Below, in pieces: positions 1 through 64,000 of a stretch of DNA of 64,000 nt. Origin of the DNA: Acidimicrobiales bacterium (GTDB lineage: Bacteria; Actinomycetota; Acidimicrobiia; Acidimicrobiales; Aldehydirespiratoraceae); the NCBI GenBank assembly GCA_041687805.1, contig JBDNJK010000031.1, positions 22,379 through 86,378 on the forward strand, given 5' to 3'. A program made the translations under genes and the position numbers. The notes beneath the pieces are model-generated. The model was not told the DNA's origin. It saw only the letters and a program-made list of their open reading frames with translations, and did no database searches. How positions within the stretch are numbered: the stretch's first letter is position 1; the number at the start of each line of letters is the position of its first letter.

Positions 1-554
1 TAATCAATCTCAGCACGAAGTGTATGAAGCGGAACACGACCTTCGCGGTACCACTCGGTGCGAGCCATTTCCGAGCCGCCGAGGCGACCCGAGCACTGAA
101 CCCGGATACCGAGAACGCCAGCCTTCTGAGCATTCTGCACGGCACGCTTCATGGCACGGCGGAACGCCACCCGGCCAGCGAGCTGGTCGGCAATGCCTTG
201 AGAGATCAGTGCGGCATCGAGTTCAGGCTGCTTGATCTCTTGGATGTTGAGCTGAACCTTGGCGTTACCGGTCATGTCGCCGAGGTAGCCACGAAGGCGG
301 TCGGCTTCAGCGCCGCGACGACCGATCACGATGCCCGGACGGGCGGTGTGAACATCAACGCGGAGGCGGTCGCGGGTGCGCTCCACCTCGACGCGGCTGA
401 TCGCAGCGTGAGGAAGCTCCTTGAAGAGGTATTCGCGAATCTTGTGATCTTCGATCACGTTGTCGGCGTATTCCTGGCGGTCGGCGAACCAGCGGCTCTT
501 CCACTCAGTTGTGATACCCAGGCGGAAGCCGTAGGGGTTTACCTTCTGTCCCAT
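1..554 (-). CDS. rpsC: 30S ribosomal protein uS3, 5' part (gene runs off the left edge)
   Basis: Not in the ORF track because there is no stop in the window. Reverse translation from ATG 554-552 gives [29 protein letters not shown]...[30 protein letters not shown], canonical uS3. The ATG shares 1 nt with the rplV stop (TGATG). Expected position in the S10 operon. Confidence 0.93.
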
Positions 555-1405
555 CAGCTTTCCTCGTCAGTGTCGTCGCTGTCGTCAGCGGTGTCGGAAT
601 CTGCCTTGGTGCCAGCCTCGGTGAAGCCGGCAACCTCTGCCGCCTCTGCGGTGGCGAAGTAGACCTCGGCGACTGTCTTGTCGTACCAGCGCCCGTCGGG
701 CTGGTGGTACTTCATCGAGTCGGCGTTGCCCTTGATATCGAATCCATCAGGAGCCGATCCGTCGTCGAGAGGCACCGCGCTCATCGCGCCATATGGACCC
801 TCGGGGTTGAGTTTGAGACCATCGTCGTCGCTTGTCGCGTCGTCGCTTGTCGCGTCGTCGTGACCCTCATGTTCGGAATGATCGTGGTCAGCTTCCTTGG
901 CTTCGGCTTCCTTGGCTTCGGCTTCCTTGGCCTCGGCACGCGCCTTGGAGCGTTCGACTCGGCTGCGACGTGCACCGGTTGCTTGGGCGCTGCTGGAGCG
1001 ACCTGCTGCGGTTTCGCGCTCACGGAGCTGTTCGAGTGTGGCCTCGGCGAGGCGGCTCACGATGACCGTGATATGACAGGTGCGCTTGCGGATGCGGCTG
1101 GCGCGACCACGAGCACGCGGCCGGAAACGCTTGAGCGTCGGGCCTTCGTCGGCGTAGCACGCCGACACGAACAGCTCCTCGGCAACTTGGCTGTCGTTGT
1201 GCTCGGCGTTGGCGACGGCCGAATCGAGCACCTTCTTGATCTCATGAGCGATACCACGTTCTGAGAAATCGAGAATCTCGGAAGCTTCGGCATAGCTCTT
1301 GCCACGAATGAGGTCGAGGACCTCACGGGCCTTGTAGGCCGAGGTGTGAATATGGCTGGCCTTGGCATGGGTGCCTGGGCGTTCGTTGGTCTTGGCGGCG
1401 GTCAT
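554..1405 (-). CDS. rplV: 50S ribosomal protein uL22 with ~160-aa C-terminal extension
   Basis: N-terminal ~120 aa ([25 protein letters not shown]...[13 protein letters not shown]) is typical uL22. Sits between rpsS and rpsC. The 283-aa length comes from a repeat-rich acidic tail. Confidence 0.93.
826..855 (-). repeat. Two perfect 15-bp tandem units (cgtcgcttgtcgcgt) inside the rplV tail, encoding [10 protein letters not shown]
   Basis: Read directly: 826-840 and 841-855 are identical. In frame. Confidence 0.95.
891..935 (-). repeat. Three 15-bp tandem units (gcttccttggcttcg, third copy with 1 mismatch) inside the rplV tail, encoding EAKEA x3
   Basis: Read directly: 891-905, 906-920, 921-935. 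Confidence 0.95.
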
Positions 1406-1683
1406 CAGCGACGCGCTCCCCGCTCCTGTCCGGCATGGAACCGGAACGTGCGTGTGGGGGCAAACTCGCCGAGCTTGTGACCGACCATCGACTCGGTCAC
1501 GTAGACCGGGACATGTTTGCGACCGTCGTGAACGGCGAGCGTGTGGCCGACCATGTCGGGGATGATCGTTGAACGGCGAGACCAGGTCTTAATGACCTTC
1601 TTCTCACCAGCCTCGTTGAGTGCGTCAACCTTCTTGAGAAGATGGTCGTCGACGAACGGGCCCTTTTTGAGACTGCGTGGCAT
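1405..1683 (-). CDS. rpsS: 30S ribosomal protein uS19
   Basis: [19 protein letters not shown]...[13 protein letters not shown], canonical S19. Operon position. Confidence 0.97.
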
Positions 1684-1688
1684 TCTCG

Positions 1689-2525
1689 TTACCTCCGCGA
1701 ACCGCGCGTCCGGCGACGGCGCACAATCAGCTTGTCGGATTCTTGCTTCTTCTTACGGGTACGGCCCTCAGGCTTGCCCCATGGCGAGACCGGATGGCGT
1801 CCACCTGAAGTCTTGCCTTCGCCGCCACCGTGTGGGTGGTCGACCGGGTTCATCACAACACCGCGCGACTGCGGGCGAACGCCCTTCCAGCGGTTGCGGC
1901 CGGCTTTGCCGATCTTCACGAGCTCGTGCTCTGAGTTGCCAACCTCGCCAACCGTGGCACGGCAGTCGATCGGTACACGACGCATTTCCGAGCTGGGCAG
2001 ACGAAGCGTGGCGAAATCGCCTTCCTTCGCAACCAGCTGAATGCTCACACCGGCGCTACGGGCCATCTTGGCTCCCGCGCCAGCCTTGAGCTCCACGTTG
2101 TGAATTATGGTGCCGACCGGGATGTAACGAAGCGGAAGAGTGTTACCGGGACGGACCTCTGCGTTGCGACCCGAGGCGAGAATGTCTCCCACCTTTAGAT
2201 CACGAGGCGCAAGGATGTAGCGCTTTTCGCCGTCGTGATAGTGGAGCAGTGCGATTCGACACGTGCGGTTGGGGTCGTATTCGATGGCCGCAACCGAAGC
2301 CGGCACGCCGTCCTTGGTGCGATCGAAGTCGATCATGCGGTAGCGCTGCTTGTGGCCACCACCTCGATGCCGTGAGGTCATGCGACCCAAATTGTTGCGA
2401 CCGCCGGTGCCTGACTTGGCAGCAAGCAGGCTGCGCTCCGGCTTCGACTTGGTGATCTCGGAGAAATCGGACGAGGTCTGGAACCTGCGGCCGGGACTGG
2501 TTGGCTTGCGCTTGCGAATTGCCAT
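1689..2525 (-). CDS. rplB: 50S ribosomal protein uL2
   Basis: 278 aa, contains ...[26 protein letters not shown]..., the canonical L2 motif. Confidence 0.97.
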
Positions 2526-2528
2526 GGG

Positions 2529-2819
2529 TCAGGCCTCAAAGAGTTCGATCGAGTCACCCTCGGCAAGAGTGACTAGGGCTCGCTTCTGGTCAGCGCGCTT
2601 GCCGTAGCTGCCGGTGCGGCGGTTACGGATGCGCTTGCCCTTGCGGTTGAGCGTGTTGACATTGAGAACCGTGACATCGAAAATTGATTCGACTGCGTCG
2701 CGGATCTCCGGCTTCGACGCCTTGGGGGCGACAATGAACGTGTAGGTATTGGCCTCGAGGAGCGCATAAGACTTCTCAGACACGACTGGCCGAATGATCA
2801 CATCGCGGGCGTCCTTCAT
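2529..2819 (-). CDS. rplW: 50S ribosomal protein uL23
   Basis: 96 aa, [15 protein letters not shown]... typical L23. Between rplD and rplB. Confidence 0.95.
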
Positions 2820-3433
2820 CAGGAAACACCTCCCGGCAGGGTCTCTTTGGTGAACACCACGAAATCACTATTGATGATGTCGTAGGTGTTGAGTTCGGAT
2901 GGGGTCAGGCAGTGAACCGACGGCAGGTTGCGAAAACTCAACCATGCGTTCTCGTTGGCGTCTGCGAGAACCATGAGGACCTTGCCATCGACACCAATGG
3001 CCTCCAGGGCCTTGACTGCGTCGCTGGTCTTGGGACCCTCGAACGACCATGAATCGACGACTATGACCTTGTCATCGGAGGCACGATCGGACAGAGCCGA
3101 ACGAAGAGCCAAGCGAATCATCTTCTTGGGGGTCCGCTGGCTGTAATCGCGGGGGTGCGGGCCATGGGCCACGCCGCCACCACGCCACTGAGGCGAGCGA
3201 ATCGAACCCTGACGAGCGCGACCTGTGCCCTTCTGACGCCACGGTTTGGCACCGCCACCACGCACCTGAGCACGTGTCTTGGTGCTGTGTGTGCCGGCTC
3301 GACGAGCTGCCAATTGTGCGGTGACCACCTGATGCAATACCGGCATATTGGGTTCGATGCCGAAATACTCGTCGGAAAGTTCGACCTTTCCGGCGTCGGC
3401 GCCGGTCTGACTCTTGACAGAAACGTTGCCCAT
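2819..3433 (-). CDS. rplD: 50S ribosomal protein uL4
   Basis: 204 aa, ...[35 protein letters not shown]..., L4 signature. Confidence 0.96.
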
Positions 3434-3434
3434 G

Positions 3435-4073
3435 TCAGCTTCCCTTCACAGCGTTGCGGATCACGACGGTGCCGCCCTGGGGTCCGGGTACGGAGCCCCT
3501 GACCAGCAAGACCTGCGCCTCAGGGTCTGACTTGACGACCATGAGATTGAGGGTGGTGACCTTCTCGGCACCCATACGACCCGGGAGCTTCTTGCCCCGA
3601 AACACGCGAGATGGTGTGGCGCATTGCCCGACCGATCCGGGCTTGCGATGGTTGCGATGGGCGCCGTGTGATGCGGGCGCACCTTTGAAGCCGTGACGCT
3701 TCATTGCACCGGCAAATCCTTTACCACGTGAGACGGCGGTGACGTCCACGAGTTCGCCCTGGCTCAGAAGATCGGCCGATATCTCCTGGCCGACCGAGAA
3801 TTCACTGACATCATCGAGGCGTAGCTCGACGAGCTTGCGGCCCGGCTCCACACCTGCTTTGGAGAAATGTCCGGCCTCTGGCCGGGAAAACTTCGATTCG
3901 TCCCGCACGCCAATTGTGACTTGGATGGCGCTGTAGCCCTCGTGTTCAGGTGTTTTCACCTGCACGACTCGACACGGCGACACGCGTAGGACCGTTACCG
4001 GGACGATGCGGTTCTCTTCGTCCCATACCTGCGTCATGCCGACTTTCTCGCCGACTATCGCCTTGGTGGCCAT
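3435..4073 (-). CDS. rplC: 50S ribosomal protein uL3
   Basis: 212 aa, GEKVGMTQVWDE...VTAVSRGKGFAGAMKRHGFKG..., L3 signature. Confidence 0.96.
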   Translation of the reverse strand: MATKAIVGEKVGMTQVWDEENRIVPVTVLRVSPCRVVQVKTPEHEGYSAIQVTIGVRDESKFSRPEAGHFSKAGVEPGRKLVELRLDDVSEFSVGQEISADLLSQGELVDVTAVSRGKGFAGAMKRHGFKGAPASHGAHRNHRKPGSVGQCATPSRVFRGKKLPGRMGAEKVTTLNLMVVKSDPEAQVLLVRGSVPGPQGGTVVIRNAVKGS

Positions 4074-4306
4074 GGTTGCTTCCTGTGGTCGTGATGCGTG
4101 GGCATCTGCTCACGCGAACGCTCCGCACAGGCAAGCTGGCGGAGCGTCGTTAGGTTTTGCCGTGTGGTACCCGTGGGGCCTTCGCGGACTTCGATTTCGC
4201 CAACCGGATAAACCGGTGAGGCGAAGTGACATGGTAGCGCCACGATTGGAATGCACCAACCAGGGTCCGCTTCTCAGTTTCACAACACCACTAGCGTCGC
4301 TGGCCG

Positions 4307-5449
4307 ATGACAATGATGGACCAGTTGCCGTCCGGCACCAAAATTCCGCCCTGGATCATTAAGGCGATCGCCCTGTTCTGGCTCGGATGGGTGGCTGTCT
4401 ACATCGGCACTGGGATGGTCCGCGCCCTCAGATCGTTCATTTTGGTCGTCTTGATCTCACTGTTCATTTCCTTTGCCGTCGAGCCGGCAGTCAACCGCCT
4501 CGAGACTTGGGGAATTCGCCGGGGCGCTGGCACCGGTTTGGTGTTCCTCTCCATCATTGCGCTCATGGCCGGATTCTCCGTTGCGGTTGGCGCTGCGCTC
4601 TCCACCCAGATCACCGAATTTGTCGATCAAGTTCCGGGCTACCTCGATGACATCGATGCTTGGATCTTCAGAAACTTCAACACCCACGTTGATTTCGACC
4701 AGATCCGCAAAGAGTTCGTCACTGGTGGAGGCGTTCAGGGCTACGCAGGCACATTCGCCAACAACATCGTGGGGCTCGGCACCTTCGTCATCGGAATTCT
4801 GTTCCAGGCATTCACGGTATTGCTGTTCGTGTTCTACATGGTGGCCGAAGGACCCAAGTTCCGCAGAACAGTCTGCTCATTCCTTGAACCGGAAAGACAG
4901 GAAACGGTGCTGGCGATTTGGGACCTCGCCATCGAGAAGACCGGCGGCTACATATACAGCCGCTCGATACTCGCGATTCTGTCAGCACTATCGCACTGGA
5001 TCGTCTTCTCGATCATCGGTGTCCCGTTCCCGTTGCCGCTGGCGCTCTGGGTCGGGGTCGTGTCGCAATTCATACCCGTGATCGGCACCTACTTCGCCGG
5101 TGCCCTCCCCGTGCTCATAGCTGTCATCGACAAACCGAGCGAGGGACTCTGGGCGCTTGTCATGGTCATCATCTATCAGCAGATCGAGAACTACTTCTTT
5201 GCACCGAAAATCACTGCCCGCACCATGGAGATTCACGTTGCCGTGGCGTTTGCTGCGGTGTTGATCGGCAGTGCGTTGCTGGGCGTCGTCGGCGCACTGT
5301 TGGCCCTTCCGTTCACGGCCACGGTGCAAGGATTCGTATCGGGATATCGCAGCCATCACGACATCGGGGAAAACGCTCTGGCGGCGAGCGCACAGCGACG
5401 TAGTCGACGGCGCAAACGGGGTGGGTCCGCTGAGAAGATCGTGCCCTGA
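4307..5449 (+). CDS. AI-2E family (PerM/UPF0118) membrane transporter
   Basis: 380 aa polytopic membrane protein. C-terminal half ...IYQQIENYFFAPKITARTMEIHVAVAFAAVLIGSALLGVVGALLALP... matches the AI-2E family pattern. Confidence 0.8.
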   Translation: MTMMDQLPSGTKIPPWIIKAIALFWLGWVAVYIGTGMVRALRSFILVVLISLFISFAVEPAVNRLETWGIRRGAGTGLVFLSIIALMAGFSVAVGAALSTQITEFVDQVPGYLDDIDAWIFRNFNTHVDFDQIRKEFVTGGGVQGYAGTFANNIVGLGTFVIGILFQAFTVLLFVFYMVAEGPKFRRTVCSFLEPERQETVLAIWDLAIEKTGGYIYSRSILAILSALSHWIVFSIIGVPFPLPLALWVGVVSQFIPVIGTYFAGALPVLIAVIDKPSEGLWALVMVIIYQQIENYFFAPKITARTMEIHVAVAFAAVLIGSALLGVVGALLALPFTATVQGFVSGYRSHHDIGENALAASAQRRSRRRKRGGSAEKIVP

Positions 5450-5485
5450 CTCAATTCGCGCTGTGCTAGTGCAGGTCGGGCCAAC

Positions 5486-6175
5486 TCAGGCGGTCATGAT
5501 TGCGCTGTCGACCAAGCGGCTCCGGCGATCCTGGTCTGCCCGAAAGTTGGTGAAGTAGACCGCCGCTTCGGTGCGACTACTCATATTCAGTTTCCGGAGC
5601 ACGTTCGACACGTAGTTCTTCACCGTCTTCTCAGCCAAGTTCATTCGACCGGCTATCTGTCGATTGGTCAGACCCTCGGAGAGGTGATCCAGCAATCGGC
5701 GCTCCTGAGGGCTGAGATTGTCGAGAGCGGATCCATTCTGCACGCGTGATCCACCAGAGCGCACGCGCTCCAACAATTGGCGGGTGAGAGTTGGGTCAAT
5801 GAGTGTTCCGCCTCCAGCTACGAGACGAATGGACCTCACCAATTCTCCGCCGTCGGTGCGCTTCAGCAGGAATCCCGACGCATCGGCCCGGATGGCGCTA
5901 AGCAATACGTCATCGTTTGAATAGGACGTAAGGATGAGGCACGCGACGTCATCGGTTTGGCCCATGACGCCACTACACACATCGAGGCCATTACCATCCG
6001 GGAGCCTGAGGTCCAGCAGGGCAACGTCGGGCTTCATCGCGATGATCTGGCGAAGACCCTCGACGGCTGTTCCCGCCTCGCCAATCACCTCGATGTCTTC
6101 CTCGCGATCGAGCACCGCTTTTAGCCCTTCACGAACCAATTCGTGGTCATCCACGAGAAACACTCGAATCATCAT
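5486..6175 (-). CDS. NarL/FixJ (LuxR-type) response regulator, no adjacent kinase
   Basis: REC domain (VFLVDDHELVREGL...DVALLDLRLPDGNG) plus C-terminal LuxR HTH (LSPQERRLLDHLSEGLTNRQIAGRMNLAEKTVKNYVSNVLRKL). Confidence 0.9.
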   Translation of the reverse strand: MMIRVFLVDDHELVREGLKAVLDREEDIEVIGEAGTAVEGLRQIIAMKPDVALLDLRLPDGNGLDVCSGVMGQTDDVACLILTSYSNDDVLLSAIRADASGFLLKRTDGGELVRSIRLVAGGGTLIDPTLTRQLLERVRSGGSRVQNGSALDNLSPQERRLLDHLSEGLTNRQIAGRMNLAEKTVKNYVSNVLRKLNMSSRTEAAVYFTNFRADQDRRSRLVDSAIMTA

Positions 6176-6369
6176 CGGATCCTCTCATCTATCGGCCCCA
6201 TCGTGCCGCCACCACCCCATCGGTCCCATGCCGCCACTTACTTGACCGCCTTGACCCCCGAGTCATCAAATACGAGTTGCGCGGCCCATGCCCGTCATGA
6301 CATTAGTAAATGTCTAGGTGGGACGATCGGCCCACGCATGAGCTACCGTCAGGCGGAATGTAGAAACCT

Positions 6370-7023
6370 ATGGGAGGACCATTAACGACCATACGAATCA
6401 CCAAGCTACGTTTCGGCGCGCTTCTACTCGCCGTAACGCTGCTTGTACCATCCGCAGCGTGGGCAACCCACGTGTTCATCGACGTGCCCGATACATCGCC
6501 CTTCGCGGCAGACATCGAATGGGCATCCACGAACGGCATCACATCAGGTCGCGACGGTGTCCATTTCGAACCCGGCATCAACGTGACCCGCCAGGAAAGC
6601 GTGGCATTTTTAAAGCGCTACAACGACAACGTCGCCGCTCCGGCCACCGCCGCGAACACCGCTGCGATTGCCGCACTTCCGTCGGTGATGTGGGCGCGAG
6701 TGGCCGCGAACGGAACGGTCGAAGCCTCCAGCGGCAGCGTTACCGTGAACCACGCTGGCACCGGGTTTTTCGACGTCACGTTTCCCCAGAACGTCGGGAA
6801 CTGTGCCATCCAAACCGCTCTATACATGCGATCTAACGGTTTCGCGCTGGGCCTTATCGGGCTTGCGTACTTGCATGAGGGATTCACCTACGCCAACGAC
6901 AACGATTCCGTAAACGACGGAACTGTTCGCGCCTTTACCGCCACGCACGATTTGACTAGCGCTAGCGGTAACGATTTCGGCGTCAATATCGATCTGCCGT
7001 TCACAATCACCGCCAACTGCTAA
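6370..7023 (+). CDS. Secreted protein with one S-layer-homology (SLH)-like repeat
   Basis: Signal peptide (LLLAVTLLVPSAAWA). FIDVPDTSPFAADIEWASTNGITSGRDGVHFEPGINVTRQESVAFLKRY fits the SLH pattern. The C-terminal ~130 aa are unassigned. Confidence 0.6.
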   Translation: MGGPLTTIRITKLRFGALLLAVTLLVPSAAWATHVFIDVPDTSPFAADIEWASTNGITSGRDGVHFEPGINVTRQESVAFLKRYNDNVAAPATAANTAAIAALPSVMWARVAANGTVEASSGSVTVNHAGTGFFDVTFPQNVGNCAIQTALYMRSNGFALGLIGLAYLHEGFTYANDNDSVNDGTVRAFTATHDLTSASGNDFGVNIDLPFTITANC

Positions 7024-7046
7024 CACTGCAGGACCCCGCACGCGGA

Positions 7047-7077
7047 AGAGCCCCGGACTTTCGTCCGGGGCTCTTTT
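7047..7077. terminator. Hairpin between convergent SLH-like gene and rpsJ (agagccccggac-tttc-gtccggggctct, then tttt on the + strand)
   Basis: 12-bp perfect stem, 4-nt loop, T-run on the plus strand. Lies 50 nt past the rpsJ stop on the minus strand. Confidence 0.6.
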
Positions 7078-7126
7078 CATGTGCAAGCACATTCGGCGTC
7101 GCTGCGCCGTTCAATGATCTTCGATC

Positions 7127-7447
7127 TCAACTCTGCTGGATCTTAATTTCGATGTCGACTCCGGCCGGCAGGTCGAGCCGTTGCAACGAATCGACCGTCT
7201 TGGGAGTGGGATCGAGGATGTCGAGCAGACGCTTGTGAATGCGCATCTCGAAGTGCTCTCTCGAGTCCTTGTCCTTGAACGGGCCCTTCACGACCGTGAA
7301 GCGATGCTTCTCGGTCGGCAACGGGATCGGTCCCGACATGGTGGCGTTCGTCCGCTTCACCGTCTCGACAATCTTCTTCGTCGACTGATCGATGATCTCG
7401 TGGTCGTAGGCCTTCAGCCGGATCCGGATCTTCTGCCCTGTAGCCAT
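7127..7447 (-). CDS. rpsJ: 30S ribosomal protein uS10
   Basis: 106 aa, [28 protein letters not shown]...[12 protein letters not shown], canonical S10. Starts 8 nt after the tuf stop. Confidence 0.97.
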
Positions 7448-7455
7448 TGTCAGCC

Positions 7456-8643
7456 TTACTTAGTGATCTTGGTGACAGAACCAGCGCCAACGGTGCGCCC
7501 ACCCTCACGGATGGCGAAACGAAGACCCTCGTCCATGGCGATCGGGTGGATCAGCTCCACGTGCATCGTGGTGTTGTCGCCAGGCATGCACATCTCGGTG
7601 CCTTCAGGCAAGGTGATGTTGCCGGTGACATCAGTGGTGCGGAAGTAGAACTGCGGGCGATAGTTGGAGAAGAACGGCTTGTGACGGCCACCCTCGTCCT
7701 TGCTCAGCACGTAGACCTGTGCTTCGAAGTCGGTGTGGGGGGTGATGCTGCCGGGCTTGGCCAGCACCTGGCCACGCTGGACCTCGTCCTTGTCGATGCC
7801 ACGCAGAAGCGCGCCGATGTTGTCGCCAGCGCGACCCTCATCGAGAAGCTTGCGGAACATCTCCACGGCGGTGCAGACGGTCTTGGACGTGTCCTTGATA
7901 CCCACGATTTCCAGCTCGTCGCCAGTGTGAACGATGCCCTGTTCGACACGACCGGTGACAACGGTGCCGCGACCGGTGATCGAGAAGACATCTTCGATCG
8001 GCATGAGGAAGGGCTTGTCGACATCACGCTCGGGAGTCGGGATGTATTCGTCGACCTTCTCCATGAGCTCCAAGATGCCGGCTGCCGCATCGGCGTCGCC
8101 TTCGAGAGCCTTGAGAGCGGACACACGAATGATCGGCGTGTCGTCGCCCGGAAAGTCGTACTCGTCGAGCAGTTCGCGGACTTCCATGTCGACCAATTCG
8201 AGAAGTTCCTCGTCGTCGACCATGTCAACCTTGTTGAGCGCAACAACGATCTTCGGCACGCCAACCTGACGGGCAAGCAGCACGTGCTCACGAGTCTGAG
8301 GCATGGGACCATCGGCTGCGGACACAACAAGAATGGCACCGTCGACCTGGGCCGCACCGGTGATCATGTTCTTGATGTAGTCGGCGTGCCCGGGCATGTC
8401 GACGTGCGCGTAATGACGATTGGGTGTCTCGTACTCGACGTGAGACACGTTGATGGTGATGCCGCGTTCACGCTCTTCGGGAGCGTTGTCGATGTTGGCG
8501 AATTCGGTGAAGGACGTGCCTTCGACCTTTTCGGACAGCACCTTGGTGATTGCGGCGGTCAGTGTGGTTTTGCCGTGGTCGATATGGCCCATGGTGCCCA
8601 CATTTACGTGGGGCTTCGACCTATCGAAATGCTCCTTGCCCAT
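7456..8643 (-). CDS. tuf: Elongation factor Tu
   Basis: 395 aa, [18 protein letters not shown]..., [12 protein letters not shown] motifs. Confidence 0.98.
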
Positions 8644-8684
8644 TGCTTTTCCTCGTTAGCTTCTTGTGTGAGACCGATTGACGA

Positions 8685-10769
8685 TCATTCGCCGCGTACG
8701 CGGGCGACGATTTCTGTTTGGACATTTGCTGGGGTGGGCTGGTACGAATCAAATTGCATCGTATAGGTGGCCCGTCCCTGTGTGCGTGAACGCAGATCGG
8801 TACTGTATCCGAACATCTCGGATAGTGGCACCAATGCGTCCACGACTTGGTTGTTGCCTCGCTGCTCGGTGCCTTGCACCTGACCGCGACGGGAGTTCAT
8901 GTCGCCGACGACATCGCCCAGATAGCCGTCGGGGGTGACAACTTCGACAGCCATTACCGGCTCAAGAAGAACCGGCTTGGCCTTCGGAGCGATATCGCGG
9001 AACCATGCGTTACCGGCGATCTTGAAAGCCATTTCCGACGAGTCGACGTCGTGAGTCTTGCCGTCGGTGAGAGTGACCTTCACGTCGACCGTGGGGAAAC
9101 CTGCGAGCACACCGTTGCTCATGGCTTCCCTCACACCTTCACCCACCGGCTTGATGTATTCCTTGGGAATCGACCCACCGGTAATCTTGCTCTCGAATTC
9201 GTAGCCTTTGCCTGGATTCGGCTCGATGGTGGCGCTGATAACGGCGAACTGTCCGGTGCCACCCGTCTGCTTCTTGTGGGTGTAGGTGTATCCCTCGATC
9301 GTCTTGGTGATGGTCTCGCGGTAGGCAACCTGTGGCTTGCCCACGGTGGCCTCGACCTTGAATTCACGCCTCATTCGGTCGACGAGCACGTCGAGATGCA
9401 ACTCGCCCATGCCGGCAATGATGGTCTGTGCAGTCTCTTCGTCGGTGCGGACCTGGAAGGTGGGATCCTCCTCAGCCAGACGCGTCAAGGCGACGCCCAT
9501 CTTCTCTTGGTCGGACTTCGTCTTCGGCTCGACCGCAACGTGGATGACCGGATCGGGGAAGTCGAGATTCTCCAACGTGATCGGATTGGACGGATCACAC
9601 AGGGTGTCGCCGGTGCGGGTGTTCTTGATACCGATGCCAGCGGCGATGTCGCCGGTGAAAACCGCGTCCTTGTCGACACGATCGTTGGCGTGCATCTCGA
9701 GAATGCGGCCCATTCGGTCCTTGTTGAAGGTGCGAGTGTTGAGAACCGGGCTGCCCTTGTCGAGATGACCGCTGTAGACGCGGAAGAAGGTGAGTCGGCC
9801 GACATGGGGGTCGGTGGCGATCTTGAATGCGAGAGCTGCGAACGGCTCACTGTCGTCGGCCTTGCGCTCAAGCTCGGCGCCGGTCTTGGGATCGACGCCC
9901 TTCACAGGCGGAACATCAAGGGGAGAAGGAAGGAAATCGACCACGGCGTCGAGCAGCGGCTGAACGCCCTTGTTCTTGAACGCTGAGCCATTCAGAACCG
10001 GCACCAGCTCACCTGCGAGCGTTCCCTTACGAATGGCAGCCTTGAGCTGACCATCGGAAACCTCTTCATCTTCGAGAACCTTGATCATCAGGTCTTCGTC
10101 GTAGTCGGCCGCGACTTCCAGCAACTCCGCACGGTAGAGCTCGGCATCGTCGGCCAAGTCGGCCGGAATATCGACCTCGTCCCAGCTTGCACCGAGATCC
10201 TCGCTGTGCCAGATCAAGGCCTTCATCTTGACCAGATCGATGACGCCCTTGTAGTCGGCTTCCGCACCGATCGGTAGCTGCATGACAGCCACACGGTCAG
10301 TTAGGCGTTCCTTGATGGTGTCGAGAACGTAGTAGAAGTCGGCACCGGTGCGGTCCATCTTGTTGATGAAGCACATTCGTGGCACCGAATAGCGATCGGC
10401 CTGACGCCACACCGTCTCGGTCTGGGGTTCGACGCCGGCGACGCCGTCGAACACAGCAACTGCGCCATCGAGCACACGCAGCGAGCGCTCCACCTCGACG
10501 GTGAAGTCGACGTGGCCGGGGGTGTCGATGATGTTGATGCGGTGATCCTTCCAAATGCAGTGGGTGGCAGCCGAGGTGATGGTGATGCCACGCTCCTGCT
10601 CCTGCTCCATCCAGTCCATCGTGGCTGCGCCATCGTGGACCTCACCGATTTTGTATGACCGGCCGGTGTAGTAGAGAATCCGCTCGGTGGTCGTGGTCTT
10701 GCCCGCATCGATGTGGGCCATGATCCCGATGTTGCGGGTTCGCTGGAGGGGGTAGCGCTTCTCGGCCAT
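8685..10769 (-). CDS. fusA: Elongation factor G
   Basis: Start chosen at [26 protein letters not shown] (ATG 10769, preceded by AAGGAA). The track ORF extends 22 codons further upstream. Confidence 0.96.
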
Positions 10770-10904
10770 GTTGATTTCCTTGGGTTGCGCCACTGCGGCG
10801 CCTTGCTTGAGATGTTTGGGAGGCGGACACACCACGACCGGGCATAGTGCCCGGTCGCAGATTTCTTTAGATGTAGTTTGACGAAAGCGCGGGTTGGCCA
10901 GCTG

Positions 10905-11375
10905 CTACCAGCGGTAGTGAGCGAAGGCCTTATTGGCATCCGCCATCTTCTGAAGATCTTCACGGCGCTTCACAGAACCGCCGATGCCGTTGCTGGCATC
11001 AAGGATCTCGTTGGCCAAACGTTCGGCCATGGTGCGCTCGCGACGGTCGCGGGAGTAGCTCACGAGCCAACGCACGGCAAGGGTGGTGGCACGGCGAGGA
11101 CGAACCTCGACCGGGACCTGGTAGGTGGCGCCGCCAACACGACGGCTGCGAACCTCGAGCTGCGGACGAACATTGTCGACTGCTCGCTTGAGAGCACTCA
11201 CAGGCTCGGTGCCGGTCTTGGTCTCGACGATTGAAAGAGCGTCGTAAACGATGCGCTCAGCAAGGCTTCGCTTGCCACGTTGGAGGACCTTGTTGATGAA
11301 CTGGGTTACCAGAACCGAATTGTGAATCGGATCGGGGCGAAGTTCGCGGCGTTGGGCCGGACCTTTACGAGGCAC
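10905..11375 (-). CDS. rpsG: 30S ribosomal protein uS7
   Basis: GTG start at 11375 gives (M)[30 protein letters not shown]..., the canonical S7 N-terminus, 1 nt after the rpsL stop. The longer track ORF overlaps rpsL. Confidence 0.93.
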
Positions 11376-11376
11376 G

Positions 11377-11748
11377 TCAGCCTTCCTTCTTGGCGCCGTA
11401 ACGACTACGGGCCTGCTTGCGATCTCGCACTGCGGAAGTATCAAGCGTGCCACGAACGATCTTGTATCGGACACCAGGAAGATCCTTCACACGGCCACCG
11501 CGCACCAGCACGATGGAGTGCTCCTGGAGATTGTGACCCTCTCCCGGAATGTAGGCAGTGATCTCCACGCCGCTGGTGAGGCGCACACGGGCGACCTTAC
11601 GCAAAGCGGAGTTCGGCTTCTTGGGGGTGGCCGTATAGACACGAGTGCACACACCGCGACGCTGTGGGGCGCCCTTCAGAGCGGGGGTTGCCTCCTTGCG
11701 TCGCTTCGACTGACGGCCCTTGCGGACCAACTGCTGGATTGTGGGCAC
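11377..11748 (-). CDS. rpsL: 30S ribosomal protein uS12
   Basis: [13 protein letters not shown]...[19 protein letters not shown]..., canonical S12. Confidence 0.98.
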
Positions 11749-11893
11749 TGAAAATTCCTTAGGTTAGATCTCGAATTAGGCACGGCGGCGCGCACACACA
11801 GTCGCGCGAAATGGCCGGCGGAGAAGCATACGAGCGGCTAAGCAGAACCTCAACCCTCAGTAACGAGGATCGCAAGCTCTACCAAGCACGTCG

Positions 11894-15826
<3,933 letters not shown>

Positions 15827-15856
15827 TTTGTTCCTAGTCCTTCGTCGTCGCCGGTA

Positions 15857-18800
15857 TCAGGCGCGAGCCGCACGTGCGGCGGCGCGGGCTGCGTCTTCTT
15901 CGTCACTTCCACGTTCGGGGCGTTGCAAATCGATTCCCAGCTCGGCCACGGTGCGGAAGGTCTCTTCGTCGAGCTCACGCATTTCGATCTCTTGACCGTC
16001 GTGTGAGAGAACCTCAACGTTGATGCAAAGAGCCTGCATTTCCTTGATGAGAACCTTGAAGCTCTCAGGGATGCCGGGCTCTGGAATGTTTTCACCCTTG
16101 ACGATCGACTCATAGACCTTGACTCGGCCGAGCACATCGTCGGATTTGATCGTGAGCAGCTCCTGCAGGCAGTAGGCGGCTCCGTATGCCTCAAGCGCCC
16201 AAACCTCCATCTCGCCAAATCGCTGGCCACCGAACTGCGCCTTACCACCTAGCGGCTGCTGGGTGATCATGGAGTAGGGGCCGGTGGAACGAGCGTGGAT
16301 CTTGTCGTCGACCAAATGGTGGAGCTTGAGGATGTAGACGTACCCGGTCATCACCGCGTTGTCGTATGGCTCCCCAGTGGCACCGTCGAAGAGAACCTGC
16401 TTGCCGTTGGCCTGAATCAGGCGCGTCTCACCATCGGCGCTCTCGGGGTTGATGTTTTGGAGGATGTCGACGATCACCGGCTTGTCTCCGGCCAGATCGT
16501 GCTCATCCCACTTTGCTCCGTCGAACACAGGTGTGGCCACGTAAGTGGACGGCGTGGTGGTGGGCCGAGTCTTACGTTCGGTGCCACTCACCGGAGGTAC
16601 GCCGACCTTGTTGCCGTCGAGATCCCAGCCCCATCTGGCGCAGTAACCAAGATGAGCCTCGAGCACCTGCCCGATGTTCATACGTGACGGCACACCCAAC
16701 GGATTCAAGATGATGTCGACCTGCTGGCCATCAGCGTTATAGGGCATGTCTTCTATCGGAACGATCCGAGAAATGACGCCCTTGTTGCCGTGGCGACCGG
16801 CGAGCTTGTCGCCCACACTGATCTTGCGCTTCTGGGCGACGTAAACCCGCACGAGTTGGTTGACACCTGGCGTTAGCTCGTGGGAGTCCTCGCGGTCGAA
16901 GACCTTCACGTCGATGACCTTGCCGGTCTCGCCGTGAGGGACCTTCATGGAAGTGTCGCGAACCTCGCGAGCCTTCTCACCGAAGATGGCACGCAGCAAA
17001 CGCTCCTCGGGAGTGAGTTCGGTCTCGCCCTTGGGGGTGACCTTGCCAACCAGAACATCGCCCGGTCCGACTTCAGCACCAACACGAATGATGCCACGCT
17101 CGTCGAGATCGGCGAGAATTTCCTCACTCAGATTGGGAATGTCGCGGGTGATCTCTTCAGGACCCAACTTCGTGTCGCGGGCATCGACTTCGTGCTCCTT
17201 GATGTGGATCGACGTGAGAACGTCGTCCTTGACAAGGCGCTCCGAAAGAATGATCGCATCCTCGAAGTTGTAGCCATGCCAAGGCATGAAGGCCACCATA
17301 AGGTTTTTCCCGAGGGCCAACTCTCCGCCATCGGTGGACGGGCCATCGGCGAGGACATCGCCCTTCTTGACCTTTTCGCCCTCGCTCACACGAGGCTTCT
17401 GGGTGATGCAAGTGTCTTGATTTGATCGCTCGAACTTGTGGAACTTGATTGCCTTGGTGCCGAGCTTCTTGTAGTCGATCACAATGTGATCGGCATCGAG
17501 TTCCAAAACCGTGCCATCGTCTTCGGCGGCGAGCATGTCGGCAGCGTCGAAAGCACAACGCTCCTCAATGCCAGTGCCCACGTAGCCGGCTTCGGCTCTG
17601 AGCAACGGCACAGCTTGACGCTGCATGTTGGCACCCATGAGCGCGCGGTTTGCGTCGTCGTGCTCAAGGAACGGAATGAGTGCGGTGGCTACAGAAATGA
17701 TCTGCTTCGGCGAAATGTCCATCATCTGGACTTCTGCGGGCGGCACCGAAGAGATCTCGGTGGTAGCGCCGAAGAACACTTCTTGCTCCAACTGGAGCCT
17801 GAGATCGCGCAACGATGCGGCCTGAGGTGATCGGCGCACAAGCACACGATCGTCAAGTAGACAGCCATGTTCGTCCATGCGAGCGTTGGCCTGGGCGACC
17901 ACGAACTCCTCTTCCTCATCGGCTGTGAGGTAGACGATCTCGTGGGTGGCCACACCGTCGACAACCTTGCGGTATGGCGACTCGATGAACCCGAAAAGGT
18001 TGACCTGGGCGTAGCTGGCCAGACCGCCGATCAGGCCGATGTTGGGACCTTCAGGCGTCTCAATCGGACACATGCGGCCGTAGTGGGAGAAGTGAACGTC
18101 ACGGACTTCGAAGCCGGCCCGCTCACGACTGAGACCACCCGGGCCGAGTGCCGAAAGGCGACGACGGTGGGTGAGGCCCGAAAGCGGGTTGACCTGGTCC
18201 ATGAACTGCGACAGCTGCGAAGTGCCGAAGAACTCCTTGATGGCCGCCACAACAGGGCGAATGTTGATGAGCGTCTGAGGGGTGATCGCCTCGACATCTT
18301 GGGTGGTCATGCGCTCACGCACAACACGTTCCATGCGACTGAGGCCGATACGAACCTGATTCTGGATCAACTCTCCAACGCTACGAATACGGCGATTGGC
18401 GAAATGGTCCTGATCGTCGAGGCGGTATCCAGGCTCGGCTTTTGCCAAGTTGAGCAGGTAAGTGGTGGCCGCGAGCATTTCGCACTGGGCCAGCACCGGC
18501 GAGTCGAGATCGGGGCGATCGAGTTCGAGGCCGAACTGATTCTCAAGGAAATCGAGTTCCGGGCCCAGCTTGCGGTTGAGCTTGTGGCGTCCGACGCGGC
18601 TGAGGTCGTAGCGGCGCGGCTCAAAGAAAGCATTGCGGAAATAGGAACGAGCCGACTCGACCGTGGGCGGTTCGCCCGGACGTGCACGCTTGTAGATCTC
18701 GAGCAGAGCCTCTTCTTGAGTCGGGGCAAGCTCTTTGTCTTTCTCCCACTGGCCCTCGAGGAAGTCGAAGTACTCGACGAAACGCTCAAGGAATCCGGGA

Positions 18801-19468
18801 TGGCTGACCTCGTCGTAGCCAAGGGCACGCAACAGTACGAACAGGCTGATGCGACGCTTGCGAGCCACGCGCGCTCCGGCGGTGACGTCCTTGCCGGGCT
18901 TCTGCTCGACGTCGAACTCGATCCATTCACCGCGGTACGGGTGGACGGTGCCGGTGACAAGCTGATGCTTCGACAGGTTGCGCAAACGGAATCGTTCACC
19001 CGGCTGGAAGATGACGCCAGGGGAACGAACAAGCTGCGACACGACGACACGCTCGGTGCCGTTGATGATGAACGTGCCCTTGTCGGTCATCATGGGGAAA
19101 TCACCCATGAACACCGTCTGTTCTTTGATTTCGCCAGTGTTGGCGTTCATGAACCGAGCGCGCACGAAGATTGGCGCGGCGTAGGTGATGTCCTTCTCGC
19201 GACACTCCTCAACCGTGAACTTCGGAACGGGCTCCAGATCCGGACCGTTGGGATCGAAGTCCAACTCGAGCTGGAGAGTTTCCGTGAAGTCCTTAATAGG
19301 GGACATGTCACGGAAGGTCTGCGTGAGACCCTCTGCCAAGAGTCGTCTGAACGACTCACGTTGAATTTCAATCAAATCCGGAAGCGGTAAAACCTCAGGA
19401 AGATTGCCGAAAGAATAGCGATCGCGATTAGCGGCGCGTGTGGTCACATGGACTCCCGTTGAGCGCAC
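15857..19468 (-). CDS. rpoB: DNA-directed RNA polymerase subunit beta
   Basis: 1203 aa with conserved beta-subunit blocks (…[20 protein letters not shown]…). GTG start at 19468; a start a few codons downstream is possible. Confidence 0.97.
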
Positions 19469-19654
19469 GAAAGAGGTCGACCGTGATCTTCGAGCGCGCG
19501 CGTGAACGATCTAAAAAGATAGGAAACAGGCGCGACGACGACCACGGTAGATGGCAGGATACTGCGCCGGACATGGCGGGGCAACCTGAACCTGCACCGC
19601 CGAAAACCAACGGTGCACTTGCCAGAGCCGTTGAATCGGCTGTGACGTTCGCGA

Positions 19655-19683
19655 AGAGTACGTATTTAGAGCGCAGAGGTCAA
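19655..19683 (-). promoter_or_regulatory. Candidate sigma-70-type promoter for rpoBC (TTGACC-17 nt-TACTCT on the minus strand)
   Basis: Hexamers read directly (rc of 19678-19683 and 19655-19660). Sits just downstream of the phosphatase stop, ~185 nt upstream of rpoB. Pattern match only. Confidence 0.2.
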
Positions 19684-19695
19684 GGACTTGCCGCG

Positions 19696-20685
19696 TTAAT
19701 CATTCTGTCGGTCGTACAACATCTGACGGCGTACGGCTTCCGAAGCTGACTTTGTGATACCGGCAAATCGCAGGTAACCGTCGAAGCTGTCCCACCGATC
19801 TTGCATTCCCTCGAGCACAGCGCGCATCACTCCCCGAGGTGCCATCCAGAGCGTCTCGAACTCCCGCGGTTCAAGTCCCATTGCTTGCAGCGCCGTCGAA
19901 AACTGGGGACCATGAGGTGGGGCGTATGAATTGGTCAGCTCGTAATCGTCGAGAACATCACCGGCGTCGACCCCGCACATGGACAACAGAACCATCGCCA
20001 TGACGCCGGTGCGGTCCTTCCCAGCGGTGCAGTGAAACAACACTCTCTCGCCCGCGGCAACCGCCGCGGCCACCGTCGAAATATGGTCGGTAAATTCGTC
20101 GAGCATCACCAGATAGCCGGTGGACATCTCGGGTTGACCAAATTTCGTGAGCTCACCCACCTCGATTCGTTCCATGATCGTGCGCGCTTGTACGCCATCG
20201 CTCGACATGGGAAGCCGTACCAACTCGACCCCCTCGGGGAGGCGATCCGGAGCGTCGTCCACTTCGGCATCGACCCTCAGATCAAAAATCTTGGTGATAC
20301 CAAGGTCGAGAACCCGCACATGGTCTTCATCAGACATCGCGTCGAGCCGATCACTCCGAAAAACTCGACCCCACCGGGTATTGCCGCCCGACGCCGAGCG
20401 ATATCCACCGAGATCACGAAAGTTTCTCGGCCCATCCATTTCAAGCCGACGTTCCGCTGCCACCACAAAACCCGTGTGCGGATCGAACAGGTGGACATAC
20501 GGCCGCTTGACCCCGCCGATAGGGACAATCGCGACACCGGGTGAATCAGGTGCAAAAACATTCACTCCGGCGTCATCTGGATCGAGTGAGACAAAGATCG
20601 ACAAGGACTCGCCGCCGCCTCGCCAAGTAACCACCAGTTGATCGCCAGACGACACGACGTTGACATTGGAAAGCGGCGCTGGCAC
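19696..20685 (-). CDS. Protein-tyrosine phosphatase family protein (Y_phosphatase3-like) with N-terminal beta-rich domain
   Basis: CX5R active-site loop FHCTAGKDRTGV. NFRDLGGY motif upstream. GTG start. Confidence 0.8.
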   Translation of the reverse strand: MPAPLSNVNVVSSGDQLVVTWRGGGESLSIFVSLDPDDAGVNVFAPDSPGVAIVPIGGVKRPYVHLFDPHTGFVVAAERRLEMDGPRNFRDLGGYRSASGGNTRWGRVFRSDRLDAMSDEDHVRVLDLGITKIFDLRVDAEVDDAPDRLPEGVELVRLPMSSDGVQARTIMERIEVGELTKFGQPEMSTGYLVMLDEFTDHISTVAAAVAAGERVLFHCTAGKDRTGVMAMVLLSMCGVDAGDVLDDYELTNSYAPPHGPQFSTALQAMGLEPREFETLWMAPRGVMRAVLEGMQDRWDSFDGYLRFAGITKSASEAVRRQMLYDRQND

Positions 20686-20700
20686 GACGGAAGACTAGCG

Positions 20701-20752
20701 AGATTGTTGCAGAGGCGACGACACCAAAGTGTCGTCGCCTCTGCAACAATCT
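20701..20752. terminator. Perfect 24-bp inverted repeat with 4-nt loop between rplL and the phosphatase gene
   Basis: agattgttgcagaggcgacgacac-caaa-gtgtcgtcgcctctgcaacaatct read directly. 33 nt after the rplL stop, 15 nt before the phosphatase GTG. No U-tract. Confidence 0.6.
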
Positions 20753-20785
20753 CGGTCTCCGGAATGTCCGGAGGTGAAAGCGGTA

Positions 20786-21157
20786 TTACTTGACTTCGAC
20801 GGTGGCGCCAGCAGCTTCGAGGGCCTCCTTGGCCTTCTCAGCGTCTTCCTTGGAAGCTCCCTCGAGGACAGCCTTCGGTGCGTTGTCAACGAGTTCCTTG
20901 GCTTCCTTGAGGCCCAAGGATGTGAGGCCACGGACCTCTTTGATGACCTGGATCTTCTTCTCGCCGGCGACCATGAGCACAACATCAAATGCTGTCTGCT
21001 CTTCGACTTCAGCAGCCTCAGCAGCCGGGGCAGCAGCCGCGGCGGCAGGAGCAGCGGCTGTGACGCCGAACTTCTCTTCGAACTCCGAGAGCAATTCGCT
21101 CAGTTCGAGAACGGTCATCGACGCGATTGAGTCGAGGATTTCTTCTTTAGTTGCCAT
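20786..21157 (-). CDS. rplL: 50S ribosomal protein bL12 (L7/L12)
   Basis: 123 aa, Ala-rich hinge [13 protein letters not shown] and C-terminal domain ...[41 protein letters not shown]. Confidence 0.97.
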
Positions 21158-21159
21158 GA

Positions 21160-21924
21160 TCAGGCCTCCTGTGGGTCGGCGTCAGCCGACGCCTGGTCGT
21201 CAGCGTCGTTCGACGCATCTTCTTGTTTTGTGTCGGCATCGTCTGACGCCTGGGTTTCAGTGGCCTCGGCTTCATCAGATGCTTCGGCGGGTGTTTCTGT
21301 GGCTTCGGCATCGTCAGATACCTCGGCGGGTGCTTCTGTGGTCTCGGCTTCGTCTGAAGCCGGGGTCTCGGCCGGCGCATCGGCTGCGCCGCCCTGATCG
21401 ATGAGTGCCTTGAGCCCATAAGCGAAATTACGAGGCAGGGCCTGTAGCAGGCCTGCCATCTTCGCAATCGGGGCCTGGAATGCACCAGCGAGTTGAGCGA
21501 GAAGAACATCCCTGGACGGAAGTTCGGCCAGCGCCTTCAAGTCTTCGCTGCTCAGCAGCTTGTCGTCGAGGATGCCCCCCTTCAGAACGAGAGCTTCATT
21601 GCCTTTGGCGAAATCTTTGAGCGCCTTCGCCGCAGCAGCGACATCACCGGGTGTTCCATCAGCTTTCTCGCCTACAAAGGCAATAGCTGTCGGGCCAGTG
21701 AGCAACTCATCAATCTCGAGTCCGATCTCACGGGCAGCCAAACGCACAAGCGTGTTCTTGTAGATCTTGTACTCACTGCCCGCTTCGCGAAGTGCACGAC
21801 GCAACTCAGCCATAGCTGCCACATCGAGCCCTCGGTATTCGGTCAGCATCACGCCGCCACTGTTGGCCAGCTTCTCGCGAACCTCTTCGACGATCGCGAC
21901 CTTATCCGGTCTTGGGTCTCCCAT
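21160..21924 (-). CDS. rplJ: 50S ribosomal protein uL10 with ~70-aa acidic C-terminal tail
   Basis: The first ~180 aa are typical L10 (…[34 protein letters not shown]…). The tail is [71 protein letters not shown]. Confidence 0.94.
21262..21339 (-). repeat. Two ~39-bp imperfect tandem units (plus a partial third to ~21375) in the rplJ tail, encoding a 13-aa acidic repeat
   Basis: ggcctcggcttcatcagatgcttcggcgggtgtttctgt versus ggcttcggcatcgtcagatacctcggcgggtgcttctgt, aligned by eye. Confidence 0.8.
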
Positions 21925-22140
21925 TTCACCTCCTTATTCTCTGTCGGGTGCGCCAAGCGCACTGTTGATGTGCGTAGAACGCACTCGGGCGCCCACCAAA
22001 CAGGCGGACGCCTCGAGAAACCTGGCCGTGGATTACCGGCTCGGTGATACGGGGCTCCCCCTACGCCGGCGGGACAAGTCCCATTGATGCTCATAATGAG
22101 CGCACCGGAGGTCTTAGGTGAGCAAGATTTTCAGCTGTAG
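21925..22140 (-). promoter_or_regulatory. Long untranslated leader of rplJL, the expected location of the L10 autoregulatory leader
   Basis: ~215 nt non-coding between the rplA-distal hairpin and the rplJ start. Position only; I have not folded or matched the structure. Confidence 0.25.
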
Positions 22141-22167
22141 AGCGGTGAGGCTAACGGCCTCACCGCT
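22141..22167 (-). terminator. Hairpin 16 nt after the rplA stop (agcggtgaggc-taacg-gcctcaccgct)
   Basis: 11-bp stem read directly. No clear U-tract. Confidence 0.4.
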
Positions 22168-22182
22168 GTATTACTCGGGTAT

Positions 22183-22884
22183 TCAGTCCTCGATACCAAC
22201 GATGAGGCCCGGGTCGACACTGACTCCCGGCCCCATGGTGGATGAAATCACAACCTTGCGAACGTACTTGCCCTTGGCCGAAGCCGGCCTCACCCGTTCG
22301 AGTTCGCCAAATGCTGTCCGGAGATTGCTGAGCAGAGCTTCTTCGGTGAACGAGGCCTTGCCAATCGGCACATGAACATTGGCAAAACGGTCGGTGCGAT
22401 ATTCAACCCGGCCACCCTTGAATTCACCGATTGCCTTGGCGACATCAGGGGTGACGGTGCCGGTCTTGGGGTTTGGCATCAGACCACGCGGTCCGAGCAC
22501 GCGCCCGAGCTTGCCAACCACCGGCATCATGTCGGGGGTGGCAATGGCGAGATCAAATGCGGTCATGCCGCCTTCAATTTCGGCGGCGAGGTCTTCGGCA
22601 CCGACAAACTCTGCACCGGCTTCGCGAGCAGCAGCAGCAGCTTCACCTTGGGCGAACACGGCGATGCGAACATCTTTGCCGGTGCCGGCGGGTAGAGCGA
22701 CAGTGCCGCGAATCATCTGATCGGCCTTGCGGGGGTCTACGCCCAGCCGGACAACCAGATCGATTGTTTCGTCGAACTTTGCCGAAGCGAGAGACTTGAC
22801 CAGCGCAACCGATTCCTCATCGGAATGTTGGTGGTCGTGGTCGTAGCGTTTCGCTGCGTCGGTGTACTTCTTACCTTTCGCCAT
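22183..22884 (-). CDS. rplA: 50S ribosomal protein uL1
   Basis: Start at MAKGKKYTDAAKRYD (ATG 22884, GAGGGAG upstream). The track ORF is 17 codons longer. Confidence 0.95.
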   Translation of the reverse strand: MAKGKKYTDAAKRYDHDHQHSDEESVALVKSLASAKFDETIDLVVRLGVDPRKADQMIRGTVALPAGTGKDVRIAVFAQGEAAAAAREAGAEFVGAEDLAAEIEGGMTAFDLAIATPDMMPVVGKLGRVLGPRGLMPNPKTGTVTPDVAKAIGEFKGGRVEYRTDRFANVHVPIGKASFTEEALLSNLRTAFGELERVRPASAKGKYVRKVVISSTMGPGVSVDPGLIVGIED

Positions 22885-22992
22885 GATGGCTCCCTCTAGT
22901 AAGTGTGCCGCCAGCGAGGTCGTCTGGTCGGTCACGTTGATAGGTCTGTTTGGTCGAACCTGCAGCCGTTAAGCCGGAAGTGGAAGAAAGAA

Positions 22993-23421
22993 TCAGCCCT
23001 CGACCGTGATGCCCATGGAACGAGCGGTGCCCGCAACCTGAGCTTTGGCGCCTTCGAGATCGATGGCGTTGAGATCTGGCATCTTGATCTCAGCGATTTC
23101 GGCAACCTGCGCATCGGTGATCGACGCGGCAACTTCTCGACCAGGATTGCTGGCAGCCTTGTCGATACCGGCCGCCTGAGAAATCAGAAACGGAGTTGGG
23201 GGAGTCTTGAGAATGAAGCTGAAGGTGCGATCCTCGAAGATGCTTATCTCGACTGGGATGATCTGACCACGCTTGTCTTCGGTGCGTGAGTTGTATGCCT
23301 TGCAAAAATCCATGATCGCGACACCGTGGGGACCAAGCGCGGTGCCGACCGGCGGCGCGGGAGATGCCTGACCGGCGGGGATCTGAATTTTGACTACAGC
23401 AGAGACCTGCTTTTTTGCCAT
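22993..23421 (-). CDS. rplK: 50S ribosomal protein uL11
   Basis: Start at [34 protein letters not shown] (ATG 23421), canonical L11. Confidence 0.96.
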
Positions 23422-23485
23422 GGCTAATGTTCCTGAGAGAAAGGGGGACGAAACAGTGTGGCGCCGGCCGCGGCCAGCCACAACC

Positions 23486-24316
23486 TCAGAGTCGCGCGAC
23501 CTGCGCGAATTCGAGTTCGACCGGAGTTTCCCGGCCGAAGATATTCAGTAGGACCTTGACCTTGAGTTGGTCCTCGTTGATTTCGATGATCTCGCCAAGG
23601 AAGTCGGCGAACGGCCCCTCGACAACTCGAATGGTTTCGCCCATTCCGTATTCGAACATGGGCTTCGACTTCTTGGCTGCAGCGCGCTGGCGTTCGGCCT
23701 CCAAGCCCAGGAATGTCTCGACATCTCGGCGACGAAGCGGCGATGGCTTGCCACCCTGATTGACGAATCCGGTTACTCCTGGCGTGTTGCGAAGGACATA
23801 CCAAGCATCATCATCGAGCCGACAACGCACCAGCAGGTAGCCGGGGAACAACTTCTTCTCGCTGACGACCTTCTTCAGATTCTTGAGTTCGGTCACCTCA
23901 CGAGTGGGAATCTGGACCTCGTAGATGCGGTGATCCATGTTCATCGACTCGGTGCGAGCCTCGATGTTTCGCTTCACCTTCTTTTCGTAACCCGACTGGG
24001 TGTGGACCACATACCACTTTCCCGGGCGGTCGAAGGGGCTGAGGTAAGGCTCCTCTTCCTCGACTTCACCATCGGCGGCCAAGAGGGCATCCTCATCGAC
24101 AACTTCGGCGACAACATCGACTGCCCCGATGGGACCGGTCCACTCGTTGGACAGAACTGTTGGCGCAACCTCAGCAACCTCAGCAACCTCAGCCTCGGCG
24201 GCAAGAGCCGACTCGACCTCGTCCATAGGCGCGGCGTCGGCCGGTTCTGTGGGCTCTGGGGTGTCGATGTCGGTGGACTCTGGGGTATCGGTGGCCATGT
24301 CTTCTTCTTCTGGCAT
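23486..24316 (-). CDS. nusG: Transcription termination/antitermination factor NusG with ~100-aa acidic N-terminal extension
   Basis: NGN domain ([20 protein letters not shown]) and KOW domain ([24 protein letters not shown]). Follows secE. Confidence 0.95.
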
Positions 24317-24320
24317 GAGA

Positions 24321-24620
24321 TTAATTGGCGAACAAGTCGAGAACCAATGTCGAGAAGAGCCAGTCGAGGCCGTAGATCATCGACGTGAGAACAACGATAG
24401 TGACCAGAACGACTATCGAATAGTTGAATGTCTCAGCGCGAGATGGCCACGCGACCTTCCGAAGCTCGCCACGCACTTCCCCGAGGAACTGAATGGGGCT
24501 CGTTCGCTGCTGAGGCGGCGCAGATGAAGTCGGCTGGCGACGTTTACGAACGGGCGCGCCATCGGCGTCGACCTCGCCCTGCTTTTGCAGCATTCTCTTT
24601 TGTTGTCGGTTCATCGACAT
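24321..24620 (-). CDS. secE: Preprotein translocase subunit SecE
   Basis: 99 aa, basic N-terminus, FLGEVRGELRKVAWPSRAE then one TM helix. Sits between tRNA-Trp and nusG. Confidence 0.9.
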   Translation of the reverse strand: MSMNRQQKRMLQKQGEVDADGAPVRKRRQPTSSAPPQQRTSPIQFLGEVRGELRKVAWPSRAETFNYSIVVLVTIVVLTSMIYGLDWLFSTLVLDLFAN

Positions 24621-24671
24621 TTGAGATCCCTCGAACTATCGGCGAAGCCACCACTTGGCGGCACCATCTCG

Positions 24672-24744
24672 CAGGGGCGGCAGGACTCGAACCTGCAACC
24701 GCCGGTTTTGGAGACCGGTGCTCTACCAATTGAGCCACGCCCCT
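24672..24744 (-). tRNA. tRNA-Trp (anticodon CCA)
   Basis: Manually folded: AGGGGCG/TG/GCTC-AATTGGT-AGAGC/.../CT-CCA-AA/.../GCAGG-TTCGAGT-CCTGC/CGCCCCT-G. No encoded CCA tail. Confidence 0.9.
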
Positions 24745-24815
24745 GAGAACGGCACCCAAGGCTAGCAGCAGACATTCTAATATCGACCGGCCGTTTGGGT
24801 GGCACTTCGATCGCC

Positions 24816-25169
24816 TCAGCCGGCAAGTCGAGTGGCCCGAGCCTGCCGTGACGCCACAACGATCACGCCGGCTACGGCTGCCAACCCTCCCAGGGTTGCA
24901 GCCGTGGCTTTGGCCAACCGCCGATTGGCGTGATCGTCGAAACGGTCGAGGTCAGACAGGATCTCGTGGCGTATTGCCGGATCTAGGGCCACCGGCACGC
25001 CGGCAAGTTCACGCAGCGACCGGCTGAGGCGACGAAATCCCGAAAGTTCGGCCTGACATCGCAAGCACTCTTTCACGTGGCGTCGGGCCGCAACCGGCAA
25101 CAACTCCACATCGCCGTACTCGGCAAGCACATCAGAGATCGAACCGCAGTCGTAGTTGTCAGGAGACAT
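24816..25169 (-). CDS. Anti-sigma factor (zf-HC2 type) with a single C-terminal TM helix
   Basis: Start at MSPDNYDCGS (ATG 25169). HxxxCxxC motif HVKECLRC. TM ATLGGLAAVAGVIVVA. Overlaps the sigma gene stop by 11 nt. Confidence 0.75.
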   Translation of the reverse strand: MSPDNYDCGSISDVLAEYGDVELLPVAARRHVKECLRCQAELSGFRRLSRSLRELAGVPVALDPAIRHEILSDLDRFDDHANRRLAKATAATLGGLAAVAGVIVVASRQARATRLAG

Positions 25170-25833
25170 TGGTCTGCTCACCTTCCCCTGGAAGAGGAAA
25201 CACCCGTTCACGAAGTTGACGGCGTGCCCGGTGAAGCCTGACCTTTGCGGCACTGACCGAGATGCCCAACTCAGTGGCGATGGCCTCGTGGGGCATGTCG
25301 TAGACATCTCGGAGAACCACCACCGATCGTAACTTGATAGGCAATTCGACTATTGCGTCGTCGAGGCGTGCTGAGAGGTCGGAGACCGCAGCCAAAGACG
25401 CTGGGTCGTCCACCACCAGAGGATCCGACATGATCGCCTCGTCGGGAAGATCGAAATGGCGATGGCGAGAACCCTTACCCATGTGAGTGGCCGAGCAGTT
25501 GGCGACGATGCGGTAGAGCCAAGTGGAGAAACGCGACTCGCTACGGAACTTCCCAATCGCCCTATAGGCCCTTAGGTAAGCGTCCTGTACCACGTCGCGC
25601 GCGTCCTCCTCATTGCCGGTCAGGCGGAACGCCAACCCGTAGGCATCGCGATAGGTGCGCCTGACCAGTTCGTCGAATGATTCACGATCTCCGGCTACTG
25701 CCAGCCCGACCAATTGATCAGACTCGAGATCCAACAGTTTCGACCGACCCGAACCAGAATGGTTACTCGACGTATCTGTGACGACCCGAAACTTGCGACA
25801 TCGGATTGACTTGGATGTCATCTCGCCGCCCAA
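25159..25833 (-). CDS. ECF-type sigma-70 family RNA polymerase sigma factor
   Basis: Region 2 (DVVQDAYLRAYRAIGKFRSESRFSTWLYRIVAN) and region 4 (LRDVYDMPHEAIATELGISVSAAKVRLHRARRQL). The 25833 start is TTG; an ATG at 25821 is an alternative. Confidence 0.88.
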   Translation of the reverse strand: MGGEMTSKSIRCRKFRVVTDTSSNHSGSGRSKLLDLESDQLVGLAVAGDRESFDELVRRTYRDAYGLAFRLTGNEEDARDVVQDAYLRAYRAIGKFRSESRFSTWLYRIVANCSATHMGKGSRHRHFDLPDEAIMSDPLVVDDPASLAAVSDLSARLDDAIVELPIKLRSVVVLRDVYDMPHEAIATELGISVSAAKVRLHRARRQLRERVFPLPGEGEQTNVS

Positions 25834-25849
25834 CGTTCGATCGAAGAAG

Positions 25850-25923
25850 TAGCGACGGACAGATTCGAACTGTCGACCTCTCGATTATGAGTCGAGCGCT
25901 CTCACCAACTGAGCTACGTCGCC
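25850..25923 (-). tRNA. tRNA-Met (anticodon CAT, elongator-like)
   Basis: Manual fold: GGCGACG-TA-GCTC-AGTTGGTGA-GAGC-G-CTCGA-CTCATAA-TCGAG-AGGTC-GACAG-TTCGAAT-CTGTC-CGTCGCT-A. The 1-72 pair is G-U, so it is not initiator-type. Confidence 0.88.
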
Positions 25924-25946
25924 GCCCGGGTCGGTGGCCCGGCCCG

Positions 25947-26022
25947 TGGAGCTCCCTGTCAGAATTGAACTGACGACCTTCTCCTTACCATGGAGACGCT
26001 CTACCGACTGAGCTAAGGGAGC
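25947..26022 (-). tRNA. tRNA-Thr (anticodon GGT), CCA encoded
   Basis: Manual fold: GCTCCCT-TA-GCTC-AGTCGGT-AGAGC...CC-ATGGTAA-GG...GTCAG-TTCAATT-CTGAC-AGGGAGC-T-CCA. Confidence 0.88.
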
Positions 26023-26241
26023 CTGCTCCGCGCCGCCTTCTGGGCCACGATGAGCGTCGGCAATGATGCCACGGGTGATGGCGCTATCCAACCCGTCGCC
26101 ATCTTTCATCTGATCATTGTCACTCCAGTCCTCATTTCTTGCCGGGGGTTTATGACATTCGTCATATAGGTGAACCGTTCGCCCCATGAGACATGAGCCA
26201 ATTGACTCAAGTTGTTCTCAGAGCGTGCCGATTCAAACGGC

Positions 26242-27564
26242 ATGCGATTCGAGAGGCTTGTGATCGAGGCAGAAGACACGACGTTCTCCCTCCAGTTTCA
26301 TCCACGGCTCACCGTGATCAGCGGGGTTGGTCCGCTCGAGCGTGAGGGCCTGACGACAGAGCTGATCGGTTCACTTAGCTCAAGCCGCCCGGGTGTCCAC
26401 GCTGAGATCATGGCCGACACCGGCAGTCACCTCGCGATATTTCGTCCCCACGGAGCACGACACCGCGTGATCGACATCGACGCGGCAACGGATGTGAGCG
26501 ACCGCTTCGCCAATAACGACGGATCCATCGATCTGCTCGCCGTGGCCGGACTCGACCCGCGCACCGCGAAACGCAAGATACATCTGACAGCATCGGACCT
26601 GTCGACCAGCACCAAACATCAACAGAACATCAGTCAACTCGCTGTCCACAACCCCGCAGAACTCTGGGAAGCGGTCGATCGGGTCACCAAAGCACAGAGC
26701 GCCATCGACAAAGCCGCAGAAGCGGCCGGTACCGCCCCCGAAGACATCGCCGTAGTTGAACAGATCGAAAAACGACACCGAAAGTTCGAATCAGCTCAGA
26801 CATCCGCGGAGAGGTCCCGGCGCGCGTCGTTCTTCGCCGGCGCATTCGCCGCGCTGGCCGCGTTCCCATCAGCGATACTCCTTGACAGGACGATCGCCAT
26901 GGGGCTGGTGATCGTGGCTGCATTGGTGACCGCCGTTTCCTTCATACAGAACCAGCGAATGATCAAAGCCCGTCACTTCGAGGACGAGGCGCTGGCCAAA
27001 GCCGGCGTCGCGACATACCTAGGTTTCCACCTGCAACGAGTCAACGGCCTGCTCGACAACGGTGGGGCACGGCACCAACTCGCCAAGGCATCTGCAGAAC
27101 TCGAAGAGGCCCAAACCGCGTGGGACGAGATCGCCGGAGACGTATCCGCGGACTGGGCCGTCGAATTCAAGAACGACATCCAGAGAGCCGCAGAGCCGCC
27201 CAAGGCAACAGAAGTCACCAGCACAACCACGTACGGCGAATCGTCGACCGTCACAGACTCGACAACTCTGACCGGCGCAATACTCGACCGACTCGCCGCC
27301 GTGCGCTCAATCGGGCCTGCAGGCGAAAGTCTCCCATTGATCCTCGACGACGCACTCAACGGGCTCGACTGGGAAGCGAAAGCACCCCTTCTGGAGTTGC
27401 TTGTCAGGTCATCTGAGTCGCAACAGATCGTGTTCATGACCCAAGACGCCGACGTGACCGAGTGGGCTCGCCTGGAAGCCATGACCGGAGCGGTGTCAAT
27501 CCTCGAACCGTCACCGGACCAAGGCCGTTCGACCATTAACCACCAGACAATCGCGACCGGCTGA
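26242..27564 (+). CDS. SMC/RecF/ABC-like protein with degenerate P-loop and a central membrane hairpin, function unknown
   Basis: The N-terminus MRFERLVIEAEDTTFSLQFHPRLTVISGVGPLEREGL resembles the N-terminus of SMC-type ATPases but lacks GK[ST]. C-terminus has LPLILDDALNGLD (Walker B/D-loop-like) and IVFMTQD. Two hydrophobic helices mid-protein. An alternative TTG start lies at 26212. Confidence 0.55.
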   Translation: MRFERLVIEAEDTTFSLQFHPRLTVISGVGPLEREGLTTELIGSLSSSRPGVHAEIMADTGSHLAIFRPHGARHRVIDIDAATDVSDRFANNDGSIDLLAVAGLDPRTAKRKIHLTASDLSTSTKHQQNISQLAVHNPAELWEAVDRVTKAQSAIDKAAEAAGTAPEDIAVVEQIEKRHRKFESAQTSAERSRRASFFAGAFAALAAFPSAILLDRTIAMGLVIVAALVTAVSFIQNQRMIKARHFEDEALAKAGVATYLGFHLQRVNGLLDNGGARHQLAKASAELEEAQTAWDEIAGDVSADWAVEFKNDIQRAAEPPKATEVTSTTTYGESSTVTDSTTLTGAILDRLAAVRSIGPAGESLPLILDDALNGLDWEAKAPLLELLVRSSESQQIVFMTQDADVTEWARLEAMTGAVSILEPSPDQGRSTINHQTIATG

Positions 27565-27643
27565 CCCGAAGCTCACATCACTGGCTTGGACGCACCCAGC
27601 TATTGGGTGTGCGGCGGCGGGCTCCAAGTGGAACACTTCGTGA

Positions 27644-28417
27644 GTGGATGAAGAACCAGAAACAATCACTCGTTCGATATCGGGATCGATCGGTCACCTG
27701 ACGCTCTCACGACCCGAATCTCTCAACCCACTCTCAGCACAATGTCTCCAAGAGTTGGTGGACGCAGCGGCGTGGTTCGACGCCCGACCTGAAGCGAAGG
27801 TCGTTGTCGTCTCCGGCGAGGGAAGAGCATTCTGTGCAGGGGCCGACCTGACGGCATTCGTCACAACCGGACCTGGCACACCACGGGAGGCGGCAGATCT
27901 CGGCCGACTGATGGTCGAGGCCATCGAAATGATGAAGGCAGTCACCATCGCCGCTGTCCACGGACACTGTGTGGGAGGCGGTGTACTGGTCGCCGCGGCT
28001 TGCGATCTCAGAATTGCCACCGAGACAACCCGGTGGTCCATCCCGGAAGTCGACATTGGCATCCCACTGGCGTGGGGAGGTATTCCCAGGCTGGTTCGTG
28101 AAATCGGTCCAGCGGCCACCCGAGAACTCGTCCTCACTTGCCGACCATTCACCTCACAAGAAGCATTCTCTCTGGGCATGCTCAACGAAGTCGTGGCAGA
28201 CGACCACCTGATGGGCCGGGCGCAAGAACTCGCGGTCAATCTGGCGTCGAAGTCGACCCTGACCTTACGGGCGACACTGCAGGCTGTCGACGCCGCCGCC
28301 GAAGCCCTCGTAGGAACCAGCGGGTGCTGGGCCGATGCGGACGCTCTCCTTTCGGCAACCCACGACCCCGAGTCACGCGCGGTCGCTGCCAGGTACTTGA
28401 GTGGCCGAGCCAAATAG
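27644..28417 (+). CDS. Enoyl-CoA hydratase/isomerase (crotonase) family protein
   Basis: 257 aa, ...VVVSGEGRAFCAGADL... and ...AAVHGHCVGGGVLVAAACDLRIA..., crotonase-fold signatures. Confidence 0.88.
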   Translation: MDEEPETITRSISGSIGHLTLSRPESLNPLSAQCLQELVDAAAWFDARPEAKVVVVSGEGRAFCAGADLTAFVTTGPGTPREAADLGRLMVEAIEMMKAVTIAAVHGHCVGGGVLVAAACDLRIATETTRWSIPEVDIGIPLAWGGIPRLVREIGPAATRELVLTCRPFTSQEAFSLGMLNEVVADDHLMGRAQELAVNLASKSTLTLRATLQAVDAAAEALVGTSGCWADADALLSATHDPESRAVAARYLSGRAK

Positions 28418-29654
28418 GGCAGAAGCCAGCCGCGACCTGGCTCGGCAAGCGAACAATTCGGCTGCCAGATCGTCGCATCTCGGTACGGCCTTCGCCGCTG
28501 TGCTGGTCTCGTTCGTGGTGCTGGGATTGCCAGTCGGAATACTCGGCACAGCCTGGCCAAGCATTAGATCCGAGTTCTCAAGAACCGACAGCGGGCTGGC
28601 CGTGCTGTTGGCCGGGTTCACCGTCGGCTACACGATTTCGAGCGCAATCTCCGGGCACTTGAGCGACCGCATTGGTTCGTCACGCCTGCTGTCGCTCGCC
28701 ATAGCCACCAGCGCCACCGGAATTGTCGCCATCGTTGCGTCGCCTGGTTTCATCGCCATGGTCGCCGCACACGTGATTCTCGGCATCGGCAACGGCTTCA
28801 TCGACTCGGTCGCCAACACATGGACGGCGCTCACACGCGGGCCGCGATCAATGGGGATGCTCCACGCCGCCTTTGGGGTCGGAGCCACGATCGGGCCGGT
28901 GCTCACCGCCGGACTCGTGTCGAGAGGTTCGTCCTGGCGATGGCCGTTTCTGATTCTCATCGGCGGGCAGATAGTTGCGTTGGCGATGGTCGTATCGAGT
29001 CGGCGATCGCTCGACAACGCTCCCCGAAGATCGCAATTCGTGACGAAGAACGTTGCGGCTGTGCCGCCACCAAGACGGCTACCAACGCTGATGCTGGCTT
29101 GGTTTGCGGTCTACCTCAGTGTCGAGGTTGCCGTCGGACAGTGGGGATACACACTGCTCACCGAAGGCAGAGGCATGTCAAAAGGCACTGCCGGCCTGCT
29201 TGTTGCTGCCTACTGGGGCGGCCTGACCATCGGCCGTTTCATACTCGGCGCAATCGGTCATCTGGTGCAACCCGAACGCCTGATGACGGCCACATCGGCG
29301 CTTGCCGTGACGATGGCCGGACTTCTCTGGCTCGACCCCGCCGGCGTCGGCGCTGCCGTATTTCCGATCATCGGACTGGCATTCGCACCGATGTTTCCGC
29401 TGATGGTCAACCGCACGCCCGTCTATCTGGGTCCGGATAGATCAAGTCGAGCAGTGGGCTACCAACTGGCGGCTTCGAGTCTTGGATTCGTCACCACGCC
29501 GTTGCTCATCGGGCTGCTCGCAGACCATCACGGGATCAGCGTCGCACCGCCGGTCGTGTTCGGTGCGACAACCGTGATGGTTGCCGTATGGCTGTCTGTG
29601 GCAGACGCCTCGAAGTCAGTATTCGACAGTGGTGAGCGCACCGGCGAGAGATGA
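28401..29654 (+). CDS. MFS transporter
   Basis: ~12 predicted TM segments with MFS-like loop motifs. Start uncertain (GTG 28401 overlaps the upstream gene by 17 nt). Confidence 0.8.
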   Translation: MAEPNRAEASRDLARQANNSAARSSHLGTAFAAVLVSFVVLGLPVGILGTAWPSIRSEFSRTDSGLAVLLAGFTVGYTISSAISGHLSDRIGSSRLLSLAIATSATGIVAIVASPGFIAMVAAHVILGIGNGFIDSVANTWTALTRGPRSMGMLHAAFGVGATIGPVLTAGLVSRGSSWRWPFLILIGGQIVALAMVVSSRRSLDNAPRRSQFVTKNVAAVPPPRRLPTLMLAWFAVYLSVEVAVGQWGYTLLTEGRGMSKGTAGLLVAAYWGGLTIGRFILGAIGHLVQPERLMTATSALAVTMAGLLWLDPAGVGAAVFPIIGLAFAPMFPLMVNRTPVYLGPDRSSRAVGYQLAASSLGFVTTPLLIGLLADHHGISVAPPVVFGATTVMVAVWLSVADASKSVFDSGERTGER

Positions 29655-30734
29655 AATAGCCGCACCACGATGGGCGTGGACAAAATCGTCGCGGTCGAGC
29701 CCATTGGTCAGGAATGCCAGAGAAATCCCGGTGGACGGATCGGCCCAGCCCCTCTGGCCTTTGGCGCCACCATGCCCGAACGTGCACGGTCCATTGTTGT
29801 GGCCATAGCCGCGCATGAGCGTCTGGCCATCGTCGCCGCCGAGCACAAACGCCCGCGTGCGGTTGGCGGGAACCCCCATCCAGTCGGGATGATTCTGACG
29901 AACCACCTCCAACGCATCGTGTCTCACCTCGGGACGGAGAAACTCGCCGTCGTCGTGGAGAATCGCCTGATACCACTTCGCAACATCGGCAGCCGACGCG
30001 ATCCCACCACCACCGGGATGTCCGGCAGCGCGCACAGCAGGGTCGTTGAACGCCAGGAGAGCGTCGTCAGTTACTTCGGTGAGAGGTATATCGAATCCGA
30101 ACTCGCGAGCGCGGGCCTCAAGATCTGGCGCCTCTCCAACATTCACCACATCGACAACGTCACCCTGATCTGCTGGATCGATGGCAAGGAACCTCGCCAC
30201 GCCAGCCGGCGTCATTACGCACTCGGTGATCACATCGGCAAAAGGTCGGCCCGTGGCTGCCGTGATCAGATCGGCGAGCACCCACTGAGCCGACGATGGG
30301 TGGTACTCGTAGCGGGTGCCGGGCTCCCAGTTGAGACGCCACGTGCCGTAGCGCTCAAGTCGGGCGGGACGATCGGCCCAGATCGCCGGCGGCATCGGCG
30401 CCGACGGAAATCCACCGGCATGAAGCATCACTTGTGAGACCGTGACCTGCTCTTTCCCGTTGGATGCAAACTCCGGAATGAGTTCGGCAACGGGAGACCG
30501 TAAATCAATGAGACCATCGGCGGCGAGCTCCAAAACCGTGAGGCTCACCGTGGGTTTGACTATAGAGAAGAGAGGGAGACGGTTGGACGTAGTGACGTCG
30601 CCGAACGCCTCAAAAACCGCCACCTCGCCACGAAAGCCCACCGCCACCTGGCAGCCAGGGATGCGACCTTCCTCTACCTCGACGCGACAGCGGTACACCA
30701 GTGCATCGACTCGGGATGGGATGAGACGGGTCAT
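29616..30734 (-). CDS. Beta-lactamase-fold serine hydrolase (class C / family VIII esterase-like)
   Basis: Start set at MTRLIPSRVD (ATG 30734), overlapping the mftF stop as ATGA. SxxK motif SIVK and FGHGGAKG near the C-terminus. The upstream 190 codons of the track ORF are Arg/Gly-rich and lie inside mftF. Confidence 0.8.
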   Translation of the reverse strand: MTRLIPSRVDALVYRCRVEVEEGRIPGCQVAVGFRGEVAVFEAFGDVTTSNRLPLFSIVKPTVSLTVLELAADGLIDLRSPVAELIPEFASNGKEQVTVSQVMLHAGGFPSAPMPPAIWADRPARLERYGTWRLNWEPGTRYEYHPSSAQWVLADLITAATGRPFADVITECVMTPAGVARFLAIDPADQGDVVDVVNVGEAPDLEARAREFGFDIPLTEVTDDALLAFNDPAVRAAGHPGGGGIASAADVAKWYQAILHDDGEFLRPEVRHDALEVVRQNHPDWMGVPANRTRAFVLGGDDGQTLMRGYGHNNGPCTFGHGGAKGQRGWADPSTGISLAFLTNGLDRDDFVHAHRGAAISSLAGALTTVEY

Positions 30735-32191
30735 TCGCGCGCGACCGTAGTGTCGCCAACCGCATCTCGACGACCCGGCCACTCCGCAAAACTCGGCAAA
30801 ATTGGGGCGAGCGTGCGTTCGGCGATCACTCCCTTCCAAACTCCGACGCCGTAGGCCATGTCGTCGACAGTGTGCAAAGCCACCGACCGGACAAAGCCAG
30901 CCGGACGGCTGCCCCTCACCCAATCGATCACGGCCGGCGCGAGAACCACCGCGGCAGCTGCCGGGCGACGGCGCGGGTGACGGATCGCAACGACCGCAAC
31001 CAATGGCCACCACACGCGGCTTGCGGCGCGCGCCAAACCGAGTCCGGCCAACAAATGTCCTCGGCTGGCAAGTCGAACCGCTTCTGCCCCCGGGTGGGGA
31101 AGCGAGTCGAGGCGCTGGGCCAGCGCCGCGGTCGAACCGACGGCCACGCCTGCCCCCACAACCGGATGACCGGCTACGGCAATAAGCCACGCAGCGGCGC
31201 TCCACCGCGAGCATCTGGCCGGAGCCACATTTCCGGCGTGACGGCGGCCCAGTGCGGCGGCCGATGACCCATACCGGAATCGCTGAGACAACCACGGCAA
31301 CCATCGCGAACGTGGTTCGTGTAGCACCTCGACGGCCGGGTCGTAGCGAACGACTCCCCCACTGTCGACCAACTTCCAGATCAGGTCGACGTCCTCACCC
31401 CACCTCATGTCGGGATCGAAGCCGCCGACCGAAATCACTGAGGCGGTCCGCGCCAGCATCGCAGCAGTGGGTACGTAACTCACCCGACGTCCGGGGCCCA
31501 CCGGCCCTGCGACATCACCGAGATCGAGCGGGCTGTGTTGTCTCTCATAGGACGCCAGATAACCCGATCCAAGACGACTCCTGACTCGAGGGGACACGGC
31601 AACGACGAGCGGATCCGCGAAGTGCCCGAGCAGGCTGGACAGCCAACCCGGGCGGACCTCGACGTCGGAATCAACAAACGCCACGAATTCGGTGTCGATC
31701 ACTTTCAGCCCGGTCGATCGAGCCGCACCCGGGCCACCGTTGATTTCGCGACGGATGTAAGCGGCGCCATGGGCCTTTGTGATCCGTCTATGAGACACGG
31801 CATCGCCAGACGCATCGTCGACCACCAAAATGCCGACATTGCCGAGCGCCCCTAGGCAACGATCAAGGCCGGCCGGATTGTCGTGCACGGGAATGATCAC
31901 TGTGACGTCGCCAGCGATCGTGCTCGCCACCTTCGGGTGCACCATTCCTGCATCGAGCAACCGTCTGGCCAGACGTCGATGCGACTCGGAGTCATCGAGC
32001 GGATCGTGTTGCTCCCATGAGTCGACAGCGTCGGCTCCCGCGTCGGTGAGCTTGACGATTCTCAACGGCGTTCCGCCCACGAGAATTCGGCCGCGGTCCA
32101 GCCTGCGTAGCGACGGGTCGAGTCGCAACTCAAACCCGGCCGGAGGAAGTGTGTCAGCCACAGGCGGGACCGTAGCGCCGACATCGCCCAC
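30731..32191 (-). CDS. mftF: Family-2 glycosyltransferase with C-terminal membrane domain, probable mycofactocin glycosyltransferase
   Basis: N-terminal LRLDPSLRRLDRGRILVGGTPLRIVKL segment, GT2 core (VTVIIPVHDNP...VVDDAS...FVDSDV) and hydrophobic C-terminal third. Matches my recollection of MftF architecture. Other mft genes are in the window. Confidence 0.72.
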   Translation of the reverse strand: MGDVGATVPPVADTLPPAGFELRLDPSLRRLDRGRILVGGTPLRIVKLTDAGADAVDSWEQHDPLDDSESHRRLARRLLDAGMVHPKVASTIAGDVTVIIPVHDNPAGLDRCLGALGNVGILVVDDASGDAVSHRRITKAHGAAYIRREINGGPGAARSTGLKVIDTEFVAFVDSDVEVRPGWLSSLLGHFADPLVVAVSPRVRSRLGSGYLASYERQHSPLDLGDVAGPVGPGRRVSYVPTAAMLARTASVISVGGFDPDMRWGEDVDLIWKLVDSGGVVRYDPAVEVLHEPRSRWLPWLSQRFRYGSSAAALGRRHAGNVAPARCSRWSAAAWLIAVAGHPVVGAGVAVGSTAALAQRLDSLPHPGAEAVRLASRGHLLAGLGLARAASRVWWPLVAVVAIRHPRRRPAAAAVVLAPAVIDWVRGSRPAGFVRSVALHTVDDMAYGVGVWKGVIAERTLAPILPSFAEWPGRRDAVGDTTVARE

Positions 32192-32210
32192 TCCCGAAGG
32201 GCATCAGTTG

Positions 32211-32460
32211 ATGCGAAGGGGCCTGATCATCTCTGCTCTGCTCGTCGGACTTGGCTTGGTAGCAGCTCCGGCGATGTTCCAAATGTTCACACGATCCCCC
32301 ATGGCGCGGAGATGATCAATGATTTCGTCCGTTCATGACACAGCAGAAGGTCGACACGTTTCGCGGGTATCTCACGGAGATCGATGGTGGCTGTTGCATG
32401 CGGCGACTCGTCGTCAGACAACACCGACCAGGCAGGAACCACCGTTGCTTAGACCATCAC
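32211..32460 (+). pseudogene. Possible decayed gene fragment (signal-anchor peptide followed by frame-shifted continuation)
   Basis: 32211-32315 encodes MRRGLIISALLVGLGLVAAPAMFQMFTRSPMARR*. The next frames read ...GAEMINDFVRS* and MTQQKVDTFRGYLTEIDGG..., which would join into one plausible N-terminus if two indels are assumed. Confidence 0.2.
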
Positions 32461-32531
32461 TGTCGCACCGCCTCCGTTCTTCGGCGTCGCCTTCGCGGTC
32501 TCCATCGATGACGGTTGACGGCGGTTGCCGA

Positions 32532-33386
32532 TCAGCCCCCCAGAACCTCGGCCACACCGGCTGAGACATCTGCCGGGCCGGTGACCGTCGTCAGCCGCGC
32601 CCCTGTTGCTGCAGCGAACTCGCGTGCGTCGTCGGCATCGTCGGCCGGAGCGATGATGCACAATTCCTGAGCCCGACGCGCCGCCACAACCGCGTCGGCG
32701 CCAGCTGTTGAGCGACAGTCGGACAACAGCAGGATGATCTGACGTTTTGCACTCGATCTCGCCAACTGGCTGCGCGCCGATTCGAGCACTGCAGCAAGAT
32801 CGGTGGTGCCGTGACCCTGCAATCGCAAAATGTCGTCGACCACCGCACCCGCCGAACGATGACGATCCTGAGACTTCACCGCCACGACCTTTTCGCCGAA
32901 CGCCAGAACCGACCAGTCGGCGGGGGCCCGCCACGAACAGGCCGCGGCACACACCGCCGCAGTGGCGAGACGGTGCCCGCTCATCGAGCCGCTGCGGTCG
33001 ACCACCAACGCCACCGCCGTGGCTGGGCGGCGCCAGGCTCTCACACGGAGGGCATCGACCGACACAGGCTCCGATGACGCACCAGCGCGAACAATCTCAT
33101 CGAGGCTCCTGTCGAGGTCGAGATCGCCTTCGGCCCTACTTGCAGGAAGGCTCTCCAGACGGCCAAGCCCGCGGGCTGAGACTGGGCCCGACCGGGCGAC
33201 ATCGAGCACCAACCGCCCTGCAATTTTCGCCGCTAGCGCGGACAGACGTCGGTCGGTGGCACCGCTCATTGTCGCCAGCATCTCCAAAGCTGCATCGAGA
33301 TCTTCCTGAGTCAGCTCGGCCAACGCATCATCGTCAATCTCACCCAGCTCCGGACTCAGCTCCGCGAATCTCGGATCACGCGACAT
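32532..33386 (-). CDS. von Willebrand factor type A (vWA) domain protein, MoxR partner
   Basis: MIDAS motif VVDRSGSMSG plus GHGTTDL and LLLSDC. Start uncertain: ATG 33386, or ATG 33542 which would overlap the MoxR gene by 88 nt. Confidence 0.8.
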   Translation of the reverse strand: MSRDPRFAELSPELGEIDDDALAELTQEDLDAALEMLATMSGATDRRLSALAAKIAGRLVLDVARSGPVSARGLGRLESLPASRAEGDLDLDRSLDEIVRAGASSEPVSVDALRVRAWRRPATAVALVVDRSGSMSGHRLATAAVCAAACSWRAPADWSVLAFGEKVVAVKSQDRHRSAGAVVDDILRLQGHGTTDLAAVLESARSQLARSSAKRQIILLLSDCRSTAGADAVVAARRAQELCIIAPADDADDAREFAAATGARLTTVTGPADVSAGVAEVLGG

Positions 33387-33454
33387 CTCACGGCGAGATT
33401 TTGTTCCCCGACGTTCGCTCTCAAGCTGCTCTCTGGCCGCGTCGCCTTCGAGGG

Positions 33455-34384
33455 TCAGAGACGATCCGTCGAGGCCCCGGTCGGGGCTCGGCGTTTTGGG
33501 TCGTCGCCACCTTCGGTTTCGGCTTGGATCACGGCCGCCCAAAGTTCGCAGATCACGTCTTCGGGGGTGCTGTCCCCGCCCTCGTGGAGCCGTATGCGAC
33601 CCGAAAGTGCAACCAGCGCCGCGTCGAGCCCCACATTGGAATCGTCGAGGGGCATCTGGCGAATACCGGCGAGCCGCCTCGCCACCTCGACCTGATCGAT
33701 GGCGCCGCGCACCGACGAACCCACTCTGACATCGGGGTGATGACGTGTGGCGCGAGTGACGGCCACGGCCCTCGTTCGCAAAATTTCGTCGCCGGTACCA
33801 GCTCGCTGCTCGACGATGTCCTCTTCATCGGGCGCCGATTGGTAATCCATGGTTATGCGGCAGATCCGGTCGTAGATGGCACCGGCGACACGTGAGGTGC
33901 CGACGTTGTCGAACGGGTTCATCGCGGCCACAATCCGGAATCCGTCAGCGGCCGCTACCCGCCCGATACGCGGCACATTGAGCTCACCTTCTGACATCAC
34001 TGTGATCAGGAGGTTGACCGTCTCCTCGGGAACCCGGTTGAGCTCCTCGACATAGAGCAGCGAGCCCTCCCTGAGTGCCTCCAGCAGCGGCCCATCGACG
34101 AACACGTCGGGCACATAACCCTCGCTCATCACTCGCGACGGATCGAACTGTCCGGCAAGACGCGCCGGGGTGAGCTCGGCATTTCCCTCCACGAACACGA
34201 ACCCGCGGTGGGCGGCATCGGCCGCGGCACGCAACATTGTGGATTTGCCTGTGCCCGGAGGTCCCTCGAGCAAAACATGTCGACCTGCGGCCAGAGCTGC
34301 CACGAGAAGTTCGAGCTCGCGGCGGCGCCCGACGATGGCACGGTCGAGCGCGTCGAGAACGCTTCGATCATCGAGTCGGGTCAC
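33455..34384 (-). CDS. MoxR-like AAA+ ATPase
   Basis: Walker A LLEGPPGTGKST, Walker B LLYVEELNR, and FRIVAAMNP. 309 aa, typical MoxR size. Confidence 0.88.
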   Translation of the reverse strand: MTRLDDRSVLDALDRAIVGRRRELELLVAALAAGRHVLLEGPPGTGKSTMLRAAADAAHRGFVFVEGNAELTPARLAGQFDPSRVMSEGYVPDVFVDGPLLEALREGSLLYVEELNRVPEETVNLLITVMSEGELNVPRIGRVAAADGFRIVAAMNPFDNVGTSRVAGAIYDRICRITMDYQSAPDEEDIVEQRAGTGDEILRTRAVAVTRATRHHPDVRVGSSVRGAIDQVEVARRLAGIRQMPLDDSNVGLDAALVALSGRIRLHEGGDSTPEDVICELWAAVIQAETEGGDDPKRRAPTGASTDRL

Positions 34385-34426
34385 AGGACTTTCACCGGTT
34401 GGGAGGAGATGGTGGCGGAGTCGGAG

Positions 34427-35539
34427 TCAGTCAAACGTGATGACGCCACGGATGTTCTTGTTGGCCAGCATGTCGTCGTAGCCCTGGTTGACCTCGTCGA
34501 GGGCGTAGGTGTTGGTGATCATCTCATCGAGCTTCAGTTGGCCAGCCTGATACATCGACAAAAGGTGGGGGATCTCCTTGCGAGGAGAGGTGGACCCGAA
34601 TAGGCAGCCCTTGAGCTCCTGGTTCATCATGGCGAAGGCAAAGAGATTGAGCTGCACATCCATGCTGGCCTCATTGGCAACGGCGGTGGCCACCACGGTG
34701 CCGCCCTTGCGAGTAAGGAACTGCGCCGGGAGAATCATGTCGCCGGTGAGCTCCCCAGGGGTGAGAATCGTGCTGTCGGCCATCACACCCAAGGTGAGAC
34801 CGCCTACCAATTCTGTCGCCTCGGCCATTGACGTAGCCGTGTGGGTGGCGCCGAAATTCATTGCGCTCTCGCGTTTGAACTCAGATGGGTCCACCGCAAT
34901 CACGTGCTTTGCGCCGGCGGCGTGAGCGCCCTGAACCGCCGACATGCCGACCCCGCCGCATCCGACTACGACAACAGTGTCTCCAGCGGTGACATCGGCA
35001 CGGTTGACCGCCGAGCCGTATCCGGTGGTGACACCGCAGCTCACGAGAGCGGCAGGGCCGGCCGGAATGTCTTTCTCGATTTTGATGGCGCTGTCGACGC
35101 TGAGGATCATGTGTTCGGCGAAGGTGCCGAGCTTGAGCAGCGGGGTGATGTCTTCGCCGGAGGCAGAGTGGTGACGGAAACCGCCGGCCATCATTCCCGG
35201 CTCTAATAGATGAGCACCGAGATCGCAGAGGTTCTGCATGCCGCGGGCGCACCAAGTGCATTTTCCACACGATGGGATGAACGAGCACGCGACGTGGTCG
35301 CCGATCTCAAATTCGGTGACACCCTCGCCGAGACCGATCACCTCACCCGCGCCCTCATGGCCACCGACAACGGGGAGCGGGACAGTCATTGAACCGTTGT
35401 GAGCGTGCTCATCGGAGTGACACATCCCCGCGGCGAGAGTCTTGACCAAGATCTCCCTCGGTTGCGGATCGTCGAGTTCGATTTCCTCGACCTCCCACGG
35501 TGTGTTCACCTCACGCAGCACTGCGGCCCTGGTTTTCAT
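34427..35539 (-). CDS. Zn-dependent alcohol dehydrogenase, NDMA-dependent/mycofactocin-associated type (by context)
   Basis: Start at MKTRAAVLRE (ATG 35539, GGGGAAGG upstream). Contains GMCHSDEH, GHEGAGEV and GCGGVGMSAVQGA motifs. Confidence 0.85.
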   Translation of the reverse strand: MKTRAAVLREVNTPWEVEEIELDDPQPREILVKTLAAGMCHSDEHAHNGSMTVPLPVVGGHEGAGEVIGLGEGVTEFEIGDHVACSFIPSCGKCTWCARGMQNLCDLGAHLLEPGMMAGGFRHHSASGEDITPLLKLGTFAEHMILSVDSAIKIEKDIPAGPAALVSCGVTTGYGSAVNRADVTAGDTVVVVGCGGVGMSAVQGAHAAGAKHVIAVDPSEFKRESAMNFGATHTATSMAEATELVGGLTLGVMADSTILTPGELTGDMILPAQFLTRKGGTVVATAVANEASMDVQLNLFAFAMMNQELKGCLFGSTSPRKEIPHLLSMYQAGQLKLDEMITNTYALDEVNQGYDDMLANKNIRGVITFD

Positions 35540-35635
35540 CGATTTACCTTCCCCACTTGAGCGACCCGGCACGAATCGACCGGACGCCGCGAAAGTATCA
35601 GTGACGCCTCACATCGTCAGTATCGCCACCGCCGG

Positions 35636-36433
35636 TCAGTTGGTGGCGGTCATCCCACCGTCGACCGGAATCACCGCGCCGGTGATCGCCGAGGCGCTCT
35701 GTGAGCACAACCAAGCGATCGTTGCGGCCACCTCTCCCGGCTCGATCAGACGGCCGAGCGGCTGTTGATGGACCACGAAATCCTCGGGGTCGGCGAGGTG
35801 ATAGATCTCCGCTGAGGCATCGAGGATAGGAGTGCGGGTGGAGCCGGGCGAGACTGCATTGGCTGTGATCCCGGTGCCGGCAAGATCAGCGGCCAGCGAT
35901 CTGACCAAGCCGATCACGCCGTGCTTGGCCGCGGCATAAGCCGCCATGTGATGAAGCCCGAGCGACCCCGCGGCTGATGCCACCGCGACCACTCTGCCTC
36001 TCCCGTACGACGAAGTCTCCAAAATCACCGGCACTGCCGCCCGCACCGTGCGATAGACGCCGGTGAGGTCGACATCGAGGACCACATTCCACGTGGGATC
36101 GTCGGTCTGCCAGAGTGGATTGCCACCCGCGGCCACGCCAGCGGCAGCGATCACCGCGTCGAGATGTCCAAACCGATCCACCGCCACCGCGACCGCAGCA
36201 TCGAGTGCCGTCTGGTCGCGCACGTCGGCTATCGCGCCCACCACTGAGCCGCCACCTGCTTCGACCACTGCGTCCAGATCCTCTGCTGTCGCCAGCGGAT
36301 AGGCGAGCGCCGGGTCATCGGCGCATGCGTCGACGGCAACCACCCCCCATCCCGCGGCAACGAGATCCGACACAGTGGCCGCGCCGATGCCTCGGGCGGC
36401 GCCGGTTACGAGTGCGACTGGCTGATTCACCAC
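35636..36433 (-). CDS. Short-chain dehydrogenase/reductase, mycofactocin-coupled SDR-like
   Basis: TGAARGIGAA followed by the insert VDACADDPALAYPLATAEDLDAVV, and YAAAKHG catalytic motif. The insert matches what I recall of the mycofactocin-coupled SDR family. Confidence 0.8.
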   Translation of the reverse strand: MVNQPVALVTGAARGIGAATVSDLVAAGWGVVAVDACADDPALAYPLATAEDLDAVVEAGGGSVVGAIADVRDQTALDAAVAVAVDRFGHLDAVIAAAGVAAGGNPLWQTDDPTWNVVLDVDLTGVYRTVRAAVPVILETSSYGRGRVVAVASAAGSLGLHHMAAYAAAKHGVIGLVRSLAADLAGTGITANAVSPGSTRTPILDASAEIYHLADPEDFVVHQQPLGRLIEPGEVAATIAWLCSQSASAITGAVIPVDGGMTATN

Positions 36434-36497
36434 ACCAGCGTGGCATTTCCAGAACCCTCAGCGGGCCATGCCCGTGCCATCGATCTGGACTCAGGAC

Positions 36498-37079
36498 CTA
36501 CGGTTCGCTACTGCCGGCTACTTCTTCCGCTTTGGCACACTTGGCCGCATCCTGCAGCACCACCCGCACGAATTCACTGTCGAACGATTCTGATGTGTTG
36601 GTCGGTTCCCTCCAGATCTTCTTGTCGGGCCGAAACCAGTCTCCGCCGTAGACATGGATGGCGCCGGTCCATTCGCGCGATGGATTCGTCACTGAATGGA
36701 TCGCGTCGTCTCCCAAGAGAATCGTGTCGCCCCTTCTCAGCGACGCCGACTTCCGATGCTCCAACGTGCCGTCGTCGAGAGAACGAAACAAGTCGTTGTC
36801 TTCGCGCCCTCCGTAGATGCCGATTGCTGCCCACATCAGGTGGTCGTGAGCGGTAAGACTCACCGTCGGGGGCCAGACCATGTGGAGCACAGTCATTTCC
36901 TGGCTTCGGTACCACGTCGTCATTGACGGTTGATCACGCGGATGTCCAATCGCTGACTCGATGGCGTTGGGATCGCTGATGGTTCGATTGAGCACTTCCT
37001 CAACCGCCACTCCTGAATGCCCTGGCGAGTCGTTCACCGCCTCGAGACAATCGGAGATCAGATCGTCAATATTGAACAT
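36498..37079 (-). CDS. Cupin-fold (double-stranded beta-helix) protein, function unknown
   Basis: 193 aa. Candidate metal ligands AHDHLMW ... IHSVTN ... IHVYGG. 27 nt downstream of mftE. Confidence 0.5.
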   Translation of the reverse strand: MFNIDDLISDCLEAVNDSPGHSGVAVEEVLNRTISDPNAIESAIGHPRDQPSMTTWYRSQEMTVLHMVWPPTVSLTAHDHLMWAAIGIYGGREDNDLFRSLDDGTLEHRKSASLRRGDTILLGDDAIHSVTNPSREWTGAIHVYGGDWFRPDKKIWREPTNTSESFDSEFVRVVLQDAAKCAKAEEVAGSSEP

Positions 37080-37106
37080 GGTTCGTGGTCTCGTTTCCCC
37101 GTCGTG

Positions 37107-37808
37107 TCAGTGCAGTTTGAGAGATTGTACGGCATCGGTCAACAGGCGACCGAGAAGCGTGCGGCCCTCCTGCGCGGTGGCACCAGTCGGATCACCTAGA
37201 ACACCGTTGGCGGTAACGCCAGCCAAGCCGTGGTGCCTCAACTCCGGCAGAAGATTCTGTATCGGGTCGGTCACCCCGGGCTCCAGCAGGTCGAGGCGCA
37301 CCAAGTCGGGGGCGATAGCCAGCATGAGCGACGTCTCGGTTCGACCGGCATGAGCGTCAGATCCCGGGATCCGGACCGTCCACGCGACCAACTCGCGGCC
37401 CTCGGACGCGCAGATTCGACAGGCCTTGTCGATCGCCTCGACATTGCCGCCGTGAGCATTGACCACGGCCACCCGAACTACTTCCGGGCCAGCAGTCCGG
37501 ACAATTTCGACAAGAACCGACACCAATACGTCGGTTCCGATCGAGAGGGTGCCGGCGAATCCTTTGTGCTCGCCCGAGGCCCCGATCGAGATCGTGGGGC
37601 CCACTAGTGCATCGGGCATCGCCGCCGCAACACGTCCCGCGAGTTCCTCGGCGATGCGGGTGTCGGTGTCGAGGGGCAGGTGAGGCCCGTGCTGCTCGGT
37701 TGCGCCGAATGGCACCACCAGCGTGAATGGCGACTGCTGGTCGACTTCCGGGGAAGTGTGAGCGCCAAGCTGACGCTTCGTGGCCTGCGATCCCGGCGGC
37801 TTGATCAC
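37107..37808 (-). CDS. mftE: Creatininase-family amidohydrolase, probable mycofactocin precursor peptidase
   Basis: PFGATEQHGPHLPLDTD...NAHGGN...DAHAGRTETS, creatininase-family motifs. The GTG start overlaps the etfB stop (GTGA). Assigned by mft context. Confidence 0.72.
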   Translation of the reverse strand: MIKPPGSQATKRQLGAHTSPEVDQQSPFTLVVPFGATEQHGPHLPLDTDTRIAEELAGRVAAAMPDALVGPTISIGASGEHKGFAGTLSIGTDVLVSVLVEIVRTAGPEVVRVAVVNAHGGNVEAIDKACRICASEGRELVAWTVRIPGSDAHAGRTETSLMLAIAPDLVRLDLLEPGVTDPIQNLLPELRHHGLAGVTANGVLGDPTGATAQEGRTLLGRLLTDAVQSLKLH

Positions 37809-38641
37809 GAATCGGCGGCGGTTGGCTGGACACCCAACTCGGCCAGACGTTCGAGCAAAAGGTCGGCTGCCGCTTCCGGATCCAGGTGAATCGCGCGGCT
37901 GGCCTTCGGTTTCACCATGGCTCCCGACACCGCTATGAGACGCAATCGAAGGTCGTCGCCCTCGGGAGGCGGTATCTCACGTGATCTCGGTCGAAATGGA
38001 CCGGATTGCACGGCCCGATGCCCGGGATCCGCGGACGAAGTCGCGCCAACGACTTCGATCTCGAGCTTCGCGGCGGTCAGCATCGACTTGAGAGAGGCAC
38101 GGCGCAATTTTGCACCGGCTTCGACTGACACGACTGCCAGAGGCCGAAGCTGCAACACCTCGCGTCGCCCACCGTCGAGTCGACGGGTGGCGGTGACGAG
38201 TCCAACGTCGCTGATCGACACCATCGTGCAGCCAAGAGCCTGAGCGGCTCCGATCGTGTGCGCCAGAAAGGCCGGGAATGACCCGCTGCCACGGTCGAGG
38301 CTCCAGTCGCCACACACGACCAAATCGCAATCGGCCACCACCGGAGCCACCGAGTTGGCCACGTCGGCTGAATCGTCATCAGAATCCATGTCGACCCGCA
38401 CCGCCCGGGTGGCGCCCGCAGCCAATGCCCCACGCAACATTTCGTCGGCCTCGATCGGGCCCGCACAAACCACCAAGATTTCGCTGACCGCTACCGTCTC
38501 ACCCAATGACAAGGCGGTCTCGAGTGCTGACTGATCTGCTGGGCTGGCCGCGAACCAGCGTCGATCTTCGCTAACCACACCCGTGACCGGATCGACCTCG
38601 GGTCTGGTGTCGACCCACTTCATGCAAACAGCCAACTTCAC
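37805..38641 (-). CDS. etfB: Electron transfer flavoprotein beta subunit (FixA-like)
   Basis: MKLAVCMKWVDTRPEVDP... and ...VVCGDWSLDRGSGSFPAFLA..., ETF-beta pattern. GTG start 3 nt after the fixX stop. Confidence 0.82.
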   Translation of the reverse strand: MKLAVCMKWVDTRPEVDPVTGVVSEDRRWFAASPADQSALETALSLGETVAVSEILVVCAGPIEADEMLRGALAAGATRAVRVDMDSDDDSADVANSVAPVVADCDLVVCGDWSLDRGSGSFPAFLAHTIGAAQALGCTMVSISDVGLVTATRRLDGGRREVLQLRPLAVVSVEAGAKLRRASLKSMLTAAKLEIEVVGATSSADPGHRAVQSGPFRPRSREIPPPEGDDLRLRLIAVSGAMVKPKASRAIHLDPEAAADLLLERLAELGVQPTAADS

Positions 38642-38644
38642 GCG

Positions 38645-38947
38645 TCAGCTCCTCTTGAAGACCACACCGTGGCCCCCCTCTGGATACGACCATGAGATGG
38701 CGCCCTCGTTGTTGCACACCATGTAACAGGTGCCGCATTCGAAGCACTGCTCGTAGTTGAAGAGAATTCCGCCGTCGCTCGTGGGCACGAACAAGTTGGC
38801 TGGACAGGCGGTGATGCACGCCTTGGCCGGGCAGTGGCTGCACACCGCTGAGTCGACGATGATGTGGGCTCGCGTCGACACCCTGAAGTCGATTGTGGCC
38901 ATGCGAGCCTCGAACGAGACCGCACCTCTTGACATGTGCATGGCCAT
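38645..38947 (-). CDS. fixX: FixX-type ferredoxin-like protein
   Basis: ...CSHCPAKACITACPANLF...YEQCFECGTCYMVCNNEGAISWSYPEGGHGVVF.... The ATG at 38947 shares 1 nt with the fixC stop (TGATG). The track ORF is 9 codons longer. Confidence 0.8.
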   Translation of the reverse strand: MAMHMSRGAVSFEARMATIDFRVSTRAHIIVDSAVCSHCPAKACITACPANLFVPTSDGGILFNYEQCFECGTCYMVCNNEGAISWSYPEGGHGVVFKRS

Positions 38948-40254
38948 CAGCCGTACGTCCGCAGGCCGAGCCATGCATCCTTGATTACATGACGCAATTT
39001 CAGCGGCGAGTTCTTCAGCGTGCGGAAGAACAGCTTGACGATGCCGGGCTTCGGATTCGGATTGTCGACCCAGAAGACACCCTCGAGAAGGTCACACACC
39101 AACTGCGGATACCGGAATTGGACTCGATCCGACAAGACGAGACCGGGGGCCTTACGGAGTTTCTTGTGATCGGCCAGCACGAACGTGCCGTGCAATCTCG
39201 ACCTGTAGTCCGCCACCATTGCCTTCGATCCGGATCGCCCAGAATCCAGCGCAGCAACCGCAGCATCACCCGCCGCCTTTCCCCCACCGATAGCAAAATT
39301 GACTCCTTCGAGCCATAGCCCACCGCTCAGGCAAAACGCCGCGGCATCCCCCGACACAAGCAGCCCAGGTGAACCGAGCGTGGGCATGGTGTCGTAGCCG
39401 CCCTCGGGAATGAGATGGGCCGAATATTCCTCGAGCTGGCCTCCCTTCACAAGAGGCGCCACCATCGGGTGGGCCTTGAGATCTGCTATCAGATCTTCGG
39501 CACGGCGCTTCGACTCGGCCAGGTCGGTGAGGCGCAGGACCACGCCCACCGCCACAGAATCCAGGTTGGTGTAGATAAAACCGCCGCCCGCGATGTCGCC
39601 CGTGCAACCGATGATCTCGTAGTCGGCGCCGCCATCGCCCGTGAGACCAAAGCGTTCCTCGATCACCTCGCGAGGAAGCGACAGCACTTCCTTGGCACCC
39701 AACGTGAAGTGGTCGGAATCCTCAGCGTGAGGGTAGAGGCCCATCTCCTTGGCGATGAACGAATTGACCCCGTCACAGGCGATGACCACATCAGCAGTGA
39801 GGTCGCCATCGGGGCGATCGGTGTGGACGCCCGTGACTCGGCCTGATCCATCTTGAATCACGCCCGTGACCGTGGTGCTGCACACAACAGTGGCTCCGGC
39901 GGCCGCCGCGTGATCGGCGAGCCACGCGTCGAAGTCGGGGCGGAACGCGGTGGCACCGTTGTAGGGCGGCTCTCCCCATTTGGTAGAGCGGTAGTCGATC
40001 ATCACACTCTGGGTCGGGGTCATCACAACAGTGCCGCGGCGGGTAACCCATCGCTGCACCGGTGCCTCTTCCCACCACTTCGGGATGAGGCCGTCGAGCA
40101 CCCGTCCGTAGATCACGCCGCCGTACATGTTCTTCGATCCGGGGAAGGGCCCACGTTCGATCAGGCACACGGATTTCCCAGCGCGAGCTGCAACCAGAGC
40201 CGCTGTCGAACCGGCCGGGCCGGCACCTACAACGATGATGTCGAAGTCAGTCAT
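38947..40254 (-). CDS. fixC: FAD-dependent oxidoreductase FixC / ETF-quinone oxidoreductase-like
   Basis: Start at MTDFDIIVVGAGPAGSTAAL (ATG 40254), overlapping the etfA stop by 8 nt. GxGxxG FAD fold. ~435 aa. Confidence 0.82.
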   Translation of the reverse strand: MTDFDIIVVGAGPAGSTAALVAARAGKSVCLIERGPFPGSKNMYGGVIYGRVLDGLIPKWWEEAPVQRWVTRRGTVVMTPTQSVMIDYRSTKWGEPPYNGATAFRPDFDAWLADHAAAAGATVVCSTTVTGVIQDGSGRVTGVHTDRPDGDLTADVVIACDGVNSFIAKEMGLYPHAEDSDHFTLGAKEVLSLPREVIEERFGLTGDGGADYEIIGCTGDIAGGGFIYTNLDSVAVGVVLRLTDLAESKRRAEDLIADLKAHPMVAPLVKGGQLEEYSAHLIPEGGYDTMPTLGSPGLLVSGDAAAFCLSGGLWLEGVNFAIGGGKAAGDAAVAALDSGRSGSKAMVADYRSRLHGTFVLADHKKLRKAPGLVLSDRVQFRYPQLVCDLLEGVFWVDNPNPKPGIVKLFFRTLKNSPLKLRHVIKDAWLGLRTYG

Positions 40255-41191
40255 GTGACGTCTCCCCTGCGTGGTGGTGCGCCGAATAGACATTCTGGAC
40301 CACAGCTCGTAGCCGAACCTCGACCTCGATGTCGAGCCGGTCGGCCAACGCCACGAGCGCCGCTCGAGCATCGACAACCAGGTTGGTCTCGGCCATGGCC
40401 GCCATCGGGCAGTTCCCGTCGGTGTTGACGCTCACGACGTGTTGCGGCTCACCCAGACCGGATATGTGTTGGACCGCTCCGCTGATGGCAAGCGCCACGT
40501 AGATCTCCGGGTCGACCATCACCCCGGTTGTGCCGATCTGTCGTTCGAACGGCAGCCAGCCCCGGTCGGTGACAACGCGGGTCGCGCCGAGCGACATCCC
40601 CAGGGCAGCAGCGACCCGGACGGCGAGGTCGACGAAGCCTGCGTCTCGCAGCCCAGCGCCCGCGGCCATGATGTTCGTTGCCTCGACCAGGTCGAGGTCG
40701 GATGCGTCTGGGGTGGTGACGTCCATCACCACCGGATCTGCGGATCGGTCGGACCCGACCAGCGGAGCGTCGGTGCGGGTCGAAACAAGCGGCCCGATTG
40801 CGGCCGGGACTCCTCGCACACCCGGCTGCAGGGTCGCCACAAACGGGCCGTCGACTTCGTGACGTTCAATGACCAACCCCGCCCGGCGAGCCAAGAGCAC
40901 CTCGCCAGGGCTCACCGCTATCGCTCCAGCCAGCAGAGGACGGCTGAGCAGGGCCGCCAGCCGAGGCGCCAGATCACGACCATCGGGTGATGCCGGGAGC
41001 ACCACCACCTCGAACTCGATGAGGTCGCTGACAAGCGACGCCGCGAGAGCTGCCGGACGAAGTCCATCGACGTCGATGACGATCGCCCGGCCTGAGCATT
41101 CGGCAACCGCCTCGTCACCACCGACGGGAGGCTTACCGTCACGAGTGATGACCACCGCGACCATCCCGACAGGTTGGGCCGTGCCACTCAC
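40247..41191 (-). CDS. etfA: Electron transfer flavoprotein alpha subunit (FixB-like)
   Basis: C-terminal FAD domain ...LGATRVVTDRGWLPFERQIGTTGVMVDPEIYVALAISGAVQHISG.... The start overlaps the upstream OYE gene stop by 4 nt. Confidence 0.82.
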   Translation of the reverse strand: MSGTAQPVGMVAVVITRDGKPPVGGDEAVAECSGRAIVIDVDGLRPAALAASLVSDLIEFEVVVLPASPDGRDLAPRLAALLSRPLLAGAIAVSPGEVLLARRAGLVIERHEVDGPFVATLQPGVRGVPAAIGPLVSTRTDAPLVGSDRSADPVVMDVTTPDASDLDLVEATNIMAAGAGLRDAGFVDLAVRVAAALGMSLGATRVVTDRGWLPFERQIGTTGVMVDPEIYVALAISGAVQHISGLGEPQHVVSVNTDGNCPMAAMAETNLVVDARAALVALADRLDIEVEVRLRAVVQNVYSAHHHAGETSHD

Positions 41192-43179
41192 AATGCCCGT
41201 CCGATCCGGTCGCCGTCGATGACGGCCGAGTGCACCCGGCGCGGCGCCACGGCATCACCAACCCGGTGGACGTCGAGGTTGAGCTCGCTCTCCATGGACT
41301 TCAACTGGAAATACAAACCATCTGAAGCCCGGGGTGGAAGGCTCATCACCACCCAGTCGGGTCGACGAGTCTCGACTTGGCCGGTGAGGTGATACATCAA
41401 CCCGACCTCGCCACGACCATCGACAGTTCCCGCCCTGGTGACGATTCGGTCAGTGGTTTGCCGAATGCCCTTGGCCTCGGCTCGCATCCACCAGTTTTCC
41501 ATGTCGAGCGTGATCCCCAAATCTTGGCCGACGACCATGCCAGGGGTGACAATTTCGACGTCGCAACCACGATCAGCCAACAATTCGGCGACCGAGGTAG
41601 CTTCGTGAAAGCCGAGATGATCCACCACCAGAACGTCGCCCTCGGGGTCGGCCTCGCCACTGAGCACGGCGATCACATCTACGCAACGCTGCCGGAATTC
41701 GTCGTCGTCTGGTGGCAACCAGTACGGAGCGTTGAACTCAGATCCCGCGGCCACGATCACGGCGTCCGGGCGACGCGTTCGGACCAAGTCGGCGTCGACC
41801 TCGACACCGCATTCGATCTCGACACCGAGCCGCTCACACTCCACCAGTTGATTGCGGATCACATCGCCGAGCTCCGCACGGTTGGGAACCGAAGCCGCCC
41901 AACGCACCTGCCCCCCCACCATTTCGGATCGCTCGACAACGCTGACTCGGTGGCCATGCGCAGCCGCTGATATCGCCGACTGAAGTCCAGCGGGTCCGGC
42001 GCCGACCACCAACACGTCGCGTGCGTTGCTACGACTCGTGGGCGCCGGCAGCACGCTCTCGCGGCCGGTCATCGGATTCTCGACGCAACCGAGCCAACGA
42101 TTGAGCCCCATTCTCCCGACACATTCCTGGTTGCACGACAGACACAATCTCGTGTCGCCGGCCATACCAGCTCGCGCCTTGGCCACGAACTCAGGATCGG
42201 CGATCTGCCCTCGCACCACGCCGACCAGATCACAATGACCGTCGGCAATGGCGCGGTCGGCCTGCAAAGGGTCCTTGAAACGTCCGACACCAACCACCGG
42301 TAGGTCGACCTTGGCACGGATGGCCGAGGGAATGAACAGTGCGTACCCCGGCGGTATGTGCATCGACGCCTCGATGACAAACAACGATGACGTGGCCACC
42401 CCGATGGAGGTGTTGATGTAGTCGACCTGTGCACGTCGATCCAACTCGACGGCCACGTCGACTGCCTCGTCGATACGCGTGCCGTTGTCGATCAACTCGT
42501 CGCCACAGAGCCTCACACCCAACGCCACATCCGAGCCGACCGCGTCGCGTACGGCGGCCACGATCTCGTGAAGCATTCGGCTGCGATTCTCGAGAGAACC
42601 GCCGTATTCATCGCGGCGCTTGTTGGTGGCAGGCGACAGAAACCCTCGAACGATCGAGCTGTGTGAGCACTGCAACTCCACGCCGTCGAAGCCGCCCTCC
42701 ACACATCGTGCGGCCACGTCTGCGTAGCCACGAACGATCTCCGCGATCTCGCGATGGTCGACTTCCTTGGGCACCTCGCGAAACATCGGATCGGGCACGG
42801 GAGACGGAGCCCAGACCGGAAGTCGCGAATACATCGATGATGCCTGACCTCCGTTGTGGTTGATCTGGGCAAAGATCGGGGTGCCGTGGGCATGGACAGC
42901 GCGGGTGATCCGGCGATAGCCGTCGACCACCTCTGGGCGGAAGGCATGAATCATCTTCTCGTAGGGCCAATCGGTGGGGTGAACCGAATGCTCCTCGGTG
43001 ATGATCAGGCCAGCCCCTCCCCTGGCCCTGGCCTCGTAGTAGGCAACGTGTTGATCGCTCGGCATGCCGTTGTCGGCATAGTTGGTGAGGTGGGCGCTGA
43101 AGACAATCCGGTTGGGGATCGTGACCGGACCCAGCCGTAGAGGCTTGAACAGGTAACGGTATTGCCCTGCTCCGCTCAC
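41188..43179 (-). CDS. FadH/OYE-family flavoprotein (OYE TIM-barrel + 4Fe-4S + FAD/NAD(P) domain)
   Basis: 663 aa. N-terminal OYE-like LFKPLRLGPVTIPNRIVFSAH. Cluster motif CLSCNQECVGRMGLNRWLGC (C-x2-C-x3-C-x11-C). VLVVGAGPAGL dinucleotide fold. Confidence 0.85.
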   Translation of the reverse strand: MSGAGQYRYLFKPLRLGPVTIPNRIVFSAHLTNYADNGMPSDQHVAYYEARARGGAGLIITEEHSVHPTDWPYEKMIHAFRPEVVDGYRRITRAVHAHGTPIFAQINHNGGQASSMYSRLPVWAPSPVPDPMFREVPKEVDHREIAEIVRGYADVAARCVEGGFDGVELQCSHSSIVRGFLSPATNKRRDEYGGSLENRSRMLHEIVAAVRDAVGSDVALGVRLCGDELIDNGTRIDEAVDVAVELDRRAQVDYINTSIGVATSSLFVIEASMHIPPGYALFIPSAIRAKVDLPVVGVGRFKDPLQADRAIADGHCDLVGVVRGQIADPEFVAKARAGMAGDTRLCLSCNQECVGRMGLNRWLGCVENPMTGRESVLPAPTSRSNARDVLVVGAGPAGLQSAISAAAHGHRVSVVERSEMVGGQVRWAASVPNRAELGDVIRNQLVECERLGVEIECGVEVDADLVRTRRPDAVIVAAGSEFNAPYWLPPDDDEFRQRCVDVIAVLSGEADPEGDVLVVDHLGFHEATSVAELLADRGCDVEIVTPGMVVGQDLGITLDMENWWMRAEAKGIRQTTDRIVTRAGTVDGRGEVGLMYHLTGQVETRRPDWVVMSLPPRASDGLYFQLKSMESELNLDVHRVGDAVAPRRVHSAVIDGDRIGRAL

Positions 43180-45218
43180 CTCGTCACCCCCTGCGTGCCC
43201 GGCATCGCTCTCGCGGCCGACATTGACGACTCGGCGGAGAGCACTGCTCGACGCGCCTCAAGAATCGCTTCGAGAATCGTGCGAGGAGCCACGGCATCGC
43301 CCACCCGCGGAAGTGAATGGCCGCATTTCTCCCACAGGTCGGTGTCGGGAAGCCGGTGGCCGGCATCGATGATCGTGCCGGTGAGGACGCTTCGTTCGCC
43401 GCTGAATCGGTGTTCGACAGTGACCGTGCCATCACCGATCGACAGGACCTTCACCCGGCGCACGATCTCGATCCCGAGCTGCGCCAACCGACTGTTGCAT
43501 GGGGCTAGATCCCCGCTGGGCGCCAGCATCTGACCAGCGAAAGCATCGCCGGTGACCATCGTGACCTGACGTCCGAGGTGAGAGAGCATCTCCGCCACGG
43601 ACACGCCGATTGGACCGCCGATCGAGTCGAGAATGACCGCGTGACCACCGGCTGGCACGAGGTCGTGGAGGATGCCGAACCGTGATCCATTGAGGACGGC
43701 TGCGGCAGTGAGCGGCGGGGTGGTGCCCTCGATTGGTGCGGCCGACGGACCGTCAACGGAACCGGTTGCCAGAATGACGGGCCCCTCATGGGCCTCTATT
43801 TCGAACGGTTCAGCGATGTGGCCGGTGATGGCCTCAACGCCAAGACGCCGAACCTCCGACTCAAGCCAATCGGCTATGCCCTCGAGCGGTCGACGTCCCG
43901 AACCCTCGGCCGCGGTTCGCACCATTCCACCAAGATGGTCGGAGGCCTCCAGGATCCGAACCCGGTGGCCGCGCTCGGCCGCGACCCGCGCAGCTTCGAG
44001 GCCGGCTGTCCCCCCTCCTACCACCAGAAATTGTGGGGTGTCGTCGCCACCTCTTCGAGCACCGGCAGACTCTGACCTCGCACACGGTTCCGGATCGTCC
44101 AGCTCGTGGCCCGACCTGGGGTCGACCACACAGGTGACGATGGGGTTGCGGTTATCACGGACCTGGCATGTCTGATTGCAGAGAACGCATGGGCGGATCA
44201 GCGCTGGATCGACAGCAGCCTTTGCCGCGAGTTGAGCGTCGGCGATCTGGGCTCTGGTCATCTCGACCAAGTCGCAGCGACCGTCGCCCAATGCCCGCTC
44301 GGCTTGTCCGACATCGACTATCGAGCCCTGCGCTATCACAGGTATCGACTCGCCGATTCCGATTCTGATATCGCGCACCAAGTCGAGGTTGAACCCGGCG
44401 GGCTGGTGGGCATCAGGGCGCGTGGCCTCGACCGAGAAGATCGAACCCTTCACCACGACGAGATAGTCGACAAACCCAGCCAGTTCCTTGGCAATTTCGA
44501 CCGCCGACTCGGGGGTGATGCCCGCCCACGGCGCCAACTCATCACACGACAGCCTGAGGCCGACGATGCCATCACCCACCGCTGATCTCGTTGCCTTGAT
44601 CACCTCACGGGCGAATCTCAATCTGTCGGCTCCGTATTCATCATCACGACGATTGGTGAGCCCCGAGATGAACTGACGGACCAGCGAATGCTGACCAGCG
44701 TTGATCTCGACGCCGTCGACACCTGATTCGGCGGCCAGCGCGGTCGCGGCACCAAAGCCGCTGATCACAGCCCGAACATCATCGGGTTCCATGATCTTGG
44801 GAATCTCGCGGGTGTTGACCTCGGGCTCATCGGAAGGCGCCCACAGCGGATCCTGAGACCAATGAGAGGTTCCTTGACCTCCGCTATGGCCGATCGCAGC
44901 GACCACCAGAGCTCCGTGCTTGTGGCACGCGTCGGCGATCGAGCGCCACCCGGGCCCACAATCGGCAGCCAGCGGGGCCCGTTCATATGGCCAATCGGAC
45001 TCGTGAACGGAGGCTTCCTCCACCACGATCACCCCAGCACCGCCGATGGCACGACGCTCGTAATAGGCGACGTGCCGGGGCGACAATGCGCGGCGAACAC
45101 CAAGGTTGGTCGTGTGCGGACCAAACATGATCCGACTCGACGCCTCGGCGTTCCCCAATTTAACAGACGAGAGAAGTTTCATCGACGGGGCGACCGTAGC
45201 TCTACTGTCGCCTGTCAC
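43176..45218 (-). CDS. FadH/OYE-family flavoprotein, paralog of the downstream gene
   Basis: 680 aa. CVLCNQTCQVRDNRNPIVTC (same C-x2-C-x3-C-x11-C spacing). FLVVGGGTAGL. GTG start at 45218, or ATG 45182 (MKLLSSVKLG). Confidence 0.85.
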   Translation of the reverse strand: MTGDSRATVAPSMKLLSSVKLGNAEASSRIMFGPHTTNLGVRRALSPRHVAYYERRAIGGAGVIVVEEASVHESDWPYERAPLAADCGPGWRSIADACHKHGALVVAAIGHSGGQGTSHWSQDPLWAPSDEPEVNTREIPKIMEPDDVRAVISGFGAATALAAESGVDGVEINAGQHSLVRQFISGLTNRRDDEYGADRLRFAREVIKATRSAVGDGIVGLRLSCDELAPWAGITPESAVEIAKELAGFVDYLVVVKGSIFSVEATRPDAHQPAGFNLDLVRDIRIGIGESIPVIAQGSIVDVGQAERALGDGRCDLVEMTRAQIADAQLAAKAAVDPALIRPCVLCNQTCQVRDNRNPIVTCVVDPRSGHELDDPEPCARSESAGARRGGDDTPQFLVVGGGTAGLEAARVAAERGHRVRILEASDHLGGMVRTAAEGSGRRPLEGIADWLESEVRRLGVEAITGHIAEPFEIEAHEGPVILATGSVDGPSAAPIEGTTPPLTAAAVLNGSRFGILHDLVPAGGHAVILDSIGGPIGVSVAEMLSHLGRQVTMVTGDAFAGQMLAPSGDLAPCNSRLAQLGIEIVRRVKVLSIGDGTVTVEHRFSGERSVLTGTIIDAGHRLPDTDLWEKCGHSLPRVGDAVAPRTILEAILEARRAVLSAESSMSAARAMPGTQGVTR

Positions 45219-45240
45219 GACACTTCGACCCGCCTAGCAG

Positions 45241-45420
45241 TCACTCGTCGTCGGCGAGACCCTCAACAACTTCTTCGGCCTTTTCAGCGGCCATTTCAAC
45301 CTTGTCGGCATGCTCCTCGGGGACCTTGTCCTCGATCACGTCGGCAGCTTTGTCGATTCCGTCTTCGACCTTGTCGGCGTTCTTGCCGACGAGACCCTTG
45401 ACCTTGTCGAGAAATCCCAT
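45241..45420 (-). CDS. Small MT0933/CsbD-like protein (59 aa)
   Basis: MGFLDKVKGLVGKNADKVEDGIDKAADVIEDKVPEEHADKVEMAAEKAEEVV... The start at ATG 45420 is an internal Met of the track ORF. Family assignment from memory. Confidence 0.5.
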   Translation of the reverse strand: MGFLDKVKGLVGKNADKVEDGIDKAADVIEDKVPEEHADKVEMAAEKAEEVVEGLADDE

Positions 45421-45518
45421 AGTCCATCTCCTATTTCCAATTTGCGTCCGGATGTATGGCGACAGAGTACATCTAGACAGCTCAGATAGTCTCTGTGGCA
45501 AGCGAAAGAGGAACCGCC

Positions 45519-46238
45519 ATGAGCCACGACCCTTACGGAACGACCCTGACACAGCCGGTGATCACACTCGGCGAAGAAGCGCGGGGCGAATTTGTAGTGC
45601 GGGTCTACCAGCATCTACTGGGCGCAGTCGTGGCGTTCATTGCCATAGAGGCTCTGTTCATCAATCTCGGGATTGCCGAGGGCCTCTACAACTTCGTGTC
45701 GGGCAACGGCATGGGGTGGCTGCTGATTCTCGGCGCGTTCATGGTGGGCCAATGGTTCGTGGCCCAAGCTGCAGCCGATCTGCTCAACCCGGTTCGCCAG
45801 TATCAGGCGCTCTTCGCCATGGCCGGACTCGAAGCTCTCATCTTCGCCCCGTTTCTTCACTACATGTTCAACGTGCAGGACAACGGCACCACCTCAGTTG
45901 CTGCGGCCGCTCTCATCACCACGATCGGCTTCGCCGGATTGTCGCTGGTGGCCTTCGTCACTCGCAGAGACCTTTCATTTCTGCGTCCGATGGTCATGTA
46001 CGGGTTCATCGGAGCGCTGGTGCTCATCGTTGCTGCCGTGATATTCGGACTCAGCCTCGGGATCTGGTTCTCAGTAGGAATGATCCTGCTGGCCGGTATG
46101 GCGATCCTTTACCAGACCCAAACGATCATCCGTCACTATCCCGCCGACGCTCACGTGGCCGGAGCGCTCGCCCTGTTCGGCTCGCTCATGACCATGTTCT
46201 GGTATGTGCTGCGCCTTGTTGGCCAGGTTTCTCGCTGA
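45519..46238 (+). CDS. Bax inhibitor-1/YccA family membrane protein
   Basis: Seven hydrophobic segments and an N-terminal FVVRVYQHLLGAVVAF pattern. ATG 45519 is preceded by AGAGGA. Confidence 0.8.
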   Translation: MSHDPYGTTLTQPVITLGEEARGEFVVRVYQHLLGAVVAFIAIEALFINLGIAEGLYNFVSGNGMGWLLILGAFMVGQWFVAQAAADLLNPVRQYQALFAMAGLEALIFAPFLHYMFNVQDNGTTSVAAAALITTIGFAGLSLVAFVTRRDLSFLRPMVMYGFIGALVLIVAAVIFGLSLGIWFSVGMILLAGMAILYQTQTIIRHYPADAHVAGALALFGSLMTMFWYVLRLVGQVSR

Positions 46239-46269
46239 CACACAGTCGGCGCCGACATCGATCGGCGAT

Positions 46270-47376
46270 TCAGCGTCGAGCGCCCAAGCTCACCGACATG
46301 GGCCGTGAGTGGTCGGCGTCCGACGTCGGCAGCGGACCGGCTGATTGCAGCAGCGCCTGACCGTGGCCGGTGACGCACTCAGGGTCGGGGCCATCGAGAG
46401 GTAAGCCGGTGAAGAACTTGGCCGCCATGCATCCGCCCTGGCAGGCATCAAATTGCCCGCACGAACTGCACGCCCCTGCTGATTGCGGTTCGCGCAATTC
46501 GGCGAAGAGGCTGCTCTCACGCCAGATCGAGGCGAACCCGCCGGCATCACAAACGTTGCCGGCTCGGAAGTCTTCGTGGAGAACGAACGGGCAGGCGTAG
46601 ACATCCCCCACCGGATCGACCAGACAAACCACCCGACCCGCGCCGCAGAGATTGAGGCCGGGCAACGGGTCCCCCAACGCAGACAAGTGGAAAAACGAAT
46701 CGCCGGTGAGGACATCGGGCCGTTCGACCAACCAGTTGTAGAGCTCGATCTGTTGAGCGTTGGTGGCGTGAAGTTCGTTCCAGGAGTCGGCGCCCCGACC
46801 CGACGGGCGCAGGCGGGTCAGCCGTAGCTGCGCACCGAAACGATCGGCCAGAGCGGCGAATTGATCGAGTTGTGGAATGTTGTGTCGGGTCATCACCACA
46901 GAGATCTTGAACTCTCCGAAGCCAGCTTCGTGAAGATGTGCCATGGCGGTGACTGCCGTGTCGAACGAGCCTTCGCCACGCACTGCGTCGTTGGTCGCAG
47001 CATCGGCACCGTCGATGGAAATCTGGACATCGACGTAATCCATCGTGGCAAGATCACGCGCTACTTCTGCATCGATGCGCGACCCATTGGTCGAGAACTT
47101 GACGCCGACGCCGTGGGAAACCGAGTAGTCGACCAGATGCCAAAAGTCGGGACGAATGGTGGGTTCGCCGCCTCCGATGTTGACGTAGAAGACCTGCATT
47201 TCTTGCAGCTGGTCGATCACAGCCTCGGCTTGAATGGTCGTCAACTCACGCTTGTCGCGAATGCCCGATGACGACAGGCAATGCACGCATTGCAGGTTGC
47301 AGGCGTAGGTGAGCTCCCATGTGAGGCAGATCGGTGCGTCGAGCCCGGCCTTCATCTGATCGGATAGAGCGGTCAT
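46270..47376 (-). CDS. mftC: Mycofactocin radical SAM maturase
   Basis: CX3CX2C (YACNLQCVHC). SPASM cysteines (CGAGRVVC...ACPF; CSSCGQFDACQGGC). Start overlaps the mftB stop by 4 nt. Downstream of mftA-mftB. Confidence 0.92.
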   Translation of the reverse strand: MTALSDQMKAGLDAPICLTWELTYACNLQCVHCLSSSGIRDKRELTTIQAEAVIDQLQEMQVFYVNIGGGEPTIRPDFWHLVDYSVSHGVGVKFSTNGSRIDAEVARDLATMDYVDVQISIDGADAATNDAVRGEGSFDTAVTAMAHLHEAGFGEFKISVVMTRHNIPQLDQFAALADRFGAQLRLTRLRPSGRGADSWNELHATNAQQIELYNWLVERPDVLTGDSFFHLSALGDPLPGLNLCGAGRVVCLVDPVGDVYACPFVLHEDFRAGNVCDAGGFASIWRESSLFAELREPQSAGACSSCGQFDACQGGCMAAKFFTGLPLDGPDPECVTGHGQALLQSAGPLPTSDADHSRPMSVSLGARR

Positions 47377-47669
47377 GCGGGAATCAACAATTCAGACTCT
47401 GCCAGTGATCTCAGCGCCTTCTCGAACGATGGCCATCGTCGGCTGTCGATTCCGGAAGCTTGAAAGGCCTCACGCACACTCGGATGGTCACCGATCGACT
47501 CCACCAACGCCACCAGCTCCGGCGCACGTAGGAAATTGAGCCGGCGATTGTCGTAGTGGTAGGCGAGCGCGCCGAAAGGTTCAGGCCTGATAGCGACCTT
47601 GGGGTGGAGCCGATACGCCAGGTCGGCGTCGAACCCGGTGGATGTCATGCGGTTGTGGTCATGGCTCAT
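47373..47669 (-). CDS. mftB: Mycofactocin biosynthesis chaperone (PqqD-family RRE protein)
   Basis: 98 aa, YRLHPKVAIRPEPFGALAYHYDNRRLNFLRAPELVALVESI, the MftB pattern. Sits between mftA and mftC. Confidence 0.9.
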   Translation of the reverse strand: MSHDHNRMTSTGFDADLAYRLHPKVAIRPEPFGALAYHYDNRRLNFLRAPELVALVESIGDHPSVREAFQASGIDSRRWPSFEKALRSLAESELLIPA

Positions 47670-47696
47670 GGTGGTGATTCGACACCGTCGCTGGGC

Positions 47697-47855
47697 TCAG
47701 TAGACCCCGCACATGCCGTCGATTGATATGTCCTCGACTAGCAACTCCTCGACTAGCAACTCGTCTTTGATGAGTTGATCAGCCTCGGCTGAATCTCCGG
47801 AATCGACTGACTTGGTCTCATCGATGTGATCGCTGAGATCGGTAGGTGCCATCAT
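47697..47855 (-). CDS. mftA: Mycofactocin precursor peptide (52 aa), absent from the ORF track
   Basis: Manual reverse translation: MMAPTDLSDHIDETKSVDSGDSAEADQLIKDELLVEELLVEDISIDGMCGVY*. The C-terminal IDGMCGVY is the MftA hallmark. GGAGG lies 12 nt upstream of the first ATG. 27 nt upstream of mftB. Confidence 0.9.
   Translation of the reverse strand: MMAPTDLSDHIDETKSVDSGDSAEADQLIKDELLVEELLVEDISIDGMCGVY
47731..47762 (-). repeat. Perfect 15-bp tandem duplication (ctcgactagcaactc x2) inside mftA, encoding ELLVE-ELLVE
   Basis: 47733-47747 and 47748-47762 are identical. In frame. Confidence 0.95.
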
Positions 47856-47928
47856 GCCTGTGCCGTGCCTCCGTTTCGAATGGGGGGCAGGTTATCAGCG
47901 AGGTTCGGGCCGTCACCGAGGAGTACCA

Positions 47929-48990
47929 GTGGAACTCGACATCATGTCCGGCGCTTTGGAGCTCAGCGCCATGCAGGCTCACGCCAAAGCTGTTGAGGAC
48001 GCTGGCTTCGGGTCGATGTGGCTGACCGAGTCGGGCCGCACTGCCTACCTTTCGTGTGCTGCTGCCGGGCTGGCCACCGAAAGTCTCGGCGTCGGCACCG
48101 CGATCGCTGTGGCGTTCCCGCGCAGCCCGATGGTCACCGCGTCGACCGCTTGGGAATTGGCCGACGCGACCAATGGTCGCTTCACCCTCGGCCTTGGCAC
48201 CCAAATCAAAGCCCACATCGAGCGTCGTTACTCCACCGAATACTCCCATCCTGGGCCCCGTCTCAAGGAGTACGTCGAGTCGGTGAAAGCGATTTTTCGG
48301 GCATTCCGAGGTGAAGAGAAGCTCCATTTCGACGGTGACTACTACCAATTTTCTCTCCTCCCGGGACAATGGTCACCCGGACCGATCTCTGCACCTGATC
48401 CGCCCGTCTACGTTTCTGCTGTACTCCCGTGGATGAGCCGGATGGCAGGTGAGGTTTGCGACGGAATCCACATCCATCCGTTCAACTCACCCGCCTACAT
48501 ATCCGAAGTGCAAGTTCCTGCGATCGAGGTTGGTCTGGGCCGCTCAGGCCGGTCTCTCGACGACATCACCTTCGTGATTCCGGTGATGACGGCTGTGGGA
48601 GATACCGAAGAAGAGATCATCTCCACACGTGAGCACGCCCGCATGATGATCGCCTTCTACGGCTCCACCCGCACCTACTCACCGGTGTTCGAGACCCACG
48701 GATTTCACGGTCTGTCGGAACATCTCCATAGCTGTCAACGAGAGGGCGACATGGCAGCGATGGTCGCCGCGGTCACCGACGATGTGCTCGACCACTACAT
48801 CGTGTCGGCCACCTGGGCCGACGTTGGTGAGGCATTGGTCGACCGTTACCGCGCTGTCGCTCCCAACGTCCGAATTGTCACTTATACGGCGGCCCACCAA
48901 CTCTCCTCTGACCCCGAGGTGCTCGACAAATGGGCCGACGTAGCAGCGGCGGTGAATCGGCGGTCGCGCGAGCCAAACGCTCCCGACTAG
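47929..48990 (+). CDS. Luciferase-like monooxygenase (LLM) class oxidoreductase
   Basis: ...AVEDAGFGSMWLTESGRTAY...GRFTLGLGTQIKAHIERRY.... GTG 47929 is preceded by GAGGAG at 5 nt. Alternative starts are ATG 47944 or ATG 47854. Divergent from mftA. Confidence 0.8.
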   Translation: MELDIMSGALELSAMQAHAKAVEDAGFGSMWLTESGRTAYLSCAAAGLATESLGVGTAIAVAFPRSPMVTASTAWELADATNGRFTLGLGTQIKAHIERRYSTEYSHPGPRLKEYVESVKAIFRAFRGEEKLHFDGDYYQFSLLPGQWSPGPISAPDPPVYVSAVLPWMSRMAGEVCDGIHIHPFNSPAYISEVQVPAIEVGLGRSGRSLDDITFVIPVMTAVGDTEEEIISTREHARMMIAFYGSTRTYSPVFETHGFHGLSEHLHSCQREGDMAAMVAAVTDDVLDHYIVSATWADVGEALVDRYRAVAPNVRIVTYTAAHQLSSDPEVLDKWADVAAAVNRRSREPNAPD

Positions 48991-49027
48991 ATTCAGCGGC
49001 CTACATTCGACGATCATTGGAGAAAAC

Positions 49028-49798
49028 ATGCCTCGCTGGACCCGAGCGCTCGTAACCGGTGCTTCGAGTGGAATCGGCGATGCCATCGCCCGTCGACTCG
49101 CAGCCGACGGAACCGATCTCGTAATCGTCGCCCGCAACGTTGGGCGGCTCAACTCACTCGCCAGCGACCTCTCGGAACGCGATGTCGAAATTCTTCCGGC
49201 CGATCTCGGCGATCGTGAGCAACTGTCAAGGGTCGAATCGCGTCTCGCTAACGAAGACAAGCCGATTGATTTGCTTGTCAACAATGCGGGGTTCGGCTTC
49301 ACAGGCGACTTCGTCGATCTCGACGTAGAGCGAGAGACCTCTGTCATCGACGTCAACATCGTCGCCCTGATGCGTCTTGCCCACGCTGCCGGTTCCGTAA
49401 TGGCTCACAGGGGCACGGGCGGGATCCTCAACACTGCTTCGATCGCCGGACTGGTGCCGTCGCCGAGCACCGCCACCTACGGAGCATCAAAAGCATTCGT
49501 CGTGAGCTTCGGACTGGCACTCAACCAGGAACTCGGACCCAAAGGTGTGAACGTGAGCACCATCTGCCCCGGATTCACCCGTACCGAGTTCCAGGAACGT
49601 GCCGAGTATGACGCGTCGAAAATCCCCGGTTTCATGTGGCAGAGCGCGGACGACGTTGCCGCTGCCGCTCTCGCTGGGGTCGACCGTGGCACGCCCCGCG
49701 TCGTGCCCGGCCTCAGCAACAAAATGGCAGCCAACACGACCAAAATCCTTCCTGGTTTCATAAACCGTCGGATCGCCGGCTTGTTCTCGGAAGACTGA
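49028..49798 (+). CDS. SDR family oxidoreductase
   Basis: TGASSGIG, NNAG and YGASKAF motifs. 256 aa. Confidence 0.9.
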   Translation: MPRWTRALVTGASSGIGDAIARRLAADGTDLVIVARNVGRLNSLASDLSERDVEILPADLGDREQLSRVESRLANEDKPIDLLVNNAGFGFTGDFVDLDVERETSVIDVNIVALMRLAHAAGSVMAHRGTGGILNTASIAGLVPSPSTATYGASKAFVVSFGLALNQELGPKGVNVSTICPGFTRTEFQERAEYDASKIPGFMWQSADDVAAAALAGVDRGTPRVVPGLSNKMAANTTKILPGFINRRIAGLFSED

Positions 49799-49800
49799 CC

Positions 49801-50289
49801 ATGGACATTCGCCTCGCCACTCTCGAGGATGCCCCCGCCATTCTGGCGATCTACAACCACGAGGTCGAGAACACCACCGCCACGTTCGACCTTGTCGGAA
49901 GAACGCTGTCGGAACAACGCGATTGGCTCAAGGAACGCAGCGGCGCTTTGGGGGTGCTCGTTGCCGAGATTGACGGTGTCGTTGTTGCGTTCGCTTCGTT
50001 GTCTCCCTATCGAACCCGCCCCGCCTATCGCACCACAGTTGAAGATTCGATCTATGTCAGTGGAGGGGCCAGAGGCTCCGGCGTGGGCAAGTCGATGCTG
50101 AACGCCCTGATCGATCTAGCTGCCCAGCGGGGGTTCCATACGATCATCGCTCACATCGCCGGGGGATCAGAGGCCTCGGTATCGCTTCACCAAGCTTGCG
50201 GCTTCACGATCGTGGGATCCGAACGTGAAGTCGGGCGGAAATTTGGCAAGTGGCTCGACGTGGTGGTCATGCAATTGATGATCACCTGA
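49801..50289 (+). CDS. GNAT N-acetyltransferase (phosphinothricin-acetyltransferase-like)
   Basis: Start at MDIRLATLEDAPAILAIYNHEV (ATG 49801, 2 nt after the SDR stop). RGSGVGKSMLNALI acetyl-CoA loop. Confidence 0.85.
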   Translation: MDIRLATLEDAPAILAIYNHEVENTTATFDLVGRTLSEQRDWLKERSGALGVLVAEIDGVVVAFASLSPYRTRPAYRTTVEDSIYVSGGARGSGVGKSMLNALIDLAAQRGFHTIIAHIAGGSEASVSLHQACGFTIVGSEREVGRKFGKWLDVVVMQLMIT

Positions 50290-50335
50290 GCTCAGCTGGC
50301 TATCGGGCCGCATAGTCTGAGCTGGCAAAAATGTA

Positions 50336-50363
50336 GAGGCCCGACGCAGATGCGCCGGGCCTC
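50336..50363 (+). terminator. Hairpin after the GNAT gene (gaggcccg...cgggcctc followed by gttt)
   Basis: 8-bp GC-rich outer stem plus an inner 3-bp stem, read directly. Confidence 0.4.
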
Positions 50364-50371
50364 GTTTCGCG

Positions 50372-50454
50372 TGGGCCGAGAAGGATTCGAACCTTCGTAG
50401 GCGAAAGCCGACGGGTTTACAGCCCGTTCCCATTGGCCGCTCGGGCACCGACCC
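50372..50454 (-). tRNA. tRNA-Tyr (anticodon GTA), long variable arm
   Basis: Manual fold: GGGTCGG-TG-CCCGAGCGGCCAATGGGA...GGGCT-GTA-AACCC, variable arm GTCGGCTTTCGCCTAC, GAAGG-TTCGAAT-CCTTC-TCGGCCC-A. Confidence 0.88.
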
Positions 50455-50476
50455 GCGAACGAGGAACGATAGCGGG

Positions 50477-52387
50477 CTACAACTCCTCCGCGACCATGCC
50501 AACGCTGTGAGTTCTGTCGGACGGCTCGATCTCGCTTGTCGCCTCTTCAGATGTATCAGTCGAGTCGGTGGCATCAACAAGTGGGGCCAGTTCTGCGACC
50601 TCTGTAAATCGGGCACCGCCACCGTTGACGTGTTGGCGACCAGCAACTGCAGAGCAGTAGATGATGATCTGATCGAACTGCTCGTCACTGAGTTGCGAGA
50701 ACCTAAGGTAGGCGACGAAGTGACGGCCGGAGCGCGACGATCGCATGACGGAAAGCGACGACGTGAACTTGACCGGAATTCCATCACCCTGAGGCAAACG
50801 GAACGTCAAGGTCAGCGTGTCACCGACCGTCATGGGAGCCCTCGATACAAGGTCGATCCCAGATAGAGAGACACCGATAACAGCCATCTTCGAGCCAACC
50901 TGAATCACCCCGAGCTTCTCGAAGGACCGGAACGTCTGTCTCCCCTGGCGAAGCTTCATCCCCCACATTGAATGCAACGACACGATCAGCAGCCAGAGAG
51001 CGAACCCCAACGCAACGCCTGATATCGCATCGCTGTGGGCGGAGCCCACCATCCCGAGACCGAATACGACCAGGGTTGCCATCAACGCTGTCTGCAAGAC
51101 AATCATCAGAGTGGAACGCTGCGTCCTTCCTGGGCCACGATCGACGAGCTCTGTCTCAGATTCCGAATTTCGCAACACGCGCCATCCGACGATCATGTTG
51201 GTGGTCATGAGACGCAGGTCGCTCGTGATCCAAGGCGTGAAGCCGATCTCCCTGCTGGCCGTCCAACGCAATGCGATCGACGAAGCGTGCCAGGCCACCC
51301 AAAGCGCGATGAGCGGTGCGAAGTCCCCAGAAATCGGCATTGAGGGCGTGTAGAGCGTGGCGAACAGGACGCCGATCAGCATCACCTTTTGCACAGGCTG
51401 GAAGACGTGGACCAGGTAGGAGGACCGAATCCGCCGGGCCATGCTGGGCGACTTGCCATGAGCACGACCAGGTCGACGCATTCGTGCCACCGTCAACTGC
51501 TCATGAAGCTCTCGAGCCCAACGATGTAGTTGTCGATCGTCGTTCCACGCTGCGAGTTGACGGCCAACGATCGCGTCGGACTGCGAAATGGACCAGCCTT
51601 CCGCTCGAAGTCTCCGACCAGCATCGAGGGTGCCGCCCGAACGCCCGGATCCCCATCCGCCGGCCGCTAGCAACTCCTGTCGCTTGGCCACGGCGAGACC
51701 GGGATACCAAGGCAACTCACCGGCAGCGTGCAACGAAGGTCCGATCACACGATCTCTCTGCTGGTCCACGCCATATCCGCCATAGTCGATACTTTTCGAG
51801 GCATTCGTCAGCTCAACTCGGCAATTGACAACCACAACCGAAGAGCCGGCCAACGACGGGACGGTTTGCTTGATCACGTCACGGAGCACAACCACATCGG
51901 CCGGAATCAGCACCAGATAGTCGGACTGTGAGCGACGCAACGCCTTGTTCACCAATGGCCCGATATCGCAACCGGGGACGCCCGGAATCCGATCGACCAA
52001 CAGCCGTCGGGCCAGTTCCGTCATATCGCGGCGGTCGTCCCGGTCAACAATCCAGATACTGCGAATTCCCTCGGCCGAGCGGGCCGCAAGAACGGCCGCA
52101 CGGACCTCGCTGGCGGGCTCACCGGTGACGATCACGATGGCGTCGGCGCCAGAGTCCTCTGACGATTCGAGGCCATCGCCATCTGGTTCGTCTGGCGACG
52201 AATCCGAACCCAGGGCACGAGGGGCACCAACCATCGACATCTCGACTCCTAGTCGCCACATGCCGAAGATCTCTGCCGCGAGCAGCAGAACGAACAGTAC
52301 GGGATTGGTGTCATGCCACGTGAAAACCATTCGCGCGAACAAATACGCGATGGCTGTGATGGTTGCCGCCATTTTCAGTGGAATCAT
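50477..52387 (-). CDS. Membrane-embedded processive family-2 glycosyltransferase (cellulose-synthase-like) with C-terminal PilZ-like domain
   Basis: N-terminal TMs, GT2 core, QxxRW motif (QLHRW), further TMs, then RQTFR (RxxxR) and GVSLSG (xxSxxG) ~17 aa later. Confidence 0.75.
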   Translation of the reverse strand: MIPLKMAATITAIAYLFARMVFTWHDTNPVLFVLLLAAEIFGMWRLGVEMSMVGAPRALGSDSSPDEPDGDGLESSEDSGADAIVIVTGEPASEVRAAVLAARSAEGIRSIWIVDRDDRRDMTELARRLLVDRIPGVPGCDIGPLVNKALRRSQSDYLVLIPADVVVLRDVIKQTVPSLAGSSVVVVNCRVELTNASKSIDYGGYGVDQQRDRVIGPSLHAAGELPWYPGLAVAKRQELLAAGGWGSGRSGGTLDAGRRLRAEGWSISQSDAIVGRQLAAWNDDRQLHRWARELHEQLTVARMRRPGRAHGKSPSMARRIRSSYLVHVFQPVQKVMLIGVLFATLYTPSMPISGDFAPLIALWVAWHASSIALRWTASREIGFTPWITSDLRLMTTNMIVGWRVLRNSESETELVDRGPGRTQRSTLMIVLQTALMATLVVFGLGMVGSAHSDAISGVALGFALWLLIVSLHSMWGMKLRQGRQTFRSFEKLGVIQVGSKMAVIGVSLSGIDLVSRAPMTVGDTLTLTFRLPQGDGIPVKFTSSLSVMRSSRSGRHFVAYLRFSQLSDEQFDQIIIYCSAVAGRQHVNGGGARFTEVAELAPLVDATDSTDTSEEATSEIEPSDRTHSVGMVAEEL

Positions 52388-52490
52388 GACCTACCTGTCG
52401 GCAGCCGAAGAGCAACTTTGAGCGGCCCTCATTCGTTGCCTTTCCAGGTCCTCATTTGCGACTGGCACTGTCCGCGGTAGTTTCCATTCC

Positions 52491-52979
52491 ATGCCGACAT
52501 TCGATGTGGTTTCAGAGGTTGACGACCAAGAGGTGCGCAACGCTGTTGATCAAGCAGCACGTGAGGTGTCCCAGCGCTACGACTTCAAAGGCACCGACTC
52601 GTCGGTCGCACTTGGTGACGACGTGATAAATCTTGCCTCGGCATCTGAAGATCGCTTGGCCGCGCTCCGACAGGTACTCGAAGAAAAGCTGGTGAGGCGA
52701 AAGGTGTCGTTGAAGATCCTCGACTACGGCAATGTCGAACCGGCAGCCGCAGCCTCAGTTCGCCAAACTGCCACCCTTCAGGCTGGCATCAGCTCGGAGA
52801 AAGCCAAAGAACTCAACAAGTTCATCAAGGGTCTCGGATTGAAGGGCGTTCAGTCGTCAACCCAAGGAGACCAACTTCGGGTGCAGGCAAAGAAGCGTGA
52901 TGATCTGCAGTCAGTGATCGCCAAGTTGAAAGAAGGCGACTTCGGGTTGCCCCTTCAATTCAATAACTTTCGCGATTAG
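52491..52979 (+). CDS. yajQ: YajQ family (UPF0234) nucleotide / cyclic-di-GMP-binding protein
   Basis: MPTFDVVSEVDDQEVRNAVDQAAREVSQRYDFKG..., canonical YajQ. 162 aa. Confidence 0.92.
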   Translation: MPTFDVVSEVDDQEVRNAVDQAAREVSQRYDFKGTDSSVALGDDVINLASASEDRLAALRQVLEEKLVRRKVSLKILDYGNVEPAAAASVRQTATLQAGISSEKAKELNKFIKGLGLKGVQSSTQGDQLRVQAKKRDDLQSVIAKLKEGDFGLPLQFNNFRD

Positions 52980-53004
52980 CCAGGTCATGCCCAGCTGAAA
53001 CGAC

Positions 53005-53859
53005 TCAGGCCCAGTTGCCGTTGCGCAACCGGGCGATTCTCTCCGCGGTCGGTGGGTGGGTGCTGAACAACTTGCTCATTCCGCCCTGGCCACGGGCCTG
53101 AGCCTTCAACGGATTGATGATGTAGGCCGAGGCCTGGTTGGGGTCGACGTTGCCGGGGATGCGAGACGCGTAGGCATCAAGTCGCTCCAACGCACGAGCC
53201 AGCGGTTCGCCAGTGCCGATCATTTTGGCGGCGGAAGCATCGGCCTGAAATTCGCGGCTTCTCGAAATTGATGCCTGGATGAGCATGGCCGAAATCGGGG
53301 CAAGGATCGCGAAGGCAATCTCGCCGATCGGGTTACGGTTGCGATTGCTGCCACCGGTGAAGATCGCTCCCCACATGGCCATACGAGCAGCGAAGGTGAT
53401 GCCCATGCCTATGGCTGCAGCCACCGACCCGATCAGGATGTCGCGGTTGCGGACATGAGATAGCTCGTGAGCCAACACGCCGCGAATCTCGTCCCACTGC
53501 ATGGCCTCAAGCAGTCCAGCCGTCACCGCTACCGCAGCGTGACTCGGGCTGCGGCCCGTGGCGAACGCATTGGGCTGCGGATTGGGCGAGACGTAGAGCT
53601 TGGGCATGGGCATTCCGGCCCGGCCGGTGAGTTCCTCCATGATTTGGAAGAACTGAGGCATCTGATCTTTGGTGACCGGCTGGGCGCGAGCCGATTTGAT
53701 AGCGAGCTTGTCGCTGAACCAGTAGGAGCCTCCCACCATGACCAAACCGATGATCATGCCGATGACGAGACCACCCGAACCGCCCAGCGCGCCGCCGGCG
53801 ACAATGGCCAGCCCGCCGAGCGCGGCGAGAAGCGTGAATGTCTTGGCTGTGTTGACCAT
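53005..53859 (-). CDS. htpX: Zinc metalloprotease HtpX (M48)
   Basis: HELSHV motif, four TM segments, 284 aa. Confidence 0.92.
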
Positions 53860-53901
53860 GGCTCAACGATACGTGCGCGGTGCGAAAGGTGAGTTCAAGG
53901 G

Positions 53902-54393
53902 CTAGTCGAGATTGATGTCGTAGTAGCCGGAGTAGACGTAGATGGTCTCGACATCACATGAGCGATACATCTCCACATTGGACGGGTCGTCGTCCACCGC
54001 CAGCGTGATGACGAAACCGGCCGTACGCAGCAACTCGACCTCGGCTCGTTTGAACGCTGCAGACGATCTGGTGTCTGACCGGGGCCGGGTGATCACCAGA
54101 TCGAACGGAACACGATGTTTCTTCAACCACTCAACCGTGTCGGCATGAACGAAATTCGGTCGGGCACTCAGCACAACGATCGGCAGTGTCACCAGTCTTG
54201 CCAAAGTGACACCAGCGTCGAGAGGCTCGTCGTGAATACCGGCTCCGAAAAAGGCGTCCCAGTCTGGTGCACCTCCGCGCAAATGAACCTGACGCGGAGA
54301 CGCGTCGGACATCACCCCATCAAGGTCGAAAATAACGACCTCGCCAGGAGGAGCAGCGCCCGGCCTGCGATACCAGTTGACCGGGTCGGTCAC
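53902..54393 (-). CDS. HAD-superfamily phosphatase-like protein
   Basis: [11 protein letters not shown] (motif I) and AVDDDP (motif IV). Start overlaps the acs stop by 4 nt. Confidence 0.65.
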
Positions 54394-56381
54394 TCCTCGT
54401 CGGACTCGGCGGCCCGGTCGCGAATCTCCGTAACCACGTGAGGATCGGCGAGCGTAGTGGTGTCGCCCAGATCGTGACCATCGGCGACATCGCGCAACAA
54501 CCTGCGCATGATCTTCCCGGAACGAGTCTTGGGCAGATCCGGCACGAGGAAGACGGCCTTCGGACGTGCGGTAGGCCCAATCTTCTTGGCGACATGTTGG
54601 CGAATTTCCTCACGCAACGTGTCGGTGACCTCCGCCGCACCGATCAGAATCACGTAGCCGACAATCGCCTGGCCAGTGATTTCGTCTTTGGCACCAACAA
54701 CCGCGGCTTCAGCCACCGCAGGGTGATCGACCAGCGCTGACTCCACCTCAGCGGTGGAAATACGATGCCCCGACACGTTCATCACGTCGTCGACCCGGCC
54801 GAGGAGCCAGAGGTAACCGTCCTTGTCGACTCTGGCACCGTCGCCGGCAAAGTATCGACCCTCGTATGTCGACCAGTAGGTCTGCATGTAGCGCTCGGGG
54901 TCGCCCCAGATGCCACGAAGCATCGCCGGCCACGGGTGGGTGATCGTGAGATATCCGCCGCCCTCATGAACAACCTCACCGGCATCATCGACAACCTCGG
55001 CGAATATCCCTGGCAGTGCGAACGTCGCCGAACCCGGTTTGGTGGACACGACACCCGGTAGCGGAGTGATCATGTGGCCGCCGGTCTCGGTCTGCCACCA
55101 AGTGTCGACAATCGGGCGGGAGCTGCCACCGATGTGTTTGTGGTACCACATCCAAGCCTCAGGATTTATCGGCTCGCCGACCGTGCCCAGCATCCGAAGG
55201 CTCGACAGGTCGTGCATTGCAGGCCACTCCCCGCCCCAGCGCATGAACGTGCGGATAGCGGTTGGAGCGGTATAGAGCTGCGTGACGCCGTAGCGCTCAA
55301 TAATGTCCCAGAGCCGATCCTTGCTCCACTCCGACTTGTCGGCCGAGCGCTCCTCTTCGCGAGGCGTGTCGGGCGTCCCTTCGTACATCACCTGCGTTGC
55401 GCCAAGGGTCAGCGGGCCATAGACGATGTAACTGTGTCCCGTGACCCAGCCGATGTCGGCCCCACACCAGAACACGTCGGTGTCGGGTCGAAGATCAAAC
55501 ACATACTTTTGGGTGAACGCCACCTGAGTGAGATAGCCGCCCGTGGTGTGCATGATGCCCTTGGGCTTTGCCGTGGTGCCCGACGTGTAGAGGATGTAAA
55601 GCAGATCTTCAGCATCCATCGACACCGGCGGGCAATGCGGAGCTGCCTCGGCCATCACATCGTGCCACCACAGATCGCGGCCCTCGACCATCTCCGGGTC
55701 GGTGCCGCAGCGGTCAACGACCACCACATGTTCGACGGTCGGTGCGCCCGCAACGAGTGCGGCATCGACGTTTGGTTTGAGTGCCGACGGAGCACCCCGT
55801 CGATATCCGGCGTCGGCGGTGATGACCACCTTCGCGTCGGCGTCTTCGCACCGATCGGTGATGGCGTCAGGAGAGAAACCGCCGAAGATCACCGAATGAA
55901 CCACACCGATTCGGGTGCAGGCCAGCATGGCAATCGGAAGCTCCGGGATCATCGGCATGTAGATCGCGACCCGATCGCCCTTACCGACGCCGAGGCTGAG
56001 CAGCACATTGGCGAAGCGCTCGACATCTGCCAGCAGCTCGGAATAGGTGATGGTGCGTTTGTCGCCAGGCTCGCCTTCCCAGTGGTATGCGACCTTGTCG
56101 CCGCGACCCGCATCGACGTGGCGATCGAGGCAATTGACGGTCATGTTGAGCTTTCCCCCTACAAACCACTTGGCGTATGGCAAGTTCCACTCGAGGGTGG
56201 TGTGGAAGTCCTCGTCCCAGGTGAGCAGATCTCGCGCCTGGCGAGCCCAGAACGCTTCATAGTCGGCGGCGGCTTCGTCGTAGAGCGAGCGGTCGTTGGT
56301 GAGTGCGTTGGCCGCGAATTCTGGCGGTGGGGCAAAAACCCTGTTTTCACTCTCGTAGATCTCGATTGATCCCTCGGCCAT
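54390..56381 (-). CDS. acs: Acetyl-coenzyme A synthetase
   Basis: 663 aa, [14 protein letters not shown]-binding motif, ...[15 protein letters not shown].... Full-length Acs pattern. Confidence 0.95.
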
Positions 56382-56544
56382 TTGAAGTCCTCCACGATCC
56401 AGTTCCGACGGAGACCTTAGCCAGCCTGCGATTCACCGACAGGATCGAGCCCCTGTACTTCAATGTCGACGGGGATCGCCAGTTCATCACCGAGCTTGTG
56501 TCTTCGTTGATCACATCAGGACGTCGGAACAAAGGGAGACCCGC

Positions 56545-56916
56545 ATGCTTCAGGAATTCAAGGACTTCATCAACAAGGGCAACATCGTCGATTTGGCCGT
56601 AGCCGTGATCATGGCCACAGCGTTCAAACCAATCATCGACTCTTTCGTCAACGGAGTGATGATGCAGATCGTGTCGGCAATATTCGATCAGCCCAACTTC
56701 GACAATCTCACTATTGATCTCGCTGGGACACCACTCTTCTACGGGTCGGTGATCACCACGATCATCAGTTTCCTGATGGTGGCCATAGCTGTCTTCTTCG
56801 TGCTGAAGGCTTACAACGCTTCACAGAACGACGAAGAACCGGCAGTCATTGCTCCTTCCGGGCCCAGCGAGGTGGATCTGTTGACCGAGATTCGAGACGC
56901 CCTGCAGACCCGCTGA
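56545..56916 (+). CDS. mscL: Large-conductance mechanosensitive channel
   Basis: MLQEFKDFINKGNIVDLAVAVIMATAFKPIIDSFVNGVMM..., canonical MscL. Confidence 0.95.
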   Translation: MLQEFKDFINKGNIVDLAVAVIMATAFKPIIDSFVNGVMMQIVSAIFDQPNFDNLTIDLAGTPLFYGSVITTIISFLMVAIAVFFVLKAYNASQNDEEPAVIAPSGPSEVDLLTEIRDALQTR

Positions 56917-56928
56917 CCCGGAGCCGCT

Positions 56929-57360
56929 TCACCCAACAAATATGCACTCCGTGGTAAACGTCGCGCCTGCGACAAGCGTCTTGTGGACAGGACATCGCTG
57001 GGCGATCTCGGCGAGTCGCGCTCGCTGAATTTCGTCGAAGTCGCCTTCGATAAAGATTTCGCTGCGAATCCGGTCAATGCGACCTCGGAGTTCGTCGTCG
57101 CAATCTTCGCAGTCGTCGACGTGAATCTTGTCGTGCTCGTATTTGGCTGAGATCGAGTCGAGCGCCCACCCTTTGCGCTGGCAATACATCGACAAGGTGA
57201 TGCAACTGCACGCCGCCACCGCCGACAGCAACAAGTCGTATGGGTTGGGCCCCGTGTCGGTGCCGCCCGCTTCGACCGGTTCGTCGGCGAGCCAGACATG
57301 GTTGCCGCTACGAAGTTCAACAGCGAAACCAGACTTCAGATCTGCGGTGATGGTGGCCAT
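56929..57360 (-). CDS. OsmC family protein
   Basis: Start at MATITADLKSG (ATG 57360), sharing 1 nt with the kinase stop (TGATG). Has two Cys (AACSCITL and QRCPVH) spaced as in OsmC/Ohr. Confidence 0.85.
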   Translation of the reverse strand: MATITADLKSGFAVELRSGNHVWLADEPVEAGGTDTGPNPYDLLLSAVAACSCITLSMYCQRKGWALDSISAKYEHDKIHVDDCEDCDDELRGRIDRIRSEIFIEGDFDEIQRARLAEIAQRCPVHKTLVAGATFTTECIFVG

Positions 57361-59234
57361 CAGCTGAGGATAGATCCCAGTGGCAACACCACCGTGACAG
57401 TCGTGCCCTTGCCCGAGACCGACGAGACCATGATGTCGCCACCCCACGACCTCACGTTGCGACGCGACGCTGCCAGGCCAATACCATTGCCGTCAGCCTT
57501 GGTGGTGAAGTACGGCTCGAAGATTCGCTCAATCATTGAATCGGGTATCCCGCAGCCGTCATCCTTGACCGATATCGCTGCGTAGGCGCCGGCGGCACCG
57601 CCGGGCGGGGCTGATGCCTCATCGAGTTGAACGTTGGAGACAGCCAACTCGATACGCCCGCGCGGCTCCATCGCGTCGCGAGCATTGACCACAAGGTTGG
57701 TGAGGACCCGTTCAAGTCCGGTGCGCTCGGCCATGGCGACTATTCCCGCCCCATCGGAACTCACGATCAGATCGGCTTGATGTTCGACGAGAACGCCGAG
57801 CGTCCCCGCCAAGCCCGTGACGACAGGGCCCAAATCGATTGCGGCGAATCGACTACGTGATGGCCGGCTGATCGACATCAGATCCTCGGTGATGTCGCAC
57901 GCCCGATCAATCGCCTCGTTGGCAGCTGACACCCGTTCGGTCTCTCCCGGAGAGTCGAGAAGCCCGAGTTGGAACCCGATCGAGGCCAACAGATTGTGGA
58001 TGTCGTGGGCCGCGCTACCCACGACCCCGGCCAACGAGCCGAGCGCGGCGCCGTCGATGAGCATCTCGTCGAGTTCACGCCGGCTGGTCACATCTTCGAT
58101 CGTGCCGACTATTCCTGCATTTCGGGGACGGGTGATCGTGACCCTCGCTTCTCGTGCGTCAGGGACATCGCGGGTTCTGACTTCGGTAGCCAGGCGCCCG
58201 TTGCCGTCCCAACGCGCCAGCTCACTCTTGAGGCGGACGAGGTCTGCGGCATCGAACAATTGCTCCCAGCCTCGACCGAGCAGATCAGCTGAATCGATAT
58301 CGAATTCCGTTGCGACCTTGGCATTCACATAATTCCAGTTACCAGAATTATCTGCCAGAAAGATCCCGATCGGGGCCATTTCCACCAACGCGTTGAACAC
58401 GTTCTGATCGCGAACGCGATCACGTTCCACCTGGCGTCTGACCGTGACATTTCTGGCATTGAGCACGATGCCTCGAACAATCGGATCAGCTTGGAAATCG
58501 GTTATCAGCATCTCCAGCGTGAGCCAGGTGCCATCAGGTCGACTCATTCGAATATCGACGGGTCCCTGAGGCACACCGGAGTTCTCAAGAGCAGAGTTGA
58601 ACAACAGATCGAGCGCCGGAAGATCCGCCGGGTGGACGAAGGTCATCCACTCAAGCTTGACCTTGTCGGTCGATCTTCTGAGCAATGCAGCGACGGTGGG
58701 AGTGATGTATTCCGCGTTGCGGGCAGCATCGAGAATCACGACGACATCACCGGCGCTCGACACGATCGAGCGGAGTCGGCGTTCGCTCTGAGAGAGCCGG
58801 CGTTTGGCTGCCACCCGACTGGTTACGTCACGCGTGGTCGACACGACACCGTTGACCTCTGGCGAATCGATCAGGTTGATCATGTCGGTCTCAACCCATC
58901 TCCAGGTTCCGTCCGAATGCCGCGCTCGGTACTGCAGACGTTGCTGGCTACCGGGGACCTTCAACAAATCATTTTGGGTGGTGACGAATCTCTCGAAGTC
59001 GTCCGGATGAACAATCGACTGGATCATACGGAGCATGAAATCCGAGCTGCTGTACCCGAGAACATATTCAACCGAGTCTGATACCCAGACGCGGCGGTTG
59101 TCGGCATCTCTCAACACGTTGAATTCATTGGTTTGCGCCGACACCGCTTCAGCCACGCCCGGAGGCCAAGCGTTCATTGAACCGCCGGTGCCGACCCAGT
59201 GAGCCGAAGTCAAGTTGTTTGCATCTCGGTTCAT
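57360..59234 (-). CDS. Cytoplasmic multi-PAS sensor histidine kinase
   Basis: Three PAS-like repeats, H-box SAAHDIHNLL, N-box NLVVNARDA, G1 DDGCGI, G2 GNGIGL. No TM segments seen. Confidence 0.88.
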   Translation of the reverse strand: MNRDANNLTSAHWVGTGGSMNAWPPGVAEAVSAQTNEFNVLRDADNRRVWVSDSVEYVLGYSSSDFMLRMIQSIVHPDDFERFVTTQNDLLKVPGSQQRLQYRARHSDGTWRWVETDMINLIDSPEVNGVVSTTRDVTSRVAAKRRLSQSERRLRSIVSSAGDVVVILDAARNAEYITPTVAALLRRSTDKVKLEWMTFVHPADLPALDLLFNSALENSGVPQGPVDIRMSRPDGTWLTLEMLITDFQADPIVRGIVLNARNVTVRRQVERDRVRDQNVFNALVEMAPIGIFLADNSGNWNYVNAKVATEFDIDSADLLGRGWEQLFDAADLVRLKSELARWDGNGRLATEVRTRDVPDAREARVTITRPRNAGIVGTIEDVTSRRELDEMLIDGAALGSLAGVVGSAAHDIHNLLASIGFQLGLLDSPGETERVSAANEAIDRACDITEDLMSISRPSRSRFAAIDLGPVVTGLAGTLGVLVEHQADLIVSSDGAGIVAMAERTGLERVLTNLVVNARDAMEPRGRIELAVSNVQLDEASAPPGGAAGAYAAISVKDDGCGIPDSMIERIFEPYFTTKADGNGIGLAASRRNVRSWGGDIMVSSVSGKGTTVTVVLPLGSILS

Positions 59235-59458
59235 CTACCACCCCGAGCCATGTACGAAACAAGGCTCATCCCACACCACCACCTCAATCGGATCGCCGAC
59301 GGCGCTCTTGACCGAACCCCGGAGAATATTCCAGAAATAGGTCCTCCGACCTACATTTCGTGAGACTTCACTCAGAATGTATGAGCAGTTGCCGATGGGT
59401 CCGAGTCGGCCGGTACATAAATCGGCACAGATCGACATGTGTTGAAGGGACTTGGGAA

Positions 59459-60130
59459 ATGGCGATTCGCATCTACCTGCTTGATGACCATGAGATGGTG
59501 AGGCGCGGCCTACGAGACATCCTGGCGGCCGAACCCGACATCGAAGTTGTCGGCGAGGCCGCAACTGTGGCTGAGGGCGTCAAGGGGATCACAGCATCAC
59601 GACCTGACGTGGCTTTGGTCGATGTCGTGCTACCCGACGGCACCGGCATCGAGGTGTGCGAGGCCGTCGCCAAGCTCTGCCCAGATGTGAAGACGCTCAT
59701 TCTCACTTCGTTCTCAGACGACGAAACGCTGTTCGCAGCACTCGATGCTGGAGCCTCCGGCTACGTGCTCAAACGCGTAGCCGGTAGCGAATTGGTGAGT
59801 TCGGTACGCGCCGTATTCGAGGGACGGTCGCTGGTTGACCCCCGCCTCACAGATCGAATGTTCAACCGCCTCCGGTCTGGCATGTCAGCGGAGGAGGAGC
59901 GACTCTCGGTTCTCAACGATCGCGAGCGAAAATTGCTCGAGCTAGTAGCCGAAGGGCTCACCAATCGCAGCATCGGAGAACGCCTCCACCTCTCGGAGAA
60001 GACCGTCAAGAATTACGTCTCCGCCATACTCCACAAGCTCAGGATGGACACCCGCACCGAGGCTGCCGTCTTCGTCACACAACTCACTGCTCGTCACCAC
60101 AGATATATCTCGATGGCCCGGGGCGGCTGA
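59459..60130 (+). CDS. NarL/FixJ (LuxR-type) response regulator
   Basis: Start at MAIRIYLLDDHEMVRRGL (ATG 59459). LuxR HTH LNDRERKLLELVAEGLTNRSIGERLHLSEKTVKNYVSAILHKL. Divergent from the PAS kinase. Confidence 0.9.
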   Translation: MAIRIYLLDDHEMVRRGLRDILAAEPDIEVVGEAATVAEGVKGITASRPDVALVDVVLPDGTGIEVCEAVAKLCPDVKTLILTSFSDDETLFAALDAGASGYVLKRVAGSELVSSVRAVFEGRSLVDPRLTDRMFNRLRSGMSAEEERLSVLNDRERKLLELVAEGLTNRSIGERLHLSEKTVKNYVSAILHKLRMDTRTEAAVFVTQLTARHHRYISMARGG

Positions 60131-60276
60131 CGCCGTTGCAGTCCACCATTTCCGACGAGATCTGAGCCGAACCGGCCAAGAGCCAATCTGTACCGAAACG
60201 AACACTCTCAGAATCCACCGCCCTCCGACTCCGTTCCGTGTGTGTCCCCCCGCACACGACACAGACCGGAAGGCAG

Positions 60277-60810
60277 ATGAGCACTCTGACCGTCACCAAG
60301 AGGCAACGACACGGCATTGTCGCTTCGGCGCTCGCGTTGCTTGCCACAGTTGTGATCTCGATCAGCGCCTTCGGCGGTAGCAGCCTGATCTCGAGCGACA
60401 GCGACCTACCCACCGCGTCATTCGAATTGTTCAACGGCGGCGACACAGCGTTCGCCGACTTCGCCGGCAAGCCTCTGGTAATCAATTTTTGGGCCTCTTG
60501 GTGTCCGGCCTGTGTAGGTGAACTACCGGACATTCAGGCAGTTCATGAACAGTTTGGAGACGACGTGACCATCCTCGGGATGGCCAACGCCGACCAGCGA
60601 GATGCGGCGCTTACGCTCGCCAATGAGGTCGGCTTGACCTACACCCTGGGCGACGACCCCGCCGGGGAGCTCTTCCGCTCGCTCGATCTGTTCGCCATGC
60701 CAAGCACGATCTTCGTCAGCGCCGACGGCCAGATCCAAGAGGTGTTCGGAGGCCAGCTCAACGAGAGCGCCCTCGTTGACCGAATCAGTAATTTGATCGA
60801 GACATCATGA
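60277..60810 (+). CDS. TlpA/ResA-like membrane-anchored thiol:disulfide oxidoreductase
   Basis: Start at MSTLTVTKRQ (ATG 60277, GGAAGG upstream). Signal anchor. WASWCPACVGELP thioredoxin motif. Confidence 0.88.
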   Translation: MSTLTVTKRQRHGIVASALALLATVVISISAFGGSSLISSDSDLPTASFELFNGGDTAFADFAGKPLVINFWASWCPACVGELPDIQAVHEQFGDDVTILGMANADQRDAALTLANEVGLTYTLGDDPAGELFRSLDLFAMPSTIFVSADGQIQEVFGGQLNESALVDRISNLIETS

Positions 60811-61700
60811 TCGACGCACCACTCGGCCTGGCGTTCGCGGCGGGGCTTGTCGCCACGGTTAACCCATGCGGATTCGCGATGCTGCCCGCCTACTTGTCAT
60901 ATTTCATGGGACTTGAGGGCGCCGAGGACGACGAGAAGACAGGCGCCGGAATCGGGCAGGCGCTCAAGGTCGGAGCGATCGTGTCGCTCGGATTCTTGTT
61001 TGTATTCGGCACCACCGGCCTGCTGATCAATGCCGGAGTGAGATCGATCATCGATTGGATCCCCTACGTCGCTCTCGGAATCGGCGTGCTCATGTTGATC
61101 CTCGGTATCGCGATGTTCCGCGGCTACCAGCTTTCGATCGGGTTCCTCAAGGTGCAGGGTGGCACCGGCAGCAGAGACAACAAATCTGTCTTCACCTTCG
61201 GGGTTTCATATGCCTTGGCTTCGTTGTCATGCACCCTGCCGGTGTTTTTGTCGGTGGTGGTTGGCTCGATCGCCAGCGCCAACTTCATCTCCGGCTTTCT
61301 CACCTACATCGCCTACGGGATGGGTATGTCGGTGCTGCTGATGGCGCTCACCTTGGCCGTGGCTTTCGCCAAGCAAGGGATAGTGGGACGGCTGCGGTCC
61401 ATGCTCAAGCATGTTCAAAGAGTGTCTGCCGGATTCCTGATAATTGCCGGCGTATACATCACTTGGTTCTGGGCCAACGACCTCTCGTCCGATGCCGGTG
61501 AGCAAGGTGCAGCAACCGGAGTCATAGACGGATGGTCGGCGTCGCTCACCAATTGGATGGGTGACCATTCCGGTTCGATCGGCGTGTCGCTTGGCGGATT
61601 GGTGGCCATCGCCATTCTCTCCTCGGTGCTGAAGAAGTTCGAACCACCCGAGGTTTCTGATCCAGCGCCAGCCACAGCTTCGCAATCGATTCCCGTCTAG
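60807..61700 (+). CDS. ccdA: Cytochrome c biogenesis protein CcdA / DsbD-family thiol-disulfide transporter
   Basis: NPCGFAMLP and ASLSCTLPV conserved Cys-containing helices. Start overlaps the TlpA stop by 4 nt. Confidence 0.85.
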   Translation: MIDAPLGLAFAAGLVATVNPCGFAMLPAYLSYFMGLEGAEDDEKTGAGIGQALKVGAIVSLGFLFVFGTTGLLINAGVRSIIDWIPYVALGIGVLMLILGIAMFRGYQLSIGFLKVQGGTGSRDNKSVFTFGVSYALASLSCTLPVFLSVVVGSIASANFISGFLTYIAYGMGMSVLLMALTLAVAFAKQGIVGRLRSMLKHVQRVSAGFLIIAGVYITWFWANDLSSDAGEQGAATGVIDGWSASLTNWMGDHSGSIGVSLGGLVAIAILSSVLKKFEPPEVSDPAPATASQSIPV

Positions 61701-61714
61701 AAACGGAAACACTC

Positions 61715-63046
61715 ATGACCCCCAAACGTCTCACCGCCCTGGTAGTCGGGCTGTCTGTAACCGCCGTTGCGTGCGGCGGCGGAGCGGCCCTCGATGCAAC
61801 GAGCTCCACCACCACGCCAAGCAGCTCAGCGGCCGCCGATTCCGAGGCAGTCGCCGATTCAGGCGATGCCACAGAGATCGAATTGTTCTCACCCACCGAA
61901 ACCGATCGACCCCTCGACCTGTCCGGAGGTGTGACCAGCAGTTCCGAAGGCGTCACCATCGTGACCGAGACCCCGCGTGATCAGCTTCGGCGCGACGTCC
62001 TACTCGCCACCGGATTCTTCCCCACCGACTGGACTCGTCAGACGGTCGATCCGGGAGAAATTCTTCTCGGCATTCAGTCCGAAGATCCCCGTGATCGGAT
62101 CCCGCCGATCGACACTCCTAAGTTTGAGCCACTCTCGTCTGCCTCCTGGCTCAGCGAACGCGAACCCGGCGCTCTTGTGCAATTCAATGGCGACGTTCGC
62201 TTCTACCCATTGTCGATACTTACCCGTCACGAGATCGTGAACGACCGGTTCGGCGACGTTCCTGTCGTCACCACGTTCTGCCCGCTGTGCAATACCGCCA
62301 TCACATTCGATGCGAGAGTCGATGGCCAAGCACTGCGCTTTGGCGTGTCGGGTCTACTGCGCAAGAGCGATTTGGTGATGTGGGACGAAGCAACCACGTC
62401 GCTATGGCAACAGATCACCGGAGAAGCAGTCGTCGGTGAGTTCGCCGGTACCCAGCTGGAACTGATTCCCACTTCCATCGTCTCCTACGGTGACGCTCTC
62501 AAAAACTTCCCCGATGCGGTGTCGCTTTCACGTGACACGGGTTTCAACATTGCCTACGGCTCCAACCCATACGTGGGATACAGCTCCAGCGACAGGCCAT
62601 TTCTCTTCGATGGCGACACCAACGACCGGTTCCCCGCTCTCTCGCGGGTGGTGGGCGTGAGCTTGGAGAATACCGACAGGGCCTATCCGTTCAGCCTGAT
62701 CAGCGAGGAGAGGGCAGTAAACGATGAGCTGGACGGAATCCCGATCGCCGTGTTGTGGGGCGGCGACACCGCCGACGCACTCGACTCAGGAGCAATCGCC
62801 GACAGCCAATCCATCGGCACCGGCATCGCGTTCAGCCGCGAGCTCAACGGCGACGTGCTGACCTTCTCGAGCCTCGGTGATGATCTGTTCACCGACGCCG
62901 AGACCGGCACCACCTGGACTCTGCTCGGCCGAGCCATCGACGGACCACTCGCCGGCGAGCAGCTTCAGACTGTGCAGCATCGAAATGAATTCTGGTTCGC
63001 CTGGTCGAGCTTCTTCCCTGATGCCCCGGTGTACGGCGACGCCTGA
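61715..63046 (+). CDS. DUF3179 domain lipoprotein
   Basis: Lipobox LSVTAVAC. Ser/Thr/Ala-rich linker. Core with ...VVTTFCPLCNTAITFDARVDG...FGVSGLLRKSDLVMWD...QHRNEFWFAWSSFFPD..., as I recall for DUF3179. Confidence 0.7.
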   Translation: MTPKRLTALVVGLSVTAVACGGGAALDATSSTTTPSSSAAADSEAVADSGDATEIELFSPTETDRPLDLSGGVTSSSEGVTIVTETPRDQLRRDVLLATGFFPTDWTRQTVDPGEILLGIQSEDPRDRIPPIDTPKFEPLSSASWLSEREPGALVQFNGDVRFYPLSILTRHEIVNDRFGDVPVVTTFCPLCNTAITFDARVDGQALRFGVSGLLRKSDLVMWDEATTSLWQQITGEAVVGEFAGTQLELIPTSIVSYGDALKNFPDAVSLSRDTGFNIAYGSNPYVGYSSSDRPFLFDGDTNDRFPALSRVVGVSLENTDRAYPFSLISEERAVNDELDGIPIAVLWGGDTADALDSGAIADSQSIGTGIAFSRELNGDVLTFSSLGDDLFTDAETGTTWTLLGRAIDGPLAGEQLQTVQHRNEFWFAWSSFFPDAPVYGDA

Positions 63047-63138
63047 CAAATCCCATGGCGATCCGGTCGGTGACAACCGGAAGCACAGCCCTACACTTCA
63101 TCCGTCCGGAAATTCGCTATGCGAATGCTCTCGGACGG

Positions 63139-63213
63139 GCCCCCGTAGCTCAGGGGATAGAGCATCGGTTTCCTAAACCGTGTGCGGCAGTTCGAGTCTG
63201 CCCGGGGGCACCA
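63139..63213 (+). tRNA. tRNA-Arg (anticodon CCT), CCA encoded
   Basis: Manual fold: GCCCCCG-TA-GCTC-AGGGGATA-GAGC-A-TCGGT-TTCCTAA-ACCGT-GTGC-GGCAG-TTCGAGT-CTGCC-CGGGGGC-A-CCA. Confidence 0.9.
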
Positions 63214-63320
63214 CAAAACACCAGCTCAGAGGGCATGCTCTCCGAAAGAAGATCCTCGGAGTTGCCCATCCAGAGGTGAAATTGCCCATCCAATTGCCGA
63301 ATCGTGGCATGCTGGAGCCC

Positions 63321-64000
63321 ATGGCCGGGTCGATTCGCAAGCGTGGTGAACGAAGCTGGGAGCTTCGGGTCTACGCGGGCCGCAGCGACAAGACCGGCAA
63401 GAAGCAATACGTGTCTCGCACGGTGAAGGGCTCTCGGCGTGATGCCGAGAAGCAGCTCGCTCGTTTGGTCACCCGGGTCGACGACGGGGTGATCACCGCC
63501 AACGCCGGCACAGTCGGTGAACTCGTGGAGCTGTGGTACAGCCGGGGTGAGCTCGAGTGGTCGCCGACCACGGCAGACGGGTACCGCTCGATCATCGACC
63601 GACGAATTCTTCCACGGTGGGGTGACCTACCGCTGCGTCGGCTTCGCACCGCCGACCTCGATGCCTGGTACACCCAGCTTCGTCGCCAAGGTGGCAAGGG
63701 CGGGCGACCGTTGGCCCCGAACTCGGTGAAGCGGATCCATGCTGTTCTGCGCACCGCTCTTGCCCAGGCTGTGAGGTGGGGATGGATCGCCACCAATCCG
63801 GCCGCCGTCTCCACTCCGCCCCAACCGAAGGGTCGGCCAAGACACACGATCCCCTCATCCGACGATGTCGGCCGGCTGGTGGCCGAGGCCCACAAGACGA
63901 ACCCACCGCTCGCGGTGTTTCTACGACTGGCCGCCGCCAGCGGCGCCCGCCGAGGAGAGTTGTGCGCGCTTCGATGGCGAGACATCGACCTAGAAGGTGC
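63321..64000 (+). CDS. int: Phage-type tyrosine integrase, N-terminal ~226 aa (runs off the right edge)
   Basis: Not in the track (no stop). Translation: MAGSIRKRGERSWELRVYAGRSDKTGKKQYVSRTVKGSRRDAEKQLARLV...WSPTTADGYRSIIDRRILPRWGDLPLRRLRTADLDAWY...LRLAAASGARRGELCALRWRDIDLEG. An in-frame ATG also lies at 63309. Confidence 0.88.
   Translation, partial: MAGSIRKRGERSWELRVYAGRSDKTGKKQYVSRTVKGSRRDAEKQLARLVTRVDDGVITANAGTVGELVELWYSRGELEWSPTTADGYRSIIDRRILPRWGDLPLRRLRTADLDAWYTQLRRQGGKGGRPLAPNSVKRIHAVLRTALAQAVRWGWIATNPAAVSTPPQPKGRPRHTIPSSDDVGRLVAEAHKTNPPLAVFLRLAAASGARRGELCALRWRDIDLEG

Follow-up and report, generated by a model that had tools for sequence, protein, structure and literature searches.

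An OYE/ETF-type mycofactocin cluster with a six-gene module in the mftD position in an uncultured Acidimicrobiales bacterium

The window analysed here, a 64-kb stretch of DNA from an uncultured Acidimicrobiales bacterium, contains a single mycofactocin system, contiguous over about 17 kb (30.7-47.9 kb of the window; Table 1). A module of six genes, OYE1, OYE2, etfA, fixC, fixX and etfB, lies in the 8.5 kb that separate mftC from mftE, the canonical position of mftD. The cluster is of a recurrent but unstudied OYE/ETF type, already machine-annotated in public records, for which the searchable literature yielded no account or explanation. On balance we lean towards the view that the module stands in for MftD, and possibly for MftG too, with electrons passed to quinone.

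Architecture of the cluster

The core genes mftA, mftB, mftC, mftE and mftF and the client enzymes SDR and Zn-ADH, all named in a preliminary description of this DNA, are confirmed by family matches with small corrections to their coordinates. The C-terminus of mftA reads ...IDGMCGVY, and the Logan gene call concurs with this ORF; mftB and mftC overlap by 4 bp. Coordinates and strands also agree with the earlier placement of mftABC convergent on BI-1, of the LLM gene divergent from mftA, and of mftE and mftF some 9 and 14 kb away (8.5 and 14.1 kb from mftC). Position 29616, where the stretch described there begins, is not mftF but belongs to the esterase gene, which shares 4 bp with the end of mftF.

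Four of the intervening genes (OYE1, OYE2, etfA and etfB) pass mycofactocin-specific models, and all six module genes are translationally coupled to mftE in one operon, with gene gaps from OYE1 to mftE of -4, -4, -8, -1, +3 and -4, the last being the 4-bp overlap of etfB and mftE. The window has fixC between etfA and etfB, as do loci L005 and L006 and the loci from Streptomyces, Haloterrigena and metagenomes; the class D loci of Acidimicrobiales carry it inverted, after etfA. The two 660-680 aa genes (OYE1 and OYE2), fixC and fixX had been left unidentified in the preliminary description.

From mftC to mftF, all genes are accounted for except BI-1, the small MT0933-like gene and one orphan ORF. 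BI-1 is the sole opposite-strand gene within the cluster and, together with an 849-bp strand switch, sets mftABC apart from the rest of the cluster. It follows mftC in MftD-type and OYE-type relatives alike (L004-L006, L018, L020, L022, L025-L027), and the MT0933-like gene stands beside it in relatives too. The orphan ORF has no Pfam or NCBIfam match and no homologue in about 170 related loci, and is probably not a component of the system. An LLM gene on the minus strand followed by mftA is a conserved order (L004-L006, L008-L015, L017, L020, L021, L023), and the MoxR-VWA pair adjoins mftF or ADH in relatives and in Haloterrigena, being present in a subset of related clusters.

Table 1. Features of the mycofactocin locus and its neighbours. 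Family membership was scored in bits against curated NCBIfam cut-offs (given in brackets).
Feature	Description	Position	Strand	Support
LLM	LLM oxidoreductase, F420-type, divergent from mftA	47929..48990	+	TIGR03617, 339.7 (278)
mftA	mycofactocin precursor peptide, 52 aa, C-terminus ...EELLVEDISIDGMCGVY	47697..47855	-	ORF and translation; PF23709 MftA, E 6e-11
mftB	peptide chaperone	47373..47669	-	TIGR03967, 104.8 (33)
mftC	radical SAM/SPASM maturase	46270..47376	-	TIGR03962, 620.8 (265)
BI-1	BI-1/YccA-family membrane protein	45495..46238	+	PF01027, E 2e-25
MT0933-like	small protein, 59 aa, first gene of the long minus-strand array	45241..45420	-	PF14013, E 2e-13
OYE1	mycofactocin-system FadH/OYE-family FMN/4Fe-4S/FAD oxidoreductase 1	43176..45182	-	TIGR03996, 756.8 (627.9)
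OYE2	mycofactocin-system FadH/OYE-family oxidoreductase 2	41188..43179	-	TIGR03997, 941.2 (793)
etfA	mycofactocin-associated electron transfer flavoprotein alpha subunit	40247..41191	-	NF038209, 309.8 (240)
fixC	FixC-like FAD-dependent oxidoreductase (ETF:quinone oxidoreductase type)	38947..40254	-	PRK10015, 321; PRK10157 (FixC), 291; both below cut-off
fixX	FixX-like ferredoxin	38645..38947	-	PRK15449 (FixX), 50.8, below cut-off; Logan Pfam Fer4 matches
etfB	mycofactocin-associated electron transfer flavoprotein beta subunit	37805..38641	-	TIGR04503, 241.2 (200)
mftE	creatininase-family peptidase releasing AHDP	37107..37808	-	TIGR03964, 263 (172)
orphan ORF	193 aa, cupin-like His pattern	36498..37079	-	Logan calls a gene
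SDR	mycofactocin-coupled, nicotinoprotein-type client dehydrogenase	35636..36433	-	TIGR04504, 349.5 (250)
Zn-ADH	NDMA-dependent (mycofactocin-linked) Zn alcohol dehydrogenase	34427..35572	-	TIGR03989, 509.9 (440)
MoxR	MoxR-type AAA+ ATPase	33455..34384	-	PF07728 AAA_5, E 2e-22
VWA	CoxE-like VWA protein; start possibly as far up as 33542	32532..33386	-	PF05762 VWA_CoxE, E 2.5e-14
mftF	glycosyltransferase	30731..32191	-	TIGR03965, 415 (280)
esterase	beta-lactamase-fold esterase, system membership uncertain	29616..30734	-	PF00144, E 1e-49

As the preliminary description had also noted, mftD, mftR and mftG are missing: six-frame tblastn found none of the three encoded in the 64 kb. E. coli LldD, BetA and BetI matched the window only at E > 1, and the best E was about 1 for four genuine MftD sequences and 0.19 for MftR; the single MftG match (1e-4) falls on FixC, at its FAD Rossmann fold. 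The MftD test has power, since identical queries recover MftD in 16 related loci.

Recurrence and exclusivity with mftD

Plasmids of Streptomyces yangpuensis (NZ_CP102515.1) and Streptomyces sp. NBC_00557 carry PGAP-annotated, gap-free clusters of the order mftABC-OYE1-OYE2-etfA-FixC-FixX-etfB-(SDR)-mftF-mftE, without mftD or mftG. In S. yangpuensis the single MftC is on the plasmid, and both MftG and a second mft cluster are absent. The same parts, including AAA and VWA and again without mftD or mftG, are found in a different arrangement on Haloterrigena turkmenica pHTUR01, where the operon holds one OYE gene and the second lies about 9 kb off. The order, lacking mftD and mftG, recurs in 35 metagenome loci 6 kb or longer, and its compact version is the commonest architecture in the metagenome loci. 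The architecture is conserved, at protein identities of 60-85%, across many lineages from two bacterial classes and one archaeon. The preliminary description had allowed that the layout might already be catalogued; it is indeed present, machine-annotated, in the Streptomyces plasmids and in MAG loci (L004-L006).

Within clusters, the module and mftD exclude each other. Among 60 Acidimicrobiales mftC loci, mftD alone is present in 15, OYE alone in 12 and both in none (p = 0.027 in a Fisher test that ignores phylogenetic relatedness), while 33 have neither within 10 kb. Neither MftD nor MftG was detected in 80 etfA-centred metagenome loci (630 kb), and MftD is encoded nowhere on any of seven OYE-type plasmids. 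Conversely, the module is missing from Streptomyces sp. NBC_00080, whose cluster is the canonical mftR-mftG-mftABCDEF. The two types are interleaved on the MftC tree, which implies at least about four switches. In sister Acidimicrobiales, loci L025-L027 have the frame mftBC / BI-1 / MT0933 / X / mftE-SDR-ZnADH-MoxR-VWA-mftF: X is a true MftD there (TIGR03966, 641 bits against a cut-off of 471) and the six-gene module in the window.

A candidate role for the module

Because they occupy the exact mftD position, the six genes are candidates for MftD's job. The MftA core peptide is identical in OYE-type and MftD-type systems, and in a delta-mftD mutant AHDP builds up and mycofactocin is not formed (PMC7491314), so the premycofactocin step is still required. 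In the reading we favour, MftB and MftC would decarboxylate and cyclise the Val-Tyr end of MftA and MftE would free the amine AHDP, which one OYE-family enzyme, instead of the FMN enzyme MftD, would convert to an imine; hydrolysis of this imine would yield the keto-amide premycofactocin. Electrons would travel from FMN via 4Fe-4S, ETF and FixCX to menaquinone, MftF would glycosylate the product, and SDR and Zn-ADH would be the users of the cofactor. The second OYE paralogue may re-oxidise mycofactocinol via the same ETF route, the role of MftG. What OYE1 and OYE2 act on, which way the electrons flow and that the remaining genome lacks mftD are all inferred. Of the two options left by the preliminary description, a different enzyme for the MftD step stays the better supported.

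The Fe-S motif C-x2-C-x3-C-x11-C and, for FAD, the first GxGxxG are kept in all 32 OYE1 and OYE2 sequences, and the FadH NADPH motif (GCGGIG), Tyr166 and His252 are absent from every one: the NAD(P)H site is lost in both families. From these motifs, OYE1 and OYE2 probably rely on ETF. A role as NADPH-driven dienoyl-CoA reductases is ruled out by the same losses.

A substantial but less probable alternative is that mftD lies elsewhere in the genome, solitary or in an mftD-mftE-type fragment, and that the module is not biosynthetic, serving either as a redox outlet or inlet of the cofactor (an MftG analogue linking mycofactocinol to the quinone pool) or as a mycofactocin-dependent pair of substrate oxidoreductases. 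Split systems are common in the order, as the 33 loci with neither gene illustrate. Long contigs gave six MftD-centred loci (L173-L178); in none of them does mftD adjoin mftABC, and in four it is solitary. Some etfA-fixC-fixX-etfB-mftE-mftF loci are preceded by unrelated genes. The split loci and the remote mftD genes count against replacement of MftD, as do the missing TMADH-type Cys and the slightly closer resemblance to ene-reductases (see below). An MftG analogue would also fit a window without MftG, and ETF with FixCX is a classic quinone route; about 25% of the genomes with mftC, those of Ilumatobacter, Iamia, Geobacter, Frankia and Rubrobacter among them, have no MftG, and what replaces it is an acknowledged open question. 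However, with a module for recycling only, MftD would still be needed and should then be found in-cluster at times, as in 15 of 48 non-OYE loci, yet it is present in none of about 55 OYE-type loci and plasmids. The compact plasmid operons likewise span mftA to mftE/F without mftD, S. yangpuensis has no second mft cluster, and the module sits precisely where a conserved frame otherwise holds mftD. Finally, MftD-type Acidimicrobiales and Thermomicrobium also lack MftG but have no module in the cluster, which argues that the module complements MftD, not MftG.

Replacement of MftD also accounts better for the locus than the dispersed supercluster of the preliminary description, with mftABC, mftE and mftF spread out between unrelated genes and one step simply missing. 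The opposite-strand BI-1, the strand switch and the distances of mftE and mftF from mftC speak for this very improbable reading, but four of the intervening genes are in mycofactocin-associated families, mftE, SDR and Zn-ADH are in mycofactocin or mycofactocin-coupled ones, fixC and fixX recur there in most related clusters (the MoxR-VWA pair in a subset), the genes from OYE1 to mftE overlap, and the compact form of the order is the commonest in the metagenome loci. Scarcely credible is a decaying system that has lost mftD and makes no functional cofactor, or only amine AHDP glycosides: mftD is absent from the window and the orphan ORF is inserted between mftE and SDR, but all genes are intact, full length and above equivalog cut-offs, the client nicotinoprotein dehydrogenases are kept, and the conservation across classes and an archaeon is unexpected for a dead system.

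Comparison with known systems

E. coli FadH (2,4-dienoyl-CoA reductase), NCR and BaiCD are the best PDB and second-best NCBIfam matches of OYE1 and OYE2, and FadH shares their Fe-S cysteine spacing and FAD Rossmann motif but, unlike them, has the NADPH-binding GxGxxG and the catalytic Tyr166 and His252. For OYE2, the nearest PDB relatives are NCR, FadH, TMADH and histamine dehydrogenase, and the TMADH-ETF complex (1o94) is among the PDB matches; overall, the ene-reductases FadH and NCR are slightly nearer to both proteins than the amine dehydrogenases are. In favour of the proposed role, TMADH, which hands electrons to an ETF, and histamine dehydrogenase are ETF-linked members of the same fold family that oxidise amines to imines, with the same three domains (FMN TIM barrel, 4Fe-4S, ADP/FAD Rossmann) and a degenerate NAD(P)H domain. 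In contrast to them, OYE1 and OYE2 have FadH spacing in the Fe-S motif (CxxCxxxC) and lack the Cys for covalent 6-S-cysteinyl-FMN, with Thr and Leu at the position of TMADH Cys30.

The FixABCX and YdiQRST ETF-quinone systems likewise encode an ETF alpha/beta pair with a FixC-like flavoprotein and a FixX-like ferredoxin, but the FixC and FixX of the module score below the curated cut-offs and its partners are OYE-family proteins rather than nitrogenase-linked or acyl-CoA enzymes. With the canonical mftR/mftG/mftABCDEF clusters (Mycobacterium, Rhodococcus, NBC_00080) the window shares the MftA core, MftB, MftC, MftE, MftF and the mycofactocin-coupled SDR and NDMA-type Zn-ADH clients. It differs in lacking MftD (premycofactocin synthase), MftG (GMC mycofactocinol dehydrogenase) and MftR, in having OYE1-OYE2-EtfA-FixC-FixX-EtfB in the mftD slot, in the opposite-strand BI-1 that divides mftABC from the rest, and in the MoxR and VWA genes adjoining mftF. 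Among the OYE/ETF-type clusters annotated by PGAP/NCBIfam (TIGR03996, TIGR03997, NF038209, TIGR04503), those of the Streptomyces plasmids have the window's order from mftA to etfB with mftE, mftF and SDR after it. Their operons are compact, with mftF before mftE, whereas the window has BI-1 and the MT0933-like gene inserted after mftC, the orphan ORF after mftE, and mftF last, after SDR-ADH-MoxR-VWA.

Mycofactocin genes of the window and their genomic setting

The ORFs of the window were scanned against NCBIfam and Pfam with curated cut-offs applied, using genes from a codon-usage log-odds caller that matched independent Logan calls (length-greedy ORF picking gave spurious antisense ORFs). All genes named in the preliminary description are present, each passing the cut-off curated for the equivalog or subfamily model concerned, and the distances reported there are right; the region start of 29616, on the other hand, is that of an esterase gene and not of mftF. 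The MftA C-terminus fits the mycofactocin precursor pattern ...IDGxCGVY, and mftA adjoins the genes of the chaperone MftB and the radical SAM/SPASM maturase MftC, which overlap by 4 bp; mftF encodes a glycosyltransferase. Since the left part of the window holds genes for ribosomal proteins, RNA polymerase and translation factors, the window is core chromosome; on the contig extension, the ribosomal S10 operon carries on past the left edge, and on the right the Logan contigs stop. The G+C content is about 60%. Logan contigs (runs SRR9199119 and SRR9199120) contain this same sequence, as does an NCBI contig about 92 kb long. The nearest public MftC relatives (68-86% identity) are nearly all from MAGs labelled Acidimicrobiales, Acidimicrobiia or Actinomycetota.

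Genes of the mycofactocin region, in window positions, with model matches where reported.
Gene	Position	Strand	Match or feature
LLM oxidoreductase, F420-type, divergent from mftA	47929-48990	+	TIGR03617
mftA	47697-47855	-	C-terminus IDGMCGVY; PF23709, E 6e-11
mftB	47373-47669	-	TIGR03967, 105 bits (cut-off 33)
mftC	46270-47376	-	TIGR03962, 621 bits (cut-off 265)
BI-1	45495-46238	+	
MT0933-like gene	45241-45420	-	59 aa
OYE1	43176-45182	-	TIGR03996, 756.8 bits (cut-off 627.9)
OYE2	41188-43179	-	TIGR03997, 941.2 bits (cut-off 793.15)
etfA	40247-41191	-	NF038209, 309.8 bits (cut-off 240)
FixC-like flavoprotein	38947-40254	-	
FixX-like ferredoxin	38645-38947	-	
etfB	37805-38641	-	TIGR04503, 241.2 bits (cut-off 200)
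mftE	37107-37808	-	TIGR03964, 263 bits (cut-off 172)
Orphan ORF	36498-37079	-	193 aa
Mycofactocin-coupled SDR	35636-36433	-	
NDMA-type Zn-ADH	34427-35572	-	
MoxR AAA ATPase	33455-34384	-	
CoxE-like VWA protein	32532-33386	-	
mftF	30731-32191	-	TIGR03965, 415 bits (cut-off 280)
Beta-lactamase-fold esterase	29616-30734	-	

The cluster had been regarded as dispersed, with mftABC set apart from mftE and mftF. This is contradicted by the contents of the 8.5-kb stretch that separates mftC from mftE, which include members of four families (OYE1, OYE2, etfA and etfB) all named by NCBI as mycofactocin-associated. Along the run of genes from OYE1 up to and including mftE, the successive gaps are -4, -4, -8, -1, +3 and -4 bp; because these genes overlap or nearly abut, the MftE peptidase gene is the last of the redox-module operon. 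Just three elements break up the system: BI-1 on the opposite strand, the short MT0933-like gene and a single orphan ORF. The orphan ORF, between mftE and the SDR gene, has a cupin-like His pattern (HDH...H) and no Pfam or NCBIfam match, and is missing even in L006, the closest relative that spans this position. It was considered as a candidate oxidase or system component and set aside, having no homologue in about 170 related loci. The sole sizeable intergenic space of the minus-strand array is a 340-bp non-coding gap (32192-32531) between the VWA gene and mftF, where mftF and the esterase gene may have a promoter of their own; promoter and terminator scans of the window gave matches at chance level.

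The reported absence of mftD, mftG and mftR from the 64-kb window was upheld across six reading frames by tblastn. Four true MftD sequences (TIGR03966/PF01070) gave a best E of about 1, E. coli LldD, BetA and BetI gave nothing below E = 1, and MftR from a canonical Streptomyces cluster gave a best E of 0.19. The lone match of MftG from that Streptomyces cluster (1e-4) proved to be the FAD Rossmann fold of the FixC-like protein. The null result for MftD is meaningful, since the identical queries recover MftD in 16 related loci. MftD is the FMN-dependent premycofactocin synthase; MftG, a GMC oxidoreductase, and MftR, a TetR regulator, are accessory, and each of these two is known to be missing from part of the genomes with mftC.

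MftD-type and OYE-type clusters in related loci

In Acidimicrobiales, 80 mftC-centred loci mapped by tblastn and gene calling fall into several architectures. That of the window, with the module OYE1-OYE2-etfA-fixC-fixX-etfB after mftC (OYE-type), is matched by L005 and L006, and an MftD-type order, mftBC-mftD-mftE-SDR-ADH-...-MoxR-VWA-mftF, is found in L008-L015, L017, L021 and L023. Three further loci (L025-L027) share the exact frame of the window, mftBC, BI-1, MT0933, a slot, and then mftE-SDR-ZnADH-MoxR-VWA-mftF; the slot is occupied by a true MftD gene (TIGR03966, 641 bits against a cut-off of 471) in these loci and by the six-gene module in the window. Counted over 60 loci, OYE genes adjoin mftC in 12, neither mftD nor OYE lies inside 10 kb in 33, and none was found with both. 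This in-cluster exclusivity is strong in counts, with only a handful of independent lineages as their basis. The two types are interleaved on a neighbour-joining MftC tree, which implies at least about four switches between them.

Several other features of these loci deserve mention. A further architecture, mftABC-(QueF-like, DUF)-mftE-MoxR-VWA-mftF, is seen in L029, L032, L033, L043, L049-L051, L054, L056, L060, L067, L068 and L073, with neither mftD nor the OYE/ETF module inside 10 kb. Recurrent neighbours (c0, c9, c13, c20 and others) were assessed as MftD substitutes and rejected as ordinary genes (MDR-type ADH, CoxL-like, QueF-like, DUF-type). In one subgroup (L024, L030, L037, L041, L047, L048, L052, L062, L069 and L079), the FixC-like gene runs opposite to etfA, neither etfB nor fixX turned up downstream, and a CoxL-type molybdopterin subunit gene is often present between mftC and OYE1. 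The pair of MoxR-type AAA ATPase and CoxE-like VWA genes (32532-34384 in the window) adjoins mftF or ADH; it is also present in L023, L025-L027, L099, L104, L113, L165 and L088 (14694-17868), and is common to MftD-type and OYE-type Acidimicrobiales clusters and the Haloterrigena plasmid cluster. It may be an unrecognised accessory component of mycofactocin systems, acting as a chaperone or in metal insertion. Finally, the LLM oxidoreductase gene (TIGR03617) lies divergently upstream of mftA in the window and in L004-L006, L008-L015, L017, L020, L021 and L023; its retention in both cluster types hints that F420-dependent and mycofactocin-dependent chemistry are co-regulated or functionally linked.

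The module is also found well beyond this order. In Streptomyces yangpuensis and Streptomyces sp. NBC_00557 the plasmid-borne form is a gap-free, PGAP-annotated OYE/ETF operon, mftA-mftB-mftC-OYE1-OYE2-etfA-FAD oxidoreductase-4Fe-4S protein-etfB-(SDR)-mftF-mftE, and a Streptomyces sp. NBC_00080 plasmid of the same replicon type as that of S. yangpuensis carries a canonical mftR-mftG-mftABCDEF cluster. Streptomyces sp. NBC_00334 and NBC_00564 and Rhabdothermincola salaria are further bearers of OYE/ETF-type clusters. On pHTUR01, a plasmid of the archaeon Haloterrigena turkmenica DSM 5511, the parts are the same, the AAA and VWA pair among them, together with several mycofactocin-coupled SDRs, and mftD is lacking; of the OYE-like genes there, one belongs to the ETF operon and the second lies about 9 kb away. 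With an Acidimicrobiales MftD as tblastn query, true MftD was found on only four of all PLSDB plasmids, and none of these four is OYE-type. As weak evidence that such strains are without MftD genome-wide, none of six OYE-type Streptomyces strains (0/6) was among the roughly 75 named MftD-bearing Streptomyces in the matches, at most 120 per list, given by protein searches. A metagenome scan seeded by an etfA alignment yielded 80 loci (630 kb), in which MftD and MftG were not detected and MftR was detected once; the dominant order is mftABC-OYE1-OYE2-etfA-fixC-fixX-etfB-mftE-(SDR-ZnADH-MoxR-VWA)-mftF. The window follows the order mftC-OYE1-OYE2-etfA-FixC-FixX-etfB, then mftE/mftF, of the Streptomyces plasmids and metagenome loci, from which it differs by the additional BI-1 and MT0933-like genes after mftC. 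Three loci have TetR-family genes between etfB and mftE (L117, 13201-13842; L137, 11537-12145; L167, 13108-13710), which were not matched by the MftR query in tblastn and, for the one tested against NCBIfam (L117), had no match there; these may represent a distinct regulator family for OYE-type clusters.

Cofactor sites and probable redox partners of OYE1 and OYE2

OYE1 and OYE2 belong to a three-domain FMN/4Fe-4S/FAD(ADP) family (Pfam Oxidored_FMN, Pyr_redox_2) that also holds FadH, naphthoyl-CoA reductase, and trimethylamine and histamine dehydrogenases. We aligned 15 OYE1, 15 OYE2 and two haloarchaeal homologues (32 sequences) with E. coli FadH. The FMN TIM barrel, 4Fe-4S site and FAD Rossmann fold are common to these proteins and the FadH-type 2,4-dienoyl-CoA reductase, and the four Fe-S cysteines (CxxCxxxCx11C) and the first Rossmann motif are kept in 32/32. 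By contrast, the NADPH-binding GxGxxG of the second Rossmann motif of FadH and its catalytic Tyr166 and His252 are lost in 32/32: in place of GCGGIG stands D-P-I-G-G in OYE1 and D-x-L-G-F-H in OYE2, Tyr166 has given way to Ser, and His252 is absent. OYE1 and OYE2 are therefore not NADPH-driven ene-reductases. Each family has an invariant active-site motif, AGQxSL.RQF in OYE1 and CSHSSIVRGF in OYE2. The loss of the dinucleotide motif from the NAD(P)H domain recalls trimethylamine dehydrogenase (TMADH), and an ETF is encoded in the same operon; TMADH uses ETF as electron acceptor, and FixC/FixX-type proteins are the usual route from ETF to quinone. OYE1 and OYE2 probably need a protein redox partner, for which the same-operon ETF is the obvious candidate. 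The likeness to TMADH has limits: Cys30 of TMADH, which forms 6-S-cysteinyl-FMN, has no counterpart in any aligned sequence (Thr in OYE1 and Leu in OYE2), and in overall similarity amine dehydrogenases are not nearer to the OYE proteins than ene-reductases are. In PDB similarity the scores of the ETF subunits are about the same for bifurcating as for non-bifurcating structures, and matches to FixC models (321 and 291 bits, cut-offs 466 and 610) and to FixX (51 bits, cut-off 166) are below the cut-offs.

An ENA contig of 29 kb (P0009) encodes a 1031-aa protein, at first taken for an OYE2-EtfA fusion, that turned out to join an OYE1-like N-terminal FMN/Fe-S domain to full-length OYE2. This suggests that OYE1 and OYE2 act as a heteromer, although a single contig is concerned and an assembly or deletion artefact is possible. 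An OYE-like match on a Rhodococcus plasmid was considered as a counter-example and dismissed, as it lies in an amine/betaine catabolic context with no mycofactocin cluster; this OYE2 relative (L172, R. rhodochrous pNit, 11971-13950) neighbours BetT and aminobutyraldehyde dehydrogenase genes. Among plasmid relatives of OYE2 outside mycofactocin systems, the nearest (about 36% identity) occur in amine or betaine catabolic contexts, consistent with amine-oxidising members in the fold family.

Proposed role of the module and relation to known mycofactocin systems

Biosynthesis of mycofactocin in mycobacteria is considered solved, with MftD generating the redox-active keto-amide and MftG passing electrons back to respiration. 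The MftA core peptide is identical in MftD-type and OYE-type clusters, so MftC and MftE should give the amine intermediate AHDP in both. In an M. smegmatis mftD deletion strain AHDP glycosides pile up and no mycofactocin is made (PMC7491314); the oxidative deamination is therefore still needed. The best explanation, held as slightly more likely than not, is that one OYE paralogue oxidises AHDP to premycofactocin in MftD's stead, and the second may re-oxidise mycofactocinol, the role of MftG; electrons would pass from OYE to the operon's ETF, then via the FixC-like and FixX-like proteins to quinone. We tentatively propose, as a possibility and not as the probable outcome, that OYE1/OYE2-EtfAB-FixCX is a respiratory-chain-coupled substitute for both missing oxidative enzymes, independent of an oxidase reaction and comprising an ETF-linked AHDP dehydrogenase and an ETF-linked mycofactocinol dehydrogenase.

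It is also plausible that a remote mftD is present elsewhere in this organism's genome and that the module serves recycling only. In six MftD-centred loci on long contigs (L173-L178), mftD is often far from mftABC: four of the genes have no mft neighbour, a fifth accompanies mftE and the sixth both mftE and mftF. The best counter-argument comes from the compact plasmid-borne operons without mftD, and from S. yangpuensis, whose plasmid MftC is its only MftC and which has no MftG. The MftD proteins of L173-L178 are 74-77% identical to that of L026, and in L176 a GMC oxidoreductase gene is located 3 kb downstream of mftD. The preliminary observation is confirmed and its interpretation supported in part, the reading as a dispersed cluster being the part without support.

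If the substitution of both enzymes by the module is correct, it predicts a new enzyme activity, that of an AHDP dehydrogenase linked to ETF, and a direct connection by which mycofactocin-dependent oxidation of alcohols feeds the quinone pool, and would help explain use of the cofactor outside mycobacteria. It would also constitute a second widespread flavour of mycofactocin in Acidimicrobiia, Streptomyces plasmids, haloarchaea and possibly mft-bearing anaerobes, with lineages repeatedly switching between the two. About 25% of mftC genomes are without MftG, and the MftG characterisation paper, whose table of such organisms includes Ilumatobacter, Iamia, Geobacter, Frankia, Rubrobacter and S. 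yangpuensis, leaves the substitute as an open question; Haft (2011) pointed out that none of MftD, MftE and MftR is universal. For both the MftG-less and the MftD-less gaps, the window and about 170 related loci provide a concrete candidate, namely a conserved, operon-embedded module of flavoenzymes, ETF and FixCX that sits in the position of mftD and never shares a cluster with it.

How much of this is new? The OYE and ETF families were later named as mycofactocin-associated by NCBIfam, and PGAP routinely annotates such clusters, so the window is another case of a variant that databases recognise and not a new kind of system. In the literature searched, no paper was found on mycofactocin together with electron transfer flavoprotein; for mycofactocin with old yellow enzyme there was a single one, which appears to concern coumarin degradation in Pseudomonas. 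The layout on which the preliminary description dwelt is in this sense already catalogued, but the way the module takes the place of mftD in the gene order, the recurrent changes between MftD-type and OYE-type, and the missing NAD(P)H site of the OYE1 and OYE2 families appear to be undescribed so far. Within a variant known to databases the cluster is an ordinary case, yet it suggests an answer to an acknowledged question that is specific and can be tested.

Follow-up and report, generated by a model that had tools for sequence, protein, structure and literature searches.

The window analysed is a 64-kb stretch of DNA from an Acidimicrobiales bacterium. Seven co-directional open reading frames, OYE1 through mftE, were confirmed on its minus strand (37107-45218). 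With inferred start codons, the junctions are OYE1/OYE2 -4, OYE2/etfA -4, etfA/fixC -8, fixC/fixX -1, fixX/etfB +3 and etfB/mftE -4 nt. This bears out the overlapping seven-gene run described in an earlier note on this DNA, whose junction list was reproduced exactly. The gene order given there as B-C-X-A was a reversed label, although the junctions were right; the actual order, found in all 38 complete blocks, is etfA (alpha)-fixC-fixX-etfB (beta), thus A-C-X-B. The features of the locus are:

47697-47855, minus strand: mftA precursor peptide, start uncertain; the translated C-terminus ...IDGMCGVY matches the conserved mycofactocin C-terminus
47373-47669, minus strand: mftB chaperone (TIGR03967, 104.8 bits > 33)
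46270-47376, minus strand: mftC radical SAM maturase (TIGR03962, 620.8 > 265)
45241-45420, minus strand: conserved 58-aa ORF, upstream edge of the swap site, kept in sister loci
43176-45218, minus strand: OYE1, mycofactocin-system FadH/OYE Fe-S flavoprotein 1 (TIGR03996, 756.8 > 627.9)
41188-43179, minus strand: OYE2, mycofactocin-system FadH/OYE Fe-S flavoprotein 2 (TIGR03997, 941.2 > 793.15)
40247-41191, minus strand: etfA, mycofactocin-associated ETF alpha, FAD domain intact (NF038209 mft_etfA, 309.8 > 240; PF00766)
38947-40254, minus strand: fixC/etfC-like ETF:quinone oxidoreductase flavoprotein (7KOE_C, 1.5e-67; PRK10015, 321.8 bits, below cut-off)
38645-38947, minus strand: fixX/etfX-like ferredoxin, both of its 4-Cys motifs complete (NF011993, 50.8 bits, below cut-off)
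37805-38641, minus strand: etfB, mycofactocin-associated ETF beta (TIGR04503 mft_etfB, 241.2 > 200)
37107-37808, minus strand: mftE peptidase, downstream edge of the swap site (TIGR03964, 263 > 172)
36498-37079, minus strand: 193-aa ORF without family, seen in this window only
35636-36433, minus strand: mycofactocin-coupled SDR of the nicotinoprotein type (TIGR04504, 349.5 > 250)
34427-35572, minus strand: NDMA-dependent/mycofactocin-type Zn alcohol dehydrogenase, ADH (TIGR03989, 509.9 > 440)
33455-34384, minus strand: MoxR-like AAA ATPase, travelling with the ADH (weak GvpN/MoxR-type matches)
32532-33542, minus strand: VWA-like protein paired with the MoxR ATPase, start uncertain (assigned by eye and context; no NCBIfam match)
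30731-32191, minus strand: mftF glycosyltransferase (TIGR03965, 415 > 280)

The window therefore holds mftA, mftB, mftC, mftE and mftF. No MftD (TIGR03966) was found in the 64 kb by a six-frame search with three native MftD probes and E. coli LldD; the earlier note had passed over this gap in the cluster. The ADH-MoxR-VWA triad recurs in many related loci. For the 193-aa ORF neither a Pfam or NCBIfam match nor a homologue among 160 related loci was detected.

Family and motifs of the OYE proteins

Profile scoring, as proposed in the earlier note, confirmed the mycofactocin-associated families that it had named. Since OYE1, OYE2 and both ETF subunits exceed the NCBIfam curated cut-offs, the link of these families to the mycofactocin system is already catalogued, with a putative function. 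The cysteine cluster C-x2-C-x3-C-x11-C, also listed in that note, is present in both OYE proteins and kept across 52 OYE1 and 92 OYE2 homologues. Of the FAD/NAD(P) domain assigned there, the FAD part holds, as the FAD/ADP GxGxxG is conserved in both families (52 and 92 sequences). The NAD(P) part does not: in the alignment of the same sequences with FadH, the third domain of both families lacks the NADPH GxGxxG, and the GCGGIG of FadH aligns with D-P-i-G-G-P in OYE1 and D-E-i-G-F-H in OYE2. Since an NAD(P)H site is lacking, it is plausible that the OYE proteins work with a protein partner, for example ETF.

By score, the closest solved relatives are the C=C reductases FadH (1ps9) and NCR (6qkg), not the amine dehydrogenases; the best PDB matches of OYE2 are NCR/FadH with 239 bits, and trimethylamine dehydrogenase (TMADH) reaches 188. 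The next-best NCBIfam families are BaiCD and bilirubin reductase. Tyr166 and His252, reportedly (in the 1PS9 paper) the catalytic proton donors of FadH, are not kept: the Tyr166 position is Ser in both OYE families and His252 is not conserved. The third domain resembles that of the amine-oxidising relative histamine dehydrogenase. The Cys of its '...vPHC...' motif, which forms the 6-S-cysteinyl FMN of histamine dehydrogenase and TMADH, aligns with Thr in OYE1 ('...gPHT...'); OYE2 has 'AHL'.

ETF and FixCX

FixC matches the FixC of T. maritima EtfABCX (7KOE_C) at 1.5e-67 and pig ETF-QO at 1.3e-13, and a weak ETFQO_UQ-bd match was seen in the fixC product. The homology of FixC thus supports the earlier description of FixCX as ETF:quinone-oxidoreductase-like. 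The NCBIfam cut-offs were missed by FixC (291 < 610) and by FixX (NF011993, 50.8 < 166). In FixX eight Cys are conserved in 40 homologues, and the FAD-domain motifs of ETF alpha are conserved in 50. ETF beta carries a conserved LRRAxL motif resembling the recognition loop. It scores 57.6 bits against the bifurcating 4KPU_B and 47-43 bits against non-bifurcating ETFs; its nucleotide-loop motif CGdySlDRGsGsvP clearly matches neither type.

These affiliations bear on the direction of electron flow. ETF/FixCX could feed electrons from quinol or NADH into OYE1/OYE2 acting as reductases, like FadH, NCR and BaiCD. The target would be mycofactocinone, keeping a reduced pool, or an unsaturated substrate, modelled on the proposed transfer from E. 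coli FixABCX to CaiA. We regard such a reverse flow as very unlikely. The ranking of FadH and NCR as top-scoring solved relatives, of BaiCD and bilirubin reductase as next-best families, and the EtfABCX/FixABCX type of FixC and FixX argue for it; some members of this type operate in reductive contexts. However, the OYE families do not keep the catalytic Tyr166/His252 of FadH, and we know of no step in mycofactocin biosynthesis that requires such a reduction. Furthermore, transfer from quinol (about -74 mV) to mycofactocin (-255 mV) would be impossible without extra energy input, and the replacement of the oxidative mftD step, described below, would be left unaccounted for.

Exclusion of mftD and exchange at the same position

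MftD is an FMN enzyme which deaminates AHDP oxidatively to give premycofactocin. Its distribution was examined within 10 kb on either side of MftC, used as neutral anchor in 80 genome loci, and only proteins above the TIGR03966 cut-off were counted as true MftD. Twenty loci contained mftD and 26 OYE1; none contained both (one-sided Fisher test, p = 9e-5). At least four independent switches between mftD and OYE1 were found on the MftC tree. MftD was absent within 10 kb from all 80 OYE2-anchored metagenome loci, and ETF/FixCX from all 20 MftD loci.

The exchange is exact in position. The window and one related locus (L001) share the order LLM / mftABC / BI-1 / 58-aa ORF / [OYE1..etfB] / mftE-SDR-ADH-MoxR-VWA..mftF. 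Two sister Acidimicrobiales loci (L004 and L007), whose MftC is 78-79% identical to that of the window, show the identical order with [mftD] in place of [OYE1..etfB]. The 58-aa ORF, with 22 nt between its end and the start of OYE1, lies directly upstream of OYE1 in the window and L001 and directly upstream of mftD in L002-L004 and L007; mftE follows mftD directly in L004 and L007. Across many loci OYE1 mostly follows mftC directly, where mftD canonically stands. As the six-gene block occupies the mftD slot of related bacteria, it probably performs the MftD oxidation step.

Published data on OYE-type genera can be set beside this. Deletion of mftD in M. smegmatis leads to a build-up of AHDP and abolishes mycofactocin formation, so the MftD step is indispensable there (PMC7491314). 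In S. erythraea and A. methanolica, which belong to OYE-type genera, normal methylmycofactocins are formed in both the oxidised and the reduced state (PMC9679996), and 17 Saccharopolyspora clusters lack TIGR03966 and contain TIGR03997 (PMC11162802). Against a replacement of MftD stands that mycofactocin clusters are frequently split in Acidimicrobiia and that MftD is present in some Ilumatobacteraceae MAGs. Moreover, in an Amycolatopsis locus (L050) OYE1-OYE2 stand with no ETF/FixCX beside them, and OYE1 alone is found near mftABC in many loci; hence the block is not an obligate unit.

Another reading is a catabolic role, in which OYE/ETF/FixCX would be a dehydrogenase system for another substrate, e.g. 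an amine or acyl-CoA, merely co-regulated with the mycofactocin-dependent dehydrogenases and not itself acting on AHDP or mycofactocin. TMADH and histamine dehydrogenase, to which the OYE proteins are related, are catabolic and have ETF-type partners, and in four of the 14 loci with 9 kb on both sides OYE2 has no mft gene within 10 kb. Nevertheless, most loci with enough flank contain mft genes, OYE1 lies within the cluster between mftC and mftE, and mycofactocin-specific NCBIfam equivalog models exist for the two OYE families and the two ETF subunits. That mftD and OYE1 exclude each other would have to be put down to chance. We therefore consider a purely catabolic system improbable.

Distribution of mftG

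A six-frame search of the 64-kb window for MftG gave one match, of 22% coverage and Rossmann type, inside fixC, and no MftG; the large ORFs of the window had no GMC Pfam match. None of the 106 OYE-bearing loci contained mftG. Among the OYE1-bearing species are S. spinosa, Saccharopolyspora sp. ASAGF58, A. acidiphila and Streptomyces yangpuensis. For all four, mftG is listed as absent genome-wide in the table of the MftG paper, where it is also FALSE for 5/5 Saccharopolyspora and 9/10 Amycolatopsis (PMC11778925). Frankia, Geobacter and archaea likewise lack MftG in this table (PMC11778925); Frankia is of the MftD type (L064). In the sister MftD-type Acidimicrobiales loci no local mftG was found either. 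Thus, the absence of mftG from the OYE-bearing loci and from these four species fits the anticorrelation that the earlier note proposed to test, but MftG absence extends far wider and includes MftD-type taxa. The sharp, position-exact relationship of the OYE block is with mftD, not with mftG.

Experiments have shown that MftG connects mycofactocinol with the respiratory chain; what replaces it in 25% of the mftC genomes was left open, and membranes of mftG deletion strains retained residual MFTH2 oxidation (PMC11778925). Both observations, together with the missing MftG in the window, in the 106 loci and in the four species, would suit an OYE pair that oxidises mycofactocinol and passes electrons via ETF and FixCX to menaquinone, with AHDP deaminated by MftD or another enzyme elsewhere. 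OYE2 accompanies ETF/FixCX in split clusters, and a dedicated ETF/FixCX fits a high-flux respiratory route. The transfer would be exergonic, because the midpoint potential of PMFT is -255 mV and the quinol potential about -74 mV. This substitution for MftG nevertheless leaves the strict exclusion of mftD and the exact swap in its slot unexplained. Local mftG is equally missing beside MftD in the sister loci, OYE presence is far narrower than MftG absence, and the Saccharopolyspora clusters lack mftD while the cofactor is still made. As the sole function of the block it seems unlikely to us, though less so than reverse flow or catabolism.

Proposed function

On balance we favour, with slightly better than even confidence, OYE1-OYE2-etfA-fixC-fixX-etfB as a non-orthologous, quinone-coupled replacement for the premycofactocin synthase MftD. 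MftA would be processed by MftB and MftC and cut by MftE to AHDP, as established in mycobacteria; the genes are present here. The C-N bond would then be oxidised at the FMN of an Fe-S flavoprotein. OYE1 is the most likely one, perhaps joined with its paralogue OYE2 in a heteromer, and is thus a candidate AHDP dehydrogenase and MftD analogue. Judging from motifs and adjacency, and since an NAD(P)H site is missing from both OYE proteins, the electrons would leave via the [4Fe-4S] cluster and reach the dedicated ETF. By homology to EtfABCX, they may continue from FixX (2x[4Fe-4S]) to FixC (FAD) and menaquinone.

The same module, perhaps via OYE2, may also re-oxidise the mycofactocinol that the nearby nicotinoprotein ADH and SDR produce. 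This additional task, performed by MftG in mycobacteria, is plausible and less well supported. The earlier note had read the whole block as a chain from mycofactocinol over OYE, ETF and FixCX to menaquinone. The families, the plausibility of ETF as partner, the FixC homology and the local absence of mftG stand, but the sharp tie is to mftD. From the sequence comparisons the chain is plausible; the conversion of AHDP to premycofactocin appears better supported. Against the MftD replacement, a block of six genes with its own ETF and quinone reductase would be a heavy cost for low-flux biosynthesis, and would better suit a task of high flux, e.g. cofactor re-oxidation. The association of the families was already known; new are the mutual exclusion of mftD and OYE1 and their position-exact swap.

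Comparison with known systems

MftD (TIGR03966; FMN-dependent alpha-hydroxy-acid-oxidase fold) shares the slot of the block, which follows mftC or lies between the 58-aa ORF and mftE. MftD and OYE1 exclude each other, and of the canonical biosynthetic steps the window lacks that of MftD alone. The fold is unrelated, an LldD-like TIM barrel without Fe-S or ETF partner, and one gene stands against six. MftG (GMC; TIGR03970/TIGR04542) is a single FAD protein with another fold than the block, and no positional replacement was seen; as OYE-type taxa lack MftG, the block may cover its role.

TMADH and histamine dehydrogenase oxidise C-N bonds, and TMADH passes its electrons to ETF. The reference TMADH-ETF system is that of Methylophilus (PDB 1O94). 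Both enzymes share with the OYE proteins the OYE-like FMN barrel, the 4Fe-4S cluster, the ADP/FAD domain and a third domain without NAD(P)H motif. In contrast, the FMN-linking Cys of histamine dehydrogenase is Thr in OYE1, the cysteine spacing of the OYE proteins is FadH-like, and the scores lie below those to FadH/NCR. Two paralogues are present here instead of a homodimer, and the ETF is coupled to FixCX. E. coli FadH (1PS9) and NCR (6QKG) have the identical C-x2-C-x3-C-x11-C and the FAD-type GxGxxG; the OYE proteins do not keep the NADPH GxGxxG or Tyr166/His252 and have no counterpart of a FadH insertion at about residues 500-565.

EtfABCX/FixABCX (T. maritima 7KOE; A. vinelandii Fix) share all four components with the block, namely ETF alpha, ETF beta, FixC and FixX, in the order B-A-C-X in contrast to A-C-X-B here (38/38 blocks). 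The ETF subunits of the block fall into separate NCBIfam families, and their matches to bifurcating and to non-bifurcating ETFs are of similar strength. The electron donor to this ETF is likely an Fe-S flavoprotein, and not NADH as in EtfABCX/FixABCX.

Gene order and identity

The seven co-directional genes from OYE1 to mftE that the earlier note had described were reproduced by ORF listing and translation. With inferred start codons, the junctions from OYE1 to mftE are -4, -4, -8, -1, +3 and -4 nt, in agreement with the note.

Genes in and around the block
43176..45218, minus strand: OYE1, mycofactocin-system FadH/OYE Fe-S flavoprotein 1 (ORF listing and translation; TIGR03996 756.8, cut-off 627.9)
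41188..43179, minus strand: OYE2, flavoprotein 2 of the same kind (ORF listing and translation; TIGR03997 941.2, cut-off 793.15)
40247..41191, minus strand: etfA (NF038209 mft_etfA 309.8, cut-off 240; ETF alpha FAD domain PF00766, 314 aa)
38947..40254, minus strand: fixC (ORF listing and translation; 7KOE_C match)
38645..38947, minus strand: fixX (ORF listing and translation; two complete four-cysteine motifs)
37805..38641, minus strand: etfB (TIGR04503 mft_etfB 241.2, cut-off 200)
37107..37808, minus strand: mftE (TIGR03964 MftE 263, cut-off 172)
36498..37079, minus strand: 193-aa ORF between mftE and the SDR gene (no Pfam or NCBIfam match)
47854..48990, plus strand: F420-dependent LLM-class oxidoreductase, divergent from mftA (TIGR03617 339.7 bits, above 278)

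The families named in the note, mycofactocin FadH/OYE 1 and 2 and the mycofactocin ETF, passed the curated NCBIfam cut-offs and, as expected there, their link to mycofactocin is already catalogued at annotation level. The observation as a whole was confirmed with minor corrections. The order label "B-C-X-A" was reversed: since the FAD domain of ETF alpha lies in the 314-aa protein, the actual order is alpha-FixC-FixX-beta, which was found in all 38 complete blocks of related loci.

Upstream lies a conserved co-directional 58-aa ORF ending 22 nt short of OYE1. Beyond a divergent BI-1-like gene follow mftC, mftB and mftA, the MftA peptide ending in IDGMCGVY. The 193-aa ORF, a mycofactocin-coupled SDR, an NDMA/mycofactocin-type Zn-ADH, a MoxR-like ATPase, a VWA-like protein and mftF are encoded downstream in the same direction. 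No homologue of the 193-aa ORF, in which a cupin-like His-rich stretch was seen by eye, was found in 160 related loci; as it also lacks a family match, it is taken as a lineage-specific insertion. The MoxR-like AAA ATPase and the VWA-like protein come after the mycofactocin-type Zn-ADH in most mft loci of Acidimicrobiia (window 32532..35572, minus strand; also the comparison loci L004, L007, L019, L088, L092 and others), so the two may be a pair dedicated to maturation of this enzyme or acting as its chaperones. The LLM-class oxidoreductase keeps its position in L001-L007. Core information-processing genes lie close to the cluster (window 1..25000): a ribosomal-protein operon at the left edge (gene calls of L166) and, by size and by eye only, rpoB/rpoC (ORFs 11894..19468) and NusG/SecE-like genes (ORFs 23486..24620).

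Exchange of mftD for the six-gene block

The cluster contains mftA, B, C, E and F. Neither MftD nor MftG was detected in six-frame searches of the whole 64-kb window, for which E. coli LldD and BetA and native MftD and MftG verified by NCBIfam served as probes. The sole "GMC" signal was the Rossmann N-terminus of FixC. The clearest evidence came from the nearest relatives of the window. In the window and in L001 the order is LLM(-), mftA-B-C, BI-1(-), 58-aa ORF, OYE1-OYE2-etfA-fixC-fixX-etfB, mftE, SDR, ADH, MoxR, VWA and, further on, mftF. In L004 and L007, whose MftC is 78-79% identical, the order is LLM(-), mftA-B-C, BI-1(-), 58-aa ORF, mftD, mftE, SDR, ADH, MoxR, VWA and, further on, mftF. 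Thus, the six-gene block and mftD share one slot, flanked in both cases by the 58-aa ORF and mftE. OYE1 comes directly after mftC, the canonical position of mftD, in many further loci. The comparisons cover ±10 kb neighbourhoods and the 64-kb window. Given split clusters in Acidimicrobiia, a third class of loci and MftD in some Ilumatobacteraceae MAGs (see below), OYE-type genomes may carry an mftD elsewhere, though for the present lineage this is unlikely because the swap is position-exact.

MftC was used as neutral anchor for 80 loci (±10 kb) from GTDB species genomes, mostly of Acidimicrobiia, with further loci from Thermomonospora, Gordonia, Williamsia, Frankia, Streptomyces, Spirillospora, Amycolatopsis and Saccharopolyspora. 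MftD (20 loci) and OYE1 (26 loci) were mutually exclusive, none of the 80 having both (one-sided Fisher p = 9e-5, phylogeny ignored), and ETF/FixCX genes were found in none of the 20 MftD loci. The neighbour-joining tree of MftC calls for four or more independent switches between MftD and OYE. Neither MftD nor a full-length GMC protein was found in 80 OYE2-anchored metagenome loci. A search for MftD homologues gave matches in some Ilumatobacteraceae MAGs and no named matches from Iamia or Aquihabitans, two genera considered among the MftG-less Acidimicrobiia. L004 and L014 are labelled Gammaproteobacteria and L051 Bifidobacterium; with MftC 69-79% identical to Acidimicrobiales, these MAG contigs have probably been mis-binned or mislabelled.

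Loci of a third class are free of both mftD and OYE genes within 10 kb (L032, L035, L043, L046, L065, L077). The ORFs in their mftC-mftE interval encode PlsY-like and DedA-like membrane proteins rather than oxidoreductases.

The six-gene block is not an obligate unit, because OYE1 alone stands near mftABC in many loci and an Amycolatopsis sp. MAG (L050, 11182-17104) has mftABC-OYE1-OYE2-mftF-mftE with no ETF/FixCX genes nearby. There, the two flavoproteins evidently work without dedicated ETF/FixCX or with a housekeeping ETF. Mycofactocin clusters of Acidimicrobiia are often split. In L138, L148, L119 and L127 mftABC-OYE1 lies apart from OYE2 ... etfA-fixC-fixX-etfB-mftE-mftF. In the split-arrangement loci (these four, L139, L130; L101, L107, L159), OYE2 is sometimes found 1-6 kb from etfA-fixC-fixX-etfB-mftE-mftF and then lacks an upstream OYE1 or mftC; solitary copies of true OYE2 (TIGR03997 above cut-off) occur as well, without any mft gene in their 10-kb flanks.

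Mycobacterial mycofactocin biosynthesis is considered solved, with mftABCDEF for synthesis and MftG for regeneration. The MftD step cannot simply be skipped, because deletion of mftD in M. smegmatis leads to a build-up of AHDP and abolishes mycofactocin production (PMC7491314). Haft reported MftD in "most but not all" mycofactocin species. For Saccharopolyspora, 17 clusters without TIGR03966 but with a TIGR03997 protein "of unknown function" were listed by BGCFlow (PMC11162802). Ordinary oxidised and reduced methylmycofactocins are produced by S. erythraea and A. methanolica (PMC9679996), whose genera are OYE-type (L074, L050). How mftD-less clusters such as those of Saccharopolyspora still yield the cofactor (PMC11162802, PMC9679996) is a gap in the literature, and the position-exact and repeatedly evolved exchange offers a concrete candidate for this synthesis. 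In the full-text literature searched, no study of the block's proteins was found in connection with mycofactocin and ETF or old yellow enzyme, and mycofactocin together with FadH gave just annotation mentions plus the BGCFlow remark; TIGR03996 and TIGR03997 are unmentioned in Haft 2011.

Relation to MftG

The literature leaves a gap as to the substitute for MftG in about 25% of mftC genomes (PMC11778925), and the block is a plausible candidate. The earlier note had proposed it as an alternative to MftG, with electrons passing from mycofactocinol through the OYE pair, ETF and FixCX to menaquinone, and an anticorrelation with mftG was examined. MftG was found in none of 106 OYE loci. In the published genome-level table, the four species with named OYE1 proteins are "mftG FALSE", as are five of five Saccharopolyspora and nine of ten Amycolatopsis. 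Among Streptomyces, OYE1 occurs in S. yangpuensis, which has no MftG, while MftG lies beside the cluster in the MftD-type locus L080. However, the same table lists many non-OYE organisms without MftG (Frankia, Geobacter, archaea, Rubrobacter), and no MftG was found in the local neighbourhood of MftD-type sister Acidimicrobiales. Hence, the anticorrelation is one-directional and confounded by taxonomy; the data are compatible with the proposed chain but do not single it out. Overall, the chain is partly supported.

Proposed function

The analysis establishes the gene content, the lack of mftD in the cluster, its mutual exclusion with OYE1, the positional swap and the motif pattern; the roles given here are inferred. 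The best-supported new statement is that the six-gene block is probably a non-orthologous replacement for the premycofactocin synthase MftD. It would probably be quinone-coupled and possibly also cover the role of MftG. OYE1, perhaps with OYE2, would oxidise AHDP to an imine, which would hydrolyse to the alpha-keto amide. Electrons would run from FMN via the [4Fe-4S] cluster, ETF, FixX and FixC to menaquinone. As a weaker proposal, corresponding to the chain of the earlier note, OYE2 and ETF/FixCX may also re-oxidise mycofactocinol from the neighbouring ADH and SDR. Two observations speak for a division of labour between OYE1 and OYE2: split clusters part them, and OYE2 was always accompanied by OYE1 in the MftC-anchored set.

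Only tentatively do we suggest that one module replaces both MftD and MftG, OYE1 being an O2-independent AHDP dehydrogenase and OYE2 with ETF/FixCX a mycofactocinol:menaquinone oxidoreductase. OYE1 would then make the redox centre of the cofactor, and OYE2 with ETF/FixCX would tie alcohol oxidation that depends on mycofactocin to the respiratory chain in those organisms, about a quarter of all with mycofactocin, that lack MftG. In a bolder, hypothetical version the EtfABCX-like unit would bifurcate, sending the electrons of mycofactocinol (-255 mV) both to menaquinone and to a low-potential ferredoxin. If the replacement of MftD is true, a RiPP-derived redox cofactor gains a biosynthetic route that is quinone-coupled and probably independent of oxygen, and four NCBIfam families until now named by association alone gain a function.

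Comparison with known flavoproteins

The sequences of 52 OYE1 and 92 OYE2 proteins were aligned with E. coli FadH. In both families the four cluster cysteines and the first dinucleotide (FAD/ADP) motif are kept. The FadH NADPH motif GCGGIG is replaced by D-P-i-G-G-P in OYE1 and D-E-i-G-F-H in OYE2, Tyr166 aligns with Ser, and His252 is not conserved. A function as FadH-type NADPH-dependent enoyl reductases was therefore rejected. As an NAD(P)H site is missing, a protein partner has to bring in or take up the electrons; the obvious one would be the dedicated ETF encoded next door. OYE1 and OYE2 score higher to FadH/NCR than to TMADH/HADH, and their third domain resembles that of the amine-oxidising relative histamine dehydrogenase. 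They were rejected as TMADH-type members, since the covalent-FMN cysteine of TMADH/HADH is Thr or Leu.

In the ETF, the alpha FAD domain is conserved, as is the beta "LRRAxL" motif, which in alignments falls on the loop by which classical ETFs recognise their partners. PDB scores and motifs favoured neither the bifurcating nor the non-bifurcating ETF type. The gene order of E. coli fixABCX differs from that of the mycofactocin-associated block. Moreover, E. coli FixX (L164:3464-3751) has only one four-cysteine motif, whereas both motifs of the mycofactocin-associated FixX are complete and kept in 40 homologues. FixC scored under the NCBIfam FixC cut-off and matched the FixC subunit of T. maritima EtfABCX (7KOE_C) with 1.5e-67, compared with 1e-13 for pig ETF-QO.
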